From: Pachysolen tannophilus NRRL Y-2460
Lineage: Eukaryota
Reading direction: 5' to 3'
Assembly (NCBI GenBank): GCA_001661245.1
Contig: KV454011.1
Span: 1,558,834-1,622,833 of the forward strand
Length of the DNA stretch: 64,000 nt
Under the pieces are notes generated by a model. The model was not told the origin of the DNA. It worked only from the letters and a program-made list of their open reading frames with translations, and did no database searches. Positions within the stretch are counted from its first letter, which is position 1. Each line of letters starts with the position of its first letter. Both the position numbers and the translations under genes were made by a program. Positions 1-64,000 of the stretch are shown here, in pieces.

Positions 1-640
1 ATATATATATATATAATAAAAAAAATTTCAATTTAATTTTTTTTTCTCTTCTTTTTTTTTTGCAATTCCTGAATAGAAATAAATGTCTCTCAGTTTAAAA
101 CCAATCAAATCTATAACTAATCTTTAAATTATTTTTTATAAAACTTTGAATTTCAAAATTCTAATCTATATTATCTATATATATATATATATTATATATA
201 TATATATTAATTTCTATCTGTACTTATTTTTAAAGAGATAAATTTTTCACAATTTCTTAAAATTTTTTTCTTAATTAACAAAGAGAGAAAAAAAAAAATT
301 TTTTTTTTTTTAATTTTTTCTTACTTAATGAGATGATCTTTTGCCGGGTAAATTTTAGTTAATCGGCGGTGTAGGGTGTATAAAGTGGTGTGGGTGGTGT
401 GGGTGGTTTGTAAAATGTCTGGTGTAGGGTGTTTTTTAATTTTTTTAGAGTCGTGTGCGTATCGCTATCAGAGTCCCAATTTGGCAATTTGGTTTATCAG
501 CAGCAATCTCTTAGTTAAATATGAATCAATCAATCATATATATATATATAACTTTGTTGTTGTTGTTGTTTGTAATTTTTTTTTTTTTTAAAAAAAAATC
601 ATTGGCGGTAAAACCAGTTAATTGTTTTTTGTTTTTTTTC

Positions 641-1342
641 ATGGGGTTTGGAGAAAAGAGCTTAAACAAGAGGTATTTGGATCTGTTATCCAAGAACCCA
701 CTATTGACTAAATCTATTACTGCTTTTATATTATCATGTTTAAATGAACAAATTGCTTCATTAATTTCTGGAGATTTAACTAGTTTTAATTTAAAAATAT
801 CACTGGATTCTACAATTAAAATTAGACATCCTTTTAGTGAGAGAGTACCACTTATGGGATTTTATGGTTTTGCAATTAATGCACCAATATCTCATTATAG
901 TTATAAAATTTTAAATAAAATTTTTACACCACCTTTAAAAACTAAAAAGGAAAAATTATTACAAATTTTAACATCTTTATTAACTATAACACCTATTTTA
1001 TCAACTTGTTTAGTTAGTTATATTGCGTTAATTAGTTTAAATCCAACACCGTTATCTTTTAAAAAAATTTTATTAATTATTAAAGAAAATGGATATAAAG
1101 GTTTGAAAAAAGAATTTTCAAGAATTTTAATTACAATTAACATTGCTTTGAAAAAATCATTATTATCAGTTTTAAAATCTTCATGGATAATTAGTCCATT
1201 GGCAATTCTTATTGCACAAAATTATCTTGATACAGAAATGTGGGTTGTTTTTTTCAACTTTGTATATTTCGTATTAGGCACATATCAGAATACAATGGTT
1301 AAATTGAAAAGAAAAGAAAACAAAACAACTCCAAAAACTTGA
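641..1342 (+). CDS. Mpv17/PMP22-family peroxisomal membrane protein
   Basis: Motifs 'YLDLLSKNPLLTKSITA', 'INAPISHYSY' and 'WVVFFNFVYFVLGTYQNT' are typical of fungal PXMP2/PMP22 proteins. Start placed at ATG 641; the upstream in-frame extension is low-complexity. Confidence 0.75.
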   Translation: MGFGEKSLNKRYLDLLSKNPLLTKSITAFILSCLNEQIASLISGDLTSFNLKISLDSTIKIRHPFSERVPLMGFYGFAINAPISHYSYKILNKIFTPPLKTKKEKLLQILTSLLTITPILSTCLVSYIALISLNPTPLSFKKILLIIKENGYKGLKKEFSRILITINIALKKSLLSVLKSSWIISPLAILIAQNYLDTEMWVVFFNFVYFVLGTYQNTMVKLKRKENKTTPKT

Positions 1343-1373
1343 AATGTTAACTTAGATAAAATACATATACATA

Positions 1374-1410
<37 letters not shown>

Positions 1411-1949
1411 CTATATAGACAGAAAAAACATAATAATAATAAAATTAGTTAATAAATTCAATGTATTCTTGTCGCGTTCCGAAAGTTATTGTTGAAAACG
1501 CGCTTTCCGAAAATAGGGCGCTCTGCATCGTAAAGGCAGAGCGCACTATTTTTCTGTTTTTTCTCTCTTTTTTTTGGCTGGTCTTCTCGCACCTAAATAT
1601 AGGAAGAAAAAAAAAGAAAAATTTAGTACTTATTTCAAATTATTATTGTAGCCTTTAGTGGTTTCTTTTTAATTTGAATAAGATATCATTTTAATTGTTG
1701 TTAATGAATTATTTTTTTCAATAGAGGTTTATATATATATATATATTAAATATATATATATATTTGTGTTTTCTAAAGTCAGCTAGTTTGTCATTATAGT
1801 ATAATAATAAAAAATTGAAAATTTAGATTTTAATTTTTTTTTTTTTTTTTTTTTTTCTTTTATATATGAGAGAGATTGATTTGAAGGATTTCGCAACAAG
1901 ACAACAAATACAAACAACAAGAGATAATTAATGAAACAAAAAATAAACA

Positions 1950-2820
1950 ATGGAGAATTTATCCATAGATCGAAGTAGCAATAGTAATAATAATAATAAT
2001 AATAGTCGTGATATTGCTATGAATAGAAATGATTATTTGAAAGTGCCGGTTTCACCAAGGCATTTTTCTTCGGCTTCAAATCACTCATCGGTATATTCAT
2101 CAAGTTCTTCATCACAAGTTAGTTCGACTATTGTGAGTCCACATTTTAGAAATGAAACATCGTCACCATCGCGCTTGATCAATGTTACTGATTTAAGGGA
2201 ATCGATTCATGATCATACATTGGAAAATAAAATATATGATGAGATACAAGTAGCATATCGTAATAAAAAAAATAATAATGAAATTGAAATTGAAATTGGA
2301 AATGAGATTAGAAATGAGATTGGAAAGGGCGGGAAAATTGATTCAGCAAAAATGGAAAATTCATCTATTAAAATTGAAGAAGATCTTGTAGAAGATGAAG
2401 ATAATGGTGATTTTGAATATGAATTAAATACAGCAGAAACTTTATTGAATAATATCCCACCATCACCACCTTCATCTCCACCAAGAGAATTATTACCTGG
2501 TAGATTATACGCGTTATATGATTTCAGTGGGCCGGACCCAAGTCATTTGACTTTACAGAAAAATGATCCAATAGAGCTTTTAAATGATGATGATAGTTAT
2601 TGGTGGTTGGTTAAAAAATTGAAAAATGATGAAAATAATATACATAAAGTTGGTTTTGCACCTGCAGAAATATTAGAGACTTTTGAAGAAAGATTAGCAA
2701 GATTAAATTGTTGGAAAAATGAGCAATATGAAAAAATTGCAAAAGATAGTTTAATGATTGAAAATGAGGATGAAATTTCAACAATAATAAATGGAGAAAC
2801 AGTTATAGATCTTACAAAGC

Positions 2821-2863
<43 letters not shown>

Positions 2864-4523
2864 TCAAATAATATCTGCTGAAATTTCAACCTCAACATCA
2901 ACAAAAAAGTCAAATAATCATATGAAATCTCTTAGGAAAGTCAAATTTGTAAATTTGGAAGATTTTAGGGATCCAATTGATGAAAATGGTAGTGAAGTTT
3001 TCAGTGATATATATACAGATCATCAACCATTATTGATTCACAAGAAAAACAGATCAGCTTCTCTGATTGATGAAATCAATTTGGCAGAATTACGCGCTCT
3101 TAAGAGAAGTACATTATACGAACGTGGAGAAAGTAGAGAAGATCTTAGCTTATTACCACTGCCGCGAGTTGTAGCCGAGGGTAACGTTCATGATAATAAT
3201 AATAAATACCATGATTATTCTTTTTCAGAAACAGCATTATCACTATTGCCACACCAAGATGCTGTTAATAGCATAGATGCCGATTTGCATACGGCTAAGA
3301 ATAGAAACTCCATAATTTCAGTAATTTCTGATCAATCATCTTTTAATAACTTGGTTTATAACTCATTGATAGATGATAGAAATGGAGAAGAAAATCAAGA
3401 GGAATTTATAGCTCCTCCATCAATGTTTAAATTATCAAAAGAAGATTCGATTGGTTCTTTTTCACCAGATACCAGTGATTATAGTGCTTCATCACCTGGA
3501 AGTATTAACACAATTAATGCAAATAATGTAAATCATAATGATAAAAAAATGATAGGTGATGTTAATAGTACACCTCCTTTAGATTTATCTCTTGCACAAA
3601 AACTTAAAAAAGAACAGGAGAAATCTTTAAGATTTAGGCAGAAAAAACTTCAAGAAATTATTGATAAAAGAGCAAATTTACCAATATCTTCTAAAAGCGT
3701 TGATATTGCAAATAGCATACAAATGTTGGATGATTTTATAACCAACAATACCCTTAAAAATGGAAATACTGGCTATAACATATTTGATGATGATGAACAA
3801 AATGATACATGTAATACAGGAGATGAAACAGATGTTTTAATAAATAATGATCATATAATAGGATCTGGAGACGACCTGATACAAACAGAATGTTCAAACA
3901 ACTCTACAATCATTGAAGAGGAAAACCTGAAAAGAAGCTCTGGTTCTGAAAAAATATGCAATAATAATTTATCTCAAACATCACCATCAATTCACCAGGA
4001 AGAAAAAGATTTATCAATGCTCTCGAATTCCTCCTACAACACAAACTTTTCCACCAGCTCCTTATTGCCTTCGAATAGCTCGGTAACTCCTGCAACAAGC
4101 TCTAGCTATATTGAAAATAATGGCGTCAACAGTAATTTCAGCAGCAAACTGGAAAATGTTGCTGAGGAAAATGTATTTGGTTTAAGTAGTCCCGAAAGTC
4201 ATGAAAGTTTCACAACAAAGGATAATAACTCAAATAAAAATAAAATTGCAAACGCAAACGCAAATGAAAATGCTAATGCTAATGCTACAATCACTTCTAC
4301 AGCTACTACAATTTCAAATAATACATGGCTTCCGGCATATCCCTGCGCTAATAGCAAACCTGTTGTTGATAATGATAATAATAAAAGCATGACTTTCAAT
4401 GCAATATCAGAACTTGATGGCTCCACCAGTAAAAACCTGTTTCATCCACTAATATGGGAATTATTTGATCCTTTATTAAAAGAAATTGAAGAATTGATAG
4501 TTTATACAGAAAAATTTCTATGA
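1950..4523 (+). CDS. BUD14: SH3-domain cell-polarity protein, Glc7/PP1 regulator (Bud14/Tea4 family)
   Basis: SH3 domain 'LYALYDFSGPDPSHL...DSYWWLVK...GFAPAEILET' followed by 'ERLARLNCWKNE'. RVxF-type motif RKVKF at 2934-2948. Poly-Asn tracts. Confidence 0.8.
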
Positions 4524-4851
4524 TAGAGATGAGATGCACATCTTGCTTATATTTGCTAATTTAACTATTTTTTTTTTTTTTATTACTATTATTATTATTA
4601 TTTACTATTTTTTAATAATGTTTATCACATTTATAGTATCAAGGTTTTATGAGAATTTAGAATTAATTTAAAATATTTGAAGTATTTATTTTATTATTTT
4701 ACATCAACTTGTAATATAGTAAGTAATCAGTAACTAATGCTAATTGTGTGATAATTGAAGTGACAGCCCATGGTCTCCGGAAAGGAGAAATTTTACTAAA
4801 TATTCTCCGTTTTAATTTTACACTTCTCCGTGACGGAAAAGTTTCAGATTT

Positions 4852-4882
<31 letters not shown>

Positions 4883-5030
4883 TTTTTTAAAAAAGCCTGC
4901 AAAGGTATTTTGTCTATATGAAAGTTAACAAAATCTATATTAATACTAACACAAATCGAAAAGTAAAAAGCGTTAAAAAAAAAATTTTAAAACTAGATTG
5001 TGAAGGAATAGAAAAGAGAAAAGAGAAAAG

Positions 5031-7820
5031 ATGTCTTGGTCTCCAGATCCTCAAGCTGTGCAGCAATTAACGCATGTGTTGGCGGGAACTCTTTCAACCA
5101 GTTCTAAAGAAAGGGCACAAGCTCAAGAAGCTTTAGATCAGGCTAGACTTTTACCTGATTTAGATAATTATTTACTTCATATTTTGGTCAATGAAAAGCA
5201 AGCAAACTCGCAAATTCGAGCTTCAGCTGGGTTATTGTTGAAGAACAATATTTTGAAAAATTTTACTAAAAAAGATCAATTATTGCAAAAACATGTTTTG
5301 GATGAAATTTTGAAAGGGATAATAGACAATGATGGTTTAGTTAGAAATATCACAGGTAATGTAATAACGTCACTTTTCTCTATGTTTGGAGTTGAATTGT
5401 GGCCGCAGGTGTTATCTCAGTTGATGGATATTGCATCGGGTGCAGCTGGCTCGATTCAATCACAAGAAGGTGCAATGAGTGCTTTATCAAAGATTTGCGA
5501 AGATTCTATAGAAAAATTGGATAAAGATTATAATGGTGAAAGACCTTTAAATTACATGATTCCTAAATTTATTGAATTAACGCAGTCTCCCTCTGCAAAA
5601 GTTAGGGCTCAGGCCATTTTGTGTATTAATCAAGGTTTTAGAGTGATGTCACAAGCATTATTAGCACATCTAAATTCATATTTATCAAGATTATTTGTCT
5701 TGGCTACAGATGAATCTCCAAGTGTTCGTCGTAATATTTGTTCAGCTTTCTCTAATATCTTGGAAACAATACCAGATAAATTATTACCACATCTCGATGG
5801 TGTTATTAATTATGCTATTCATTCTATTAATGATAATAATGAAGAAGTTTCCTTGGAAGCATGTGAATTCTTGTTAAGTTTATCTTCATCAGAAATACCT
5901 CAGAATATTATAAAACCAAAGTTACCTATGATTATATCAACTTTATTGGAAAAAATGGTTTATTCAGAAGTAGATATCTTTTTGATTGAAGAAATGGATT
6001 CAAAGAATGATGCAGATATTGAGGATAAAGATAATGATATTAAGCCACAAATGGCAAAAGGTAAAGATTCCCATAAAGTTGCAAGTAAAGACGATAAATC
6101 GAATAATAGAAATGGAGATACAGCTTTTGACGCTGATGATGATACTGAAGATGAAGAAGATGATCAGGATGGAGATTTATCCGAATGGAACTTGAGAAAA
6201 TGCGCGGCTGCAACTTTAGATGTATTTGCATCTATAATACCAGAAGAAATAATGGGTATCGTATTACCTTTATTGAAAGATAGGATAACTTCCCCACAAT
6301 GGCCAATTCGTGAAGCTGCTATATTGGCGTTTGGTGCTATTTCTGAAGGATGTTTAGAATTAGCAAGAGATCAATTACCTGAATTAGTCCCTTTCCTAGT
6401 TGACAGATTACAAGATAAGGAACCAAGAGTGAGACAAATAACTTGCTGGACTTTGGGTCGTTATTCACCATGGGTTTGTGGTGAAGCTCATAAAGGTGGC
6501 CAATATGCTGCCTATTTCATGCCTACATTTCAAGCTGTTATGATGTGTGCCTTGGATAATAAAAAAATTGTTCAAGAAGCAGCATGTTCTTCTTTAGCAA
6601 ATTTCATAGAAGCTGGTGATTCCGAATTAATAGGTCAGCTAGTAGAACCGTTATTAACACATTTTCAAAAATGTTTTGTGAAGTATCAACGTAAAAATTT
6701 GGTAATATTGTACGATGCTGTTCAAACATTTGTGGAGAAAACTGGAGATAAATTGTCAAACAATGATAAATTTATTGAAGTCTTACTTCCACCATTAATT
6801 GAAAAATGGCATTCATTGGCGGATGATGATAAAGACTTATGGCCATTGCTTGAATGTATGTCTTCTGTTGCAGCGTCATTAGGAGAATCTTTTGCTCCTT
6901 ATGGAATGCCTGTCTATGATAGAGCATTTAAAATTTTAGCCAATTGCGTTGAACAGGAAAAATTATGTCATTCTAATCCTTTAATAGATTACCCAGAAAA
7001 AGATTTCATGGTTACTTCAATTGACTTAATAGATGGTTTAGTTCAGGGTTTGAAATTACACAGTGGTAGATTAATTTTACAAAATGATCAAAAATCATCA
7101 GTTCCCTTGATGCAATTATTATTATCATGTTTTGAAGATCCTACTGATGACGTTCGACAATCTGCATATGCATTGTTAGGAGATTTGGCTATATTTAATT
7201 TGGAAGAAATCGTTAGGCCGTATTTGCATTTAATCATTATTTCCATTGGAAATGAAATAAGCAATAGGAGTTTTAATTCATCTGCAGTGGTTAATAATGC
7301 AACATGGGCATTAGGAGAAATCGCATTAAGACTTTCATCACAGGATTTGCAACCATATTTGTCAAATTTAGTAGCAGTCCTACTACCTTTATTAAACTCA
7401 ACGGATGTTCAATCAACAGTATTAGAAAATGCAGCTATAACCATCGGAAGAATAGGTATATCTTCACCTCAACATTTATCACAATATTTATCTGAATTTT
7501 TATCAACTTGGTCAGCTCATATGAAATACCTAGAGGAGAATGATGAAAAAGATACAGCATTTAGAGGCATGTGCAATATAATTGGTTCGAACCCAACAAA
7601 TTTTTTAAGTAATGCCTCTAGCGCAAGTGGGAAAAGTTCATTAAGTAAATTTCTTGAGTGTATTGCCTATTATGAATATCCTTCAGATGAATTGAGCAGA
7701 ATTTTTGTTGGCTTATTGAATGGATATAAGTCCACATTAGGTGATTCTTTTGAACGGGAAATTCTCAGCTATATGGATGGTGAGTCCAGAGAAATCTTAA
7801 AGATTAGATACGGCATTTGA
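5031..7820 (+). CDS. KAP104: Transportin/karyopherin beta-2
   Basis: 929 aa HEAT-repeat protein with an acidic H8 loop followed by 'WNLRKCAAATLD', plus 'VRQITCWTLGRY' and 'ENAAITIGR'. Confidence 0.93.
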   Translation: MSWSPDPQAVQQLTHVLAGTLSTSSKERAQAQEALDQARLLPDLDNYLLHILVNEKQANSQIRASAGLLLKNNILKNFTKKDQLLQKHVLDEILKGIIDNDGLVRNITGNVITSLFSMFGVELWPQVLSQLMDIASGAAGSIQSQEGAMSALSKICEDSIEKLDKDYNGERPLNYMIPKFIELTQSPSAKVRAQAILCINQGFRVMSQALLAHLNSYLSRLFVLATDESPSVRRNICSAFSNILETIPDKLLPHLDGVINYAIHSINDNNEEVSLEACEFLLSLSSSEIPQNIIKPKLPMIISTLLEKMVYSEVDIFLIEEMDSKNDADIEDKDNDIKPQMAKGKDSHKVASKDDKSNNRNGDTAFDADDDTEDEEDDQDGDLSEWNLRKCAAATLDVFASIIPEEIMGIVLPLLKDRITSPQWPIREAAILAFGAISEGCLELARDQLPELVPFLVDRLQDKEPRVRQITCWTLGRYSPWVCGEAHKGGQYAAYFMPTFQAVMMCALDNKKIVQEAACSSLANFIEAGDSELIGQLVEPLLTHFQKCFVKYQRKNLVILYDAVQTFVEKTGDKLSNNDKFIEVLLPPLIEKWHSLADDDKDLWPLLECMSSVAASLGESFAPYGMPVYDRAFKILANCVEQEKLCHSNPLIDYPEKDFMVTSIDLIDGLVQGLKLHSGRLILQNDQKSSVPLMQLLLSCFEDPTDDVRQSAYALLGDLAIFNLEEIVRPYLHLIIISIGNEISNRSFNSSAVVNNATWALGEIALRLSSQDLQPYLSNLVAVLLPLLNSTDVQSTVLENAAITIGRIGISSPQHLSQYLSEFLSTWSAHMKYLEENDEKDTAFRGMCNIIGSNPTNFLSNASSASGKSSLSKFLECIAYYEYPSDELSRIFVGLLNGYKSTLGDSFEREILSYMDGESREILKIRYGI

Positions 7821-8099
7821 TTAGGTAAATACATTATAAAACAACAAGAAAAATCAAAAAAGAAAGAAAAATCAAAAATTGGGCTTGAAAAAAATGGTTT
7901 CTGCAAAATTTCTTTGCTTGTTTCCTACCTAATGAATAATAGTAAACATGAATTTATATTTTTATTATCTTAAATATTACAATCTGCATTAATATATGTA
8001 TAGTTACATACTGTATATTCTAATAAAATATTACCAACTTTGCTTCGGAATCCCAAGGCTTTTTTTATTTTTTATTTTTTTTTTCTTTTTGGTCCTGCT

Positions 8100-9557
8100 T
8101 TAAAAAGTTCTAGGTTCCAACAATAGCTGACCCATTGAAACTTTTGAATGACCATTTTGAAATGAATATACTGAGTTACCTCTAACAATAGTTTCCATTA
8201 CTCTTCCAGTGAATTCAACACCATCAAAAGGAGTTAATTTATTTTTGAAAAAAGTCAGTTTATTAGAAACTGTGTATACAGCATTCGGGTCAAATATTGC
8301 AAAATCTGCATCCATACCTTCTTCAATTTTACCTTTTCTTTGTGATAACCCAACTTGTCTTGCTGTATTTTCCGAAGTCCATTTTGAGATTTCTATTAAT
8401 GAAACTGGTGGATCTTGCTTTGAACCTTCAGTCCATAATATTGGTAAACCAAACCCAACTGAAGCAATTCCACCCCATGCTGTGAAAAAATCACCTTTTT
8501 CCAACCCTTTTAACTCCCTAGTACATGGGGAATGATCTGAAACTACTGTTGAAATAATACCAGATCTTAATGCTTTCCAAAGCAATTTCCTATTAGATTC
8601 AGTTCTAATTGGAGGACAACATTTGAATTGTGTCTTACAATTTGCTATATTTTCAGCTGCTAATGATAGATAGTGGAAACAAGTTTCAACTGATAATTTT
8701 AAACCTTTTTCCTGTGCTGCTTTAATCAAAGGTACAGCTTCATGAGTTGCCAAATGGACTATATGCAATGGTACAGATGTTTCCTTAGAAGCACAAGAGA
8801 TAATTTCCGAAATGGCTTTGACTTCAAAACTATCAGGTCTAGAAGCCAAAAATGAAGAATAAGAAGTTGGATCAATTGAATCAAAATCATTCAGAATTTT
8901 TTCGTCAATATGATTTTTGCATTTATTGGAAATTTCTTGAAGACCAGGATCCGTTACCGGTTGCATTTCCAGATGGAACATCAACAACGTTGATTCTCCC
9001 TTAACTTTTTGCATAGCTTTATTAATATATGTTGGTGTAATTGCAGGAAATTCATCTACTCCCGATTCAATTAAAAACCCTTTGAAACCTCTTACACCTG
9101 CTTTTATCAATGGAATCAAATCATCCAAATTATCAGGAACTAAACCTCCCCAAAACCCTGTATCAACCCAAGTTTTATTTTTAGCGGCTTCCAATTTAAT
9201 GTTAAAGTTTTTAATATTGGTTGATGGTGGAATTGCATTTAAAGGCATATCAATAACTGTAGTGACACCACCACTTGCAGCAGCTTTTGTACCAGATTCA
9301 AAACCTTCCCAATCTGTTCTACCAGGTTCATTCAAATGAACATGGGCATCAACTAAGCCTGGCATTATCACGTATGGAGCCAAATTACGGTAATCGTCAG
9401 GAAAAACACCAAACTTTGCTAAAATAGAATCATCTTGAGATAGTACTTCACCTTTAACAATATGTAAAATTTTACCATTTTTTGATGAAAAAATTATAGT
9501 AGCCAGAATAACGTTACCATCTATAACAACTTTAGTAGATGAAATTGCATATGACAT
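8100..9557 (-). CDS. DAL1: Allantoinase (amidohydrolase superfamily)
   Basis: 'PGLVDAHVHLNEPGRTDWEGFESGTKAAASGGVTTVIDMPLN', 'FKCCPPIR', 'VSDHSPC', 'AWGGIASVG'. First ATG at 9557. Confidence 0.93.
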   Translation of the reverse strand: MSYAISSTKVVIDGNVILATIIFSSKNGKILHIVKGEVLSQDDSILAKFGVFPDDYRNLAPYVIMPGLVDAHVHLNEPGRTDWEGFESGTKAAASGGVTTVIDMPLNAIPPSTNIKNFNIKLEAAKNKTWVDTGFWGGLVPDNLDDLIPLIKAGVRGFKGFLIESGVDEFPAITPTYINKAMQKVKGESTLLMFHLEMQPVTDPGLQEISNKCKNHIDEKILNDFDSIDPTSYSSFLASRPDSFEVKAISEIISCASKETSVPLHIVHLATHEAVPLIKAAQEKGLKLSVETCFHYLSLAAENIANCKTQFKCCPPIRTESNRKLLWKALRSGIISTVVSDHSPCTRELKGLEKGDFFTAWGGIASVGFGLPILWTEGSKQDPPVSLIEISKWTSENTARQVGLSQRKGKIEEGMDADFAIFDPNAVYTVSNKLTFFKNKLTPFDGVEFTGRVMETIVRGNSVYSFQNGHSKVSMGQLLLEPRTF

Positions 9558-9707
9558 GATGACCTTATCTATAATCCCAAACAAACAAGACCTTATAAAC
9601 CACCACCAACCTTTTCGTTTTTTTATTATTCAAATCAATCGTTGAAATTTTTTGAATATGGATAGATAGTATGGTATTTTAAAACTATTTTTTTGGAAAA
9701 CGGTTTC

Positions 9708-9721
9708 TCGGTTATATCCGC
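9708..9721. promoter_or_regulatory. Candidate Ppr1/UaY-type Zn-cluster site (TCGG-N6-CCG) upstream of DAL1
   Basis: TCGGTTATATCCGC about 150 bp upstream of the DAL1 ATG; GATAA elements nearby. Confidence 0.5.
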
Positions 9722-10534
9722 TCTTTTCAGAATTCCGGGCCATTTATCAAGTTTGGTATTATACATATTGATTGTACTAAAGAGAGAAAGAGAGATAATG
9801 ATTTCTCACAAACCAAGATTAATTGATAACATTGTTAGTTTTCATGTGGTAAGAACTAGTATTAAGAAAAACAACACCTCTAATATTATAACTTTATTTT
9901 CCAAGTTCTACTATATGATCTTTCTTGTTTTTATTTTTTTGGCTATGAGAAGAAAGTAAAATTAAATGGAGCGCGCACTCATATAGTTATGAAGGAACAC
10001 AAGGATGAACAGCATAGATATAGATTTTTTTTTCACATTGCTTTTATTGTTCATGTTGACTGGTCAAAAAGATAGTTTTTGAACTCATTTTCTTGTGCAT
10101 TCTGAATTTACATGCTAAAATTAGTATTTAGTGTAGAAATAATATTAGTAATTAGTAAAAAGATCCACAGTTCTTAACTAGGTAAGATAAATAGTTGAGA
10201 CTAAAAATATTAGAATCTATCATAGATAAATGTGATTTTATTCTTGGTTCAACTCTGATTCCAAGGAAAGACAAGAAAGAATTCGGGGAACCAGATAGAC
10301 TATATTCTTGATCTTGGAAAAAGGTTTTGTCCAAAGACCATAAATAAAAGAAAAGAAAAGACAAAAAAANAAAAAAAAAAAAAAGAAACCCTCCTCCACC
10401 GGTTTTCAACGAATTTAACAATCAATCTGCAAACAGCAATCCGTGTCAAGATAACATTATACTTTGTTTGTTCTTCTTTTCCATGTAATTAATTCATGTA
10501 TGAATGAATGTATTTATGTGGTGCACAATTATGC

Positions 10535-10860
10535 NNNNNNNNNNNNNNNNNNNNNNNNNNNNNNNNNNNNNNNNNNNNNNNNNNNNNNNNNNNNNNNNNN
10601 NNNNNNNNNNNNNNNNNNNNNNNNNNNNNNNNNNNNNNNNNNNNNNNNNNNNNNNNNNNNNNNNNNNNNNNNNNNNNNNNNNNNNNNNNNNNNNNNNNNN
10701 NNNNNNNNNNNNNNNNNNNNNNNNNNNNNNNNNNNNNNNNNNNNNNNNNNNNNNNNNNNNNNNNNNNNNNNNNNNNNNNNNNNNNNNNNNNNNNNNNNNN
10801 NNNNNNNNNNNNNNNNNNNNNNNNNNNNNNNNNNNNNNNNNNNNNNNNNNNNNNNNNNNN
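10535..10860. other. Assembly gap (N run) flanked by a ~152-bp duplication
   Basis: 10382-10534 is repeated almost exactly at 10861-11012. Confidence 0.95.
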
Positions 10861-13800
10861 AAAGAACCCTCCTCCACCGGTTTTCAACGAATTTAACAAT
10901 CAATCTGCAAACAGCAATCCGTGTCAAGATAACATTATACTTTGTTTGTTCTTCTTTTCCATGTAATTAATTCATGTATGAATGAATGTATTTATGTGGT
11001 GCACAATTATGCTATACATATTATTGACATAGAATTGCTTTATCGAATAGCGCGGCGCAAGTTGAAGTTAAGTTTTTTCTTTTTTACTTTTTTTCTTTTT
11101 TCTTTATTTTTATTAATCCTATTTTTACTATAACTACAAGATTGATTAGTTTTGAAAAAAATTGAATATTGAATAGAGAATGTGATATCAGAGTAATCAT
11201 TCATGATTAATGAAAAAATTTGCAAAAAAATTTCATTCTCCAGTGTATCAGAAAGCAAATTTTAGGTATATAAATATTTATATATATATAATTGCCTTTG
11301 TTTGAATTTTATCCCGAGCGAGCATTATATTTTCTTTTTTTTTTTTTTTTTCTCTTCTAGTTTAAGTCTGAACGTCACTACACATAAGAGAAGCTTGCTC
11401 TACACCAAGTAGCTTTGGTTTACTAAATTCGTTCACTTGACTTATGTATTGCACATCGATTGATTATTGGGATCAGCAATAGTGGGTAACATTAAACCGT
11501 ATTACAAAGCCTTAAAAATAGAAAAATAAAAATAAAAAAAAAACAAATTGTCTGTAAAATTTTGGAAAAATCAAAAATTAGATATTGTTACTGATACTTT
11601 TATTAAAAGAATCAGTAAGCTGATACATATCGGTATCCTTAATTATTAGATAAAAGGGATCAATTTCTATTAGAAAAATCGTTAGATTATTTTTTTGGTT
11701 TTTTTGATTTTTGTGATTTTTTGTTCTTCGGGATTCATACATAGTTTGAAGCCAAAAATGCAACTTTTACTACTGCATGTAGTCGATACAAAAATTAGTG
11801 TTGATGTTTCACGCTTCAGACATTAGTTGAATTTTTTTTTTTTTTTTTTAGGGGAGGCGGTGAATAACGAAAAGACATATTTGTATGACCCATTAATAGA
11901 GTTAAGTATCCCATTAATATTTTTTCATTTGGGAAACAATAAACGGGGTTTTAATTCAACAATAAAGTTAAATAGTTTCTCATTAGACTTGAATGAATTA
12001 TCTTTCCTATTTATAAAAGAGATATAATTCTTAGTCATGCAAGGTTAAATACAATTAGTTCCCAAGCTCAATTCAATAATTTTTTTTTAAAGTTTATGGA
12101 TTTTTTAGTAACTTGTAATTATGCTTTGAAAAGGAAAATACACATCAAATAAATTGATTGAGAGTTGTTGAAAGATATATGCTATACTTTAAAAAAAAAA
12201 ATTGATTTCTCTGTATCTTTTTGAGACACCAACAACAAGAACAATAGATGAAAAGCCTACAAAATATTGGCAACATCTTTCTGCAAGATATATTCAAAAA
12301 TAAAGAAAACTTTTCGTGAATATATTTTATGAATTAAAAGGAAATCTTAATGTACATGTTATGTAAGCTTACTAATAACTAACAACAACCTGTTTTATTC
12401 ATCATCATCATCATCACATATATATATATATATATTTATACTGAAAATAAAGGGGGAAGGAGAAGAGAAAGAAGGGGGAGGAGGGGTGTTATTACAAGTA
12501 AAATATTGTTGAGAATTGAAATAAAGAAGAAAAAAAAAAATTTCCCAATTCTTTCAAGCATATTAGACTAAATAATTTCGATCAAAATTCAAGATTTATT
12601 CAGCTTAGCTCAAGATACAATTTAAAATTATTTCACTAAGGACAAATTGTTAATTGTTAAATGTAAGAAAAAAAAAAATTAGTATCTCAATGAATGCAAT
12701 GAATAAAATGAATAGCAGAAGAAGGAAGGAAGGAAGGAAAGAAGGAAGGAAAAAAAAAATAAAAAAGATCAAATGAATAAAGAAATAATATGTAGTCATC
12801 AGTGCAAAGTACAGTGTAACACCACAGCGCAATGTATTAAAAAGTATCTAATAATAAAAGTACATGAAATAGGCTGGATAGCTGCATCAAAGACTTCAGT
12901 TTTTTTGTCAAAAAGAGTAAAAAGAAAAAAAAAAAAGAAAAAAGAAAGAGAGAACAACTCTAGATCTCACTTTTCAATTAGAGTGAATTTTCCAATTGAT
13001 GATGATAGTAATTCGGAGTTTGACAACTTTTTTCAACCAAGTAATAGTAATAGTAATAGTAATAGTAATAGTATACAAGATTTCAGAACAAGGCCAAAAA
13101 AAGAAAAAAGAAAAGAAAAAGAAATCTAACTGTAAAAAAGTTCAAATTCCCGATAAATTTTTTTTTTTTTTTCTTTCTTTTTTTCCTTGAATAATTCTCG
13201 TCAAAAGCTGGAACTTCAAAGATATTATTTACCAGGGAAATCTGTTGGAATTTCAAGTTTACGCAGGACTTTTCTTTAAAAAAGTTGGAAGCCGAGTCCC
13301 GTAATCGCAGATATGCAGAAAGAGCAGAGATGAGGCTAATTGTTTATATATAACCGTTGCCGTACTTGTCTCTCCTTTTAAATAAAAAAAAAGATCTTCT
13401 ATAATTTCTGTAGGAATTTAAGAGTTCAAGTAAGTATTTATGTTTCGTAAAACAATTTACACAGATTATACCTTGATTGATTACATTTTAAATCTCAAAA
13501 TGTGATACATAATAATAATAATATTTTTTTTTTTTCCCGAAGGAATTGAGATGTACATACATATATCGTGTATTAGTGTTTGTTGAAGACAGACAAAAAG
13601 AAAGATAAATAAATAAAAATTACATCTCATAAACACTGGACCAAAATAGAAAAACCAAAACTGGCTTTCAAGCATATTTATTGATTTATCCAAAAACAGG
13701 GCGTAAAAAAAAAATTTTTTTTTTTTTATTTTTTTTTTACTTGTTTGTTTGTTTGTTTACATACAATCAATACTTTTCAACATGAGGAAAGAAAAAAAAA

Positions 13801-15967
13801 AAAATAAAATCAGTCACAAGAAAGAGAGAAGATTCACACACACACACACACATATACATTCAAACATATACTCAAACATATACACTGAGTCACTAGTAAA
13901 CTTTTTGGGGGTGATGTTCCGCAGATGTCATTAAAATTCCGATTGGTCCTAGTTTTCAATTCCAACAATTCTGTCTCAGAGTCTTTTTCTTGGGAAAAAA
14001 AAAAAAATAGGAGTTAGTACTCCGTAGGTACATGGCAGGCAGTATTCAGCAATAAATCAGCAACAATCAGCACAAGCATTCAGAACAGCATAAATCAGCT
14101 TTTTTTTTTTTTTTTGAACTCAATTCGTGCTTTTTAAGTTGCCTAGATCTTATTGTAGGGGGACAATCTCGAAATTAAACTCCTGTCAGCAAGTAACCCG
14201 TTCTGAAAAAAGAAAGAAAAAAAAAAAAAGTAATTATTATATGTACTGTGTTCTGCTGATGTCAACCTCAGTCAACCTCAACCACAACCACAACAATAAC
14301 AATAACAATAGCCTATATGCTTCAGCGCATTTTTGTAATTATAATAAAAAGACGAGGATTCAAAGTGACAGATAGATTTTTTTTTTTTTTTTTTTTTGCT
14401 TTCCTGATAGGTTCCATTCAGTTCCTACTGATATTTAGGATGCACACTTATCTTAAAAGTCTTTTTTTCTTTTTTCTTTTTTTGCTTTCTTTCTTTGTTT
14501 TTGCTTGGACAATATTAGGGGACAAATAATCTCAGAATGCCGCAAATACTACTTCAAAGGTAAATAAATAAATACGTACGTAAATTTTATCTACATTTAT
14601 TCGCAGATTGGAATTATTTTTACGTATATTTTTCCTTTCTTTGAGGACGGAAAATGACAACAAAAAAATATATTCAACCAAAGGTTAAGATACTGTTGCT
14701 GAAAATGAGCAAATATCAAAACTGCTGATTAGCCAAAGTGGGAGCAAAAAAAAAAAAAATAAAATAAAAAATAAAAAAATAAAATAAAAAATATACAACT
14801 ACTCCTGGATTCTCACTAATGTCTGTCTGTGTATACTATACTATGTATATATACAGATTTTAGTATAAGAATAATAAAAAGAGAGAAAGAAAGTGCTTCA
14901 TTCGGAACAATTTTATTTTCTCAGAATTTCAGAATTTCAGAATCTCAGTTAAAAAAAAAAAAAAAAAAAACAAAAGAAAACAAAGATAAATAATAATTAA
15001 AGTTTAACTCTATTTTCATGCTTCAGGACTTATAAGATTATAGTTAGCATAACCTTAATACCCACTATGAAAGAGGAAGACATTATGTACCCTAAAATGG
15101 ATAGTGATATTGAGTGATCTAACTTGATCTAATATTTATTTACACATTAAGTTTACTATCGACAAATAAATAAAAATAAAAAAAAAAAATTTTTTTTTTT
15201 TTAAAAACATGCCGTTTCTTATATATTGTACACGTATTCAAAACATTGCTTTAACCTCGGAAAATAACCATTTTCATTGCTCCCAAGATCAGTCGTTTTA
15301 TTGCGAGAAAAAAAACCAAAAAAAATTTAATAATACTACTAATATTTGATACCCTCCATGTACGTATGTATGCATCTTCAAGACTCCTACCTTTACAGCT
15401 GCTGGAAATGTAAAATTACTTGCATATGGTACTAATGTATTTCTGCATACTTTACTTTAGAGTTGAACTTTAATTTATTTCTTCTTTTTCTTCTTTCTCT
15501 ATTTTTGCAGGATCGAAATATGTTATTTTTTAAAATTAAAAAAAAATGTCTCTCTTAACAACGTTAGCTACGGTGTATTTTTTCTTCTTCAAGAGAATCT
15601 CTTTGGAGTAGAAAAATTATATAAACTTTCTTTTGTTTTAATATTTACTAACACAATTTTGATTTTTTGAAATATAATCTTTACTCCTTTCTGTTGTTCT
15701 TGTTCTTTTTCTTTTTTTCTTTTTCTCTTTTTCTCTTTTTCTCTTTTTTTTTTTTTTTTCTTTTTTTCTTTTTTTCTTTTCTCTCTTTCTTTCTTGTTTT
15801 TCCATTTCTTTAGTTTCTTTTAAAAAATTATTATATTATATGTCAAGAGAACACACGGGAATTCATTCATGTCTTTTTTATGTATTTTTTCTATTTATAT
15901 AAACAATTATTCTGTCTCCTCTTGTTAGTTACTTGTATATAAAAGATCAACAACAACACACAGAGAA

Positions 15968-16105
15968 ATGTCAGACAATAATCCAGCTTCTTATAGCGAT
16001 CGCAAGAACCTTCAGACAAATCCACAGACAAGCAATGTTTTCCCTTTCCAAGGGGGACCTCAGCAGCATCCACAAGCTCAATTGCTTCAACAATCTCAGC
16101 AATCT

Positions 16106-16140
<35 letters not shown>

Positions 16141-18151
16141 ACAACAGCAACTGGAACAACAATTTGTCAATACAAGTATGAATTTAGTACCGGGGGGTCT
16201 GATAACTTCAAATGTGCAGCAAATAAACCAGCTGCCTCAAGTAATTTCTCCCACAATTCATTATGAACAGCGTCAGCAACATCGACAACAACATCAACAA
16301 CAACATCAGCAGAGATTTCTGCCTGTGTTGACTGAAGAAGCACCACCCATGGGATTAACAACGGGACTGGCAGCTGGACTGACGGTCCCTCTGCCCGTGA
16401 AGCATTCAATTGTAAAATTGGCTAGAAGAAAAAGGGGTACCGCTAGAAGAAGTTCCTCTTCTTTACAACAAATAAAACCAACTCCTTCAAAACCTCAAGG
16501 ACGACCTTTGGCACTGCAAACAAAAATAAGATTAACTTTAGCTCCTTCATTGACTGCATTGTACGATTTATTGATTTCAGATCCAATTAAAAAACCTGTA
16601 AGAGTTTTAAAACATGGTATTTATGGTATAGAAGCAACAAATAAAGAATTGGAATTAGCAATTAGTCCAACAGAAACTCAACCATCACTTATTGTTAAAC
16701 AAGTGATATTCATTGATAATAATTTATATAGACCTGAATTTGATAGTCAACAAAGTTCTAGTATTCCAACTTTTACTTCAATCGATGATGCAATATATTC
16801 TTTGTATGGAATTTCTGAATATTCCTTATTAAGAGTTACAAGAGCAGCAGCTACTGAACCTGGAGGAGCTGTTTTATTAAAAGTTGAAACTGCAATGCCC
16901 GGTGATATTCATTTAAACGATGACGAATTTGATGATGTTCTCTTTACAGAAAATAATAATAGTCCAACTATCGATACACTCTTGGGGAAACCCGGTGATA
17001 GACCTACAACTACTTTTCTTAAAAAAAAAGTAGCAAGACCAAGATATAAATCAGATATGAGAATTTATTTTTTACCAAGGGCAACAAAAGCTGTATTATA
17101 TATAGAAGCTCGAATGCTTCAACGTGATCTTTTAAAAGGTATTTTAGATTTTGAAAAAGATGATAGGGCAATACTATGTGCATTTGAGTATGAAATAGTT
17201 TTAGACGAATTTAAAAGTCAAAGAGAATTAATTAGGCAACAAAAATTAGCAGTTGAATCATCACTTGGTAATAGAACTAATCCATTCGCAAATGTCCTTC
17301 CGCAGAATACATTAAGTTCCACATCACTGGCATTAACTCCAATCCCTTTTCAACAACAACAGCAACAACAGCAGATGTATTCCAATGCTCCAAGTAGTTC
17401 GACCGGTTCTTTAGCATCCTTCAACTTACCCAATCAGCAATTAGCTCAATTTGGTAATAATAATAATAATGCTATTAGTATTGAACAACAACAACAACAA
17501 CAACAACTGCTGCTGCTGCCACAATATTCACCTTCACTTTCTCAAGGACCTTCTGAGACCTATCCAATTTTAGAGCCGGGCCAAACACATTTCAGAAGTA
17601 ATTCCGAAGAACGACAGCGGGTGCCTTTCATGAGACAAGTTCCACATCTTGCAATGCTTCTGCCACACCAGCAGCAGTTTGCTCAACAATACCTGCCACA
17701 ACAATTTTACTTTCAGCCGCAACATCCTCAAACTCAACCCCAAACGCAAACCCAGAACCAGCAGCAACTACAACTACAACTGCAACTGCTGCTGCTGCTG
17801 CTGCTGCAACAACAACAACAGCAACAAACTTATGTACAACAGTACTATCAACAACAACAACAACAACAACAACAACATTCAATCTCCCAACCTCAACAAC
17901 AATTTACATCTACACCATTAATGATTCCCCCTCCACAATCGTTTAATCCTCCTACAATGCCTGCTACAAGTTCAGGTTCAGCTGCTATGACCTCGGCAGA
18001 AGGCAACCAGGGAAGCACAACCGGTGACACTACCTATTTGCCCTCCCAACAATCGTTATATATTAATACCAACCCTCCTGGTACTGTATTTCCACCTAAT
18101 CAAGATTTTTCTACAGATTCATCATCTTCATCCCCACATTTCAAAAAATAA
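15968..18151 (+). CDS. Gln-rich putative regulator resembling Candida Aaf1/Cad1 (adhesion/aggregation factor)
   Basis: PolyQ N- and C-termini flank a central folded domain with 'KLARR', 'QTKI' and 'ARPRYKSDMRIY', recalled as similar to C. albicans AAF1. Preceded by a very long promoter. Confidence 0.55.
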
Positions 18152-18322
18152 CCAATTCGCTTTGTCATTTTTGACTCGCGAACTCAATCACTTATTATTA
18201 TTAAAAAAATACATTCAAAAGAAAATTAAATTACCTACTGTTTTTACGCTACTATAGAATTGTACTTTTATATTTACATTACATTTGGACGACCACTAAC
18301 CTTATATTAATTAATTAGTTAA

Positions 18323-18357
<35 letters not shown>

Positions 18358-19261
18358 CATTTCATTTCATGAAAACCATTCTTTCTTTCTTCAATATGTT
18401 CTATTGTGGGCTTTCATTATTTTGCATTAAACTTATGACCAGTGAAGTAAAAAAGCTTTTTAATTTTTTTTTTAATTTTTTTAATTATTTAATTTTTTAA
18501 TTATTTTCATTTTTTTATTTATTTCTACTTCCTGTGTGTTCCTATGCAGACTTTTATGAAGGCATCAGGACTACATTAATGAGAAGAGGTAACCAGAGAT
18601 ATAGATTAAACCAAGGAAACCTCTCAGAACCGTGTGTACAAGCTTTCTTCTTAGTTGCGGGAACTCACAAAAAAAGCATTTAATTAGATTTATAAAACGC
18701 ATAGATAAGAACAGAATCAAACAAACAAACAAACAAATAAACGAACAAACAAACAAAAAAAAAAACTACAACAACCAATCAACCAACCAATTAACCAACC
18801 AAACAATATTAATTAAAACTAGATCCTAGAACCTTACTAATGTACACTGTACTGTTATGCCTTCTCTGTTCAACTTTCAAATCATCTGCTCTGAAGCATA
18901 AAAAGGTTCAAAGACTGCAACATTTACCGGCCAGCAAACGTCGCCAGCGGAATGTGTTTCCTGATTAGGAATGTTGAATTCTCATCGGAAAATTTTGCAA
19001 AAAGGCAGCAGAATGAGAAAAATGGAAAGATGAGAAGATGGAAAGATGAGATAGTTCAGTGATGAGAAGATATAATATTGGAATGAAGGCATTGGAAAGT
19101 AACGAAAGTAAACGGTAGTTTTTTTTTNNNNTTTTTTTTTTTTCGTCTTTTTCTTGGTTTTTCCCGAGTAATGGATTTTTTTGTTGATAAGAGTTAATGA
19201 CCGAAGTAGTAATTGTAATTGTTTTAACGAGAGTGTGAATTTTTTCTTTTTTTTTTGGAAA

Positions 19262-20308
19262 ATGGAGGCAGCAGAAGTTTTATACGAAAATGGTAAATCT
19301 GAAGGTCTCTTGTATTTGAAAGAAGAAGATAGGATCAGATTAACTGTGAGAAAATTGGTTGTATCATTGACTAATGGGGAAGGAAAGAAGAATAAGAAAA
19401 GAAAGTTTGTGCCCAATTTTTTATCTAGTCGAAGAAGACAAGATAAGAAGTATACGATAGATATTGAAGCTAATGATAATTTTCAAAAAATTGTTAATGA
19501 TGTTAATATTGAAGTTAATCCGGGGGAAATAGTAGCTATACTTGGAGCTTCTGGTTCTGGAAAGACAACACTTTTAAATACTTTATCACAAAGGGTGACT
19601 TCAAATGCTTCATTTCAGTTTAGAGGTATGATTAAATATAATTCTACTTCAAAAATTGAAAATATTCGTTATTCTTATATGTTACAATCAGATTTTTTTT
19701 TACCTAATTTAACAGTTTTAGAAACTTTACAATTTGCTGCTGATTTAAAATTACCAAAAAATTTTTCAAAACAAGATAAAAAATTATTAATAAATACCAT
19801 TATTGATCAGTTAGGATTATCAAGAATTCAAAATTCTATGATTTTAAGTAATTCAGGAACTACAAATTTATCTGGAGGTGAACAAAGATTAGTTAGTTTA
19901 GCATTACAATTATTGAATAAACCTGGTTTATTATTCTTGGATGAACCTACAACTGGGTTGGATTCAACTAGTTCATATCGATTACTTTCTGTTTTACATA
20001 CCTTGGCAAAGAGTCTTGGAATATCCATCATATTAACTATACATCAGCCAAGATATGAAATTTTAGAGAAATTAGATAAATTGACAATTTTAGCAAAAGG
20101 TGGGAATGTTATTTATTATGGGAAAGTTGAAAGTTCTATTGAATATTTCGCTCAATTAGGCTATGAATGTCCTTCTTATACAAATCTAACTGACTTTATT
20201 CTTGATTTATCGGTTAAAGATGTATCATCAGAGGAACTGGAATTAAAAAGTTCTTTAAGAGTTGAAAGATTAATTCAAAAATGGAAATCATATGAAAATT
20301 TGGTCTTA

Positions 20309-20343
<35 letters not shown>

Positions 20344-23245
20344 TAATATAACTTACGTTGATACTTTTTGCAATAAAGATGAAAATAATGTTAAACAGTC
20401 ATCAAAAAATAAAATAAGCATATGGAAAGAAATTAAAGTGTTGACAAAGAGAACATTTATCTTATCTGTGAGAGATACATACTCTTTGTCAATGTTACTT
20501 GGAAGTATAATTGTTATGGCCTTTGCATGTGGATGGTTATTTTACAAACCTACTCCAGATATTGCAGGTATAAGAACTATAGAATCACAATTATATGTCA
20601 TGCAAGAAGTTGTTGGTTTTGTACCGTTATTTTTTGAAATATCAAGGTTATGCAGTGCAGATGGGAAAGCTTTTTATAGAGAAAAGAATGAAGGTATCAT
20701 ATCCGTTTTTGGATGGCTAGTAAGCCGAAGAATTGCAAAATTTTTTGTTGAAGACTTTGCTATTTCTTTAATTTTTAGTGTAATTTCATATTTTATGTGG
20801 GGGCTAAGAACTGAAGGTAGCGCTTCTTATTTTTTGATATTTTTTTCTAATGCTTTATTGGTTAACTTAACAGGTATGACATGTGCCATGTTATGCTTTG
20901 CATTGGGTACCGATTTCTCAACCGCAAGTTTGGTTTCTAATTTATTTTACCAATTGCAAAATAATGGTGGTGGGTTTTTCGTCAATTCCAAGTCAATGCC
21001 AGTTTACGTTAGATGGGTGAAATATATATCTTACTTCTGGTATAGTTATGGAGCTCTAGCTTCTAACCAGTTTTCTAATTGGAGAGGTGATTGCATAGGA
21101 ACGGATGAAGAATGTTTAGAATACACTGGTGAATATATTTTGAAAACTTTGGGCTTTTCGGAAAATTTTATAAAATTACCAATTTCCATTCTTGTTGCGT
21201 GGTGCTTTTGTTTTTACCTGGCTGCTGGAATAATTTTAAAGTATAAGAATACTGATGTTACTATGTCAAAACCAAAAGTCAGTAAATTGATTAAGATGAA
21301 GTCAGGACCAAATGAGAAAGAGGAAACAATTACCCAAGAGCATCTCACAAATGGTATAAATGGAATAGATATTACTCTCAAAGATATCCAGTTATGGGTA
21401 ATGCCTAAGACTTTTCAATTTGGAATATTCACAATCTTATACGAATGGGCTATTGATAAATTTTTCAAAAAGAAAAATGTTACAACTATAGAAAAGCTTG
21501 AGAAGAAAAAAAATTCAAAAAAATTGTTAAATAATATTTCAGCATCTTTTAAATCTGGAAAGGTCAATGCTATATTAGGGCCTTCAGGAAGTGGGAAATC
21601 AACTTTGCTAAATCTTTTGGCAGGAAGATTATCAAAGAATTACAATTTCATAAGTTCAGGTGAATTTTTCATAAATAATGCTCCGTTGAAACAAGGTACT
21701 TCGTTTGGAAAATTTTGTTCCTACGTTTTACAACATGATACACATTTAATACCAAATTTAACAGTTAAAGAGACATTATATTTTCAAGCTAAGTTGAGGT
21801 TACCAAAGGAATTGAAGGATGACGATACTAAGTTAAACAATATAGTTGATGATTTGATCAATAAAATTGGATTAAAAGATTGCGAAAACATTTTAATTGG
21901 AGATGAATTGAACAAAGGATTAAGTGGTGGAGAGAAAAAACGTGTTTCGATAGCAATCCAATTATTGGATAAAAGTAGGATTTTATTATTGGATGAACCA
22001 ACATCAGGCCTAGATTCATTTACTGCTTCTCAAATTCTTGAATTGTTGAATCAATTGGCTACTGAAGATAATAAAACTATTATATTAACGATACATCAAC
22101 CTAAAGCAGAGTTATTCAATCATTTTGGGAATATCTTGTTATTAAGCAGAGGTGGGAATGTTGTTTATAATGATAATATAAAAGAAATCTCCACTTATTT
22201 CCAAAATTTGGGATTTGAGTGTCCAAAGATGGTCAATATTGCCGATTTTGTGTTGGATTTAGTTTCACAAAATGTTGATGAGGATTTGAAAACTTCAAAT
22301 GATAGAGTTAAAAAGTTGATAAACTCATGGTCTGAAAAACAAAATAACAAAGTTGTTAATTCTTTAAATACTTCTGGTGAATATCAAGAATTATCTAATT
22401 TGATTATAAGGAAATCAAAGTCAAGTTTTACAGACTGTTTCGTAACCGTGACCAAAAGACAAATGTTGACCATGTTTAGAAACCCTAACGTGATTTTTTG
22501 TAGAGTTATTCAAGTATTAGGACTTGGTGTTCTTCAAGCATTGTTCTTCAGTCCTTTGAGTAATTCAGCTGATAGTATTTCCAATAGATTGGGGTTGATT
22601 CAAGAAGTAATGAATTTATATTATGTGGGATTCATCAACAATGTCACCTTATATCCAACTGAAAAAAATTATTTTTACTCAGATTATACAGATCAAATTT
22701 ACGATATAGAAGCATTTTTCTTTGCTTACCTTTCAGTGGAACTACCTTCAGAGATCTTAACAAGTGCAGTATTTGCAGTATTGGTTTCCATCGTGCCTGG
22801 TTTGCCAAGAACTGCTGAAATGTATTTCACCACTTTTTACGTCTCATTCATATGCATCAACACTGGAGAATCTCTAGGAATCATAATCAATACATGTTTT
22901 GATAAGTTGGAAATTGCAGTCAACGTCTTGGCAAATATCATGATTGTTGTTATCTTCATGGCCGGTACGATGTCGTTAACCCTGCCGAAATTTTTCAAAG
23001 CTTGGAACTACATAAGCCCGTTGAAGTATTCAGTTGGAAGCGTCTCCAAATTAGCATTTGAAAACCAAGAGTTTGTTTGTGAGGTTGGTGACTCCTGTAG
23101 CTTACACACCGGTAACGCTGTCTTGCAATACTACGGGTTGAATTGTGATTACAAGACTTTCATGGGTGCTTTAGCAGTAGTACTTGTAGCCTACAGAATC
23201 CTCAGTTATTTATCACTATGTTTGAAACTTAGAATGAGTAGATAG
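19262..23245 (+). CDS. Full-size ABCG transporter (NBD-TMD)2, YOL075C-like
   Basis: Two Walker A motifs (GASGSGKT, GPSGSGKS), two LSGGE signatures, two LDEPT Walker B motifs and two TM regions. Start at ATG 19262. Confidence 0.88.
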
Positions 23246-23600
23246 ATTGACTATACAGCAATAAAAACAATCACCACTCGCATATATACCTTTGTTCTAC
23301 TCGTAGATATAGATAGATCTCGTAGATGAATCACATACCTTTCCTCTCTCTATTCTGGACAAGATGAGCAATTTCTAAGAGGTTTGGCAGACCGCGATAA
23401 AACCCGATAAGGCAAAGGAATTAAATATAAATCAGAAAAGGTTTATATTTATTACCATAATATAAAAAGCAAGAACTAACAAAGAATTTATCTAATTTAA
23501 TCCATCTTTGAATATAGCAGGCGTATCTACATTGAATTGAGTCATCAGTGAATAAAGGAAATAGAATTAGAAGAGAGAAAAAAAAAAGGAAAAAAAAGAC

Positions 23601-24146
23601 ATGGCTGAAGTTAATAGATATTGCTTATTATTTTTGCTTTTTGTTTCAACTATTGTTGCGCTTCCCTTTAATGTTATAAGTCCTTTTCTTAAGGAGGTAG
23701 CAGCAGCTTTACCAGGTGAAAAGCCTGTTCCAGGTGATTCTCCAGTATCTATTTGTGATTCTGATCAAGCTCAGATTTTGTCTTTGACTTCATTAGTGAT
23801 TTCTCCAAATCCTCCTGTTAGAAACCTGAATTTAACGATAAGCGCTCTTGGTGTCTTAGATAAGACTATTGAAGATGGCGCTTACGTTGAGGTTGATGTT
23901 AGATACGGTTATATTAAGTTATTGCACCAAATCTTTGATATCTGTGAAGAAATCCAACAAGTCAATATGACTTGTCCAATTGAGAAAGGTGAACATGATA
24001 TTACAAAAGAAGTTGAAATTCCAAATGAGGTTCCTCCAGGTAAATATGTCGTTTACGCTAGAGCTTATACAAAAGATGACGAATTTATCGCTTGCATTAC
24101 TGGTACTGTTGAGTTCCCTATCCAAAACGGAATCTTTGGCTTTTAA
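23601..24146 (+). CDS. NPC2: ML-domain sterol/phospholipid transfer protein
   Basis: Signal peptide, 'PGDSPVSIC', 'PNPP', 'VEVDVRYGYIKLL', 'CPIEKG', 'IPNEVPPGKY'. Confidence 0.9.
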   Translation: MAEVNRYCLLFLLFVSTIVALPFNVISPFLKEVAAALPGEKPVPGDSPVSICDSDQAQILSLTSLVISPNPPVRNLNLTISALGVLDKTIEDGAYVEVDVRYGYIKLLHQIFDICEEIQQVNMTCPIEKGEHDITKEVEIPNEVPPGKYVVYARAYTKDDEFIACITGTVEFPIQNGIFGF

Positions 24147-24413
24147 TGAAACTTAATATTACATTATGTACTTTTTTTCTTCTTTCTTTTTTTTTTTTTT
24201 TTATTATTATTATTATTGAATTATTTGAATTATTTGAAAGTTATTGATTATTTTCTACAAATTATTTTAGTTGCTAGAAGTACCAAGACCTTATGTCTCC
24301 ATGTGTGTATTTCCTTTCCCCTTTTCTGATAGCCGAATCATCCATCAATGTAAAAAAAAAATGCTTATAATTAATTATATTGAGCTGTAAAATTATAAAT
24401 AATGCTTTAAAAA

Positions 24414-25748
24414 CTAAAAAGTTTCAACCACAACTGTATTTTCCGTTCTTGAAGAATTCGTACCCATAAGTGGATTCAACGATTCATCTTGTTTATTGTT
24501 ATTATTAGAGTTATTATTGTTATCATTTATCAGTATGTCCTGTAAAGACTCAATCTCTTGATAATTTGAACTGTCATTGGCAACACCTCCTTGTAAAAAT
24601 TTAGTTGGATTCAGCAAATCATTTTCAATTATTGAATTATAAATTGCTATTCTTTTCTTAATTTTTTTTAATTGAAATTTAATTGGTAAAAACGGTATAT
24701 AACCATGTTTTTCCAGATATAATTTTGTCTTTAATACAATTATTACAAAAAGCCAATACAGGTTATAACTTATTACCGAACCATATGTTGCTGAATTGGT
24801 CCAACCTAAGAGTGCATTAAATAACATCCATCCACCATCAGTTAACCCATTACAACAATTGACATGCCAAATCGAATTCACAATATCATAAGATCCTGGT
24901 CCTGATCCAACTTCTGACATATCTTGACCATTACATCTTCTAACATATTGCTCCAACTCTAAAAACCAAACACCTCTTGACATCAATCCTGCAGAAACCA
25001 AATATAAAAAACAACTTGAAAGTATTAAAAAATATTTTAATGACAATTTCATGCTACCTCTATACAAGGAAACTCCAATAATTGCACCTATAGAGCCACC
25101 GGCTATTACTGCTAATGGAACAGAAGACAGAGGTGCACTGGCACCTATACCACCCACAAATACAACAGCTTCTAAACCTTCTCTTAAAGTTGTAACAAAT
25201 GGTAATAAACCTAAAGCATATTTTCTAGTAAATTTCTTAAAATATATTGTAATTTTTTTAAGTAAAGATAATTTATGTTGTTCAATAACTAAACCTCCTG
25301 CTCTTACTTCATCATTATCGCTTTCAACATTTGAATCTAAAGATTTTTGTAATTTATATTTCCACTTGATTTGCAACTGATTTATTCTCAATAATGCTAA
25401 ACCCATAACACTTATTAATAAAGAACTTAAAACACTAAATATTCCTTCCCATAATCTCTCTGTTAATGACCACAAATCATTTCCTATAAAATAAAAAACC
25501 AACACGAAAAAACCTCCCAAGAAAAGACATATCGATAAACCAAAAAGACTTCCAAGCCAAACTTGTAATCGTAAATTTCTATAAGTCCTATCAGGAATAG
25601 TTAATTCTACTTTGCCTGTTATCGGATCATGAATAGTGTAGTTCTGTTTTAAAAACGACAATAATACCGATATTATTATCGACGATTCAAGTGTCTCTCT
25701 TAATATTATGAAAAATATTTGAACCGAAAAATAATCCCCAAACACCAT
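24414..25748 (-). CDS. FTH1: FTR1-family iron permease, vacuolar Fth1 type
   Basis: Two RExxE motifs (RETLE, REGLE), 'GQDMSEVGSGPGSYD', 'WHVNCCNG', 'LGWTNSATYGS'. Confidence 0.85.
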   Translation of the reverse strand: MVFGDYFSVQIFFIILRETLESSIIISVLLSFLKQNYTIHDPITGKVELTIPDRTYRNLRLQVWLGSLFGLSICLFLGGFFVLVFYFIGNDLWSLTERLWEGIFSVLSSLLISVMGLALLRINQLQIKWKYKLQKSLDSNVESDNDEVRAGGLVIEQHKLSLLKKITIYFKKFTRKYALGLLPFVTTLREGLEAVVFVGGIGASAPLSSVPLAVIAGGSIGAIIGVSLYRGSMKLSLKYFLILSSCFLYLVSAGLMSRGVWFLELEQYVRRCNGQDMSEVGSGPGSYDIVNSIWHVNCCNGLTDGGWMLFNALLGWTNSATYGSVISYNLYWLFVIIVLKTKLYLEKHGYIPFLPIKFQLKKIKKRIAIYNSIIENDLLNPTKFLQGGVANDSSNYQEIESLQDILINDNNNNSNNNNKQDESLNPLMGTNSSRTENTVVVETF

Positions 25749-25916
25749 CTCTCCACCGATCTTTTATCTTCAACTGAAAATATTCTAACTTTACCTATTG
25801 TAAATAGCAACTATCAATATTTCAAGCAACGATTTATTTTATCAACTAGTGCAAGACATCAATTTTTTCCAATGAGTTTCTTTATGTATGTTTTCAAAGT
25901 TTTTTCTTTTACCGAA

Positions 25917-25960
25917 AAAGTGACGCAAAAAGTGACACGCAAAGTGACACGCAAAGTGAC
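25917..25960. repeat. Four copies of AAAGTGAC at 12-bp period upstream of FTH1
   Basis: AAAGTGACGCAA AAAGTGACACGC AAAGTGACACGC AAAGTGAC. Confidence 0.8.
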
Positions 25961-26234
25961 TTTGAAATGGCGTGTCGCTGATTTTGGACTATAGCAGCTT
26001 TAACCATTATCTACGAAAAGAATTGAGTTTAAATATTCAGGTCATTGACCATAATTAAAACATATAGACAGTTCATGGTCTCAAAAACAAAATAAAACTT
26101 TATAATATTACATATAACAACTAAAACTAACTCGTAAGAAAATAACAAAATAAGAATTTAAAAATAAAAACTGTTTTTTTTTTTTTTTTTTTTTTTTTTT
26201 TTCTTTCTTCTTCTTTACTTTCAGTGTACATCGA

Positions 26235-29200
26235 TTATTGATTTTTTGGTTTCTTCTCCTGTGAGCCATGAGTGCTTTCTTCGGCCGCTCTCTTGATCCG
26301 CTGATCATTATTATTATCGGTAGTCTGACCAGATGTTTCATTTTCAGAAGTGGCAGCAACATCTTTTGAAGTTTGTTGAGGTCTCATAACTTGAGGACGT
26401 TTCAACTTACTTCCTTGATAGGGTACTTTTGAAGATACGGGCTTTGAGGGCATCCCAGCTGGCATAGATTGCTTATTAGAATTTGGGTTTGATCCTGATG
26501 CAGGGGGAGTATTCCCCTTTTCAGTTGAGGAGGAAGCGTTTTCGTATTTTGCAAGTTGTTCTTTGACTTTTTCCAATTGACGCTGTGTTATTCTATGTCT
26601 CATTTCATTTTCCTTTATAGCCAAGTTTCTACCATCTTCTTTTGCCTTTCTGATTGCTTCTTCATTTTCCTTTTTCAATCTTTCAATCTCCGTTGTCAAT
26701 TCTTCGAGTTTCTTGGAATCGATCAGATTTTCATTTCCATTTCTTTTTTTCAATTCTTCATTAATACGAGCTTGGATATTCTCCTCACATTTTGCCTTCA
26801 AAATATCTTCTTTTCTTTTAATTTCTTCTTCTGCTTCCTTTTTAAATTTCTCAAAACGTTTATTAGCAATTGCATTAATTTTATCCTCATGAGGTTCACG
26901 AATTCTTTTCTTTAATTCATCACATGCCTGTTTAACTTTTTCATCCGTGATCTTGTTCTGTTCTACTTTCCATTCCTCTTTTAATTTTTCAACATCAACA
27001 CCACCAGTACTTGAAGTTTGTTGATCCTTTTCTTTAGCAGCAAATTCCTTACGTAACTTGGCCTCAAGTTCCTTTTTAACATCAACTTTAATTCTAAACT
27101 TTTCTTTTTCAAATTCAACATTTTTTTGCTTAATGAGTTCTGATTTCTCTTTTTCAAATTCAGCTTTTAATGTTGCAAGATCGGATGACAGAGTAGATAC
27201 TCCAGAAGATTTATCATGCGATGCTTCTTTTAAAGAAGTAATTTCCTTCTCTAAAACAACAACCCGTTCTTGAAATTCATCTCTAGATTTAGAAAGCTGA
27301 GAAATCTTTTCTGATGATTCTTGCTCAACTTTTTGTAAAGATGAACGAGCTTCTTCCAAATCTTTACTGATTACATCTAAGTTAGATCCTGATTCACCAG
27401 CTGCAATTGATTTTGAAGAGCTCTCTACTAATAATGAGGTATCAGATAATTTCTTCTTCAATTCTTCAATTTCTGTGGCTGAAGATTCAACCAAATCCTG
27501 ATATTTTTTCTTTTCATCATCCAAATCTTTTTTAGTAGCTTCAATGATTCCACGGAATTTAGTTAATCTAGCATTAGCTTGTTGGGTTATATCTTTCTTC
27601 TCTTGTTGCGACTTAGCTTCGGCATCCGTTAACTGTTTTTTCAAATCTTCAACTTCATTGATCTTTGGTTCTAACTCTTCAAATTTCTTTTTCAATGATT
27701 CGTATTCTTCAGGATCAACACGATTATAGTTCTGTAAAATATCCTGGTTCCTCTTTTTCCAGTGATCAATTTCTGTGATGTTCAAATTAATCTGTTTATC
27801 CTTTACTTCAAGCTCAGCTTTTAATTCAATAACTTGCACTTCTAATGGCTCGACTTTATTCTTGGTCAACTCTAATTCCTTCTCCAAAACTTTAATTTTC
27901 TCTAGATATTGGTGCGATTCTTGACGCAAAGTATTATTACTTTCTCTTAAGATATCTAACTGATCAATTTTCTCTTTCAAGCTCTTATACTCTTCTGCTA
28001 TAGAGGACGATTTCGATTCACGAACCTGTAATTTCATTAACTCCGATTTAAGTTCATCTAATTCTTGATTAACTATTTTCAAGTTTTGACGAAGTCTCTT
28101 TTGCTCTTGAACTGAAACTTCTAATTGTGCATCTGATATTTCCTTTTCATTACGTAAAAATGAAATAACTTCCATGAGCTCTTCTCTTGAACCTGAGATA
28201 TCCACGTCTGGCAGAGACATATCACCTTCATTTGCTTCCCTTTGTTGCTTAGCTAACGCCTCTAGTTGGTTAAGAACCATACGGTTTTGAAGAGCAAGAT
28301 CTTCGCTGTGAGATTTAGCAATTCTTAACTCCTCTTCTAAAGTAGCTCTTCTGTTTTCCCAGCTTTGTTCTGCCAATTCCAAAGCTTTTTTCGAGTCTCT
28401 GGCTTCAATGGTTAATTCCTGTATTGTGACATTTAGAGAATTTTGCTCTTCCCTTAAAATACTATTGGTCTTATATATTTCCGCATGCTTTTGTAACTCT
28501 GCTTCATAATTCTTTTGAGTAGTATCAGTTAACTTGACCTGTTCTTTTAGATCTTCTTGAATCAGAGATATTTTTGTTTCATATTCTTCTCTCACTTTAT
28601 CCGTATCAGCAGCTCTAACTTTTAATATCGAGATTTCACTATTCAATTCCTCAATGGTTTGTGAGCTTTCTCTTTTGATAGTATCAATTTCGTCATTCAA
28701 ATGACTAATCTTGTCATTTAATTCATCAATTTGAACCACTAACTTCTTATTTTCCTCAACAGACTCATTGAATTTACCTTCGATAGATGTTTTATATGCA
28801 TCATATGAAGATGTTAAATCATTGATCTGTTTCTCAGCCGCAGCTGCAATGGCCTTGAATTGCTCTACACTTTCATTTGCACTTTGCAAATCACTGACAG
28901 TATTTTCTAACTGTAATCGAGTATCTTCCAATTCTCTTTGTAGCTTATCTTCAACTGTCTGTCCCTCTAAGGAAGATTCGGATGAGTATTCATAAACTTT
29001 CATTTGTTGTTTGACTTGCAATTGCTTATTTAAAGATTCTATGTTTGCCTGCAAATGATCAACGGTGGTTCTTTTACTAGCTAAATCCTCTCTGGTTTCT
29101 GCTAATTCCTTCCTCAAAGCATCCATTCTTTCCTGATATGCCTTCGAATCAGAATCTTTTCTCAATAAAGTTGCCCTCAATTCCTGGGTATTTTCTTCCA

Positions 29201-31958
29201 ATTTGAGTTTTAATGTTGATAATTCATCTTCTAGAGATTGTATAGTTTTGTTCAATCTAGCAGTAGAATCATTAAAATTCTTGTTACGTTCGTTTTCCAA
29301 TCTCTGTAAGTCAGTAATCAACGACTGTAAACGTGATTTCTCGCTCATCAAAGAAGAATTCTCTTCGGTTAGCCTTTTCTCAACCGCTTTCCATAGCGAT
29401 CTCTCAGCTTTCAAGTTAGAATTTTCTAAACCAATGCTCTCAACAATTGATTTGGTTTGTAACAATTCTTCGGTTATCTGTCGATTCTTCAAATCATGTC
29501 TAGTCAAATTATCTTGTAATATAGAAGCCCTTTTTCTTAACTCCTCGTTTTCAGACTTACAATATTTCAAATTTTCCTGTAAAGACTTTAGACGTTCGTC
29601 TAAGAAATCTGAGCTGGACTTGGTTTTTGCTAATTGGATTGAGAGATCTGATTTAGTTGCCGTCAACTCGCTGATCTGTCTATTCAAAGTAGTTATAGTA
29701 TCATGTGTTTCATTTTTGAAAGCTTTGAATTCTTCTTCCTTTTCCTTCAATATTGTTTTGGTTTTCTCATGTTTCAGTAATAGCATATCAAATTCAGGTA
29801 TTGGTGAAGAACAATCAATACCGTTAACATTATCGTTTCTACTACCTGCAATTGATCTAAACATATCACGTTCTCTTGTTACGGAGCTCAATTTAGATTC
29901 AACTGATTTAATCTCTTCTTGTAAAGTTACAATAGCTTCTTTAGCTTCAGCAATGGCAACGCTCTCCAAGTTATTCAACTTTTCTTGGTTTGTTTTCTCT
30001 TGCACTTCTAATTTAGTACCTAATTGCCTTGTAATCTTTAATAACTCCTCATTTTTGGTTGTCAAATCGACAATATCATTAAATTTTACTAGTCTTCCGG
30101 ATATCAATCTATCAGTATCAGACTGATCCAAATCATCCATAGTTAATTTATTGTCCACCATCTTATTGATCTTTTCCTTTTCTTCCTTAGTCAAATTTTG
30201 TTCATTGTTTGTTTTCAACATTAATCGAATCGTTAAATTAGCAACTTGTTTTGATAAGTCAATTTTCTCTTTACGTAATACGTTCAATTCAAATTCATAT
30301 TCATTCATTTTAGTGGTCCAAACTTTGTTTTCATTCAACAAATCGTCTTTTTCTCTAGAAACCTTTTCCAATAATATGGAAAGTTCGCTTAATTCAACTT
30401 CTAAAGTGGAACATCTTTCTCTCGTTGCTTCAATAGCAGGAACTTTATTGTTTAACTCTTCGACAAATTGTTTTACTTGTTTTTCCAAATTTTCTTTCAA
30501 TCTTTTTTCTTTTAGTAATTGTTTTTTCATTAATTGAAAATCAGAATATAATTGGCTTAAAGAGATTCCACCTCCTAAATTCTTCAAAGTTTGCTGAGCA
30601 TTAGCACTTAAATGTATATTAGTTTTCTTTTCTTCTTTCACTCCTTTAGGTGTAATCGGAGTTTTCTCTTTATCATTTGTTGGTTTATATAATGATTCGT
30701 CATCTCCGTTAGCTAAGGCTTCAATCGTTTCTTCAAATTGACGAGCTCTTGATTCTGCAATTTGAGCTCTTCTTTGAACATTTTCCAATTCTATCTTCAG
30801 ATCAGCAGCATCTTTAGCAACTTCAGATCTCATTGAGTCTATTGAATCTTCCAAATATTTAATTCTGTCTTTTCTCTCATCGTTCGATTTGGTTAATATA
30901 GATATCAAACTATCCTTTGAAGACATTTCCTTGGCAAAATCTTCTTTTTGATAAGCCATTTTATCATTTAATTCTTTGATTTGGAACAATGAATTATCTA
31001 GCTTCTTGGAGGTATTGTTGAAGTTTTCTAATAAATTATTATATTTGAAATTAATTGAGTTCAATTCTGATTTACAAGTATCAAGCTCTGACTGTAATGT
31101 TGATAATTCTTCATTTTTAGAAGTTTTAAAAAGTTTAATTTCTTCTATTTTTTTACTCAATTGTTCTTCATACCATGATAAATTTTTCTTTAAAATCTCC
31201 AACTCTTGATTTATTGAGCTTTTATCGAATTTCAACTTTATACATTCACTAGAAACTTGTTGATTTTTTGACTCTAATTCCATTAATTGAGCTCTTAGTT
31301 CTCTATTATTATTACTTAAATTATCCAAATCAGTTGTAAGATTAGTTATTTGTTCTTCTTTTTTCCTAATTCTTTCAAAAGCTTGAATTTTTTCTTTATT
31401 TGCAGCAGCTAATAAACGATTACTTTCTTCAACTTTCTTGGAATCTCCAATCTTCTCCACTTCTAAAGTAGAAACTTTCTGCTCTAATTCAACTCTCTTT
31501 GATTCGGAATTTATAGATTTTTCACGTAAAGATGCATTTTCATCAGTCAAAGTAGTTACTTTTTTTTTCAATAATTCTATTTTCTTATTACTAATATGAG
31601 TCAATTGCTCCAAGTTTATCTCTAAAACAGTCTTATCTGATTTCAACACTTGAAACTCATTTATCTTAAAATTTATTTTTACCAACAAATTTTTATCGAC
31701 AGATTCCAATAAAGATTTATCAGCGTTTAAATTTAAAGCAATATATTCAATATCCAAAGTATCCGAGCTCTGTGAAGCTGAATGCTGTCCACCATGGCTC
31801 GAGGATTCTTCTAGGCTCAAACCTTTAGAAGGCAGTACATCTTGAGTTTCTGTGTTCACCAACGATTGCAGTTCCTGTTGTTGTTGTTGTTGTTGTTGTC
31901 CAGAAGCCTCTTCTGAAAGACTCTCTTGATTTGACTTTTGATTATTCACGTCACTCAT
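26235..31958 (-). CDS. MLP1: Nuclear-basket coiled-coil protein (Mlp1/Tpr family)
   Basis: 1907 aa coiled coil with Tpr-type motifs 'LSQLYSDF', 'RERDMFR', 'NYEAELQKHA', 'FLRNEKEI', 'LRESNNTLR'. Confidence 0.85.
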   Translation of the reverse strand: MSDVNNQKSNQESLSEEASGQQQQQQQQELQSLVNTETQDVLPSKGLSLEESSSHGGQHSASQSSDTLDIEYIALNLNADKSLLESVDKNLLVKINFKINEFQVLKSDKTVLEINLEQLTHISNKKIELLKKKVTTLTDENASLREKSINSESKRVELEQKVSTLEVEKIGDSKKVEESNRLLAAANKEKIQAFERIRKKEEQITNLTTDLDNLSNNNRELRAQLMELESKNQQVSSECIKLKFDKSSINQELEILKKNLSWYEEQLSKKIEEIKLFKTSKNEELSTLQSELDTCKSELNSINFKYNNLLENFNNTSKKLDNSLFQIKELNDKMAYQKEDFAKEMSSKDSLISILTKSNDERKDRIKYLEDSIDSMRSEVAKDAADLKIELENVQRRAQIAESRARQFEETIEALANGDDESLYKPTNDKEKTPITPKGVKEEKKTNIHLSANAQQTLKNLGGGISLSQLYSDFQLMKKQLLKEKRLKENLEKQVKQFVEELNNKVPAIEATRERCSTLEVELSELSILLEKVSREKDDLLNENKVWTTKMNEYEFELNVLRKEKIDLSKQVANLTIRLMLKTNNEQNLTKEEKEKINKMVDNKLTMDDLDQSDTDRLISGRLVKFNDIVDLTTKNEELLKITRQLGTKLEVQEKTNQEKLNNLESVAIAEAKEAIVTLQEEIKSVESKLSSVTRERDMFRSIAGSRNDNVNGIDCSSPIPEFDMLLLKHEKTKTILKEKEEEFKAFKNETHDTITTLNRQISELTATKSDLSIQLAKTKSSSDFLDERLKSLQENLKYCKSENEELRKRASILQDNLTRHDLKNRQITEELLQTKSIVESIGLENSNLKAERSLWKAVEKRLTEENSSLMSEKSRLQSLITDLQRLENERNKNFNDSTARLNKTIQSLEDELSTLKLKLEENTQELRATLLRKDSDSKAYQERMDALRKELAETREDLASKRTTVDHLQANIESLNKQLQVKQQMKVYEYSSESSLEGQTVEDKLQRELEDTRLQLENTVSDLQSANESVEQFKAIAAAAEKQINDLTSSYDAYKTSIEGKFNESVEENKKLVVQIDELNDKISHLNDEIDTIKRESSQTIEELNSEISILKVRAADTDKVREEYETKISLIQEDLKEQVKLTDTTQKNYEAELQKHAEIYKTNSILREEQNSLNVTIQELTIEARDSKKALELAEQSWENRRATLEEELRIAKSHSEDLALQNRMVLNQLEALAKQQREANEGDMSLPDVDISGSREELMEVISFLRNEKEISDAQLEVSVQEQKRLRQNLKIVNQELDELKSELMKLQVRESKSSSIAEEYKSLKEKIDQLDILRESNNTLRQESHQYLEKIKVLEKELELTKNKVEPLEVQVIELKAELEVKDKQINLNITEIDHWKKRNQDILQNYNRVDPEEYESLKKKFEELEPKINEVEDLKKQLTDAEAKSQQEKKDITQQANARLTKFRGIIEATKKDLDDEKKKYQDLVESSATEIEELKKKLSDTSLLVESSSKSIAAGESGSNLDVISKDLEEARSSLQKVEQESSEKISQLSKSRDEFQERVVVLEKEITSLKEASHDKSSGVSTLSSDLATLKAEFEKEKSELIKQKNVEFEKEKFRIKVDVKKELEAKLRKEFAAKEKDQQTSSTGGVDVEKLKEEWKVEQNKITDEKVKQACDELKKRIREPHEDKINAIANKRFEKFKKEAEEEIKRKEDILKAKCEENIQARINEELKKRNGNENLIDSKKLEELTTEIERLKKENEEAIRKAKEDGRNLAIKENEMRHRITQRQLEKVKEQLAKYENASSSTEKGNTPPASGSNPNSNKQSMPAGMPSKPVSSKVPYQGSKLKRPQVMRPQQTSKDVAATSENETSGQTTDNNNDQRIKRAAEESTHGSQEKKPKNQ

Positions 31959-32625
31959 ATTCCAAATACTGAATGGTACTTATACTAGCCAAAAGCCAAA
32001 CTAATAATCAACAGTGGAACCTGAGACTTTAAGTTCTTATTTATGCTTCAAATTAAATATTAAAAAATAAAACAAATAAATGAACAAAATTAAGAAAAAA
32101 AATTTAAATAATTTTTCAACCAATGGCGCTTCCACAAAACAAAACAAAATCAAAATCAAATTTGGTTATTGACAACCTTATCAAGTCGAATTATTCGATT
32201 AAACTCCAAATCGAAATTGCTCGACGAGATACTTTGATTCTGGATTTGAATTATCTATCTTTCTCAATATATATATATATATATAAATATATACAAGGTA
32301 AAATATATTTTTGAATCATCATGAAGCTGGTTTTGAGACAAAACATTTGACACGTGAAAAATCCAGTGGCAGACTCATCGCTGAAGGGCTTCTTCATTCA
32401 AGAGGATTCACCAGGAAGCGTTTACTTACTACGAGCTACAAGATAGATTATCGTTGGACGATCGATGGAGGTGGAATAAATATTGGATCAGATTATATGA
32501 ATAAATAACCAACATAGGGTTTTGGAACACCAATGTTTTGAAATGAAAAAATGAAAAAATAAAAAAAAAAAAAAAAAAAAAACTAATATGATTTTTGGCC
32601 ATATAAAAATTGAATAAAATTATCT

Positions 32626-33765
32626 TTATTCATAAAAGATGAGTTGTTTTGATTTCTTGGAATCGTTAATGGCATTTTTGTAACTTTGTAAGAATTCTTC
32701 ATCTGATGCGGTGTTTAATTGAATAATTTTTTTATCTGTTTCAAAATCTGCAATATCACCTTCTTGTATAAATTTCAAAACTTGATTAATAGTATCTAAT
32801 TTTTGTTGAGGGTTATTATTTGAATTTGCAGTTATCCAGAACCCAACAGCTTTGATGTTTTTAAAAATAAATAATGAGGTTGGTAAATTAACTGGTTTCT
32901 TGGACATACCACCGTATGTTGCTATAACACCATTGGGTGAAAGTTTTCTTGCGATTCCAGTAGAAGAAGAACCTCCAACGCAATTCAATGCCAATTTAAC
33001 TTGTGAACCTTTGGTCCAATCTTTAATTGTCTTACTAAATTCTTTTGAATTATTTTCTTCTTCAGTTATAACTTTTGTAGCACCTAATGAATATAATTTT
33101 TGTTTTAATTCTTCAATTGTAGGTCTATCCCTAACAACGTTAATAGTATTTATACCAAGTTTCTTGGCAATTTGAATAACATCTTTCCCAACTGAAGAAT
33201 TACCACCATTTTGAATCATCCAGTCACCAGGTTTCAAATTAACAATTGTTGTTAGCATTTCATATGCTGTTGAAGTATTAACTGATAAAGTAGCTGCCTG
33301 AGTTTTAGAAATTTTTGTATTTGGAATTTTTACTAATAAATTTTCAGTAGTCTTTGCATGAGACCTCCAAGTACCAAAATTAACATTTTTAGGAATACAC
33401 CAATCATCAATTTTAAATCCAGTTACACTAGAACCAATACCAATAACTTTAAACAATCCTTCATTACCACCAACCGCACTCGGGTCATTAGTCCCCAATT
33501 CCTTAGTTAACTCTGGTCTTGAAGGATAAACCCCTTCGATCTGGTTCAAGTCCGATGGATTGATAGGATGTGCCAATGACTGCAATAAAACTTCATTCTC
33601 AGAAGGATCTGGAATGTTATATTTGTACAATTTAATCATTTCAGAAGGCTCTCCATACTGAGAATAAACAATTGCTCTAGAAGTCACCATAGTACGATTA
33701 AATGACAAATTTTGTTTCAAACAATTCAGCGAATTAGAAAAATTTTTTAAACTTAATCTAAACAT
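32626..33765 (-). CDS. ETR1: Mitochondrial 2-enoyl-thioester (enoyl-ACP) reductase
   Basis: 'HPINPSDLNQIEGVYPSRP', 'GGNEG', 'FGTWRSH', 'LALNCVGG', 'TYGGMS'. Presequence-like N-terminus from ATG 33765. Confidence 0.9.
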   Translation of the reverse strand: MFRLSLKNFSNSLNCLKQNLSFNRTMVTSRAIVYSQYGEPSEMIKLYKYNIPDPSENEVLLQSLAHPINPSDLNQIEGVYPSRPELTKELGTNDPSAVGGNEGLFKVIGIGSSVTGFKIDDWCIPKNVNFGTWRSHAKTTENLLVKIPNTKISKTQAATLSVNTSTAYEMLTTIVNLKPGDWMIQNGGNSSVGKDVIQIAKKLGINTINVVRDRPTIEELKQKLYSLGATKVITEEENNSKEFSKTIKDWTKGSQVKLALNCVGGSSSTGIARKLSPNGVIATYGGMSKKPVNLPTSLFIFKNIKAVGFWITANSNNNPQQKLDTINQVLKFIQEGDIADFETDKKIIQLNTASDEEFLQSYKNAINDSKKSKQLIFYE

Positions 33766-35466
33766 ATTCCACCTTTTTAGCTCTTTCAATGCTTCAATAT
33801 ATATATATATACTAATATTAATATTAATAATTAAATATATATTAATATTAATATTAATATTAATATAATTACTATAGTAAAATTAAAAATCTAAAAAGAG
33901 TAATTACTTCGGACGAAATTGTGGAGCACAGATCAAAATGACTAAAAATTGATGAATACTACTTGAATTATATGCCCAGATCCAAAAGGATGGACATTAA
34001 TAAGAACAAGTATTTGTGTTTATTAATATCAGTTATAACTTGGTAATGATAATACTCATCCTTACAAAAACTATTTTTGTATATATATATATATATATTA
34101 GTATTATTAGTACTATTACTATTAATTCTGTCCCATCGGTAATCGTAACTTACTTGCAGACTACAAGAATTGTGTTTCAAATAATGATGGTCTTAGATCC
34201 ATTCATACTTTTTTTTTTTTTTAGTTATCTTTGATTTAATCAATTCTACAAGTTGTCTCCCCGATAAAGTGCGATGCGATGCGGTGCGGTGTGATACGAA
34301 CTGACTCTTATCTATGAGTTTTGAATTATTTAAAAAATTTTTTGATTTTCACCTGTTTCCATTTAATTAAAATCTTTGAAATCTATTTCTACCTATCTCT
34401 GTTTCTTTACATTGTAGCTATATGGATACCGTTATATAGGCTCGGCAACAGCCGGTTTCAAGAAAATTTTATTCTATTCTTCAATTCACAATTATTTCAA
34501 TTAGTTAAGTCACTACATACAAAATGTACATATGATACGTATGTACATACGTACGGTTACGGTACGTAGGGTGTATAGTATAGTCGATTAGTTTATTTTC
34601 ATGCTGAGTTCGTTCTAGGAAAAATAACTAGATTTAGCTAGGTTAAGTAGTGAGTATGAGTATCTTGAGGTTCTAATGGATGTTTTATCCATACTTGGTT
34701 CGCTTACTACATTTCCACCGATCATCGAATATTTTTTCATTCTTTCATTCTTTCATCCTTTTCTTTTTAATCTACAATTTGATTATTACTATTACTTAAC
34801 TTTTCCCAAAAAAAAAAAGGTTCCGAGGTTATCTCTTTTACCTTCAAAGTTTAAAATTAATGATGCCTTCACTAACCCCCTTTTCCCACCCACTTCAACT
34901 TTAAAAAAAAAAAAAAAAAAGTTAATTGAAAAATAAAGTATTACTTCTGAATATGGTTCTGGTCTTGGTACTATATATCTGTTACGCTTCATGTAATAAT
35001 GTATTTTTCCGCTTTTACAATTTTGCACCTTCCCAACTTTGAACCTTCGCCCCTTTCTTTCTCTTGAATCAATAAGCTTTTATCTATAAAGTTTGAACAT
35101 ACTCGTAAGTACCCCAGTCCCATCTTTATAAAGATTCCCGATTTTGGTTCATGTGTAAGCGTATGTGTGTATGTGTGTGTTTGTTTGTTTTTGTTTTATT
35201 TTTTTTCAGAACAGTCAGCAAGTAAATGCATTTGGTTGACTTATAACTGCAAAATACAAGCCTTGAATTGACAGGGGTTGAAAAGAGTTTAAGAACTGTG
35301 TGTATCCCCAAACTACAAGTAATGATATATATATATAACTATTGGTATTAAAGAAAATATTCTCTTTTTTTTAACCATTAATGAAAGCATATCAGATGCT
35401 AATTATTATTTTATATATATATATGTATATGTATATATAGCGAGTATTATATAACGTAAGCAAGTT

Positions 35467-36822
35467 TCATAAAGACATTTTTTCTAAATCATCAGAAGCG
35501 GATTGCATTAATTTTGAATTTCTTCTGCTGAAAATTCCTGAAGTAGCTACTCCTAATACGGGACTTGTAGTTGCAACAATTCTCCTTTTCAGATTACTAC
35601 TAGGACTGGTATAACTATCTGAATCCTCATCCATTGATTTTCTTTTCCTAAAAGTATCATTATTATTCGTTGATGATACAGATTCAGCTAATCTCTTAGT
35701 ACCACCTATATTCTTGGTGGCAGAACCGGAATTGCTACTCGAAGGAGATTCCATCCAGTCTGAGTCTGTACTATTTGAAATTTTATTATCAAATTTACCA
35801 TTAATATTTGTACTAATTACATTTTTCTTATTACTCCATTGCTTATTTACTCTGTTTATTAATTCATATTTTTTCATATTTTCTTCATTTTGTAAAAGCG
35901 AACTATTCTGTAAGAAACAAGTAGACCTGCTACCGTTACCATTACTATTATTAATGCTATTATTGGTTATATTACCATCGTTCAAAAGCATCTCTTCATC
36001 TTTTAAAGCAAATGTAACTGCAAATTCATGATTAATTTCCAGTTCTAACGGCATATTCTCAGCTTGTAAATCATTTGTCAATCTATTAAATGCCTTTGGT
36101 TTAAGTTTTAAAGATGATTTTGATAATTTTTTCAAGAATATACTAGGGGATTTCTTCTTTGTAGTCTTACTCTTTCCAGGAGTTTTCATCGCTTCCAATG
36201 TACCATACTGCCCATTGTTATTAGATCCTTTAACCCCACCATACCCTCCTATAGGAAATGCCAGTGGCAACTGTAGTGAAGGTGTAGTCACCGGAGAAGG
36301 CGAGTTTATTGGAGTAAAATCATTACCGTTTATATTAGCAAAATCCATTCCAAACATCTCTTCAAAACTTTTCCTATTAAATGCTCTATCATCGTTGCTC
36401 ATACTTTTCCTAAACCCATCAGTACTGCTACTCCCACTATTGTTGCCGCTGTTATTAGCACTTGCCCCAATCTTATGATTCCTAATATAGCTAATATCCT
36501 GGTCTGGTATCACTTCTTCTTCCGACTCGCTACTACTTATACAAATATTACCATCATTACTTTGATAGTCATTAAATGATGTATCCGTGTTACTATTGTT
36601 GGCCGTCTTAAATCTTGAATTTTCCACTATCCCCAACGACGAAATACTAGACGAATGAGCAGCTGATGAGGGCGAACTTGTTAATGATTTCTTCCGGTTA
36701 TTATCATTTGCAAAATTTATTGGTTTTGAATGTGTTAACAGCAAACTACTACTTACAGCACTACTGCTGCTATTACTATTGATATTACTATGATTATTAC
36801 TATTGATACCTGATTTCTTCAT
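35467..36822 (-). CDS. Ser/Asn-rich hypothetical protein
   Basis: Long ORF, mostly low-complexity with several SP/TP sites and one helical patch ('KAFNRLTNDLQAENMPLELEINHE'). First ATG at 36822. Confidence 0.6.
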   Translation of the reverse strand: MKKSGINSNNHSNINSNSSSSAVSSSLLLTHSKPINFANDNNRKKSLTSSPSSAAHSSSISSLGIVENSRFKTANNSNTDTSFNDYQSNDGNICISSSESEEEVIPDQDISYIRNHKIGASANNSGNNSGSSSTDGFRKSMSNDDRAFNRKSFEEMFGMDFANINGNDFTPINSPSPVTTPSLQLPLAFPIGGYGGVKGSNNNGQYGTLEAMKTPGKSKTTKKKSPSIFLKKLSKSSLKLKPKAFNRLTNDLQAENMPLELEINHEFAVTFALKDEEMLLNDGNITNNSINNSNGNGSRSTCFLQNSSLLQNEENMKKYELINRVNKQWSNKKNVISTNINGKFDNKISNSTDSDWMESPSSSNSGSATKNIGGTKRLAESVSSTNNNDTFRKRKSMDEDSDSYTSPSSNLKRRIVATTSPVLGVATSGIFSRRNSKLMQSASDDLEKMSL

Positions 36823-37048
36823 CCACGTCAAAGTAAAAACTCTTATCTATTCCTTCAACGTTTTATTTTCCGCTTAAACCTTTAAGCGCCATTGAATAAA
36901 TATATATTTAAATTTAAATATTTTTAAATATATTTTTTTTTCTTTTAGGTAAAGAATTCTGCATGTCTGTTTTCTTCAATTTCAAATTGTTATTCTATTT
37001 AAAAGAGTGAAAGAAACAAGAATAAATACACGAGAAGAGAAGAAAAAA

Positions 37049-38503
37049 ATGCCTCGAAACGCTCAGGAAATTTCTTCGTTGAATAGTGCTAATAATATGA
37101 TTGAAATACCGAGACATAATCTTGGTAATTCGAAGGCTAAGGTTACATTTGTTATTTTACTTTTCATAACGTCATTATTATCATTTGTTGCTCAGACTGA
37201 ATTAACGGCATATGTTTATTCTTTAGGTTATAATGAACCTTTTATTTTACTTTATGTTACTCATGGTTCATGGTGGATCATTTGGCCTTTACATGTTATA
37301 GTAATTGGTTTATTTAAAACCTTTAAAAAATATAAAAGGTATAAATATTATATTGGATTATCTCAAATTGTTGATGAAGGTTATCAATTAAATGAATATC
37401 AAGCACGTAGAAATGCTAATGCAACGAATAATATGAAAGTTTGGAAAGGTTTTTTCAAAACTTTTAAAAGCAGTGCTGTAAATCAACATAGAAATATTTA
37501 TCATACTTCTGAGATAGTTTATGAATTAAACAATGTGGAATATTTTATAGATTCAAATAATATTCCAAGAAATTTCAAATCTTTTATTACATCATCTCCA
37601 ATGAAATATATGTTTCGATCCACTTTTTTAATAATGCTTTTATTAACAATGGCAGGTTCATCATGGTATGTTGCTTTAACTTTATCCACAGGATCAGATG
37701 TAACTGCTATTTATAATTGTTCTGCGTTTGCAGCTTATGCATTTGCAGTACCATTTCTTAATGAAAGATTTTCATGGATGAAATTTTCTAGTGTTGTTGT
37801 TGCCATTGGAGGTGTTTTCATTGTTGCTTATGGAGGCGGGAAAAACAGTAGCAGCAGTAGTACAAACAACACCGTTGATACTGCTTCTTCCACTACCACT
37901 TCCACTACACAACAGGCCAACCAGTACCCATATAGAATCTTGGGGAACTTGATCATCTTGGCAGGAGCAGTTCTCTATGGTTTATATGAGGTTGTTTACA
38001 AGAAATTCCTTTGTCCTCCAGCAGATTCTGTGAGTTCTAGACGTCAAGCATCTTTTTCTACTTTTTCCATGTCACTTATTGGATTTCATACGGCCCTGTT
38101 TGTTTGGATCCCAATATTCTTGGTCCACATTTTTAACCTTCACCAATTCACATTCCCATCTTCAAATCATATAAGGTGTTTAATATTTGGTTCTGTCCTG
38201 TGTAATGTGATATTTAGTGTCTCTTTCTTACTGTTGATTTCATTAACTTCCCCAGTCTTATCATCTGTGGCTTCCTTGGTAACTATTTTCTTTGTTGGAA
38301 TCACAGAATGGCTAATCTTTGGAGTAAAGATGACTAAATGGCAGGTAGTAGGCAATTTGGTGGTCATTATAGGCTTTGCCGTATTAACCTACGCTAGTTG
38401 GAGTGAAATTAGTCAAGAAGATACAGAAGATACAAGTAATGACACCACTGACGAAGCTGCCTCAGTATATTCCTCCACCACAGGTGAAACTGGAGGCAGA
38501 TGA
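37049..38503 (+). CDS. DMT/EamA (SLC35F-like) multi-pass transporter
   Basis: About 10 hydrophobic segments; 'SFVAQTE', 'SDVTAIYNCSAFAAYAFAVP', 'LYGLYEV', 'LTSPVLSSV'. Confidence 0.75.
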   Translation: MPRNAQEISSLNSANNMIEIPRHNLGNSKAKVTFVILLFITSLLSFVAQTELTAYVYSLGYNEPFILLYVTHGSWWIIWPLHVIVIGLFKTFKKYKRYKYYIGLSQIVDEGYQLNEYQARRNANATNNMKVWKGFFKTFKSSAVNQHRNIYHTSEIVYELNNVEYFIDSNNIPRNFKSFITSSPMKYMFRSTFLIMLLLTMAGSSWYVALTLSTGSDVTAIYNCSAFAAYAFAVPFLNERFSWMKFSSVVVAIGGVFIVAYGGGKNSSSSSTNNTVDTASSTTTSTTQQANQYPYRILGNLIILAGAVLYGLYEVVYKKFLCPPADSVSSRRQASFSTFSMSLIGFHTALFVWIPIFLVHIFNLHQFTFPSSNHIRCLIFGSVLCNVIFSVSFLLLISLTSPVLSSVASLVTIFFVGITEWLIFGVKMTKWQVVGNLVVIIGFAVLTYASWSEISQEDTEDTSNDTTDEAASVYSSTTGETGGR

Positions 38504-38818
38504 AAACTAGATCTAGCTAAACCCAAGACACACACTGTTTTTTTTTTTTACATTTATTATTATCTTTTTTTCTTGTTTTGTTTCTTGCTGGTCAATATCA
38601 ATCAATGTAAAAATTACAAAAACCGTTGTTATGTTTAAATACAAATTCAACTCTTTTCATGGTTTGGACGGGTCACTAAAAATTCGAATTTTTGGATGAA
38701 AAAAAAAAGGTGAAAAAAAGGTGAAAAAAAAAATTATATAAAAATATATATAATATATATATAAATATTTAAAGGTTTATTTAAATAAATAGAAGAAGAA
38801 AGAAGTTAGAGAGGTTAG

Positions 38819-38874
38819 TAGAGTATAGTATAGTATAGTATAGTATAGAAGAGAAGAGAAGAGAAGAGAAGAAA
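38819..38874 (+). repeat. Compound pentanucleotide microsatellite (TAGTA)n/(GAAGA)n just upstream of MRPL22
   Basis: agtat repeats followed by agaag repeats immediately before the ATG. Confidence 0.7.
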
Positions 38875-38876
38875 AG

Positions 38877-39845
38877 ATGAATAGAGTATCTATGTATATG
38901 GCATCTTCAGCAGTTAGACTAGCGAGCGTGCCGGTTAATAGACGGTTTCTGGTTGTGTCTATAAAGTCAAAATCATTTCATACTAGTTATTTAAGTTTTG
39001 ATTCGAATTCATCATCATTGTTTGGGAATATCACCAAGTCGACATTTGAAAGAAAAGCAGAGCCAGAGAGAAATGTTAGTTTGAATGTGAATAGTGCAGA
39101 GACTGGTGTTGATCATGGTGTTGACCGTGGTTCTTCTGATGAAACAACTACTATTGAATATGTAGATCCAAAAGATGATGGGAAATTACAAGAATTTTTA
39201 CATAAGAAACCAGTAGTTGCTATTGATAAGTTACTTTCTCCTTTAAAGAAGAAGATTTATTTGAAAAATGTTGGTAAAAATGGGTTTTTCAAAAATAATG
39301 ATGAAGTTATCTTAGAAGATAATACTAAATATCGTCTTCGATTAACATATGATGAAATTGAAGCTTTAGAACCTTCAATATATTTAAAATCTTATAGAAT
39401 CAAATCTTCAATGAAAAAGCTGATGGTTATGTTGAGATTACTTAGACATAATATGGAGTTAAAAACTGCGATTACTCAATGTCAATTTATGAATAATAAA
39501 AAAAAAATTGCTCATGAAGTTTATAATTTATTATCTCGTGGACTTGAACAATCTGAAAAATTAGGTTATCAAGGTTCAAAATTATATATTTCACAAATTT
39601 GGACAGGATCAGATGGTTATTGGTCAAAGAGAATTGAATGTAAAGGAAGAGGAAGAAATGGGTTAATTAGACATAGATATGTACATATTAAATGTATTGT
39701 AAAAACAGATCAAACTTTGAAAAGATTGGCATATGAAAAGGAACAAAAATTGAAGAAAAAAATTGAAGATGGTTCTAAAATTGATAATATGAGTTTGAAA
39801 AACCAGCCAATTAGATCTCAACCAAGTGGTTTTTACAAATGGTGA
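38877..39845 (+). CDS. MRPL22: Mitochondrial ribosomal protein uL22m
   Basis: Presequence; 'EIEALEPSIYLKSYRIKSSMKK', 'LYISQIWTGSDG', 'KGRGRNGLIRH'. Adjacent to RPS3, as in other yeasts. Confidence 0.9.
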   Translation: MNRVSMYMASSAVRLASVPVNRRFLVVSIKSKSFHTSYLSFDSNSSSLFGNITKSTFERKAEPERNVSLNVNSAETGVDHGVDRGSSDETTTIEYVDPKDDGKLQEFLHKKPVVAIDKLLSPLKKKIYLKNVGKNGFFKNNDEVILEDNTKYRLRLTYDEIEALEPSIYLKSYRIKSSMKKLMVMLRLLRHNMELKTAITQCQFMNNKKKIAHEVYNLLSRGLEQSEKLGYQGSKLYISQIWTGSDGYWSKRIECKGRGRNGLIRHRYVHIKCIVKTDQTLKRLAYEKEQKLKKKIEDGSKIDNMSLKNQPIRSQPSGFYKW

Positions 39846-40007
39846 AACGTATAATTGAATAATTAAATCATGTAAATAAATAAAATTTGTTTATAGTTTA
39901 TGTTAAAAGTTAAAAAAATAAAAAAAAAAAGAATAAATAAATAAATAAATAAATAAATAAATTAAATAAATAAAATAAAATAAATAAATTTGGGATTAGT
40001 TTAAATT

Positions 40008-40364
40008 TCAATCATCATAACCTTTTAAATTCTTATCTCTTGCTCTTCGTGGGATGGGATACCCATTGACTGGCAATGGTACATGATCCTCGTACAAAAA
40101 TTTCCTTCTAACAGGAGTTACCACAAAGATGAAAACAGGACCAAGAGCAGCAATTGCCGTTGCATAGAAAACATAAGGACGAGTATGAGCATGATAACTC
40201 AACCACTAAAATTAATTAAATGAAAAGTAATTTGTTAGTTTCAAAAATCAACTAAAGTTTTTTTTTCTTGGCTTTTGGCTTTTGGCCTCACCAGAATTTA
40301 TATATATTTAACATACCCTAAATGGTTGTTTATAGTAAACAGGATAATCACCCAATGATGACAT
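40008..40364 (-). CDS. NADH:ubiquinone oxidoreductase 9.5-kDa accessory subunit (NI9M/NDUFA3-like), 2 exons, 81 aa
   Basis: Exon 1 40364-40317 (MSSLGDYPVYYKQPFR); intron 40316-40206 (GTATGT...AACTAAC...TAG); exon 2 40205-40008 (WLSYHAHTRP...GPVF...YPIPRRARDKNLKGYDD). Confidence 0.82.
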
Positions 40365-40733
40365 GTGACGTTTATTGATTAACAATGAAATACTTAACGA
40401 TAAATTTGAATTTAATTGAATATAATATAATATAAATTATCTTTTATTTAATATTGAGGTTTAAATTTTTTCTATAAAATTATTTTTTATTTTTTAAATG
40501 TGTGTTTTTCACTACAAAACGATTTCTTCCCGCTAAATGAAAAGATAGCATAGAATAGAACTTGGTTTAGATAAACATATATTTGAGCTAAATAATAAAA
40601 GTAAGATTAGATTGGATTCCACATCAAGGAGAGGAGATTAAAAAATAAGTTAAATTAAATTAAAGAATGAATAAAAGACTGTTTAATTTTTTTTTTTTTG
40701 TTTGTCTCATTTTTGAAAAAAAAATAAAACAAT

Positions 40734-41384
40734 TCAGGTTTTCTTTATACTTTTTTTACCACTAGAAGTTTTTTCACGAACTTCACTTCCACTTGCCTTT
40801 GCACTATCAACACCACTTTCTTTATCTTGTTGTTCTTGTTTTTTAGCCTTTTCCTTTGCTTCATCTTCATAAAATTTCTTTAACAGTCTTTCATTTTCCC
40901 AATTTGCATAGTATAATCCACCTTGTAAAACCAAGACTCCAACCAATACAAACACAATCATTGTTTGACTAGCAGCAATGACGTTTATACCTGTCTTTTC
41001 ATCCACATCACCCCATTGTCTCAGAATTGCACTTTGGATTCCAATTCTAATATTGGTTAAATAAACAACAACAGCAACCATGTATAAAAATAACGTACCA
41101 TATTCAAATAATTTTGTTTCTTCAGATGGTTTATAAATCTTGATAAAACAACCAATGAAACCTATACCAAGAACTGCATGGAAAGTGTGCACAATGAAAA
41201 GAGGTGATGAACCTAAAGTCTGATAATGTTGTAATGAATTCAGGAAAGTTTTATCTGTTGGTAAGATCTTTGAGTATAAAGTTGAATAATCATATGGCCA
41301 ATTCGAAAAGATAACACCAAGAGCAAACGATGTAGCTGCAACAATAAGAGTGGTGCCTACCGGCACAATGTCTTTATAAGCCAT
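40734..41384 (-). CDS. SHR3: ER chaperone for amino-acid permeases
   Basis: 'ATSFALGVIFSNWPYDY', 'IKIYKPSEETKLFEYGTLFLY', 'WGDVDEKTGINVIAASQ', lysine-rich tail. Confidence 0.9.
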   Translation of the reverse strand: MAYKDIVPVGTTLIVAATSFALGVIFSNWPYDYSTLYSKILPTDKTFLNSLQHYQTLGSSPLFIVHTFHAVLGIGFIGCFIKIYKPSEETKLFEYGTLFLYMVAVVVYLTNIRIGIQSAILRQWGDVDEKTGINVIAASQTMIVFVLVGVLVLQGGLYYANWENERLLKKFYEDEAKEKAKKQEQQDKESGVDSAKASGSEVREKTSSGKKSIKKT

Positions 41385-41653
41385 TCTAAGATAAAAATAT
41401 AATATATTAAAAGATAATAATAATAAAAATAATAATAATAATTAGATAACAGACTAATTTGTTTATATTTTTTTTTTTTTTTTTTTTTTTTCAACGTCGT
41501 TTTACAGATTAGTTAGTAAAAGTAACCAAAAAAAAATCGAAAAATTTACTTTTTTATTTTTTACAATGAATTTCGTTCGTTAATTTTTTATTATATATAT
41601 ATATATATAAAAAAGAATAATCAAGAAACAATTGGGGAAAAAAAAGAATTAAC

Positions 41654-42382
41654 TTAAGCTTGGACAGCTTCTTCTTCAACTTCTTCAGCGGTAGCAGAAG
41701 GTTTGTAATCTTTAGCGTATGGGGCTGGAACTTCTTCATCTTCCTTTGGTTCAATAACTCTAACGGAATCTGGTAAAGATTTTGGACCAACTCTGCTTGT
41801 AGCTGGGTCTCTCATAATCTTGACCTTAATACCCAAGACACCTTGTTTCATCAAAACATGTCTAGTGGCAGTATCAATGAAATCTCTTGTTGGTTGACCA
41901 GAATGGATCATGAAACCATCAGCAAATTTCATTGATTTAGCTCTAGCAGCTCTCAACTTACCTGAAATGACAACTTCAACACCTTTAGCACCAGATTCCA
42001 TAACGAATCTAACAACACCATAAGCAGCTCTTCTAATAGCTAAACCATTTAATAATTTATATCTTAAAGATTCACATTGAGCAACAGCAGATAAACCACG
42101 GTCTTGAACTCTTTCAGCGTACAAGACAATAGAACCCGGTTGGAACTTGAATCTTTTTTGGATCAAGGAAGTAAGTTCCTTAATTCTTCTACCATTTTCA
42201 CCTAAAACAGCTTGAGTATGAGTAGCTCTAATAATAACTTCAGTTTTAGAAGGAGTAATTCTAACTTCAACACCAGAGTAACCTTCTTCAGCAAGTTCTC
42301 TTGTGAAGAATTCATTCAACTCGGCGTAAAAGACACCGTCAGCTACGAGCTTTCTCTTTTTGGAAATAATAGTGGCAACCAT
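41654..42382 (-). CDS. RPS3: 40S ribosomal protein uS3
   Basis: '[41 protein letters not shown]', '[14 protein letters not shown]'. Strongly biased codon usage. Confidence 0.97.
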
Positions 42383-43013
42383 TTTTAACAATCAGTAAAT
42401 TATAATTATAAATTAATAATGTGAACTTATAATAATTATAATAATAATAATAATAATGATAAAATATTTCATATATTCTTTCTTGGTTAGAAAAGTGAAA
42501 AATTTTTTTTTTCATTCCAACTCAAAATCTATTTGCCCGAAACACGCAAAAATGTGTTTGGCAGAATTGTCGGTCGTGTGCGTGGGAAAACAAAAAATCA
42601 AAAGGACGGGTAACGTGGAAGGTATCCGAAAAAAAAAAAAGAACCCCAAAACAATTTAAAGCCCCTTTTGTATTTTAAAAACCCTCACTCTAGGGGCTAT
42701 ATTACGTTATTCTTTAAGTAAGTATAGTTACGTGTCATTAATGGCGGACTAAATTAAAATCTCATGTCACATTAACATGACATGCTGTTATTAGTTCTGT
42801 CGTTATTTGTAGTTGTCGTCGTTTAGAAACGTCGTGTGGGCGCCAACCAATTATTTTTATTGCAAACAAAATAAAATCATTCGATAGATACAAAGCGGTT
42901 ACCGTGCTTGTACGCCTTGTATTGGTCAAATCTTGAATCCATATCTATATAATAAAACTAATAGTAATAGTAATAGTACTAGTAATGATTGGTAATTGTA
43001 GTATCTGTAGTGG

Positions 43014-43070
43014 TATTAGTATTAGTAGTAGTAGTATTAGTAGTAGTAGTATTAGTAGTAGTATTATTAC
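43014..43070 (+). repeat. (TAG/TAT)n microsatellite in the RPS3-RAC1 intergenic region
   Basis: tattagtattagtagtagtagtattagtagtagtag... Confidence 0.7.
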
Positions 43071-43364
43071 TTCTAGGTGTATTTGTAGTGCTTGTTTCTC
43101 TGAATCTGTTGTTTTCTTGTCCTTTTATTTATATATATGAGAAAAAAAAAAGGTGATAGAATTTCATAGTGGAAATAAAAAAGGCTGGGAAACAAATGTT
43201 TATTTCATACATAAACATATAACAATAATATATATTTTTATAATTATAAACTAATACATATATTTTTTACTACAATTTAGTTTTGCTTCTTCTGGTTTCC
43301 AAAATTAATTGAGTATATATATATATATATATTTATATATAAATAAATATAAATATATTCTACA

Positions 43365-43433
43365 ATGAGAAGTATTAAATGTGTTGTTGTCGGTGACGGG
43401 TATGTACATATTATATTATATTATACTATATTG

Positions 43434-43464
<31 letters not shown>

Positions 43465-44487
43465 ATGTGCACATAATTCAAATTGCAAAAGTACCTCAAT
43501 ATACTAACAAAGACTATATGATGATTTTTATAAAATAGAGCTGTTGGTAAGACTTGTTTATTGATCAGTTATACTACAAACAGTTTTCCTCATGATTATA
43601 TTCCAACTGTGTAAGTTTTATTTTGTTTTTTTGTTTTTTTGTTTTTTCTTCTTCTTTTTCTCTCCTTTCCCTTTCCTTCCTCCTCATGAGCCGCCCGCCG
43701 CCCAAGATAAGAAAGAAAAAACATGAAAATCTCCCCTGAAAAATTAATTTTTTCATCCTTACTAACAAATTTGAATTTTTTTTTTTTTTTTTATTAAATC
43801 AGTTTCGATAATTATTCTGCAAATGTTATGGTTGATAACCAACCGATAAAGTTGGGTTTATGGGATACTGCAGGTCAAGAAGAATATGATAGATTAAGAC
43901 CACTTTCTTATCCACAAACAGAAATTTTTATAGTTTGCTTTTCAGTAGTGGAGCCAACTTCTTTTCAAAATATTAAAAATAAATGGATTCCAGAGATAAG
44001 ACATCATTCAACTAAAGATATTCTTATATTATTGGTTGGAACAAAGATAGATCTTAGAGATGATCCTCATACTTTAGATAATTTACAAGAAATGGGTCAA
44101 CTGCCAATATCTGAAGCTCAGGGGAAAAAATTGGCAAAAGAATTAGATTGTATTGAATATTTAGAATGTTCAGCAGCTACAAGACAAGGTGTTGAAAATG
44201 TCTTTGACTATGCAATTAAAGCTGTCTTAAACCCACCAAATAGTAGTGGAAATGGTGGTGTTGTCGGTAACGGCACTACCGGTGCTGGTACTCTGAATGG
44301 AGGAACGGGTGTTGTTGATGGTATTGGGGAAAGTGGACATAACACAGGCGAAAACGAAAAAAATAATGGTGTTGCTAATGGATCTGGAGGAAATGCATTA
44401 AGAGGTTCATCAAGAGCAAATAATACAGCAAATGGAAGTCTAGGTAAAAAGAAGCCTAGAAAAGTTAAAAAATGTGTTATTCTCTGA
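43365..44487 (+). CDS. RAC1: Rac1/Rho5-family small GTPase, 3 exons, 263 aa
   Basis: Exons 43365-43399, 43539-43610 and 43803-44487 splice to [47 protein letters not shown]...[20 protein letters not shown], ending in the CAAX box CVIL. Confidence 0.9.
43400..43538 (+). other. Spliceosomal intron 1 of RAC1/RHO5
   Basis: GTATGT donor, TACTAAC at 43502, TAG acceptor; splicing restores the GDGAVGKT P-loop. Confidence 0.9.
43611..43802 (+). other. Spliceosomal intron 2 of RAC1/RHO5
   Basis: GTAAGT donor, TACTAAC at 43760, poly-T, CAG acceptor; splicing restores the PTVFDNY effector loop. Confidence 0.9.
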
Positions 44488-44988
44488 TAAACCAACCTTT
44501 TTTTTTCCCCTGAATTTTGAAATGTTTATCTTTCTTTCCCGGTGTTGTGTGCTGTTGTAAGTCAGCTGTTTTCATAGATGCTTAATTTTTTGAATTTTTG
44601 AATAAAAAAAAAAGAAAAAAAAAAAAGAAAAACAAACAATAATTACAAAAGATGTTTTTTAAAAATAAAAAAAAAAATAATAAAATTAATTATAAAATGA
44701 TTGATTCTCGAAGTTGTTAACTAATTGTCAAGTTTTTTCTTTAATCGTTGCCATTCCCGTCCTGCTATTATGCTTTTTTTTTTATTAATCATTCCTTTTT
44801 TTTATTAATTAATCAATGCTGGCAATTCTTTTTATTTTGGGCAAGAAAAATTAAGTAAAACTTATCTAAAAAAAATAAAAAAAAAAAAAAAAAAAAATTT
44901 TAATTTAATTTAATTTAATTTTAATAATATATATATATAATTTCTTGCTTGATACACATATATACATAATTATATTTAGTATTAAGCC

Positions 44989-45714
44989 TTATTTAATAAA
45001 CTTTGCTCTTGAAGGATGAACATTATTTGAACCAAGTGTAATTTGTTCTTTTGAAGTTTCTTCGCCATTTCCTGTTTCTTGATTTTTTTCCTTTTTATCT
45101 CTTTTCTTATTTTCCTCAGTTATAATTTTATTTCTTCTTTCGATTAATAATTTTTCATTTTTTAACTTAATTTTTTCTAATCTATTCTCTGAATTTCCAC
45201 CTCCTCCAACAGTTAATTCAACATTTATCTTCCTATTTCTTAATAGAGAATGATGCATAGCAAGTGCAATATCAATTTTTTTCCTAATATCATCATTAGT
45301 ACTATAAAATTCCATAAACGCTATTCCTTTCTCCAGTCTAAGTCTTATCCTATCTGGTTTTGATTTTTGAAAATGTTTCATAAGTTCATCATTGGTAACA
45401 TCATATGGTAAATTCCCAATAAATAAAATAAATCTAGGCCCACCACCAGATTGCAGTGCAAGTCCTTTCCCCTTCTTACCTCTACGAGTCTTACGTTTTT
45501 TCGGTAAAACTTCTCCTAAACCATCCTTGGTCTCTTTAAATTTCTCTTTTTTTTGAAGTTGATCATTTGTTGTATCTATTATATGTCCTTCATGGTTAAT
45601 CGGTACCTCATCTCCGTCTTCAATATCAGTAGATTTTTTAGATTTCTTTGTACGAAAATCCAACGCTTTTTTCTGTTTCTTGGTTAATTTCTTTATAGAA
45701 TCTCCTCCTCCCAT
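44989..45714 (-). CDS. NOP6: Nucleolar RRM protein for 40S biogenesis
   Basis: 'RFILFIGNLPYD', 'KGIAFMEF', 'RKINVELTVGGGGNSENRLEKIK', C-terminal 'VHPSRAK'. Confidence 0.85.
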   Translation of the reverse strand: MGGGDSIKKLTKKQKKALDFRTKKSKKSTDIEDGDEVPINHEGHIIDTTNDQLQKKEKFKETKDGLGEVLPKKRKTRRGKKGKGLALQSGGGPRFILFIGNLPYDVTNDELMKHFQKSKPDRIRLRLEKGIAFMEFYSTNDDIRKKIDIALAMHHSLLRNRKINVELTVGGGGNSENRLEKIKLKNEKLLIERRNKIITEENKKRDKKEKNQETGNGEETSKEQITLGSNNVHPSRAKFIK

Positions 45715-46054
45715 TATCAAGAATTATATATTAAAGGTCAAATGATAGAATTTCACTTCTATATCATATATATATATAAAAATAAAAAGTTATATTACTC
45801 AACAACACCTATAAAATAAAAATAAAAAAAAGCAAAAAATTGTTTAAAAAAAAAAAATTTTTTTTTTCACTTCTTCTGCATAAAAATCTCAAATGTGAAA
45901 AAAAAAAGAAAAAGAAGAAGAGTAACAACGACAACAAAAATAAGAGATAACAAAAAAAACAGAAACTCAGAAGTGCAAGTGTGATTCTAATTGAGTAACC
46001 GTAATTATAAAAAATCGTTTCATGGAGTTATTTTTTTTTTTTTTTTTTGGTTGT

Positions 46055-47542
46055 TTAAGCTCCTTTTAGTCCAACAGACAACCCCTTTTCAATTCTTCTG
46101 TGGGTTAAAGCAGCAGCTACAGCAGCACCGACACCTGAACCATCTTCTGATGGAACAATTTGTATTGGATAGTCTTCAGGTTTCAAACCTTGTAGCTTCC
46201 AATCAAATATGTCTGCAAGACCATCTACAGCTCTGGCTGGGAAGTTTGTATAATGGTTGAAAACAGATCCATCTGCAGCACAATGACATTTTAAATAATT
46301 CATTTTCTTTGTTACAGCAGCAATACCACAAATAGATAATCTTGCAGCTCTTGTACCGATTAATTCAGCTAATTTTCTAATTAATTTTCTTTCAGGTGAA
46401 GTAAATTCTAGATGTAATTTTTCTTTAAACAAAGTACAAGTATCTTCTAAATTTTCGAATGGATCATCTTCAATTCTAGTTAATACTTCAGTATCTAAGA
46501 TATATGGTTCATTTAATAATTTAATACCTTCATTATCAGATTTATATTTTTCTAAAATTAAATTTTTTTCATAAAGTTCTACCAAGATTAATCTTAATAC
46601 TTCACCTAAATAATATCCAGCAATCATTTTTTCAAACAGTTGTTGATTTGGTCTTGGACTTTGCAGATCAATAATAATATCATATTTTGTTCTAGGTAAT
46701 GCCAAATGTTCATTATCAAATGAACCATACTCACAATTGATCAACATTGGTGAATCTTGGGTAATATCATCTTGTAATTTACCAGCCAATTTTGGAATGT
46801 TATGAATACGATCATAATAAGCACCATTACAACCAGTACCAAAAATTAACCCCATTTCTGTTGCAGGATCAGTATATCTTGAAGCAACTAAAGTACCTGA
46901 AGTATCATTAATCAATGCAACAAGTTTAACTGGTACTTTTCTTTTTTCAAATTGAGAAACAAGCATTGGAACAACATCATAACCTTCAACACCTGGAATA
47001 TCAAAACCTTTTGTCCATCTTTGAAGTACACCTGTATCAATACGTGATTGAGTACAAGGATAAGAAAATGTAAAACCTAATGGTAAGATTTTACCCTTTG
47101 GAACTCCATTTGGATATAAATCATTAATAAATTTAGCAACACTATCTGCAATATAAGAAAATAAAATATCTTTATCTCTTGTAGTTCTAATATCTGATGG
47201 AAGATGATATTTTGATTGTTCAGTATCAAATTTACAATTTCCTAATAATTTAACTAGGACAACTCTTAAATTGGTTCCACCTAAATCAATTGCCAAATAT
47301 TCACCAGTTTCTTCACCAGTTGGATAATCAACAATCCATGTTGGAATCATTGGAATATTACCACCTTTAACTGAAAGACCTTTTTCAAGTTCTGAAATAA
47401 AATGATCGGTAATCTTCTTCAATTTTTGAGGAGAAACAGTAAGTAACTCTTGATATTTTGCCAATTCATCCATTAAATTTCTAGGAACATCGGCCATAGA
47501 TCCTTTTCTTGAAGGTGGTCTCTTTGGACCCAAGTGAAACAT
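46055..47542 (-). CDS. HXK: Hexokinase (Hxk1/Hxk2 type)
   Basis: 'MFHLGPKRPPSRKGSMADVP', 'LAIDLGGTNLRV', 'PLGFTFSYP', 'LQRWTKGF', 'INCEYGSFDN', 'EDGSGVGAA'. Confidence 0.95.
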   Translation of the reverse strand: MFHLGPKRPPSRKGSMADVPRNLMDELAKYQELLTVSPQKLKKITDHFISELEKGLSVKGGNIPMIPTWIVDYPTGEETGEYLAIDLGGTNLRVVLVKLLGNCKFDTEQSKYHLPSDIRTTRDKDILFSYIADSVAKFINDLYPNGVPKGKILPLGFTFSYPCTQSRIDTGVLQRWTKGFDIPGVEGYDVVPMLVSQFEKRKVPVKLVALINDTSGTLVASRYTDPATEMGLIFGTGCNGAYYDRIHNIPKLAGKLQDDITQDSPMLINCEYGSFDNEHLALPRTKYDIIIDLQSPRPNQQLFEKMIAGYYLGEVLRLILVELYEKNLILEKYKSDNEGIKLLNEPYILDTEVLTRIEDDPFENLEDTCTLFKEKLHLEFTSPERKLIRKLAELIGTRAARLSICGIAAVTKKMNYLKCHCAADGSVFNHYTNFPARAVDGLADIFDWKLQGLKPEDYPIQIVPSEDGSGVGAAVAAALTHRRIEKGLSVGLKGA

Positions 47543-48705
47543 TATAAAATAGACTTTTTCTTAACTTAACTTTAAACTACTAATTCGCTATACAAAGTAC
47601 AACAAAAAATAACTTAATTAACAAACAAATAAATAATAAAAACAAAAGTTGTTATTAAACAAACAACGCCTTTATATATTAATTCACACTAGCTAGCAAT
47701 TTGTATTTTAAACCAAAGATAAAGCCTAGATATGGCGTAACATTCAATTATAGAGTATTATTATTATAATTATTATTTCTTTTGGCCTTTAGCCAAAAAA
47801 GCCAAAAAAGCCAATAAGAAAAAGAAATTGTCACATGATGCTAAGTAAAATAAGAAAAAGGGTCACCATCAACAACAAAGAAACTTTACCGAAAAATAGT
47901 ACCGAAAGTACTTACCATTTACCTCTGGTCAAAGTCACCTTTAGTCAGTACCCACATTTCTATTTGCATCTTAATCTATGGGGTACGCTGGGGTACGCCC
48001 AATGAGGTACGCTAGGGGCCTGCATAAAGACCCTCCGTAAAAATTACATGTTTTCGTTCTTGGAAATTCTCAAAGAAACTTTTCTATCACGTAAACGTGA
48101 CACCAATAAATACAAAGATAACCAGATTAAAAATCAAATATCTACTACACTGTTCTAGTAACTAATAACACGTTTGAGAAGATACTGGACTTTTAATTAA
48201 AGAAAAATAAAAAAAAAAAAAAAAACCATGATTATTATTTATGTCTGCCTTGAATTAGAATGCACGGCTCGTACTTACGGCTCGTATTATACCGTGATGT
48301 ATTTCGGAACTTCAAAAGTTGAAAATAATGGTTGAAATGGAACAGATCTTCCGACGGGCACTCTGTAGTCATGATGCAAAAAAAAAACCAAAAAAACAAG
48401 ATAACAAGATATCGTTAAAGTAAAACTAACCTTATTGATCTTTTATCAATTTTACCTTCTCTGTAGTATGATGAATATAACTAATACTAGCTTTAGCTTT
48501 AGCTTTAGCTTAAAGGTTAGGTTTGCTCTTCGCATTTTTTTAAAGTATTAAATAATCCGATCGCTTAAAAATGCGGCCGTAAAGGGAAATTTTTAAAAAA
48601 TAAATTGGTATTAAAGCGTTTAATGATGGGTTAAGTAATATAAGTTATACAATTACGATTTATGGGAATTTTGGGAATTTTGGGAATTTTTTTTATGTTG
48701 ATGGT

Positions 48706-51075
48706 ATGAAAGGTTCGGCGGTTTCTTCGATTCATAGGATAGATGATGGTGTTGTTAGTAGATTACAATCACAAGTAACAATAAATTCGATTGATTCAGT
48801 TATTAAAGAATTTATTGAAAATAGTATAGACGCCGATGCTACACAAGTAGTTATTGATTTTCAATTGGATAATTTCTATAAGGTGACATGCAGGGATAAT
48901 GGTAGAGGTTTAAGTCCCGAGGAGTTGAATGAGATTGGTAAACGTTATTACTCTTCAAAGCTATCAAAATTTGAAGATTTGAAAAAAATTTCTACTTTTG
49001 GGTTTAGAGGTGAAGCATTACATTCAATAATTAGTTTATCTTCTATTGTGTCGATAGTTTCTAAAGTTCAAGAGTACAATTCTGGATACTGTGTCATTTT
49101 CAGTAATGGTAAACGGTTGTCGGAATCAAGATTTGCTGATGAAAATGATGTTGGGTTGATTGGTTCTATTGGTAAAACTGGGAGCAAAACTGGGACAATG
49201 ATATCGGTATCTAATTTATTTGGTAATGTTCCAGTACGAAAAATTCTGATGGATAAAATTTCGGATTTAAAAATTATAAATGATATTAGGAAAGCTGTTT
49301 TCCAAATATCTATAGTGCATCCTGAAGTGAGAATTAAAGTATCAAAGATAATGAAAAATGAACATGGTGGAGATTCGATTTCATTAATTACATCTACTGG
49401 AGGAGAAACAAATTTTAATAATTATGATTCAGGGAAAATTAGTGCTCTTATATTGAAATCAGTTTATGGTATTTCAATGTTGGAAAATTTTGAAACTTTT
49501 CAAGCTGAATTTGAAAATTATAAATTAAATGGTGTTATAGGATTAATTCCAGTACAAACTAAAAATTTTCAATCAATTTTTATCAATAAAAATCCATTAG
49601 TAAATACAGATTTTTTCAAAGAAATTAATAAGCTTTTCCATTCAACTGATTTTATTTTTAAAAAAGAAGTTATATTACCAAATTTTAAACCACAAGAATT
49701 ATCACCGAAAAAGGGGAAATCACCTATAAAAATAGTTGGTAAACCTTTTAATAAATATCCTATTTTCATTTTCACTATTAAATGTCCCAATGCTATATCT
49801 GATTTGATTCAAGATCCATCAAAATGTATTCATGAAACAAAACATTTAAAAATTATTAAAATCATGATCTTAAGAGTATTGAAAAGATTTTTCAAAATTC
49901 ATGGATATAATGTAAATATTGAAAAAACTTTAAATCAAGATATTTCTTCGACCAAAAATTCTTTAACAAAAATTTTACAACAAGAAGTCGAATCTCAAAC
50001 AGAATCATCTGATTCGTTGAAAAGACCTTCTGTTGAATTACTGCTAAACTCAAAGAGTAAAGTTGCAAAGATCAATAAGGAAGAATTGAACGGAAGACTT
50101 GAATGTGGAGGTGAAAGAAGAAATTATAACTCACCTTTGTTAAATTTGGAAACTTTTAAACTGAATTTATCAAAAGATGGTAACAAAAAAATACCATCAA
50201 TAATATCAAAATTATACTCTAATTCTTCTTCTTTAGATATAGAAAAACATGGAGACTCTCATAATTGTAATCATGAAATACCACAACTAGATATTGAGAA
50301 TTTACAGAAAAGATCACTGTTTTTCCCCGATATTACAAAAATAAAATTATCTTCAAGTAACTTACAAAATTGTGAAGTTATAAGACAGATTGATAAGAAG
50401 TTTATATTGATTAAGCTAAATGATGTTACTGATGTTGAGGAAACAGGGAAATCCTCAATTCTAGTGATAATGGATCAGCATGCTTCAGATGAAAGAATTA
50501 AAGTTGAAAAATATTTAAAAGAATTTATAGAGTCAACCATATTGGATTCAAACTTAACAGAGGAAAAAATTGCAGATTTTAGATTATCTCAAGATATCAA
50601 ATTTAAAGTATCATATAATGAACAAGAGATGTTCAACAAATACAAGGCTGATTTCCAGAAATGGAGGATTTTTTACGAATTAGATGACCAAAATAATGAA
50701 ATAAAAGTAACTCATTTACCAACAATCTTGTCAAAAAAAATTGACTTTAACGTTGATTTTTTGAAAAATGTATTACACCAGCACTGTTGTGACTTGATGA
50801 CAAACTTCAAACAAAGAAATATAGGCCCCAATCCATCCAGTCTTGAAGATAGATGGTGGTTTATGTTAAGGTGTATTCCTCGAGTCTTGGTGGACTTGAT
50901 CAATTCCAAAGCATGTAGATCAGCTATCATGTTTGGTGACGAACTACCCCTTCAAAACTGCAAAGAATTGGTCTCAAACTTGAGCAAATGTAAATTACCC
51001 TTCCAGTGTGCTCATGGCAGGCCATCAATTGCTCCGCTAGTCGACTTAAACAATTGTATACTGACCAAACTCTAG
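48706..51075 (+). CDS. MLH3: MutL homolog Mlh3
   Basis: GHKL motifs 'KEFIENSIDA' and 'TFGFRGEAL'; endonuclease motif 'DQHASDER'; 'KACRSAIMFGD'; 'FQCAHGRPS'. Confidence 0.9.
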   Translation: MKGSAVSSIHRIDDGVVSRLQSQVTINSIDSVIKEFIENSIDADATQVVIDFQLDNFYKVTCRDNGRGLSPEELNEIGKRYYSSKLSKFEDLKKISTFGFRGEALHSIISLSSIVSIVSKVQEYNSGYCVIFSNGKRLSESRFADENDVGLIGSIGKTGSKTGTMISVSNLFGNVPVRKILMDKISDLKIINDIRKAVFQISIVHPEVRIKVSKIMKNEHGGDSISLITSTGGETNFNNYDSGKISALILKSVYGISMLENFETFQAEFENYKLNGVIGLIPVQTKNFQSIFINKNPLVNTDFFKEINKLFHSTDFIFKKEVILPNFKPQELSPKKGKSPIKIVGKPFNKYPIFIFTIKCPNAISDLIQDPSKCIHETKHLKIIKIMILRVLKRFFKIHGYNVNIEKTLNQDISSTKNSLTKILQQEVESQTESSDSLKRPSVELLLNSKSKVAKINKEELNGRLECGGERRNYNSPLLNLETFKLNLSKDGNKKIPSIISKLYSNSSSLDIEKHGDSHNCNHEIPQLDIENLQKRSLFFPDITKIKLSSSNLQNCEVIRQIDKKFILIKLNDVTDVEETGKSSILVIMDQHASDERIKVEKYLKEFIESTILDSNLTEEKIADFRLSQDIKFKVSYNEQEMFNKYKADFQKWRIFYELDDQNNEIKVTHLPTILSKKIDFNVDFLKNVLHQHCCDLMTNFKQRNIGPNPSSLEDRWWFMLRCIPRVLVDLINSKACRSAIMFGDELPLQNCKELVSNLSKCKLPFQCAHGRPSIAPLVDLNNCILTKL

Positions 51076-51326
51076 TCAAGATCTAGTGAAGATCTATCTA
51101 GTCAAGAGCAATGTATAGTCTTTTAATTAATAAATACAGCACTACAAAAAAAGAAAATTGCGTCGCAAAAATTTCTATTTCTGACTCTTATCGGGGAAAA
51201 GTAAACGAAACGATTTAAAGCTAATAAAACTCTACACTGGTAGTACGCCATAACCACTACGTTCCTCGTTTCTAGTTGAAATGAGTTTTCTAGTTTGAGT
51301 GTAAGAGACAGGGTTTATATTATTGA

Positions 51327-54257
51327 ATGTCTTTGGAAAATCAACCTCAGATCTCACTGCCGAATGATAGTTTTGCCGGTGCTAGCGCTGGTAGTTCTGT
51401 TGATGATAGAACTTATGATGACATAAATCGAACATCGAGTACCATCACGGGACCACGGCGGAAGTACAGCAAAACAGGATGCAAGGAATGCAAGAGAAGA
51501 AAGATGAAATGTGATGAGGGTAAACCTCTGTGTTGGCAATGTGAAAGGTTGGCGAAAACATGTATTTATGATCCAGTAAAACTTAAAAAGAGAACTCGAA
51601 CTCGTAAAGGTAAAAACATACTACAAGGTAATGTCAGGACGGATAAGACTGAAAGTTCTTGTGATTCACAAGCATTGTCTCAAAATCTTAGCGATGCTAC
51701 TGTATCTAAGATGAATCCCGACGCAACGGCTTATGACAGGAGATATCAGAATCAGCTGGTGATATCGCCTTCGCTGCTGCCTTCGCTGCCGTTGCCGCCC
51801 CCGCAGCCGCTTCATCTGCCACAGCTGCTGCTGCTACCGCCGCCGCCTTTTTCCTCATTGGACTCAGGTGTAAATCCCACCAGTAGGAATCATGTTTCAG
51901 TTCCAAATACTCTTAACAGTGATAGAGATAGATCTATCAATAGGGGTGGTGCTGGTAGTACTGGTGGTGACTGTGAGTCAAGGCAATTGCGATGGTATGA
52001 CCGCTCTCTTCCAAATCGCAACATTCCAGGTCATGATTCACTAAATTTTAATTCTGTATCGTCTGCTCATTCTGTTAATTCAGCTCTGGAAAATGATAAT
52101 ACTAATAATATTCAAAAAAATAGTTTCAGTGTTGCCTCAACGGAAAATGGTGTCAGTTCTGATTCACCTTTGTCGTTAGAACAATCTAGGTATGCTTCTT
52201 CAAATAATCCAATACGCAATGCAGATAATTTATTCAATGAAGATGAGTTATTATTCAATGCTAATTTACTAGTCCATAATCTTAATGATATAGTGAATAT
52301 GAGATTATTCGAGGTCTTGGGACCAAACGGAAATGTTGGAAATTCAAGTCCTGAAGATAATAGTTCTACCAATATTACAAATTTTAGAGAACCTGGTCAG
52401 AGTCCTCAAACACATTTTAATAACGACGATATACACGATAGCGATAGTGAGAGAATGATAATTGATTCTTCCAACAACAATAAGCAAACTGAATATAATA
52501 GTTATCCACTAGACCTTTCACCAAATACTTTAGCGGTAAGAAATGTAAATGATGATAAACAATCGCAAAATATAACTCTAGATACTGAAGATAGTGGCAA
52601 CGTTTCCAAAATCATGCATATACCTTTATCTTCTTTTCATATAGGTGAGCAGCATCAGCTTTACCTGGAATTTTTCTATAATGATTTTGCTAAAATCATA
52701 TTACCATTCCAACCTACAACACAATTAAACCCAGTAAGAGACATACTTTTGACATTAGCAGTGAAGAATTCGTTTTTGTTATCTGCAATATTGGCATGTG
52801 GAGCTCGTTCAGCTTTTAAAAAGTCAGCTTTGCTGGAAGATGAAGAAGCATATTGTTCGTATTTATCGTCTTGTCTAACTTCACTCTCAAAAATATTGGT
52901 TTCTCAAAAATCTCAGTTGATAGCTAATGTCGAGCCATTGCTATTAACAGTGCTATTATTGACTTCAGATAATGCATCTTCTACTACACAGTCATGGAGA
53001 GCTCATCTAAGAGGAGCAAAAGATTTATTAATAATGTATTCAGCTTCAGAGGAAAGCAAAAAACTGCATAAGAAATCTTTAGTTTTGGCGTTTTGTCGTT
53101 CCTGGTTTGTATCAATAGAAATTTTAGCAGGATTAGCTGCTCCCTTTGGTGGTACTTTAGAAAGCGATGAAGAGTTAAATTTATTAGTTAACCTTGAGGA
53201 TTTCGAGATTGAATATTTGAAATTGATCCATTTAGTCAGAAACGATGGTTTTAATTTATTGTATGGTTATACTAATGATTGCGTTCTTCATCTTCGAAGT
53301 TTAGTGAGGTTGCTAAGAAGGGTCAATATTAGAAGAAATAAGTCTTTGAAAAATATAAATAAAGAAACCAATAAAGATACGACAATAAACAAGCATATAC
53401 AAGAAACAATTTCTGTTTTTGAAATAACTGAACTAATTTCCCAGTTTGAAGAAGATTCCAAATTTCAAATAATTGACAAATCAGGTGTAATACCTGAAGA
53501 TCACTATTTACATCCAAATTATAACAAGCAGAAGCTGTCCGAAAATCAAACTAATAAAAAACCTTATCCAACTATACAACCCATCTCTTCCGAAGCAATT
53601 GGTGTTCTGATATCAGAATCAGGCACCATGAAAGCATATTCCTGGTACGACATATCTCATCAGGCTTATGTTAATGCTGCATTGTTAGCGATAGTAACCA
53701 GGCTAGTAGGTCTTCCAAAGGAAGCACCATTTGTTCAAGAATTAGTTCACAAGATAATCTCACTAATACATTTTTTAGATTCTCTGAACCCTTCAAGATC
53801 ATATAATTCAATGTTAGTTCAATGGCCGATGTTGGAGGCGGGAATTAATTGTATTGACTCAAATGATAGAATTAAAATTGAAAGATTTTTCCGATTGTTA
53901 GCTGAATTAGGTGCTGGTAGCGCTGGCTATTCTTTGAAAAAGATAAAAAGAGCATGGTATGGTAAGCATACTAGAAACAAAAAAATTAGCTTTCATAATA
54001 ATATTATTGGTGGTAAACAAGTCTTCGAAACTAGTAGCGAGCGTTATACTTTCAGCAGTGAGGGAGCTGATAGGAATAAGAGAAAAAATACTAATGTTAC
54101 TCATGACGGTGCTAATAAGACTATTAATGGACAAGACAAAATGCATACAGAGAGCAAAAATAGTAATGAGAATATTGGAAGCGGAGATCCAAAATCGAGG
54201 CAATCGACAGTGACTAGTAGTGATGACGAGTACGAACTTGATATTGTTACTTATTGA
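51327..54257 (+). CDS. Zn(II)2Cys6 transcription factor, Lys14-like
   Basis: 'RRKYSKTGCKECKRRKMKCDEGKPLCWQCERLAKTCIY' closely resembles the Lys14 zinc cluster. C-terminal fungal TF domain ('NPVRDILL', 'WRAHLRGAK'). Confidence 0.78.
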   Translation: MSLENQPQISLPNDSFAGASAGSSVDDRTYDDINRTSSTITGPRRKYSKTGCKECKRRKMKCDEGKPLCWQCERLAKTCIYDPVKLKKRTRTRKGKNILQGNVRTDKTESSCDSQALSQNLSDATVSKMNPDATAYDRRYQNQLVISPSLLPSLPLPPPQPLHLPQLLLLPPPPFSSLDSGVNPTSRNHVSVPNTLNSDRDRSINRGGAGSTGGDCESRQLRWYDRSLPNRNIPGHDSLNFNSVSSAHSVNSALENDNTNNIQKNSFSVASTENGVSSDSPLSLEQSRYASSNNPIRNADNLFNEDELLFNANLLVHNLNDIVNMRLFEVLGPNGNVGNSSPEDNSSTNITNFREPGQSPQTHFNNDDIHDSDSERMIIDSSNNNKQTEYNSYPLDLSPNTLAVRNVNDDKQSQNITLDTEDSGNVSKIMHIPLSSFHIGEQHQLYLEFFYNDFAKIILPFQPTTQLNPVRDILLTLAVKNSFLLSAILACGARSAFKKSALLEDEEAYCSYLSSCLTSLSKILVSQKSQLIANVEPLLLTVLLLTSDNASSTTQSWRAHLRGAKDLLIMYSASEESKKLHKKSLVLAFCRSWFVSIEILAGLAAPFGGTLESDEELNLLVNLEDFEIEYLKLIHLVRNDGFNLLYGYTNDCVLHLRSLVRLLRRVNIRRNKSLKNINKETNKDTTINKHIQETISVFEITELISQFEEDSKFQIIDKSGVIPEDHYLHPNYNKQKLSENQTNKKPYPTIQPISSEAIGVLISESGTMKAYSWYDISHQAYVNAALLAIVTRLVGLPKEAPFVQELVHKIISLIHFLDSLNPSRSYNSMLVQWPMLEAGINCIDSNDRIKIERFFRLLAELGAGSAGYSLKKIKRAWYGKHTRNKKISFHNNIIGGKQVFETSSERYTFSSEGADRNKRKNTNVTHDGANKTINGQDKMHTESKNSNENIGSGDPKSRQSTVTSSDDEYELDIVTY

Positions 54258-54489
54258 ATTCATTTATTTATAACATTAGCTTATATATATTAATTTAAAA
54301 CAATCCATACGCTTAATTTATATTCAAATTACGCTTTTTTATTTTTTAGTATATATATTATCAAATAGAAACAATCTTTCGCATCAAGAATGATAACGAG
54401 AACGGAAGTAAAACAATTAGTATTGGCTATATAATCTTTAATTTAGAAAGTTGTAGTTTTCTTTTCTTTTTTTTTGAAATTCAGATTCC

Positions 54490-55857
54490 TTATTTTTTTT
54501 CATTTTCAATTGGCTTGAGATCACCATCATGGATAATCATAAGTGAAATGATAGAATCAGCAACTTGAGCAGCAACAATAGAAGTAATTTCAGCTGAATC
54601 AAATGGTGGAGAAACTTCAACAACATCACCACCAATGACGTTAACACCTTCCAAACCATCAAGAATGGTTAATAATTCTCTTGAAGACCATCCTCCTGGT
54701 TCAACAGTACCTGTAGCTGGTGTGAATGCTGGATCCATCGAATCAACGTCAACGGTGATGTAAACTGCACTGTTACCTACACGTTCCTTGATCTTCTTGA
54801 TAATGCCGCTGGTACCTAAAGTATCAATATCTCTTGCTAATATACGGTCAAATCCACATTCAATATCGTGCTGAACATCTTTTCTACCTGGATATGGTCC
54901 TCTGATAGCAGCATGCAAAGAGTTGTCAGCCAAGTAACCCTTTTCATGAGCCCAGTGTAAGTAAGTACCGTGGTTAACAGATTGATATTCTGTAACATTA
55001 CCACCAAAGTAGTAAGGGTTCCATGTGTCCAAGTGAGAATCAAAGTGTAAAACTGTAATTGGACCATAGTTTTCATAAGCTGCTTTAATAGCTGGTAAAG
55101 TAATAGTATGATCACCTCCTAAAGTGAAAATTTTTGGAACCTTGTTAGGATTACCTTGAGTTGTAGAATGCTTGGCAACAGCACGTTCAGCTCTGTAAAG
55201 CTGATCTAAGGCAATTCTGTTATCCAATGGAGTAACTGGTGGATTACCACAATCTTTTATGACGAAATTACTATCATAAGGATTGAAACCTTCTCTGTAA
55301 ACAGAGTAGGCCGATGCAAGACGTCTTGAACCCAAACGGATACCACTTGGGCCAAATCTAGTTCCAGGTCTGTATGAGGTACCTGAATCAAATGGTGCAC
55401 CAAGAATTGCAATATCAAATTTTTCAGTTTCAAAAGTATCTGGGTTGAAACAATCTACCAATGGTAAATGGGCAAAAGTATCAATGTAACCAAATTCACC
55501 ACCACGATACAAGACAGCAGAACCGTTCAAATCACGAAGATCATCTGGGCTTGGGTATGCATAATCTTCATTTATAGCCAAGGCATGTAAATGATCTGGT
55601 AATGGCAATGGCTCTTTCTTGATTTTATTAGCAGCAATACTCATATCACGAGGTTTATTCAAGAATGAACCAAGGTACATATCAAGGAACGACTTGTTTG
55701 TTGAGTCAGCAGCTGCACGAACAGATTTAGATTGTGAACCTTCACATTGTAAAGTGAATTGCAAAGTCTCTGGGTCAGCAACAGCAGCGGCTGAAGCTGC
55801 TTGACTGGCAAAAATGGCCAAAACGATTGATTGAAGAATCGAGGTTGAAAACTTCAT
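54490..55857 (-). CDS. Ureohydrolase (agmatinase/guanidinobutyrase family) with signal peptide
   Basis: 'GAPFDSGTSYRPGTRFGPSGIR', 'GGDHTIT', 'HFDSHLDTW', 'DVDSMDPAFTPATGTVEPGG', 'DVVEVSP'. Hydrophobic N-terminal signal sequence. Confidence 0.9.
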   Translation of the reverse strand: MKFSTSILQSIVLAIFASQAASAAAVADPETLQFTLQCEGSQSKSVRAAADSTNKSFLDMYLGSFLNKPRDMSIAANKIKKEPLPLPDHLHALAINEDYAYPSPDDLRDLNGSAVLYRGGEFGYIDTFAHLPLVDCFNPDTFETEKFDIAILGAPFDSGTSYRPGTRFGPSGIRLGSRRLASAYSVYREGFNPYDSNFVIKDCGNPPVTPLDNRIALDQLYRAERAVAKHSTTQGNPNKVPKIFTLGGDHTITLPAIKAAYENYGPITVLHFDSHLDTWNPYYFGGNVTEYQSVNHGTYLHWAHEKGYLADNSLHAAIRGPYPGRKDVQHDIECGFDRILARDIDTLGTSGIIKKIKERVGNSAVYITVDVDSMDPAFTPATGTVEPGGWSSRELLTILDGLEGVNVIGGDVVEVSPPFDSAEITSIVAAQVADSIISLMIIHDGDLKPIENEKK

Positions 55858-56087
55858 GTTTTACTTGAAAAATAATGTTTTCTTAATTGAAGAGTAAAGA
55901 TTCAATAGACAACTTCAAATTGAATGGAAAATATCTCGTCTTTTATAAGATATCTTAAAGAAAAGGATTTACTATATTCGTTTCGCATTGTTCCATTCAT
56001 TCTCAACTCATTCATTATAAGATTCACCATAGTTTAGCTGCTCTCTCCCACCTAAAAGGGAAATTCTGGTGATAAAAAGCAAAATCA

Positions 56088-56116
56088 TTTTCCAGCGGAA
56101 TTCACTAAATTCCGCT
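56088..56116. promoter_or_regulatory. Lys14-type site (WWWTCCRNYGGAWWW) overlapping a 9-bp inverted repeat
   Basis: TTTTCCAGCGGAATT at 56088-56102; AGCGGAATT-cacta-AATTCCGCT at 56094-56116. Lies in the divergent ureohydrolase/MATE promoter. Confidence 0.5.
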
Positions 56117-56643
56117 CCAAAGTCTAATCTATACTTTATTTTACTTCGGAATTTTTACAACAACGGCGCTACTCTCTTCTCAACGAATTTCTAGTGGTGG
56201 TAATTCTCATCTATTCGTATCTTCATCATCTTTATCCAGTTTACACTTTTGGGACATAAATATTAAGCTCGGAAAACACTTTGCATAATCAGTGCTTAAT
56301 ATGCAAGTTAAAATTTTTGCGTCGGAAAATTGTGAAAAAATTTTTTTTAGTTGCGGCAAGGGATTACGCTCAGTTGAGCTACCAACCAAAATTGTCAACG
56401 AACCGATTAGAAAAACGATAATGTTAACTTTTGAAAATCAGGGGAACTTATCTAATATTTTTCAATTTGAAGATTGATTGTACATATTAAGTAATTCAGT
56501 CAGTGAATAAAAAAAAAAATAATCTTAGTATGATTTATGCTTTTTATTTATTACTAAGTCAAGAGAATAATTATAACTACTTTTCGCTGATCAAATAAAT
56601 CACAAATTTTAGGTGTGCGAGAAATTTTGTGTATAAGCTCAAG

Positions 56644-58128
56644 ATGTCAAAAAATTCTGAACAACAACCTTTAGTGGAGAATGTCTCTTCAAATACTTAT
56701 GGATCAAACACTATTGAAGGAGGGGATGTTAGTGCAATTGAATCGAACGGTTCAAAAGTTCTTTTAACATCTCCAAGACAAGAAATTTATGCTATTTCCA
56801 AATCTTCACTTCCTTTAATAGTTACATTTTTACTTCAGTATTCGTTAACAGTTGTTTCGATTTTTTCCGTTGGTCATATAGGTAAAACTGAGCTTGCTGC
56901 AGTTTCACTTGCCACGATGACTTTTAATGTCACCAGTAGTATTTTTAATGGTATGGCAACATGCTTAGATACTTTTTGTTCTCAAGCATATGGGGCCAAG
57001 AAATATAACCTTGTTGGACTTTATTTTCAACGTTGTACTGCTATGATCTTGGTTATGTCTATTCCACTTGTTGTCCTGTGGTGTTTTTCGTTCCATTTTT
57101 TGAAATATATTGTTACTGATTTACGGCTTGCATATTTGGCTCAGAGTTATCTTAGAGTCATTGCCTTTGGTGTTCCTGGTTATATTTTTTTTGAAACTGG
57201 TAAAAGATTTCTTCAAGCTCAAGGTATATTTGTTGCAGGTCAATATAGTTTATTTATCTGTGCTCCATTAAACATTTTGTTAAACTACCTCTTAGTATGG
57301 AATAGTTATATAGGTATTGGGTTTCTTGGAGCTCCTTTAGCAACTGCTATTTGTTATTGGGGTATGAGTTTTTTGTTACTTTCATATGCCCTTTTCATTG
57401 ATGGTAAAAATTGTTGGAGCGGTTTAAAATTAAAAGAATCATTTCGGCACTGGGGCCCAATGATGACTCTTGCCTTAAATGGAACCGCAATGCTTTTGTC
57501 TGAATTTATTGCTTTTGAAATTCTTACTCTTTCAGCTGCTAGTTTAGGTACTTCAGTTTTGGCTGCTCAATCAATTGTCTCTACAATGGCTACGTTAGCT
57601 TTCCAAATCCCGTTCTCCATTTCAGTTGCTGCTTCAACAAGAATCGCAAACTTTATCGGTGGTGGGTATTTAAAATCAGCTCAGATAGCTACAAACGTTT
57701 CCTTAATTGGATCATTATTTGTTGGAATTTTCAATTTCAGTATCTTGTTTTTCTTTAAAGGACCTATTGCTCGTTCTTTCACATCAGACAAAAGCGTTTA
57801 CACTATTTCCTTGTCAATCATTTCGATTTTAGCCGTCAACCAATTATACGATTGTTTAAACGTCTTGGCTGCCGGGTGTCTCAGGGGCCAAGGCCGTCAA
57901 CAAGTTGGAAGCACATTAAATTTGATTGCCTATTATATTGTAGCAGTCCCATTAGCTCTAACTTTGGCCTTCAAGTTTGATTGGGGAATCAAAGGTTTAT
58001 GGAGTGGTTTAGGTTGTGGAGTTTTAATCTTGGCCTTGAGTGAAACATATTTTGTAGTGAACTCTGACTGGACCAAAATTGTCGAAGAAGCTGACAAGAG
58101 AAACAATCTGGGAGAAGTTCCAGCTTAA
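56644..58128 (+). CDS. MATE-family exporter (ERC1/YDR338C-like)
   Basis: 'GKTELAAVSLA', 'LDTFCSQAYGA', 'RFLQAQG', 'AASTRIAN', 'LRGQGRQ'; about 12 TM segments. ATG at 56644. Confidence 0.9.
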   Translation: MSKNSEQQPLVENVSSNTYGSNTIEGGDVSAIESNGSKVLLTSPRQEIYAISKSSLPLIVTFLLQYSLTVVSIFSVGHIGKTELAAVSLATMTFNVTSSIFNGMATCLDTFCSQAYGAKKYNLVGLYFQRCTAMILVMSIPLVVLWCFSFHFLKYIVTDLRLAYLAQSYLRVIAFGVPGYIFFETGKRFLQAQGIFVAGQYSLFICAPLNILLNYLLVWNSYIGIGFLGAPLATAICYWGMSFLLLSYALFIDGKNCWSGLKLKESFRHWGPMMTLALNGTAMLLSEFIAFEILTLSAASLGTSVLAAQSIVSTMATLAFQIPFSISVAASTRIANFIGGGYLKSAQIATNVSLIGSLFVGIFNFSILFFFKGPIARSFTSDKSVYTISLSIISILAVNQLYDCLNVLAAGCLRGQGRQQVGSTLNLIAYYIVAVPLALTLAFKFDWGIKGLWSGLGCGVLILALSETYFVVNSDWTKIVEEADKRNNLGEVPA

Positions 58129-58993
58129 TTACATGTATAATAATAGATAATAGATATACATATATATATATTAACCGATAATTTATATTTCATCAACTAA
58201 ACGTAATGAATGTATTGTGAAACCTTGATGTCATCATTACCTGCTCATCGTATTTCCTTCCTACATTCTCACCTCCAATGTCGGGCAGGCCATCTATCTC
58301 TAGCCAAACGCAATTTTTCCCCCGAAGCATGTTTTTAGTGGGCCTAGCCTATTCACTCCCCGGTACATAATAAAAAAGAGCCTGGAAATCTCTGCTTTCT
58401 CCTTTCAGACAACGGCGAGGGGCCGGCGACCGGAACAGTAAACTGGGCGAACAGGGCAATCAGGCGGGGACGGACATAAAGATTACAAAGTGAAAAAAAA
58501 AAAAAATTATTCCGTGGGAATATGCAAGTGTAAGCATTTCCCTTTTTGTTCACCGGTGCTTCAAGCTTATCTTGATATTATTGGGGAGAACGCCTTTTGT
58601 AGGTAGATCTGTTGATGCATTCTGCTGTGATATTTTTTCAAACTGCATTATGCTAGAGAAGAGAAAGTTTAATCAAAGAAAAAAAAGTGAAAAATTCCGC
58701 TCGTAAATAGTAAGTTTATCTGGGTATGTGTATGGGTGAGTGTATTTGTGTGTGCGAGTAATGTATTTTGAATTTTTAGATTACCACCTGCTGCGATATG
58801 ATTCTTTTAGATTGTTATCATTGAGCTGATATCGATAAGATATTTGAGTGAAAAATTTATGGTTTGATTTGAATGCATTTCGAGTAAATAAATAGTTTTG
58901 ATAAATGTTTATATATAGTTTCGTTAGTCTCCAAGGTTGATAACAAATGTTATATGTAGATCAAGTAATGTACCTATAAATATTTATGGAACA

Positions 58994-60700
58994 ATGTCAA
59001 AAATACAAAGCTTACAAGAAAAGTTAAGGTTCTTGGAAGTTCCTCATGAGGGAAAACCTTTAACAATTTTAAGAAACCCTGATTTAGAACCCATGCCTCC
59101 AAATAGAAGAATATGGGGGTTTTGGTCTTTTTTTGGGTATTGGGCTGTTCCAAACATCACTATTTGGACATGGTCGACTGGTTCGGCTATGTTATCGTTA
59201 GGTTTGAATATACAGCAAACTATGGGTGCTTTAACTTTGGGTAATGTTATTATTTGTATTTATACTTGTTTAAATTCTGGTCCTGGTTCGAAATTTCATA
59301 TAGGTTATACGGTTTGTCAAAGAATGATCTTTGGTGTTTATGGTTCTGGGCTTGGTATAGTTATCAGAATAGTGTTATCGATTGTCTTTTATGGTTCTCA
59401 AAGTTGGTTAGGTGGTGTTTCTATAGTGGTTGTGCTTTCTTCTTGGTCCAAGAGTTATATGAATATGGAAAATACTTTCCCTGATAGTCTTAATATGACT
59501 ACGAGAGATTTTATTGGATTTTTAGTTTTCCAAATAATTCAATTTTTCTTTTATTTCATGAAACCAGAAAAGATGAATACTTGGGTTAACGGGTCATGTT
59601 TTATAACATTGATAGCAATGATGGCCATCTTTGGGAATTGCTTAGCAAGAAATGGCGGTCCTGGTCCAATTTGGGATCAAACTGTTGATATGTCTGCATG
59701 GACCACAGGTTGGATGTGGCTTTATTCAATTACAATATGGTATGGAGCTTTAAGTCCAGATGTTACAAATCAATCTGATTTTTCAAGATTTGCTTCATCA
59801 AAAAAGAAAATGTATTTAGGTATAGTTGTTAGTCTTATGACAAGTGGTACTTTTGTTCCATTTATGGGGCTAGTTACAGCATCTACTACATCCCAATTAT
59901 TCGATGATGAATACTGGTTACCAACAGATATTTGCTTACAATGGATGTCAGACAATTATAGTTCTGGTGTGAGAGCTGCTGCATTTTTCTGTGGTTTTGC
60001 ATTTGCTTCATCTCAATTAACATTTAACGTCTTGGCAAATGGGTTTGCAGGAGGTATGGATCTTTCTGGTATATGTCCAAGATATATCAATATTTTCAGA
60101 GGTGCAATTATTACTGCATTACTCTCATGGTGTGTTCAACCTTGGAATTTCTATAATAGTTCTAGTGTTTTCATCAATGTCATGTCCTCGTTTGGCGTTG
60201 TTGTTACACCAATCATTGCAATCATAGTTGCAGATTTCCATTTAGTTAGAAAAGCAAAAATCCCAGTTTCTCATTTATATACTACAGATAAAGATGGAAC
60301 TTTTTATTTCACTAAAGGTGTTAATTGGAGAGCTATTTGTTGCTTCTTTGCTGGTGTTGCTCCAGGTATTCCAGGTTTAATAGCTTCTGTTAGTGATGCT
60401 GAAGTAAAGACAAATATTACAGATTTTTTCTACAATAGTACAATTTTCTCCTTCATCTGTCCCTTGATTCTTTATTACGTGGTTTGCTTAATTTTCCCTG
60501 TTAAAAATGCAGGTGTTATGGATAAAGTTGACATTTTCGATGCTTTCACATTAGACGAATGTTCCCAACTCGATATGGAACCTTATGGTGGATCCTGCGA
60601 AATCGAAGTAATCGAAGGAACAAGTGACGGTATTAAAGAAAAACCCTCTTTCGAAATGAATAAAAAAGTGGATGATAGGTTGGAAGTTACCTCGGTTTAA
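58994..60700 (+). CDS. NCS1-family permease (Thi7/Fur4/Dal4 group)
   Basis: 'LRNPDLEPMPPNRRIWGFWSF', 'NQSDFSRF', 'GGMDLSGICPRYINIFRG', 'GVNWRA'. ATG at 58994. Confidence 0.9.
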   Translation: MSKIQSLQEKLRFLEVPHEGKPLTILRNPDLEPMPPNRRIWGFWSFFGYWAVPNITIWTWSTGSAMLSLGLNIQQTMGALTLGNVIICIYTCLNSGPGSKFHIGYTVCQRMIFGVYGSGLGIVIRIVLSIVFYGSQSWLGGVSIVVVLSSWSKSYMNMENTFPDSLNMTTRDFIGFLVFQIIQFFFYFMKPEKMNTWVNGSCFITLIAMMAIFGNCLARNGGPGPIWDQTVDMSAWTTGWMWLYSITIWYGALSPDVTNQSDFSRFASSKKKMYLGIVVSLMTSGTFVPFMGLVTASTTSQLFDDEYWLPTDICLQWMSDNYSSGVRAAAFFCGFAFASSQLTFNVLANGFAGGMDLSGICPRYINIFRGAIITALLSWCVQPWNFYNSSSVFINVMSSFGVVVTPIIAIIVADFHLVRKAKIPVSHLYTTDKDGTFYFTKGVNWRAICCFFAGVAPGIPGLIASVSDAEVKTNITDFFYNSTIFSFICPLILYYVVCLIFPVKNAGVMDKVDIFDAFTLDECSQLDMEPYGGSCEIEVIEGTSDGIKEKPSFEMNKKVDDRLEVTSV

Positions 60701-61287
60701 AATAAGTGTTGTGTGTTTCTCTTTTTTTTTTTCATTTCTTGTTCTTTCTGATAAGATTTATTTATATACATGTAAATGTATAGCCAATTGCTATTTTTTA
60801 TAAAAAAGGTCCTTATCCCTATTGTTTTCTCTTAAGGATGAAATATTACAACTTGTGCTAGAATACATATTGTACTTTCCCATATCATTAACTCTCAAGT
60901 AATGAATGGTATTCAAAAGATTGCAAAAAATAAAAATGAATCATCTTCTACAAATTAAGGCTAAAGAACGATAACACTTGAAAGTAAAAGCCAACCAAAA
61001 AAAGATAATTAGTCCAATCAGCATTCTGCAATTGAATCTTCAGTCTCTTTCACTCATTAATGGCAGATTGTTTAAAATACCAATTGATTGCTTTCCCATC
61101 TTTGATTTTAATCAATCAATTAAAGTTGTGTAAATTTCGTAAAGTCAATTTCTTTCATTTTTTTCGCCTTTTAATTTTCTAAATGAAGAAAACCGAAATT
61201 GCAACCAAATTATATTTTAATACATAATATTATTTTAATATCATCATTATTTTTTAAAATTTGATGTTATCTGGAATTAATTAGAGC

Positions 61288-63868
61288 ATGGTGGAGACAA
61301 GTTCCAAGGAGGAATCTATTTTCCGTTAGTATATTTTAATTTATTGAAAGTTGAGTTGTGTTTTTATAGTGGTGATTAACTTACTAACAGTTGTATATAT
61401 GTGTTTGTTTTAATTTAGGCTCTGCGGAGATGTCACTCATTCAATTATATATTCCAACAGAAATTTCAAGGCAATCATTGTATTGTTTAGGAAAACTAGG
61501 TACAATTCAATTTAGGGATTTGAATGCCAAAGTTAATGCTTTCCAGAGGTCTTTTGTACAAGAAATCAAGAGATTGGACAATGTTGAAAGACAATACCGG
61601 TTTTTCTCTAATGAATTGCTGATTAGAAATATTAAAATCACTGAAGAGCCATATATGGACAGTGAAAGCAATGATTCAATTGGAAGTTTGGTAAAGGCTT
61701 CAGAAATTGATGAGTACGTTGAAAATGCAAATATATTAGAGGAAAGAGTTTCACAATTGATTGATTCATCTGAAACTTTATTGAAAAGGCAAATGGATTG
61801 CGAGCAACTGTTGCATGTTTTGAGTTGTAGTGATGAATTCTTCAAATTGAACAGTACTCAATCTTCAGATTTGATTGCATTGGAAGATGATGACGATCAA
61901 ATTCTGTTGTCTTCATTGGAGAATGGTGGTGCTCCAATTGTTAATTTTGTTGCTGGAGTTATTGCTAGAAGCAAGATTTTAGCATTACAAAAAATTTTAT
62001 GGAGAAGTTTGAGAGGAAATCTTTACATGAATTTTACAGAGATTTCTAAACCAATCTTTGATCCAAAAAGTAAGAAATTTATAGATAAAAATTGTTTTAT
62101 AATATTCGCCCATGGTGATTTATTATTATCAAGAATCCGCAAGATTTGTGAATCTATGGATAGTGATTTATATTTTGTTGAGCCTGATACCGTTGCTAGG
62201 TCCAAACAAATTTCTGAAGTTCAAAATAGATCTGCTGATATAAACAATGTATTGGATACAACAACTCGTTCTTTAAATGCAGAATTATCAGCAATTGCCG
62301 ATGAATTGTACCTGTGGTGGAATGTTATTAAGTTAGAAAAATCTATATATCAAATTCAAAATAGCTGCTACTATGATTTGGGTAGAAAATGCCTAATTGC
62401 AGAAGGTTGGGTTCCAAACAGCGAATTACAATCTGTCAAGTCGGAACTTTTCAAAATATCAAATAACTCTACAGATTCTGAAACAGTTCCAATTATCATA
62501 AACATATTAGAAACTACAAGAACACCTCCAACGTTCCACAGAACAAATAAATTCACTGTAGGATTCCAAAATATTTGTGATGCTTACGGTATTGCCACGT
62601 ATCGTGAAATTAATGCAGGGTTACCAACAATTGTTACTTTCCCATTTATGTTTGCAATTATGTTTGGTGATCTGGGCCATGGTTTTATAATGACTTTGGC
62701 AGCTTTGACTTTAGTGTTGAATGAAAAACGTATTTTAGCTATGAAAAGAGATGAAATTTTTGACATGGCTTTTGTTGGAAGATATATCCTTTTGTTAATG
62801 GGTATCTTTTCAATGTTCACCGGCCTCATGTACAATGATATCTTTTCAGTTTCTACCACGTTTTTCAAAAGTGGTTGGGAATGGCCCTCCGGGTTTGAAG
62901 TAGGTGATACGGTGTTTGCCAAGCAAGTGGGCGTATATGCTTGGGGATTTGATCCAGTTTGGCATGGTGCTGAAAATGCGTTGTTATTCTCCAATTCTTA
63001 TAAGATGAAATTATCCATTTTAATGGGTTATATGCACATGAGTTACTCTTATATGTTTTCTTTAGCAAATCATATTTATTTCAACTCAATGATAGATATA
63101 ATTGGTAATTTCATTCCCGGATTATTGTTTATGCAAGGAATTTTTGGATACTTATCGATTTGTATCATCTATAAATGGTCAGTTGATTGGATCCATATTG
63201 GGAAATCTCCACCAGGATTATTGAATATGTTGATTTCAATGTTTTTGAGTCCTGGAAATATTGAAGAAGAGCTTTATCCACACCAGGCCACTGTGCAAAT
63301 AATTCTTCTTTTAATTGCACTTGTTTGTGTTCCTTGGTTATTACTTTTGAAACCAATGTACTTCAAGTATCAGTTGTCAAAGAAACATCATTATCATCAA
63401 TTGCAAGACAACGAATCGTCTGCCGCAACTGATCTGAATAATTTGTTAGCCGATATTAACAATGATGATGATGAAGTGCATGAAGAACACACATTTGGTG
63501 ATGTTATGATTCATCAAGTCATCCACACAATTGAATTTTGTCTTAACACTGTTTCTCATACAGCATCTTACTTGAGATTGTGGGCTTTATCTTTAGCTCA
63601 TGCACAATTGAGTACGGTCTTGTGGACCATGACGATTTCTAACACGTTTGGTATGACAGGATTTATTGGTGTTTTCCTGACAGTGGTGATGTTTGCATTT
63701 TGGTTTTGCTTGACCGTTCTGATATTGGTCGTTATGGAAGGTACTTCGGCCATGTTGCATTCTTTAAGATTGCATTGGGTGGAGAGTATGAGTAAGTTTT
63801 TCGAAGGTGAAGGAACATTGTTTGAACCATTTGATTTTAAAACTGTTTTAAACCCTGGGACTGTTTAA
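61288..63868 (+). CDS. VPH1: V-ATPase V0 subunit a, 2 exons, 828 aa
   Basis: Exon 1 61288-61324, intron 61325-61418 (GTTAGT...TACTAAC...TAG) and exon 2 61419-63868 give 'MVETSSKEESIFRSAEMSLIQLYIP'. Also 'SHTASYLRLWALSLAHAQLS' and 'LHSLRLHWVE'. Confidence 0.9.
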
Positions 63869-64000
63869 ATTTAATCTTGTTTTTTTTGATTATACGTACC
63901 ATATATACATTTAATAATTGTTCTCTTTATTTTGCTTGTATTTGACATTATAAAGAATGACTTTGTTTTATATAGATGTTTAGTTTCTTTTATATCGATT

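Follow-up and report, generated by a model that had tools for sequence, protein, structure and literature searches.

CTG Codons Read as Alanine in a 64-kb Window of Pachysolen tannophilus Nuclear DNA: A Previously Described Code with Moderate Homology Support from the Window Alone

Introduction

The nuclear code in which CUG specifies alanine (NCBI table 26) belongs to a clade comprising Pachysolen, Nakazawaea, and Peterozyma; it was the second sense-codon reassignment known from a eukaryotic nuclear genome, has been a textbook case since 2016, and, in Pachysolen, serves as evidence for tRNA-loss-driven codon capture.

For P. tannophilus strain NRRL Y-2460, the reassignment was published in 2016 with evidence from both the tRNA and LC-MS/MS (PMC4937558). 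The tRNA(CAG) described in that report carries A73 and a G3:U70 pair and is described as lacking a long variable arm, while, in the peptide data, alanine is reported for 97.2% of the 907 CUG positions with full support (PMC4937558). The same report states that Pachysolen reassigned CUG chiefly at positions where alanine is conserved, and that new CUG codons appear at sites unrelated to ancestral leucine CUG sites (PMC4937558). The Ala clade was defined in a separate study, which places Pachysolen in this clade and outside the Ser clades (PMC5951914).

Two other changes of the same codon have been described in budding yeasts. In the CUG-Ser1 yeasts (Candida and relatives, table 12), which are related to Pachysolen, CUG was likewise captured by a tRNA with the anticodon CAG (PMC4937558); the amino acid is serine. 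The change in the CUG-Ser2 yeasts (Ascoidea and Saccharomycopsis), the third independent CUG change in budding yeasts, is reported to involve two competing tRNAs and mixed decoding, with stochastic insertion of Ser and Leu (PMC5951914, PMC6041473), whereas decoding in Pachysolen is described as essentially unambiguous alanine (PMC4937558). Here, we analyzed CTG codons in a 64-kb stretch of DNA (the window), in which an initial annotation had proposed that CTG is read as alanine, citing five CTG sites in five ORFs.

Materials and Methods

The 18 CTG columns that could be aligned came from four families, represented by 118, 119, 113, and 150 homologs after removal of the query itself and of near-identical rows; log-odds for each amino acid were summed across these columns. 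A column was considered conserved if at least 80% of the homologs carried the same residue. As a check of the procedure, the other sense codons were decoded in the same way; 57 of these 60 codons were decoded correctly, and the three misses were codons with 1, 4, and 6 columns.

Results

Public Annotation Places the Window in Pachysolen tannophilus

The window contains a total of 104 CTG codons across 25 ORFs of at least 150 aa. For the V-ATPase subunit a (Vph1/Stv1-type) ORF, the best of the 120 homologs listed was PACTADRAFT_48037 from P. tannophilus NRRL Y-2460, which is identical to the ORF at all aligned non-CTG positions and has Ala at all eight CTG sites. Exact look-up of the five ORFs with flagged sites in NCBI/UniRef found four table-26 translations (hexokinase, Dal1, Npc2, and Nop6) and none of the five table-1 translations. 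In the NCBI annotation of NRRL Y-2460, Ala is present at every CTG site examined, including 8/8 sites in Vph1, 5/5 in Ftr1, and 3/3 in Shr3. Both the identity of the organism and Ala at these codons can thus be read directly from public annotation, and the Vph1 match together with the four exact ORF matches places the genome in the CUG-Ala clade, as delimited in PMC5951914 and as the initial annotation had proposed. We conclude that the window is almost certainly nuclear DNA of P. tannophilus (NRRL Y-2460 or an identical assembly) and that CTG is read as Ala in the cell. Compared with the table 26 code, the window represents the same organism and the same codon, the annotation of these genes has Ala at CTG, and nothing in the window differs in kind. 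The reading of CTG as Ala is therefore no novelty here; this code, rightly characterized as rare but already described, was published in 2016 and is listed as NCBI table 26 (PMC4937558). No tRNA genes were found in the 64-kb window by ARAGORN, and the window contained no Rfam matches.

Residues Aligned to CTG in Individual ORFs

A CTG codon was found in frame at each of the five flagged positions (Table 1). The accompanying statement that homologs carry Ala at these positions held for Dal1, hexokinase, MrpL22, and Nop6, as judged by the closest solved homolog, and failed for Npc2. Of 150 representative homologs of Dal1, 131 have Ala at codon 196 and 8 have Cys; among solved structures, 3hm7 and 1gkr have Ala, and two E. 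coli allantoinases have Cys. This column is the only conserved Ala, Leu, or Ser column with a CTG codon. Another Dal1 CTG, codon 434, aligned with Asp, and its column reads E/A/D/S. Codon 127 of Nop6 aligned with Ala in the S. cerevisiae protein (chain 2mzj_A), within the motif RLRADKGIAF, and codon 182 of MrpL22 aligned with Ala in S. cerevisiae uL22m and with Val and Met in two other mitoribosome chains; at MrpL22 codon 25, also a CTG, the aligned residue is Leu. Hexokinase codon 302 corresponds to Ala in the Hxk1 enzymes of K. lactis and S. cerevisiae and to Thr in S. cerevisiae Hxk2; of the halves of human HK2, one has Leu and the other Arg. At Npc2 codon 76, the one solved homolog (S. cerevisiae Npc2, chain 6r4m_A) has Glu, and the site therefore provides no support for Ala. 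These five sites were hand-picked from the 104 CTG codons in the 25 ORFs. The initial annotation implied stronger window-only evidence than exists.

Table 1. Positions of the CTG-bearing features discussed in the text (coordinates are those of the window).
Feature	Position	Strand	Context or basis
Dal1 (allantoinase) CTG codon 196	8970..8972	-	ORF 8100-9557; adjoins His of FH[CTG]E motif
CAACTR hexamer repeat, then (CTG)7 run	17762..17806	+	Q-rich ORF 15968-18151, 23 CTG codons
Npc2 CTG codon 76	23826..23828	+	ORF 23601-24146; motif N[CTG]NLTI
Ftr1/Fth1 iron permease ORF, 5 CTG codons	24414..25748	-	Homolog alignment
MrpL22 (mitochondrial ribosomal protein uL22m) CTG codon 182	39420..39422	+	ORF 38877-39845; SSMKK[CTG]
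Shr3 chaperone ORF, 3 CTG codons	40734..41384	-	Homolog alignment
Nop6 CTG codon 127	45334..45336	-	ORF 44989-45714; LR[CTG]EKGIAF
Hexokinase CTG codon 302	46637..46639	-	ORF 46055-47542; QQ[CTG]FEKM
Hexokinase second CTG, codon 293	46664-46666	-	Aligns with Glu in each of the three yeast enzymes
V-ATPase subunit a (Vph1/Stv1-type) ORF, 8 CTG codons	61430..63868	+	Homolog match

Other CTG-bearing ORFs presented a wide range of aligned residues. The Vph1 columns, assessed across 118 other yeasts, read D/E, F/Y/L, K/N/R, L/M (codon 415), E/A/D, M/F/A, and V/C/A; codon 415, which lies inside an FGD-x-GHG motif and is restricted to Leu or Met elsewhere, aligned with Leu in 86 and Met in 30 of the 118 yeasts. 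The Ftr1 columns read L/P/A (codon 207), A/L/G (330), and E/Q/D (345), while codon 379 falls in a column that is half gaps and codon 406 is unaligned. The Shr3 columns read E/D/A (codon 48), T/S/V (121), and L/I/A (167; Leu 48, Ile 33, Ala 18). Codon 145 of the MATE ORF aligned with Leu, Leu, and Val in solved homologs, and PDB alignments of the ABC transporter and Mlh3 ORFs yielded one weakly aligned CTG site each (D/Y and E/Y, respectively), the remaining CTG codons of both ORFs falling beyond the displayed or aligned regions. Nine proteins provided 12 CTG sites that could be aligned with a solved homolog; the best such homolog carried Ala at five, Glu at three, Asp at two, Leu at two, and Ser at none.

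Ala Ranks First for CTG over 18 Alignable Columns

Tabulation of homolog residues over the 18 alignable CTG columns of the four families ranked Ala first of 20 amino acids, with summed log-odds of −0.22 nats, followed by Glu (−5.85), Met (−7.04), and Leu (−7.37), that is, with a lead of 5.6 nats over Glu and 7.2 nats over Leu; Ser (−10.14) ranked seventh, 9.9 nats under Ala. CTG columns mostly occupied by Leu or Ser would have spoken against the Ala reading; Leu was the commonest residue in 3 of the 18 columns and Ser in 1, and this sole Ser column has gaps in 80 of 150 homologs. Ala remained first in all 18 leave-one-column-out runs and in three of the four leave-one-family-out runs. Without Dal1 (14 columns remaining), Met, Leu, Val, and Ala fell within 1.4 nats, with Ala fourth (Leu −2.96 vs. 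Ala −3.82 nats); the window-only evidence for Ala thus rests heavily on Dal1.

Two sets of 2000 entropy-matched bootstraps were drawn, one from true Leu codons and one from true Ser codons, and no draw in either set reached the observed Ala–Leu and Ala–Ser differences; the observed Ala-minus-Leu value was +7.15, as compared to −20.4 (sd 4.1) for the matched true Leu codons. The summed Ala log-odds was approximately 0 for CTG, as compared to +15.9 (5–95%: 11.0 to 20.8) for entropy-matched true Ala codons. CTG was found at 0 of 88 conserved Leu columns encoded by Leu codons (7.9 expected; p = 2.5e-4) and at 0 of 40 conserved Ser columns encoded by Ser codons (4.2 expected; p = 0.011), and was also under-represented at conserved Ala columns (1 of 30; 5.0 expected; p = 0.028). 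Hence, CTG behaves as neither a Leu codon nor a Ser codon in these alignments, and, with all four families included, Ala fits the 18 alignable columns better than any other single amino acid; the unselected Ala signal is above chance but modest, and homology support for CTG as Ala from the window alone is moderate. The CTG-coded alanines of the window are depleted from every kind of conserved column, including Ala columns, and Vph1 codon 415 is an example of a Leu-like site. At approximately one third of the CTG columns, other yeasts carry hydrophobic residues, keeping Leu, Met, Val, or Pro there.

Sequence Context, Repeats, and Relatives

For the 89 CTG codons, in 24 ORFs, that had sufficient scorable neighbours, the hydropathy of the eight neighbouring residues averaged −0.45, which did not differ from the values for Leu (−0.30; p = 0.27) and Ser (−0.32; p = 0.30) codons but did differ from that for Ala codons (−0.08; p = 0.004). 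If anything, this result speaks against the Ala reading; because the measure also fails to tell Leu from Ser, we treated it as uninformative. CTG density per ORF showed no significant correlation with Leu, Ala, or Ser content (for Ala, rho = −0.38; p = 0.07).

The repeat in the Q-rich ORF, with the structure (caa cta)2(caa ctg)2(ctg)6 caa, reads QLQLQAQAAAAAAAQ under table 26 and is of low complexity; CTG runs are also present in a low-complexity tract of the ORF encoding a Zn-cluster factor (51327-54257). As poly-Ala and poly-Leu are both plausible in such tracts, they do not discriminate between the codes. Among relatives, P0002 (72% identical) had Leu at 1 of 17 conserved Ala columns, and one other homolog showed the same; P0002 was considered as a possible mistranslated CUG-Ala relative and set aside, one column in 17 being too few to use. 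Many Ftr1 homologs had Leu at conserved Ser columns, with up to eight such columns (P0144); this pattern is as expected if these sequences come from CUG-Ser yeasts and were translated with the standard code.

Discussion

If CTG were a rare but ordinary Leu codon, the Ala matches at the five flagged sites would be coincidental. The Leu-rich columns at Vph1 415, Shr3 167, Ftr1 207, MATE 145, and MrpL22 25 are in line with such a reading, as is the slight advantage of Leu over Ala when Dal1 is left out; the avoidance of all 88 conserved Leu columns, an Ala-minus-Leu value far from that of matched true Leu codons, and the presence in public databases of table-26 but not table-1 translations all argue against it, and mass spectrometry published for this strain, in which Ala was found, already contradicts it (PMC4937558). 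The standard code is therefore barely credible here. A Ser reading, as in Candida (table 12) or in the Ascoidea and Saccharomycopsis clades, has in its favor that the substitution profiles of Ser and Ala resemble each other and that Shr3 121 (T/S) and Dal1 434 (E/A/D/S) score equally well or better for Ser. Its probability is nonetheless practically nil: in contrast to CUG-Ser1 yeasts, CTG in the window is absent from the 40 conserved Ser columns, Ser ranks seventh of 20 in the column statistics and occurs at none of the 12 sites in the best solved homolog, and Pachysolen is assigned to the Ala clade (PMC5951914).

Dual decoding, in which CTG would mostly specify Ala with a meaningful share of Leu, comparable to the Ser/Leu decoding of Ascoidea asiatica, would fit the third of CTG columns that are hydrophobic in other yeasts, and the published tRNA has G37 beside the anticodon, a feature shared with leucine tRNAs (PMC4937558). 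This reading is most improbable given that the peptide data for the 907 fully supported CUG sites show Ala at 97.2% of them, that deviations at CUG are reported to be no commoner than at the unambiguous AUG codon, and that the tRNA as described lacks the long variable arm (PMC4937558). A weaker variant, in which low-level Leu insertion at CUG would still matter at a few Leu-like sites, with the ambiguity averaged out in bulk proteomics, appears very unlikely as well.

While the published account places the CUG reassignment of Pachysolen chiefly at conserved alanines (PMC4937558), the link between CTG and conserved Ala is weak in this 64-kb window, where 1 of 18 alignable CTG columns reaches the 80% threshold for Ala among homologs. 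The majority of CTG codons in the window may be evolutionarily young and would occupy variable sites, or sites at which Leu, Met, Val, Pro, or acidic residues are present in other yeasts; codons for Leu, Met, Val, and Pro are single-base neighbours of CTG. Young codons at such sites would be expected to fall only seldom on conserved alanines.

Nothing in the window extends the known Pachysolen code, apart from one caution: homology support for Ala from a 64-kb sample is only modest, and hand-picked conserved sites exaggerate this support. As the cell inserts Ala at CTG, the standard and bacterial tables give an incorrect Leu at all 104 CTG codons; protein predictions for this genome that use table 1 or 11 hence contain wrong residues, affecting 21 of the 25 ORFs in the window, and the genome calls for translation with table 26.

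CTG Codons and Gene Content

The window is AT-rich yeast DNA (GC of 0.27–0.35 per 4 kb) that contains 331 N in three runs. A total of 27 ATG-started ORFs of at least 150 aa were identified, two of which are overlapping duplicates; the 25 ORFs taken into the CTG analysis include one artefact crossing an N stretch. CTG accounts for 104 of the 14,454 codons in these 25 ORFs and occurs at least once in 21 of them. Pfam assigns names to most ORFs (i.e., Kap104-type importin, allantoinase, ABCG-type transporter, Npc2, Ftr1, Mlp1, MrpL22, Shr3, Rps3, Rac-like GTPase exon, Nop6, hexokinase, Mlh3, Zn2Cys6 factor, agmatinase-type enzyme, MATE transporter, allantoin/uracil-type permease, and V-ATPase subunit a). 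Dal1 and the Q-rich ORF are 6.4 kb apart, an unusual distance in such gene-dense yeast DNA; just five ORFs of at least 70 aa are found here, three crossing the N stretch and two of low complexity. This interval may be a repeat, a centromere-like region, or withheld sequence. The Rac-like ORF begins at the position matching residue 45 in Rac1/Rac2/Cdc42 (E of about 1e-53 to human Rac) and is therefore predicted to be exon 2 of a Rac-like GTPase; a long Gly/Asn-rich insert precedes its CAAX end.

Features of the window, with homolog residues at the initially annotated CTG codons
Feature	Position	Observation
Kap104-type importin	5031-7820	no CTG; 929 aa, 120 Leu
Dal1 codon 196	8970-8972	A in Bacillus halodurans allantoinase and in an L-hydantoinase; C in two E. 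coli allantoinase sequences; A in 131/150 representative homologs
Dal1 to Q-rich ORF	9558-15967	no convincing ORF; includes longest N run
Artefactual ORF	10500-10970	crosses N stretch
Longest N run	10535-10860	
Q-rich ORF	15968-18151	23 CTG codons; no Pfam match
(CTG)4 run	17507-17518	follows CAA tract, within Q-rich ORF
CAACTR hexamer repeat	17762-17806	leads into (CTG)7, within Q-rich ORF
Npc2 codon 76	23826-23828	Glu in S. cerevisiae Npc2, sole solved homolog found
Ftr1	24414-25748	
MrpL22 codon 182	39420-39422	A in S. cerevisiae uL22m; V and M in two other mitoribosomes
Shr3	40734-41384	
Rps3	41654-42382	no CTG
Rac-like GTPase ORF	43828-44487	
Nop6 codon 127	45334-45336	A in S. cerevisiae Nop6
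Hexokinase codon 302	46637-46639	A in K. lactis Hxk1 and S. cerevisiae Hxk1; T in S. cerevisiae Hxk2; L and R in two halves of human HK2
Agmatinase-type enzyme	54490-55857	no CTG
Allantoin/uracil-type permease	58994-60700	no CTG
Vph1-type ORF	61430-63868	

Residues of Homologs at CTG Sites

The initial annotation had read five CTG codons as Ala on the basis of homolog residues. All five are in frame, with positions and sequence contexts as it had quoted them. When CTG was set to X in the queries, leaving the alignments without query bias, Ala was borne out as the homolog residue for Dal1, hexokinase, MrpL22, and Nop6 but not for Npc2 76 (Glu). The remaining alignable CTG codons of these genes face Glu (hexokinase 293), Asp (Dal1 434), and Leu (MrpL22 25). 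A wider search for solved homologs covered nine proteins with 23 CTG codons. In the alignments as printed, 12 of these codons face a residue of the best hit: A (5), E (3), D (2), L (2), and S (0). Four of the five A residues are at sites picked by the initial annotation, and the fifth is Rac codon 92 (A in Rac2, T in Rac1). The four proteins that it had left unflagged presented A, D, L, and E.

Homolog columns were assembled for Vph1, Ftr1, and Shr3, picked before the columns were seen by the number of CTG codons within conserved domains, and for Dal1, picked on account of the initial claim (118, 119, 113, and 150 homologs kept, respectively, after removal of the self record and of one relative with 72% identity); 18 of 20 CTG codons had columns with enough occupancy. 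Log-odds summed over these 18 columns were highest for Ala (−0.22 nats), followed by Glu (−5.85), Met (−7.04), Leu (−7.37), Val (−7.40), Asp (−7.97), and Ser (−10.14). Applied to the remaining 60 sense codons, this procedure decoded 57 correctly; the three that it missed had 1, 4, and 6 columns. Ala ranked top in 18/18 leave-one-column-out and 3/4 leave-one-family-out runs; with Dal1 removed (14 columns left), the sums lay too close together to separate Met (−2.40), Leu (−2.96), Val (−3.48), and Ala (−3.82 nats). Over all 18 columns, Ala is the best fit for CTG, with support largely from Dal1 196.

Columns holding CTG show above-average variability (mean entropy of 2.20 vs 1.51 nats). Sets of 18 true Ala codons matched for entropy gave an Ala sum of +15.9 (5–95%: 11.0 to 20.8) and an Ala-minus-Leu difference of +33.7 (sd 3.3); this difference was −20.4 (sd 4.1) for true Leu codons and +7.15 for CTG. 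By these measures, CTG resembles the ordinary codons of no amino acid. At conserved columns (≥80% of homologs agreeing), CTG was found at 0/88 Leu-coded Leu columns (expected 7.9, p = 2.5e-4) and 0/40 Ser columns (expected 4.2, p = 0.011), and at 1/30 Ala columns, fewer than expected (5.0, p = 0.028). CTG is clearly no working Leu or Ser codon in the window.

We also observed 29 Ftr1 homologs (P0144, P0239, and 27 others, most assembly-derived) with Leu at columns that are ≥80% Ser, reaching eight such columns in one homolog. This is the mark expected of CUG-Ser yeasts whose entries in the protein collection were translated by the standard code, and it makes Leu counts slightly too high wherever columns are tabulated.

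Public Annotation and Published Code

The best match of the Vph1-type ORF is the hypothetical protein PACTADRAFT_48037 of Pachysolen tannophilus NRRL Y-2460, which matches the ORF at all aligned positions other than CTG and carries A at each of the eight CTG sites; the deposited protein has 828 aa vs 812 aa for the ATG-to-stop ORF, suggesting that the public gene model probably has an additional 5′ exon. Exact look-up of five ORFs in NCBI/UniRef found the table-26 (CUG=Ala) translations of hexokinase, Dal1, Npc2, and Nop6, and none of the five table-1 (standard code) translations; MrpL22 had no exact match under either code, presumably because its gene model differs. Public annotation therefore already has the CTG codons of these genes as Ala.

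The initial interpretation of the code as CUG-Ala (table 26) is correct, as is its description as rare but already known: the finding re-discovers an established code, NCBI table 26, in its type organism. Muhlhausen et al. (2016; PMC4937558) studied the same strain and reported a tRNA(CAG) that bears A73 and G3:U70 as alanine determinants and has no extended variable loop, together with 16,824 CUG codons in 4,210 of 5,288 genes. Of the 907 CUG positions fully supported in their LC-MS/MS data, 97.2% showed Ala, and deviations were no commoner than at AUG. Pachysolen, Nakazawaea, and Peterozyma were placed in one Ala clade (Krassowski et al. 2018; PMC5951914), and Codetta was validated on 462 yeast species, a CUG-Ala category among them (Shulgina and Eddy 2021; PMC8629427).

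Proposed Origin of Present CTG Codons

Under table 26, the CTG runs of the Q-rich ORF read as poly-Ala beside poly-Gln, and in its CAACTA CAACTA CAACTG CAACTG repeat (17762-17785) a Leu codon and CTG differ by the third base alone. A single base separates CTG from codons for Leu (TTG, CTN), Met, Val, Pro, Gln, and Arg, but two bases separate it from any GCN; new CTG-alanines would therefore be expected mostly at variable sites and where Leu, Met, Val, or Pro used to stand, and rarely where alanine is conserved. The commonest residue is Leu, Met, Val, or Pro in 6 of the 18 CTG columns. CTG may be absent from conserved Leu columns because the old Leu CTG codons were purged, and the present ones would have arisen later via point mutation at Ala-tolerant sites. 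This pattern is consistent with codon capture once the Leu tRNA had been lost, as argued for CUG by Muhlhausen et al. (PMC4937558).
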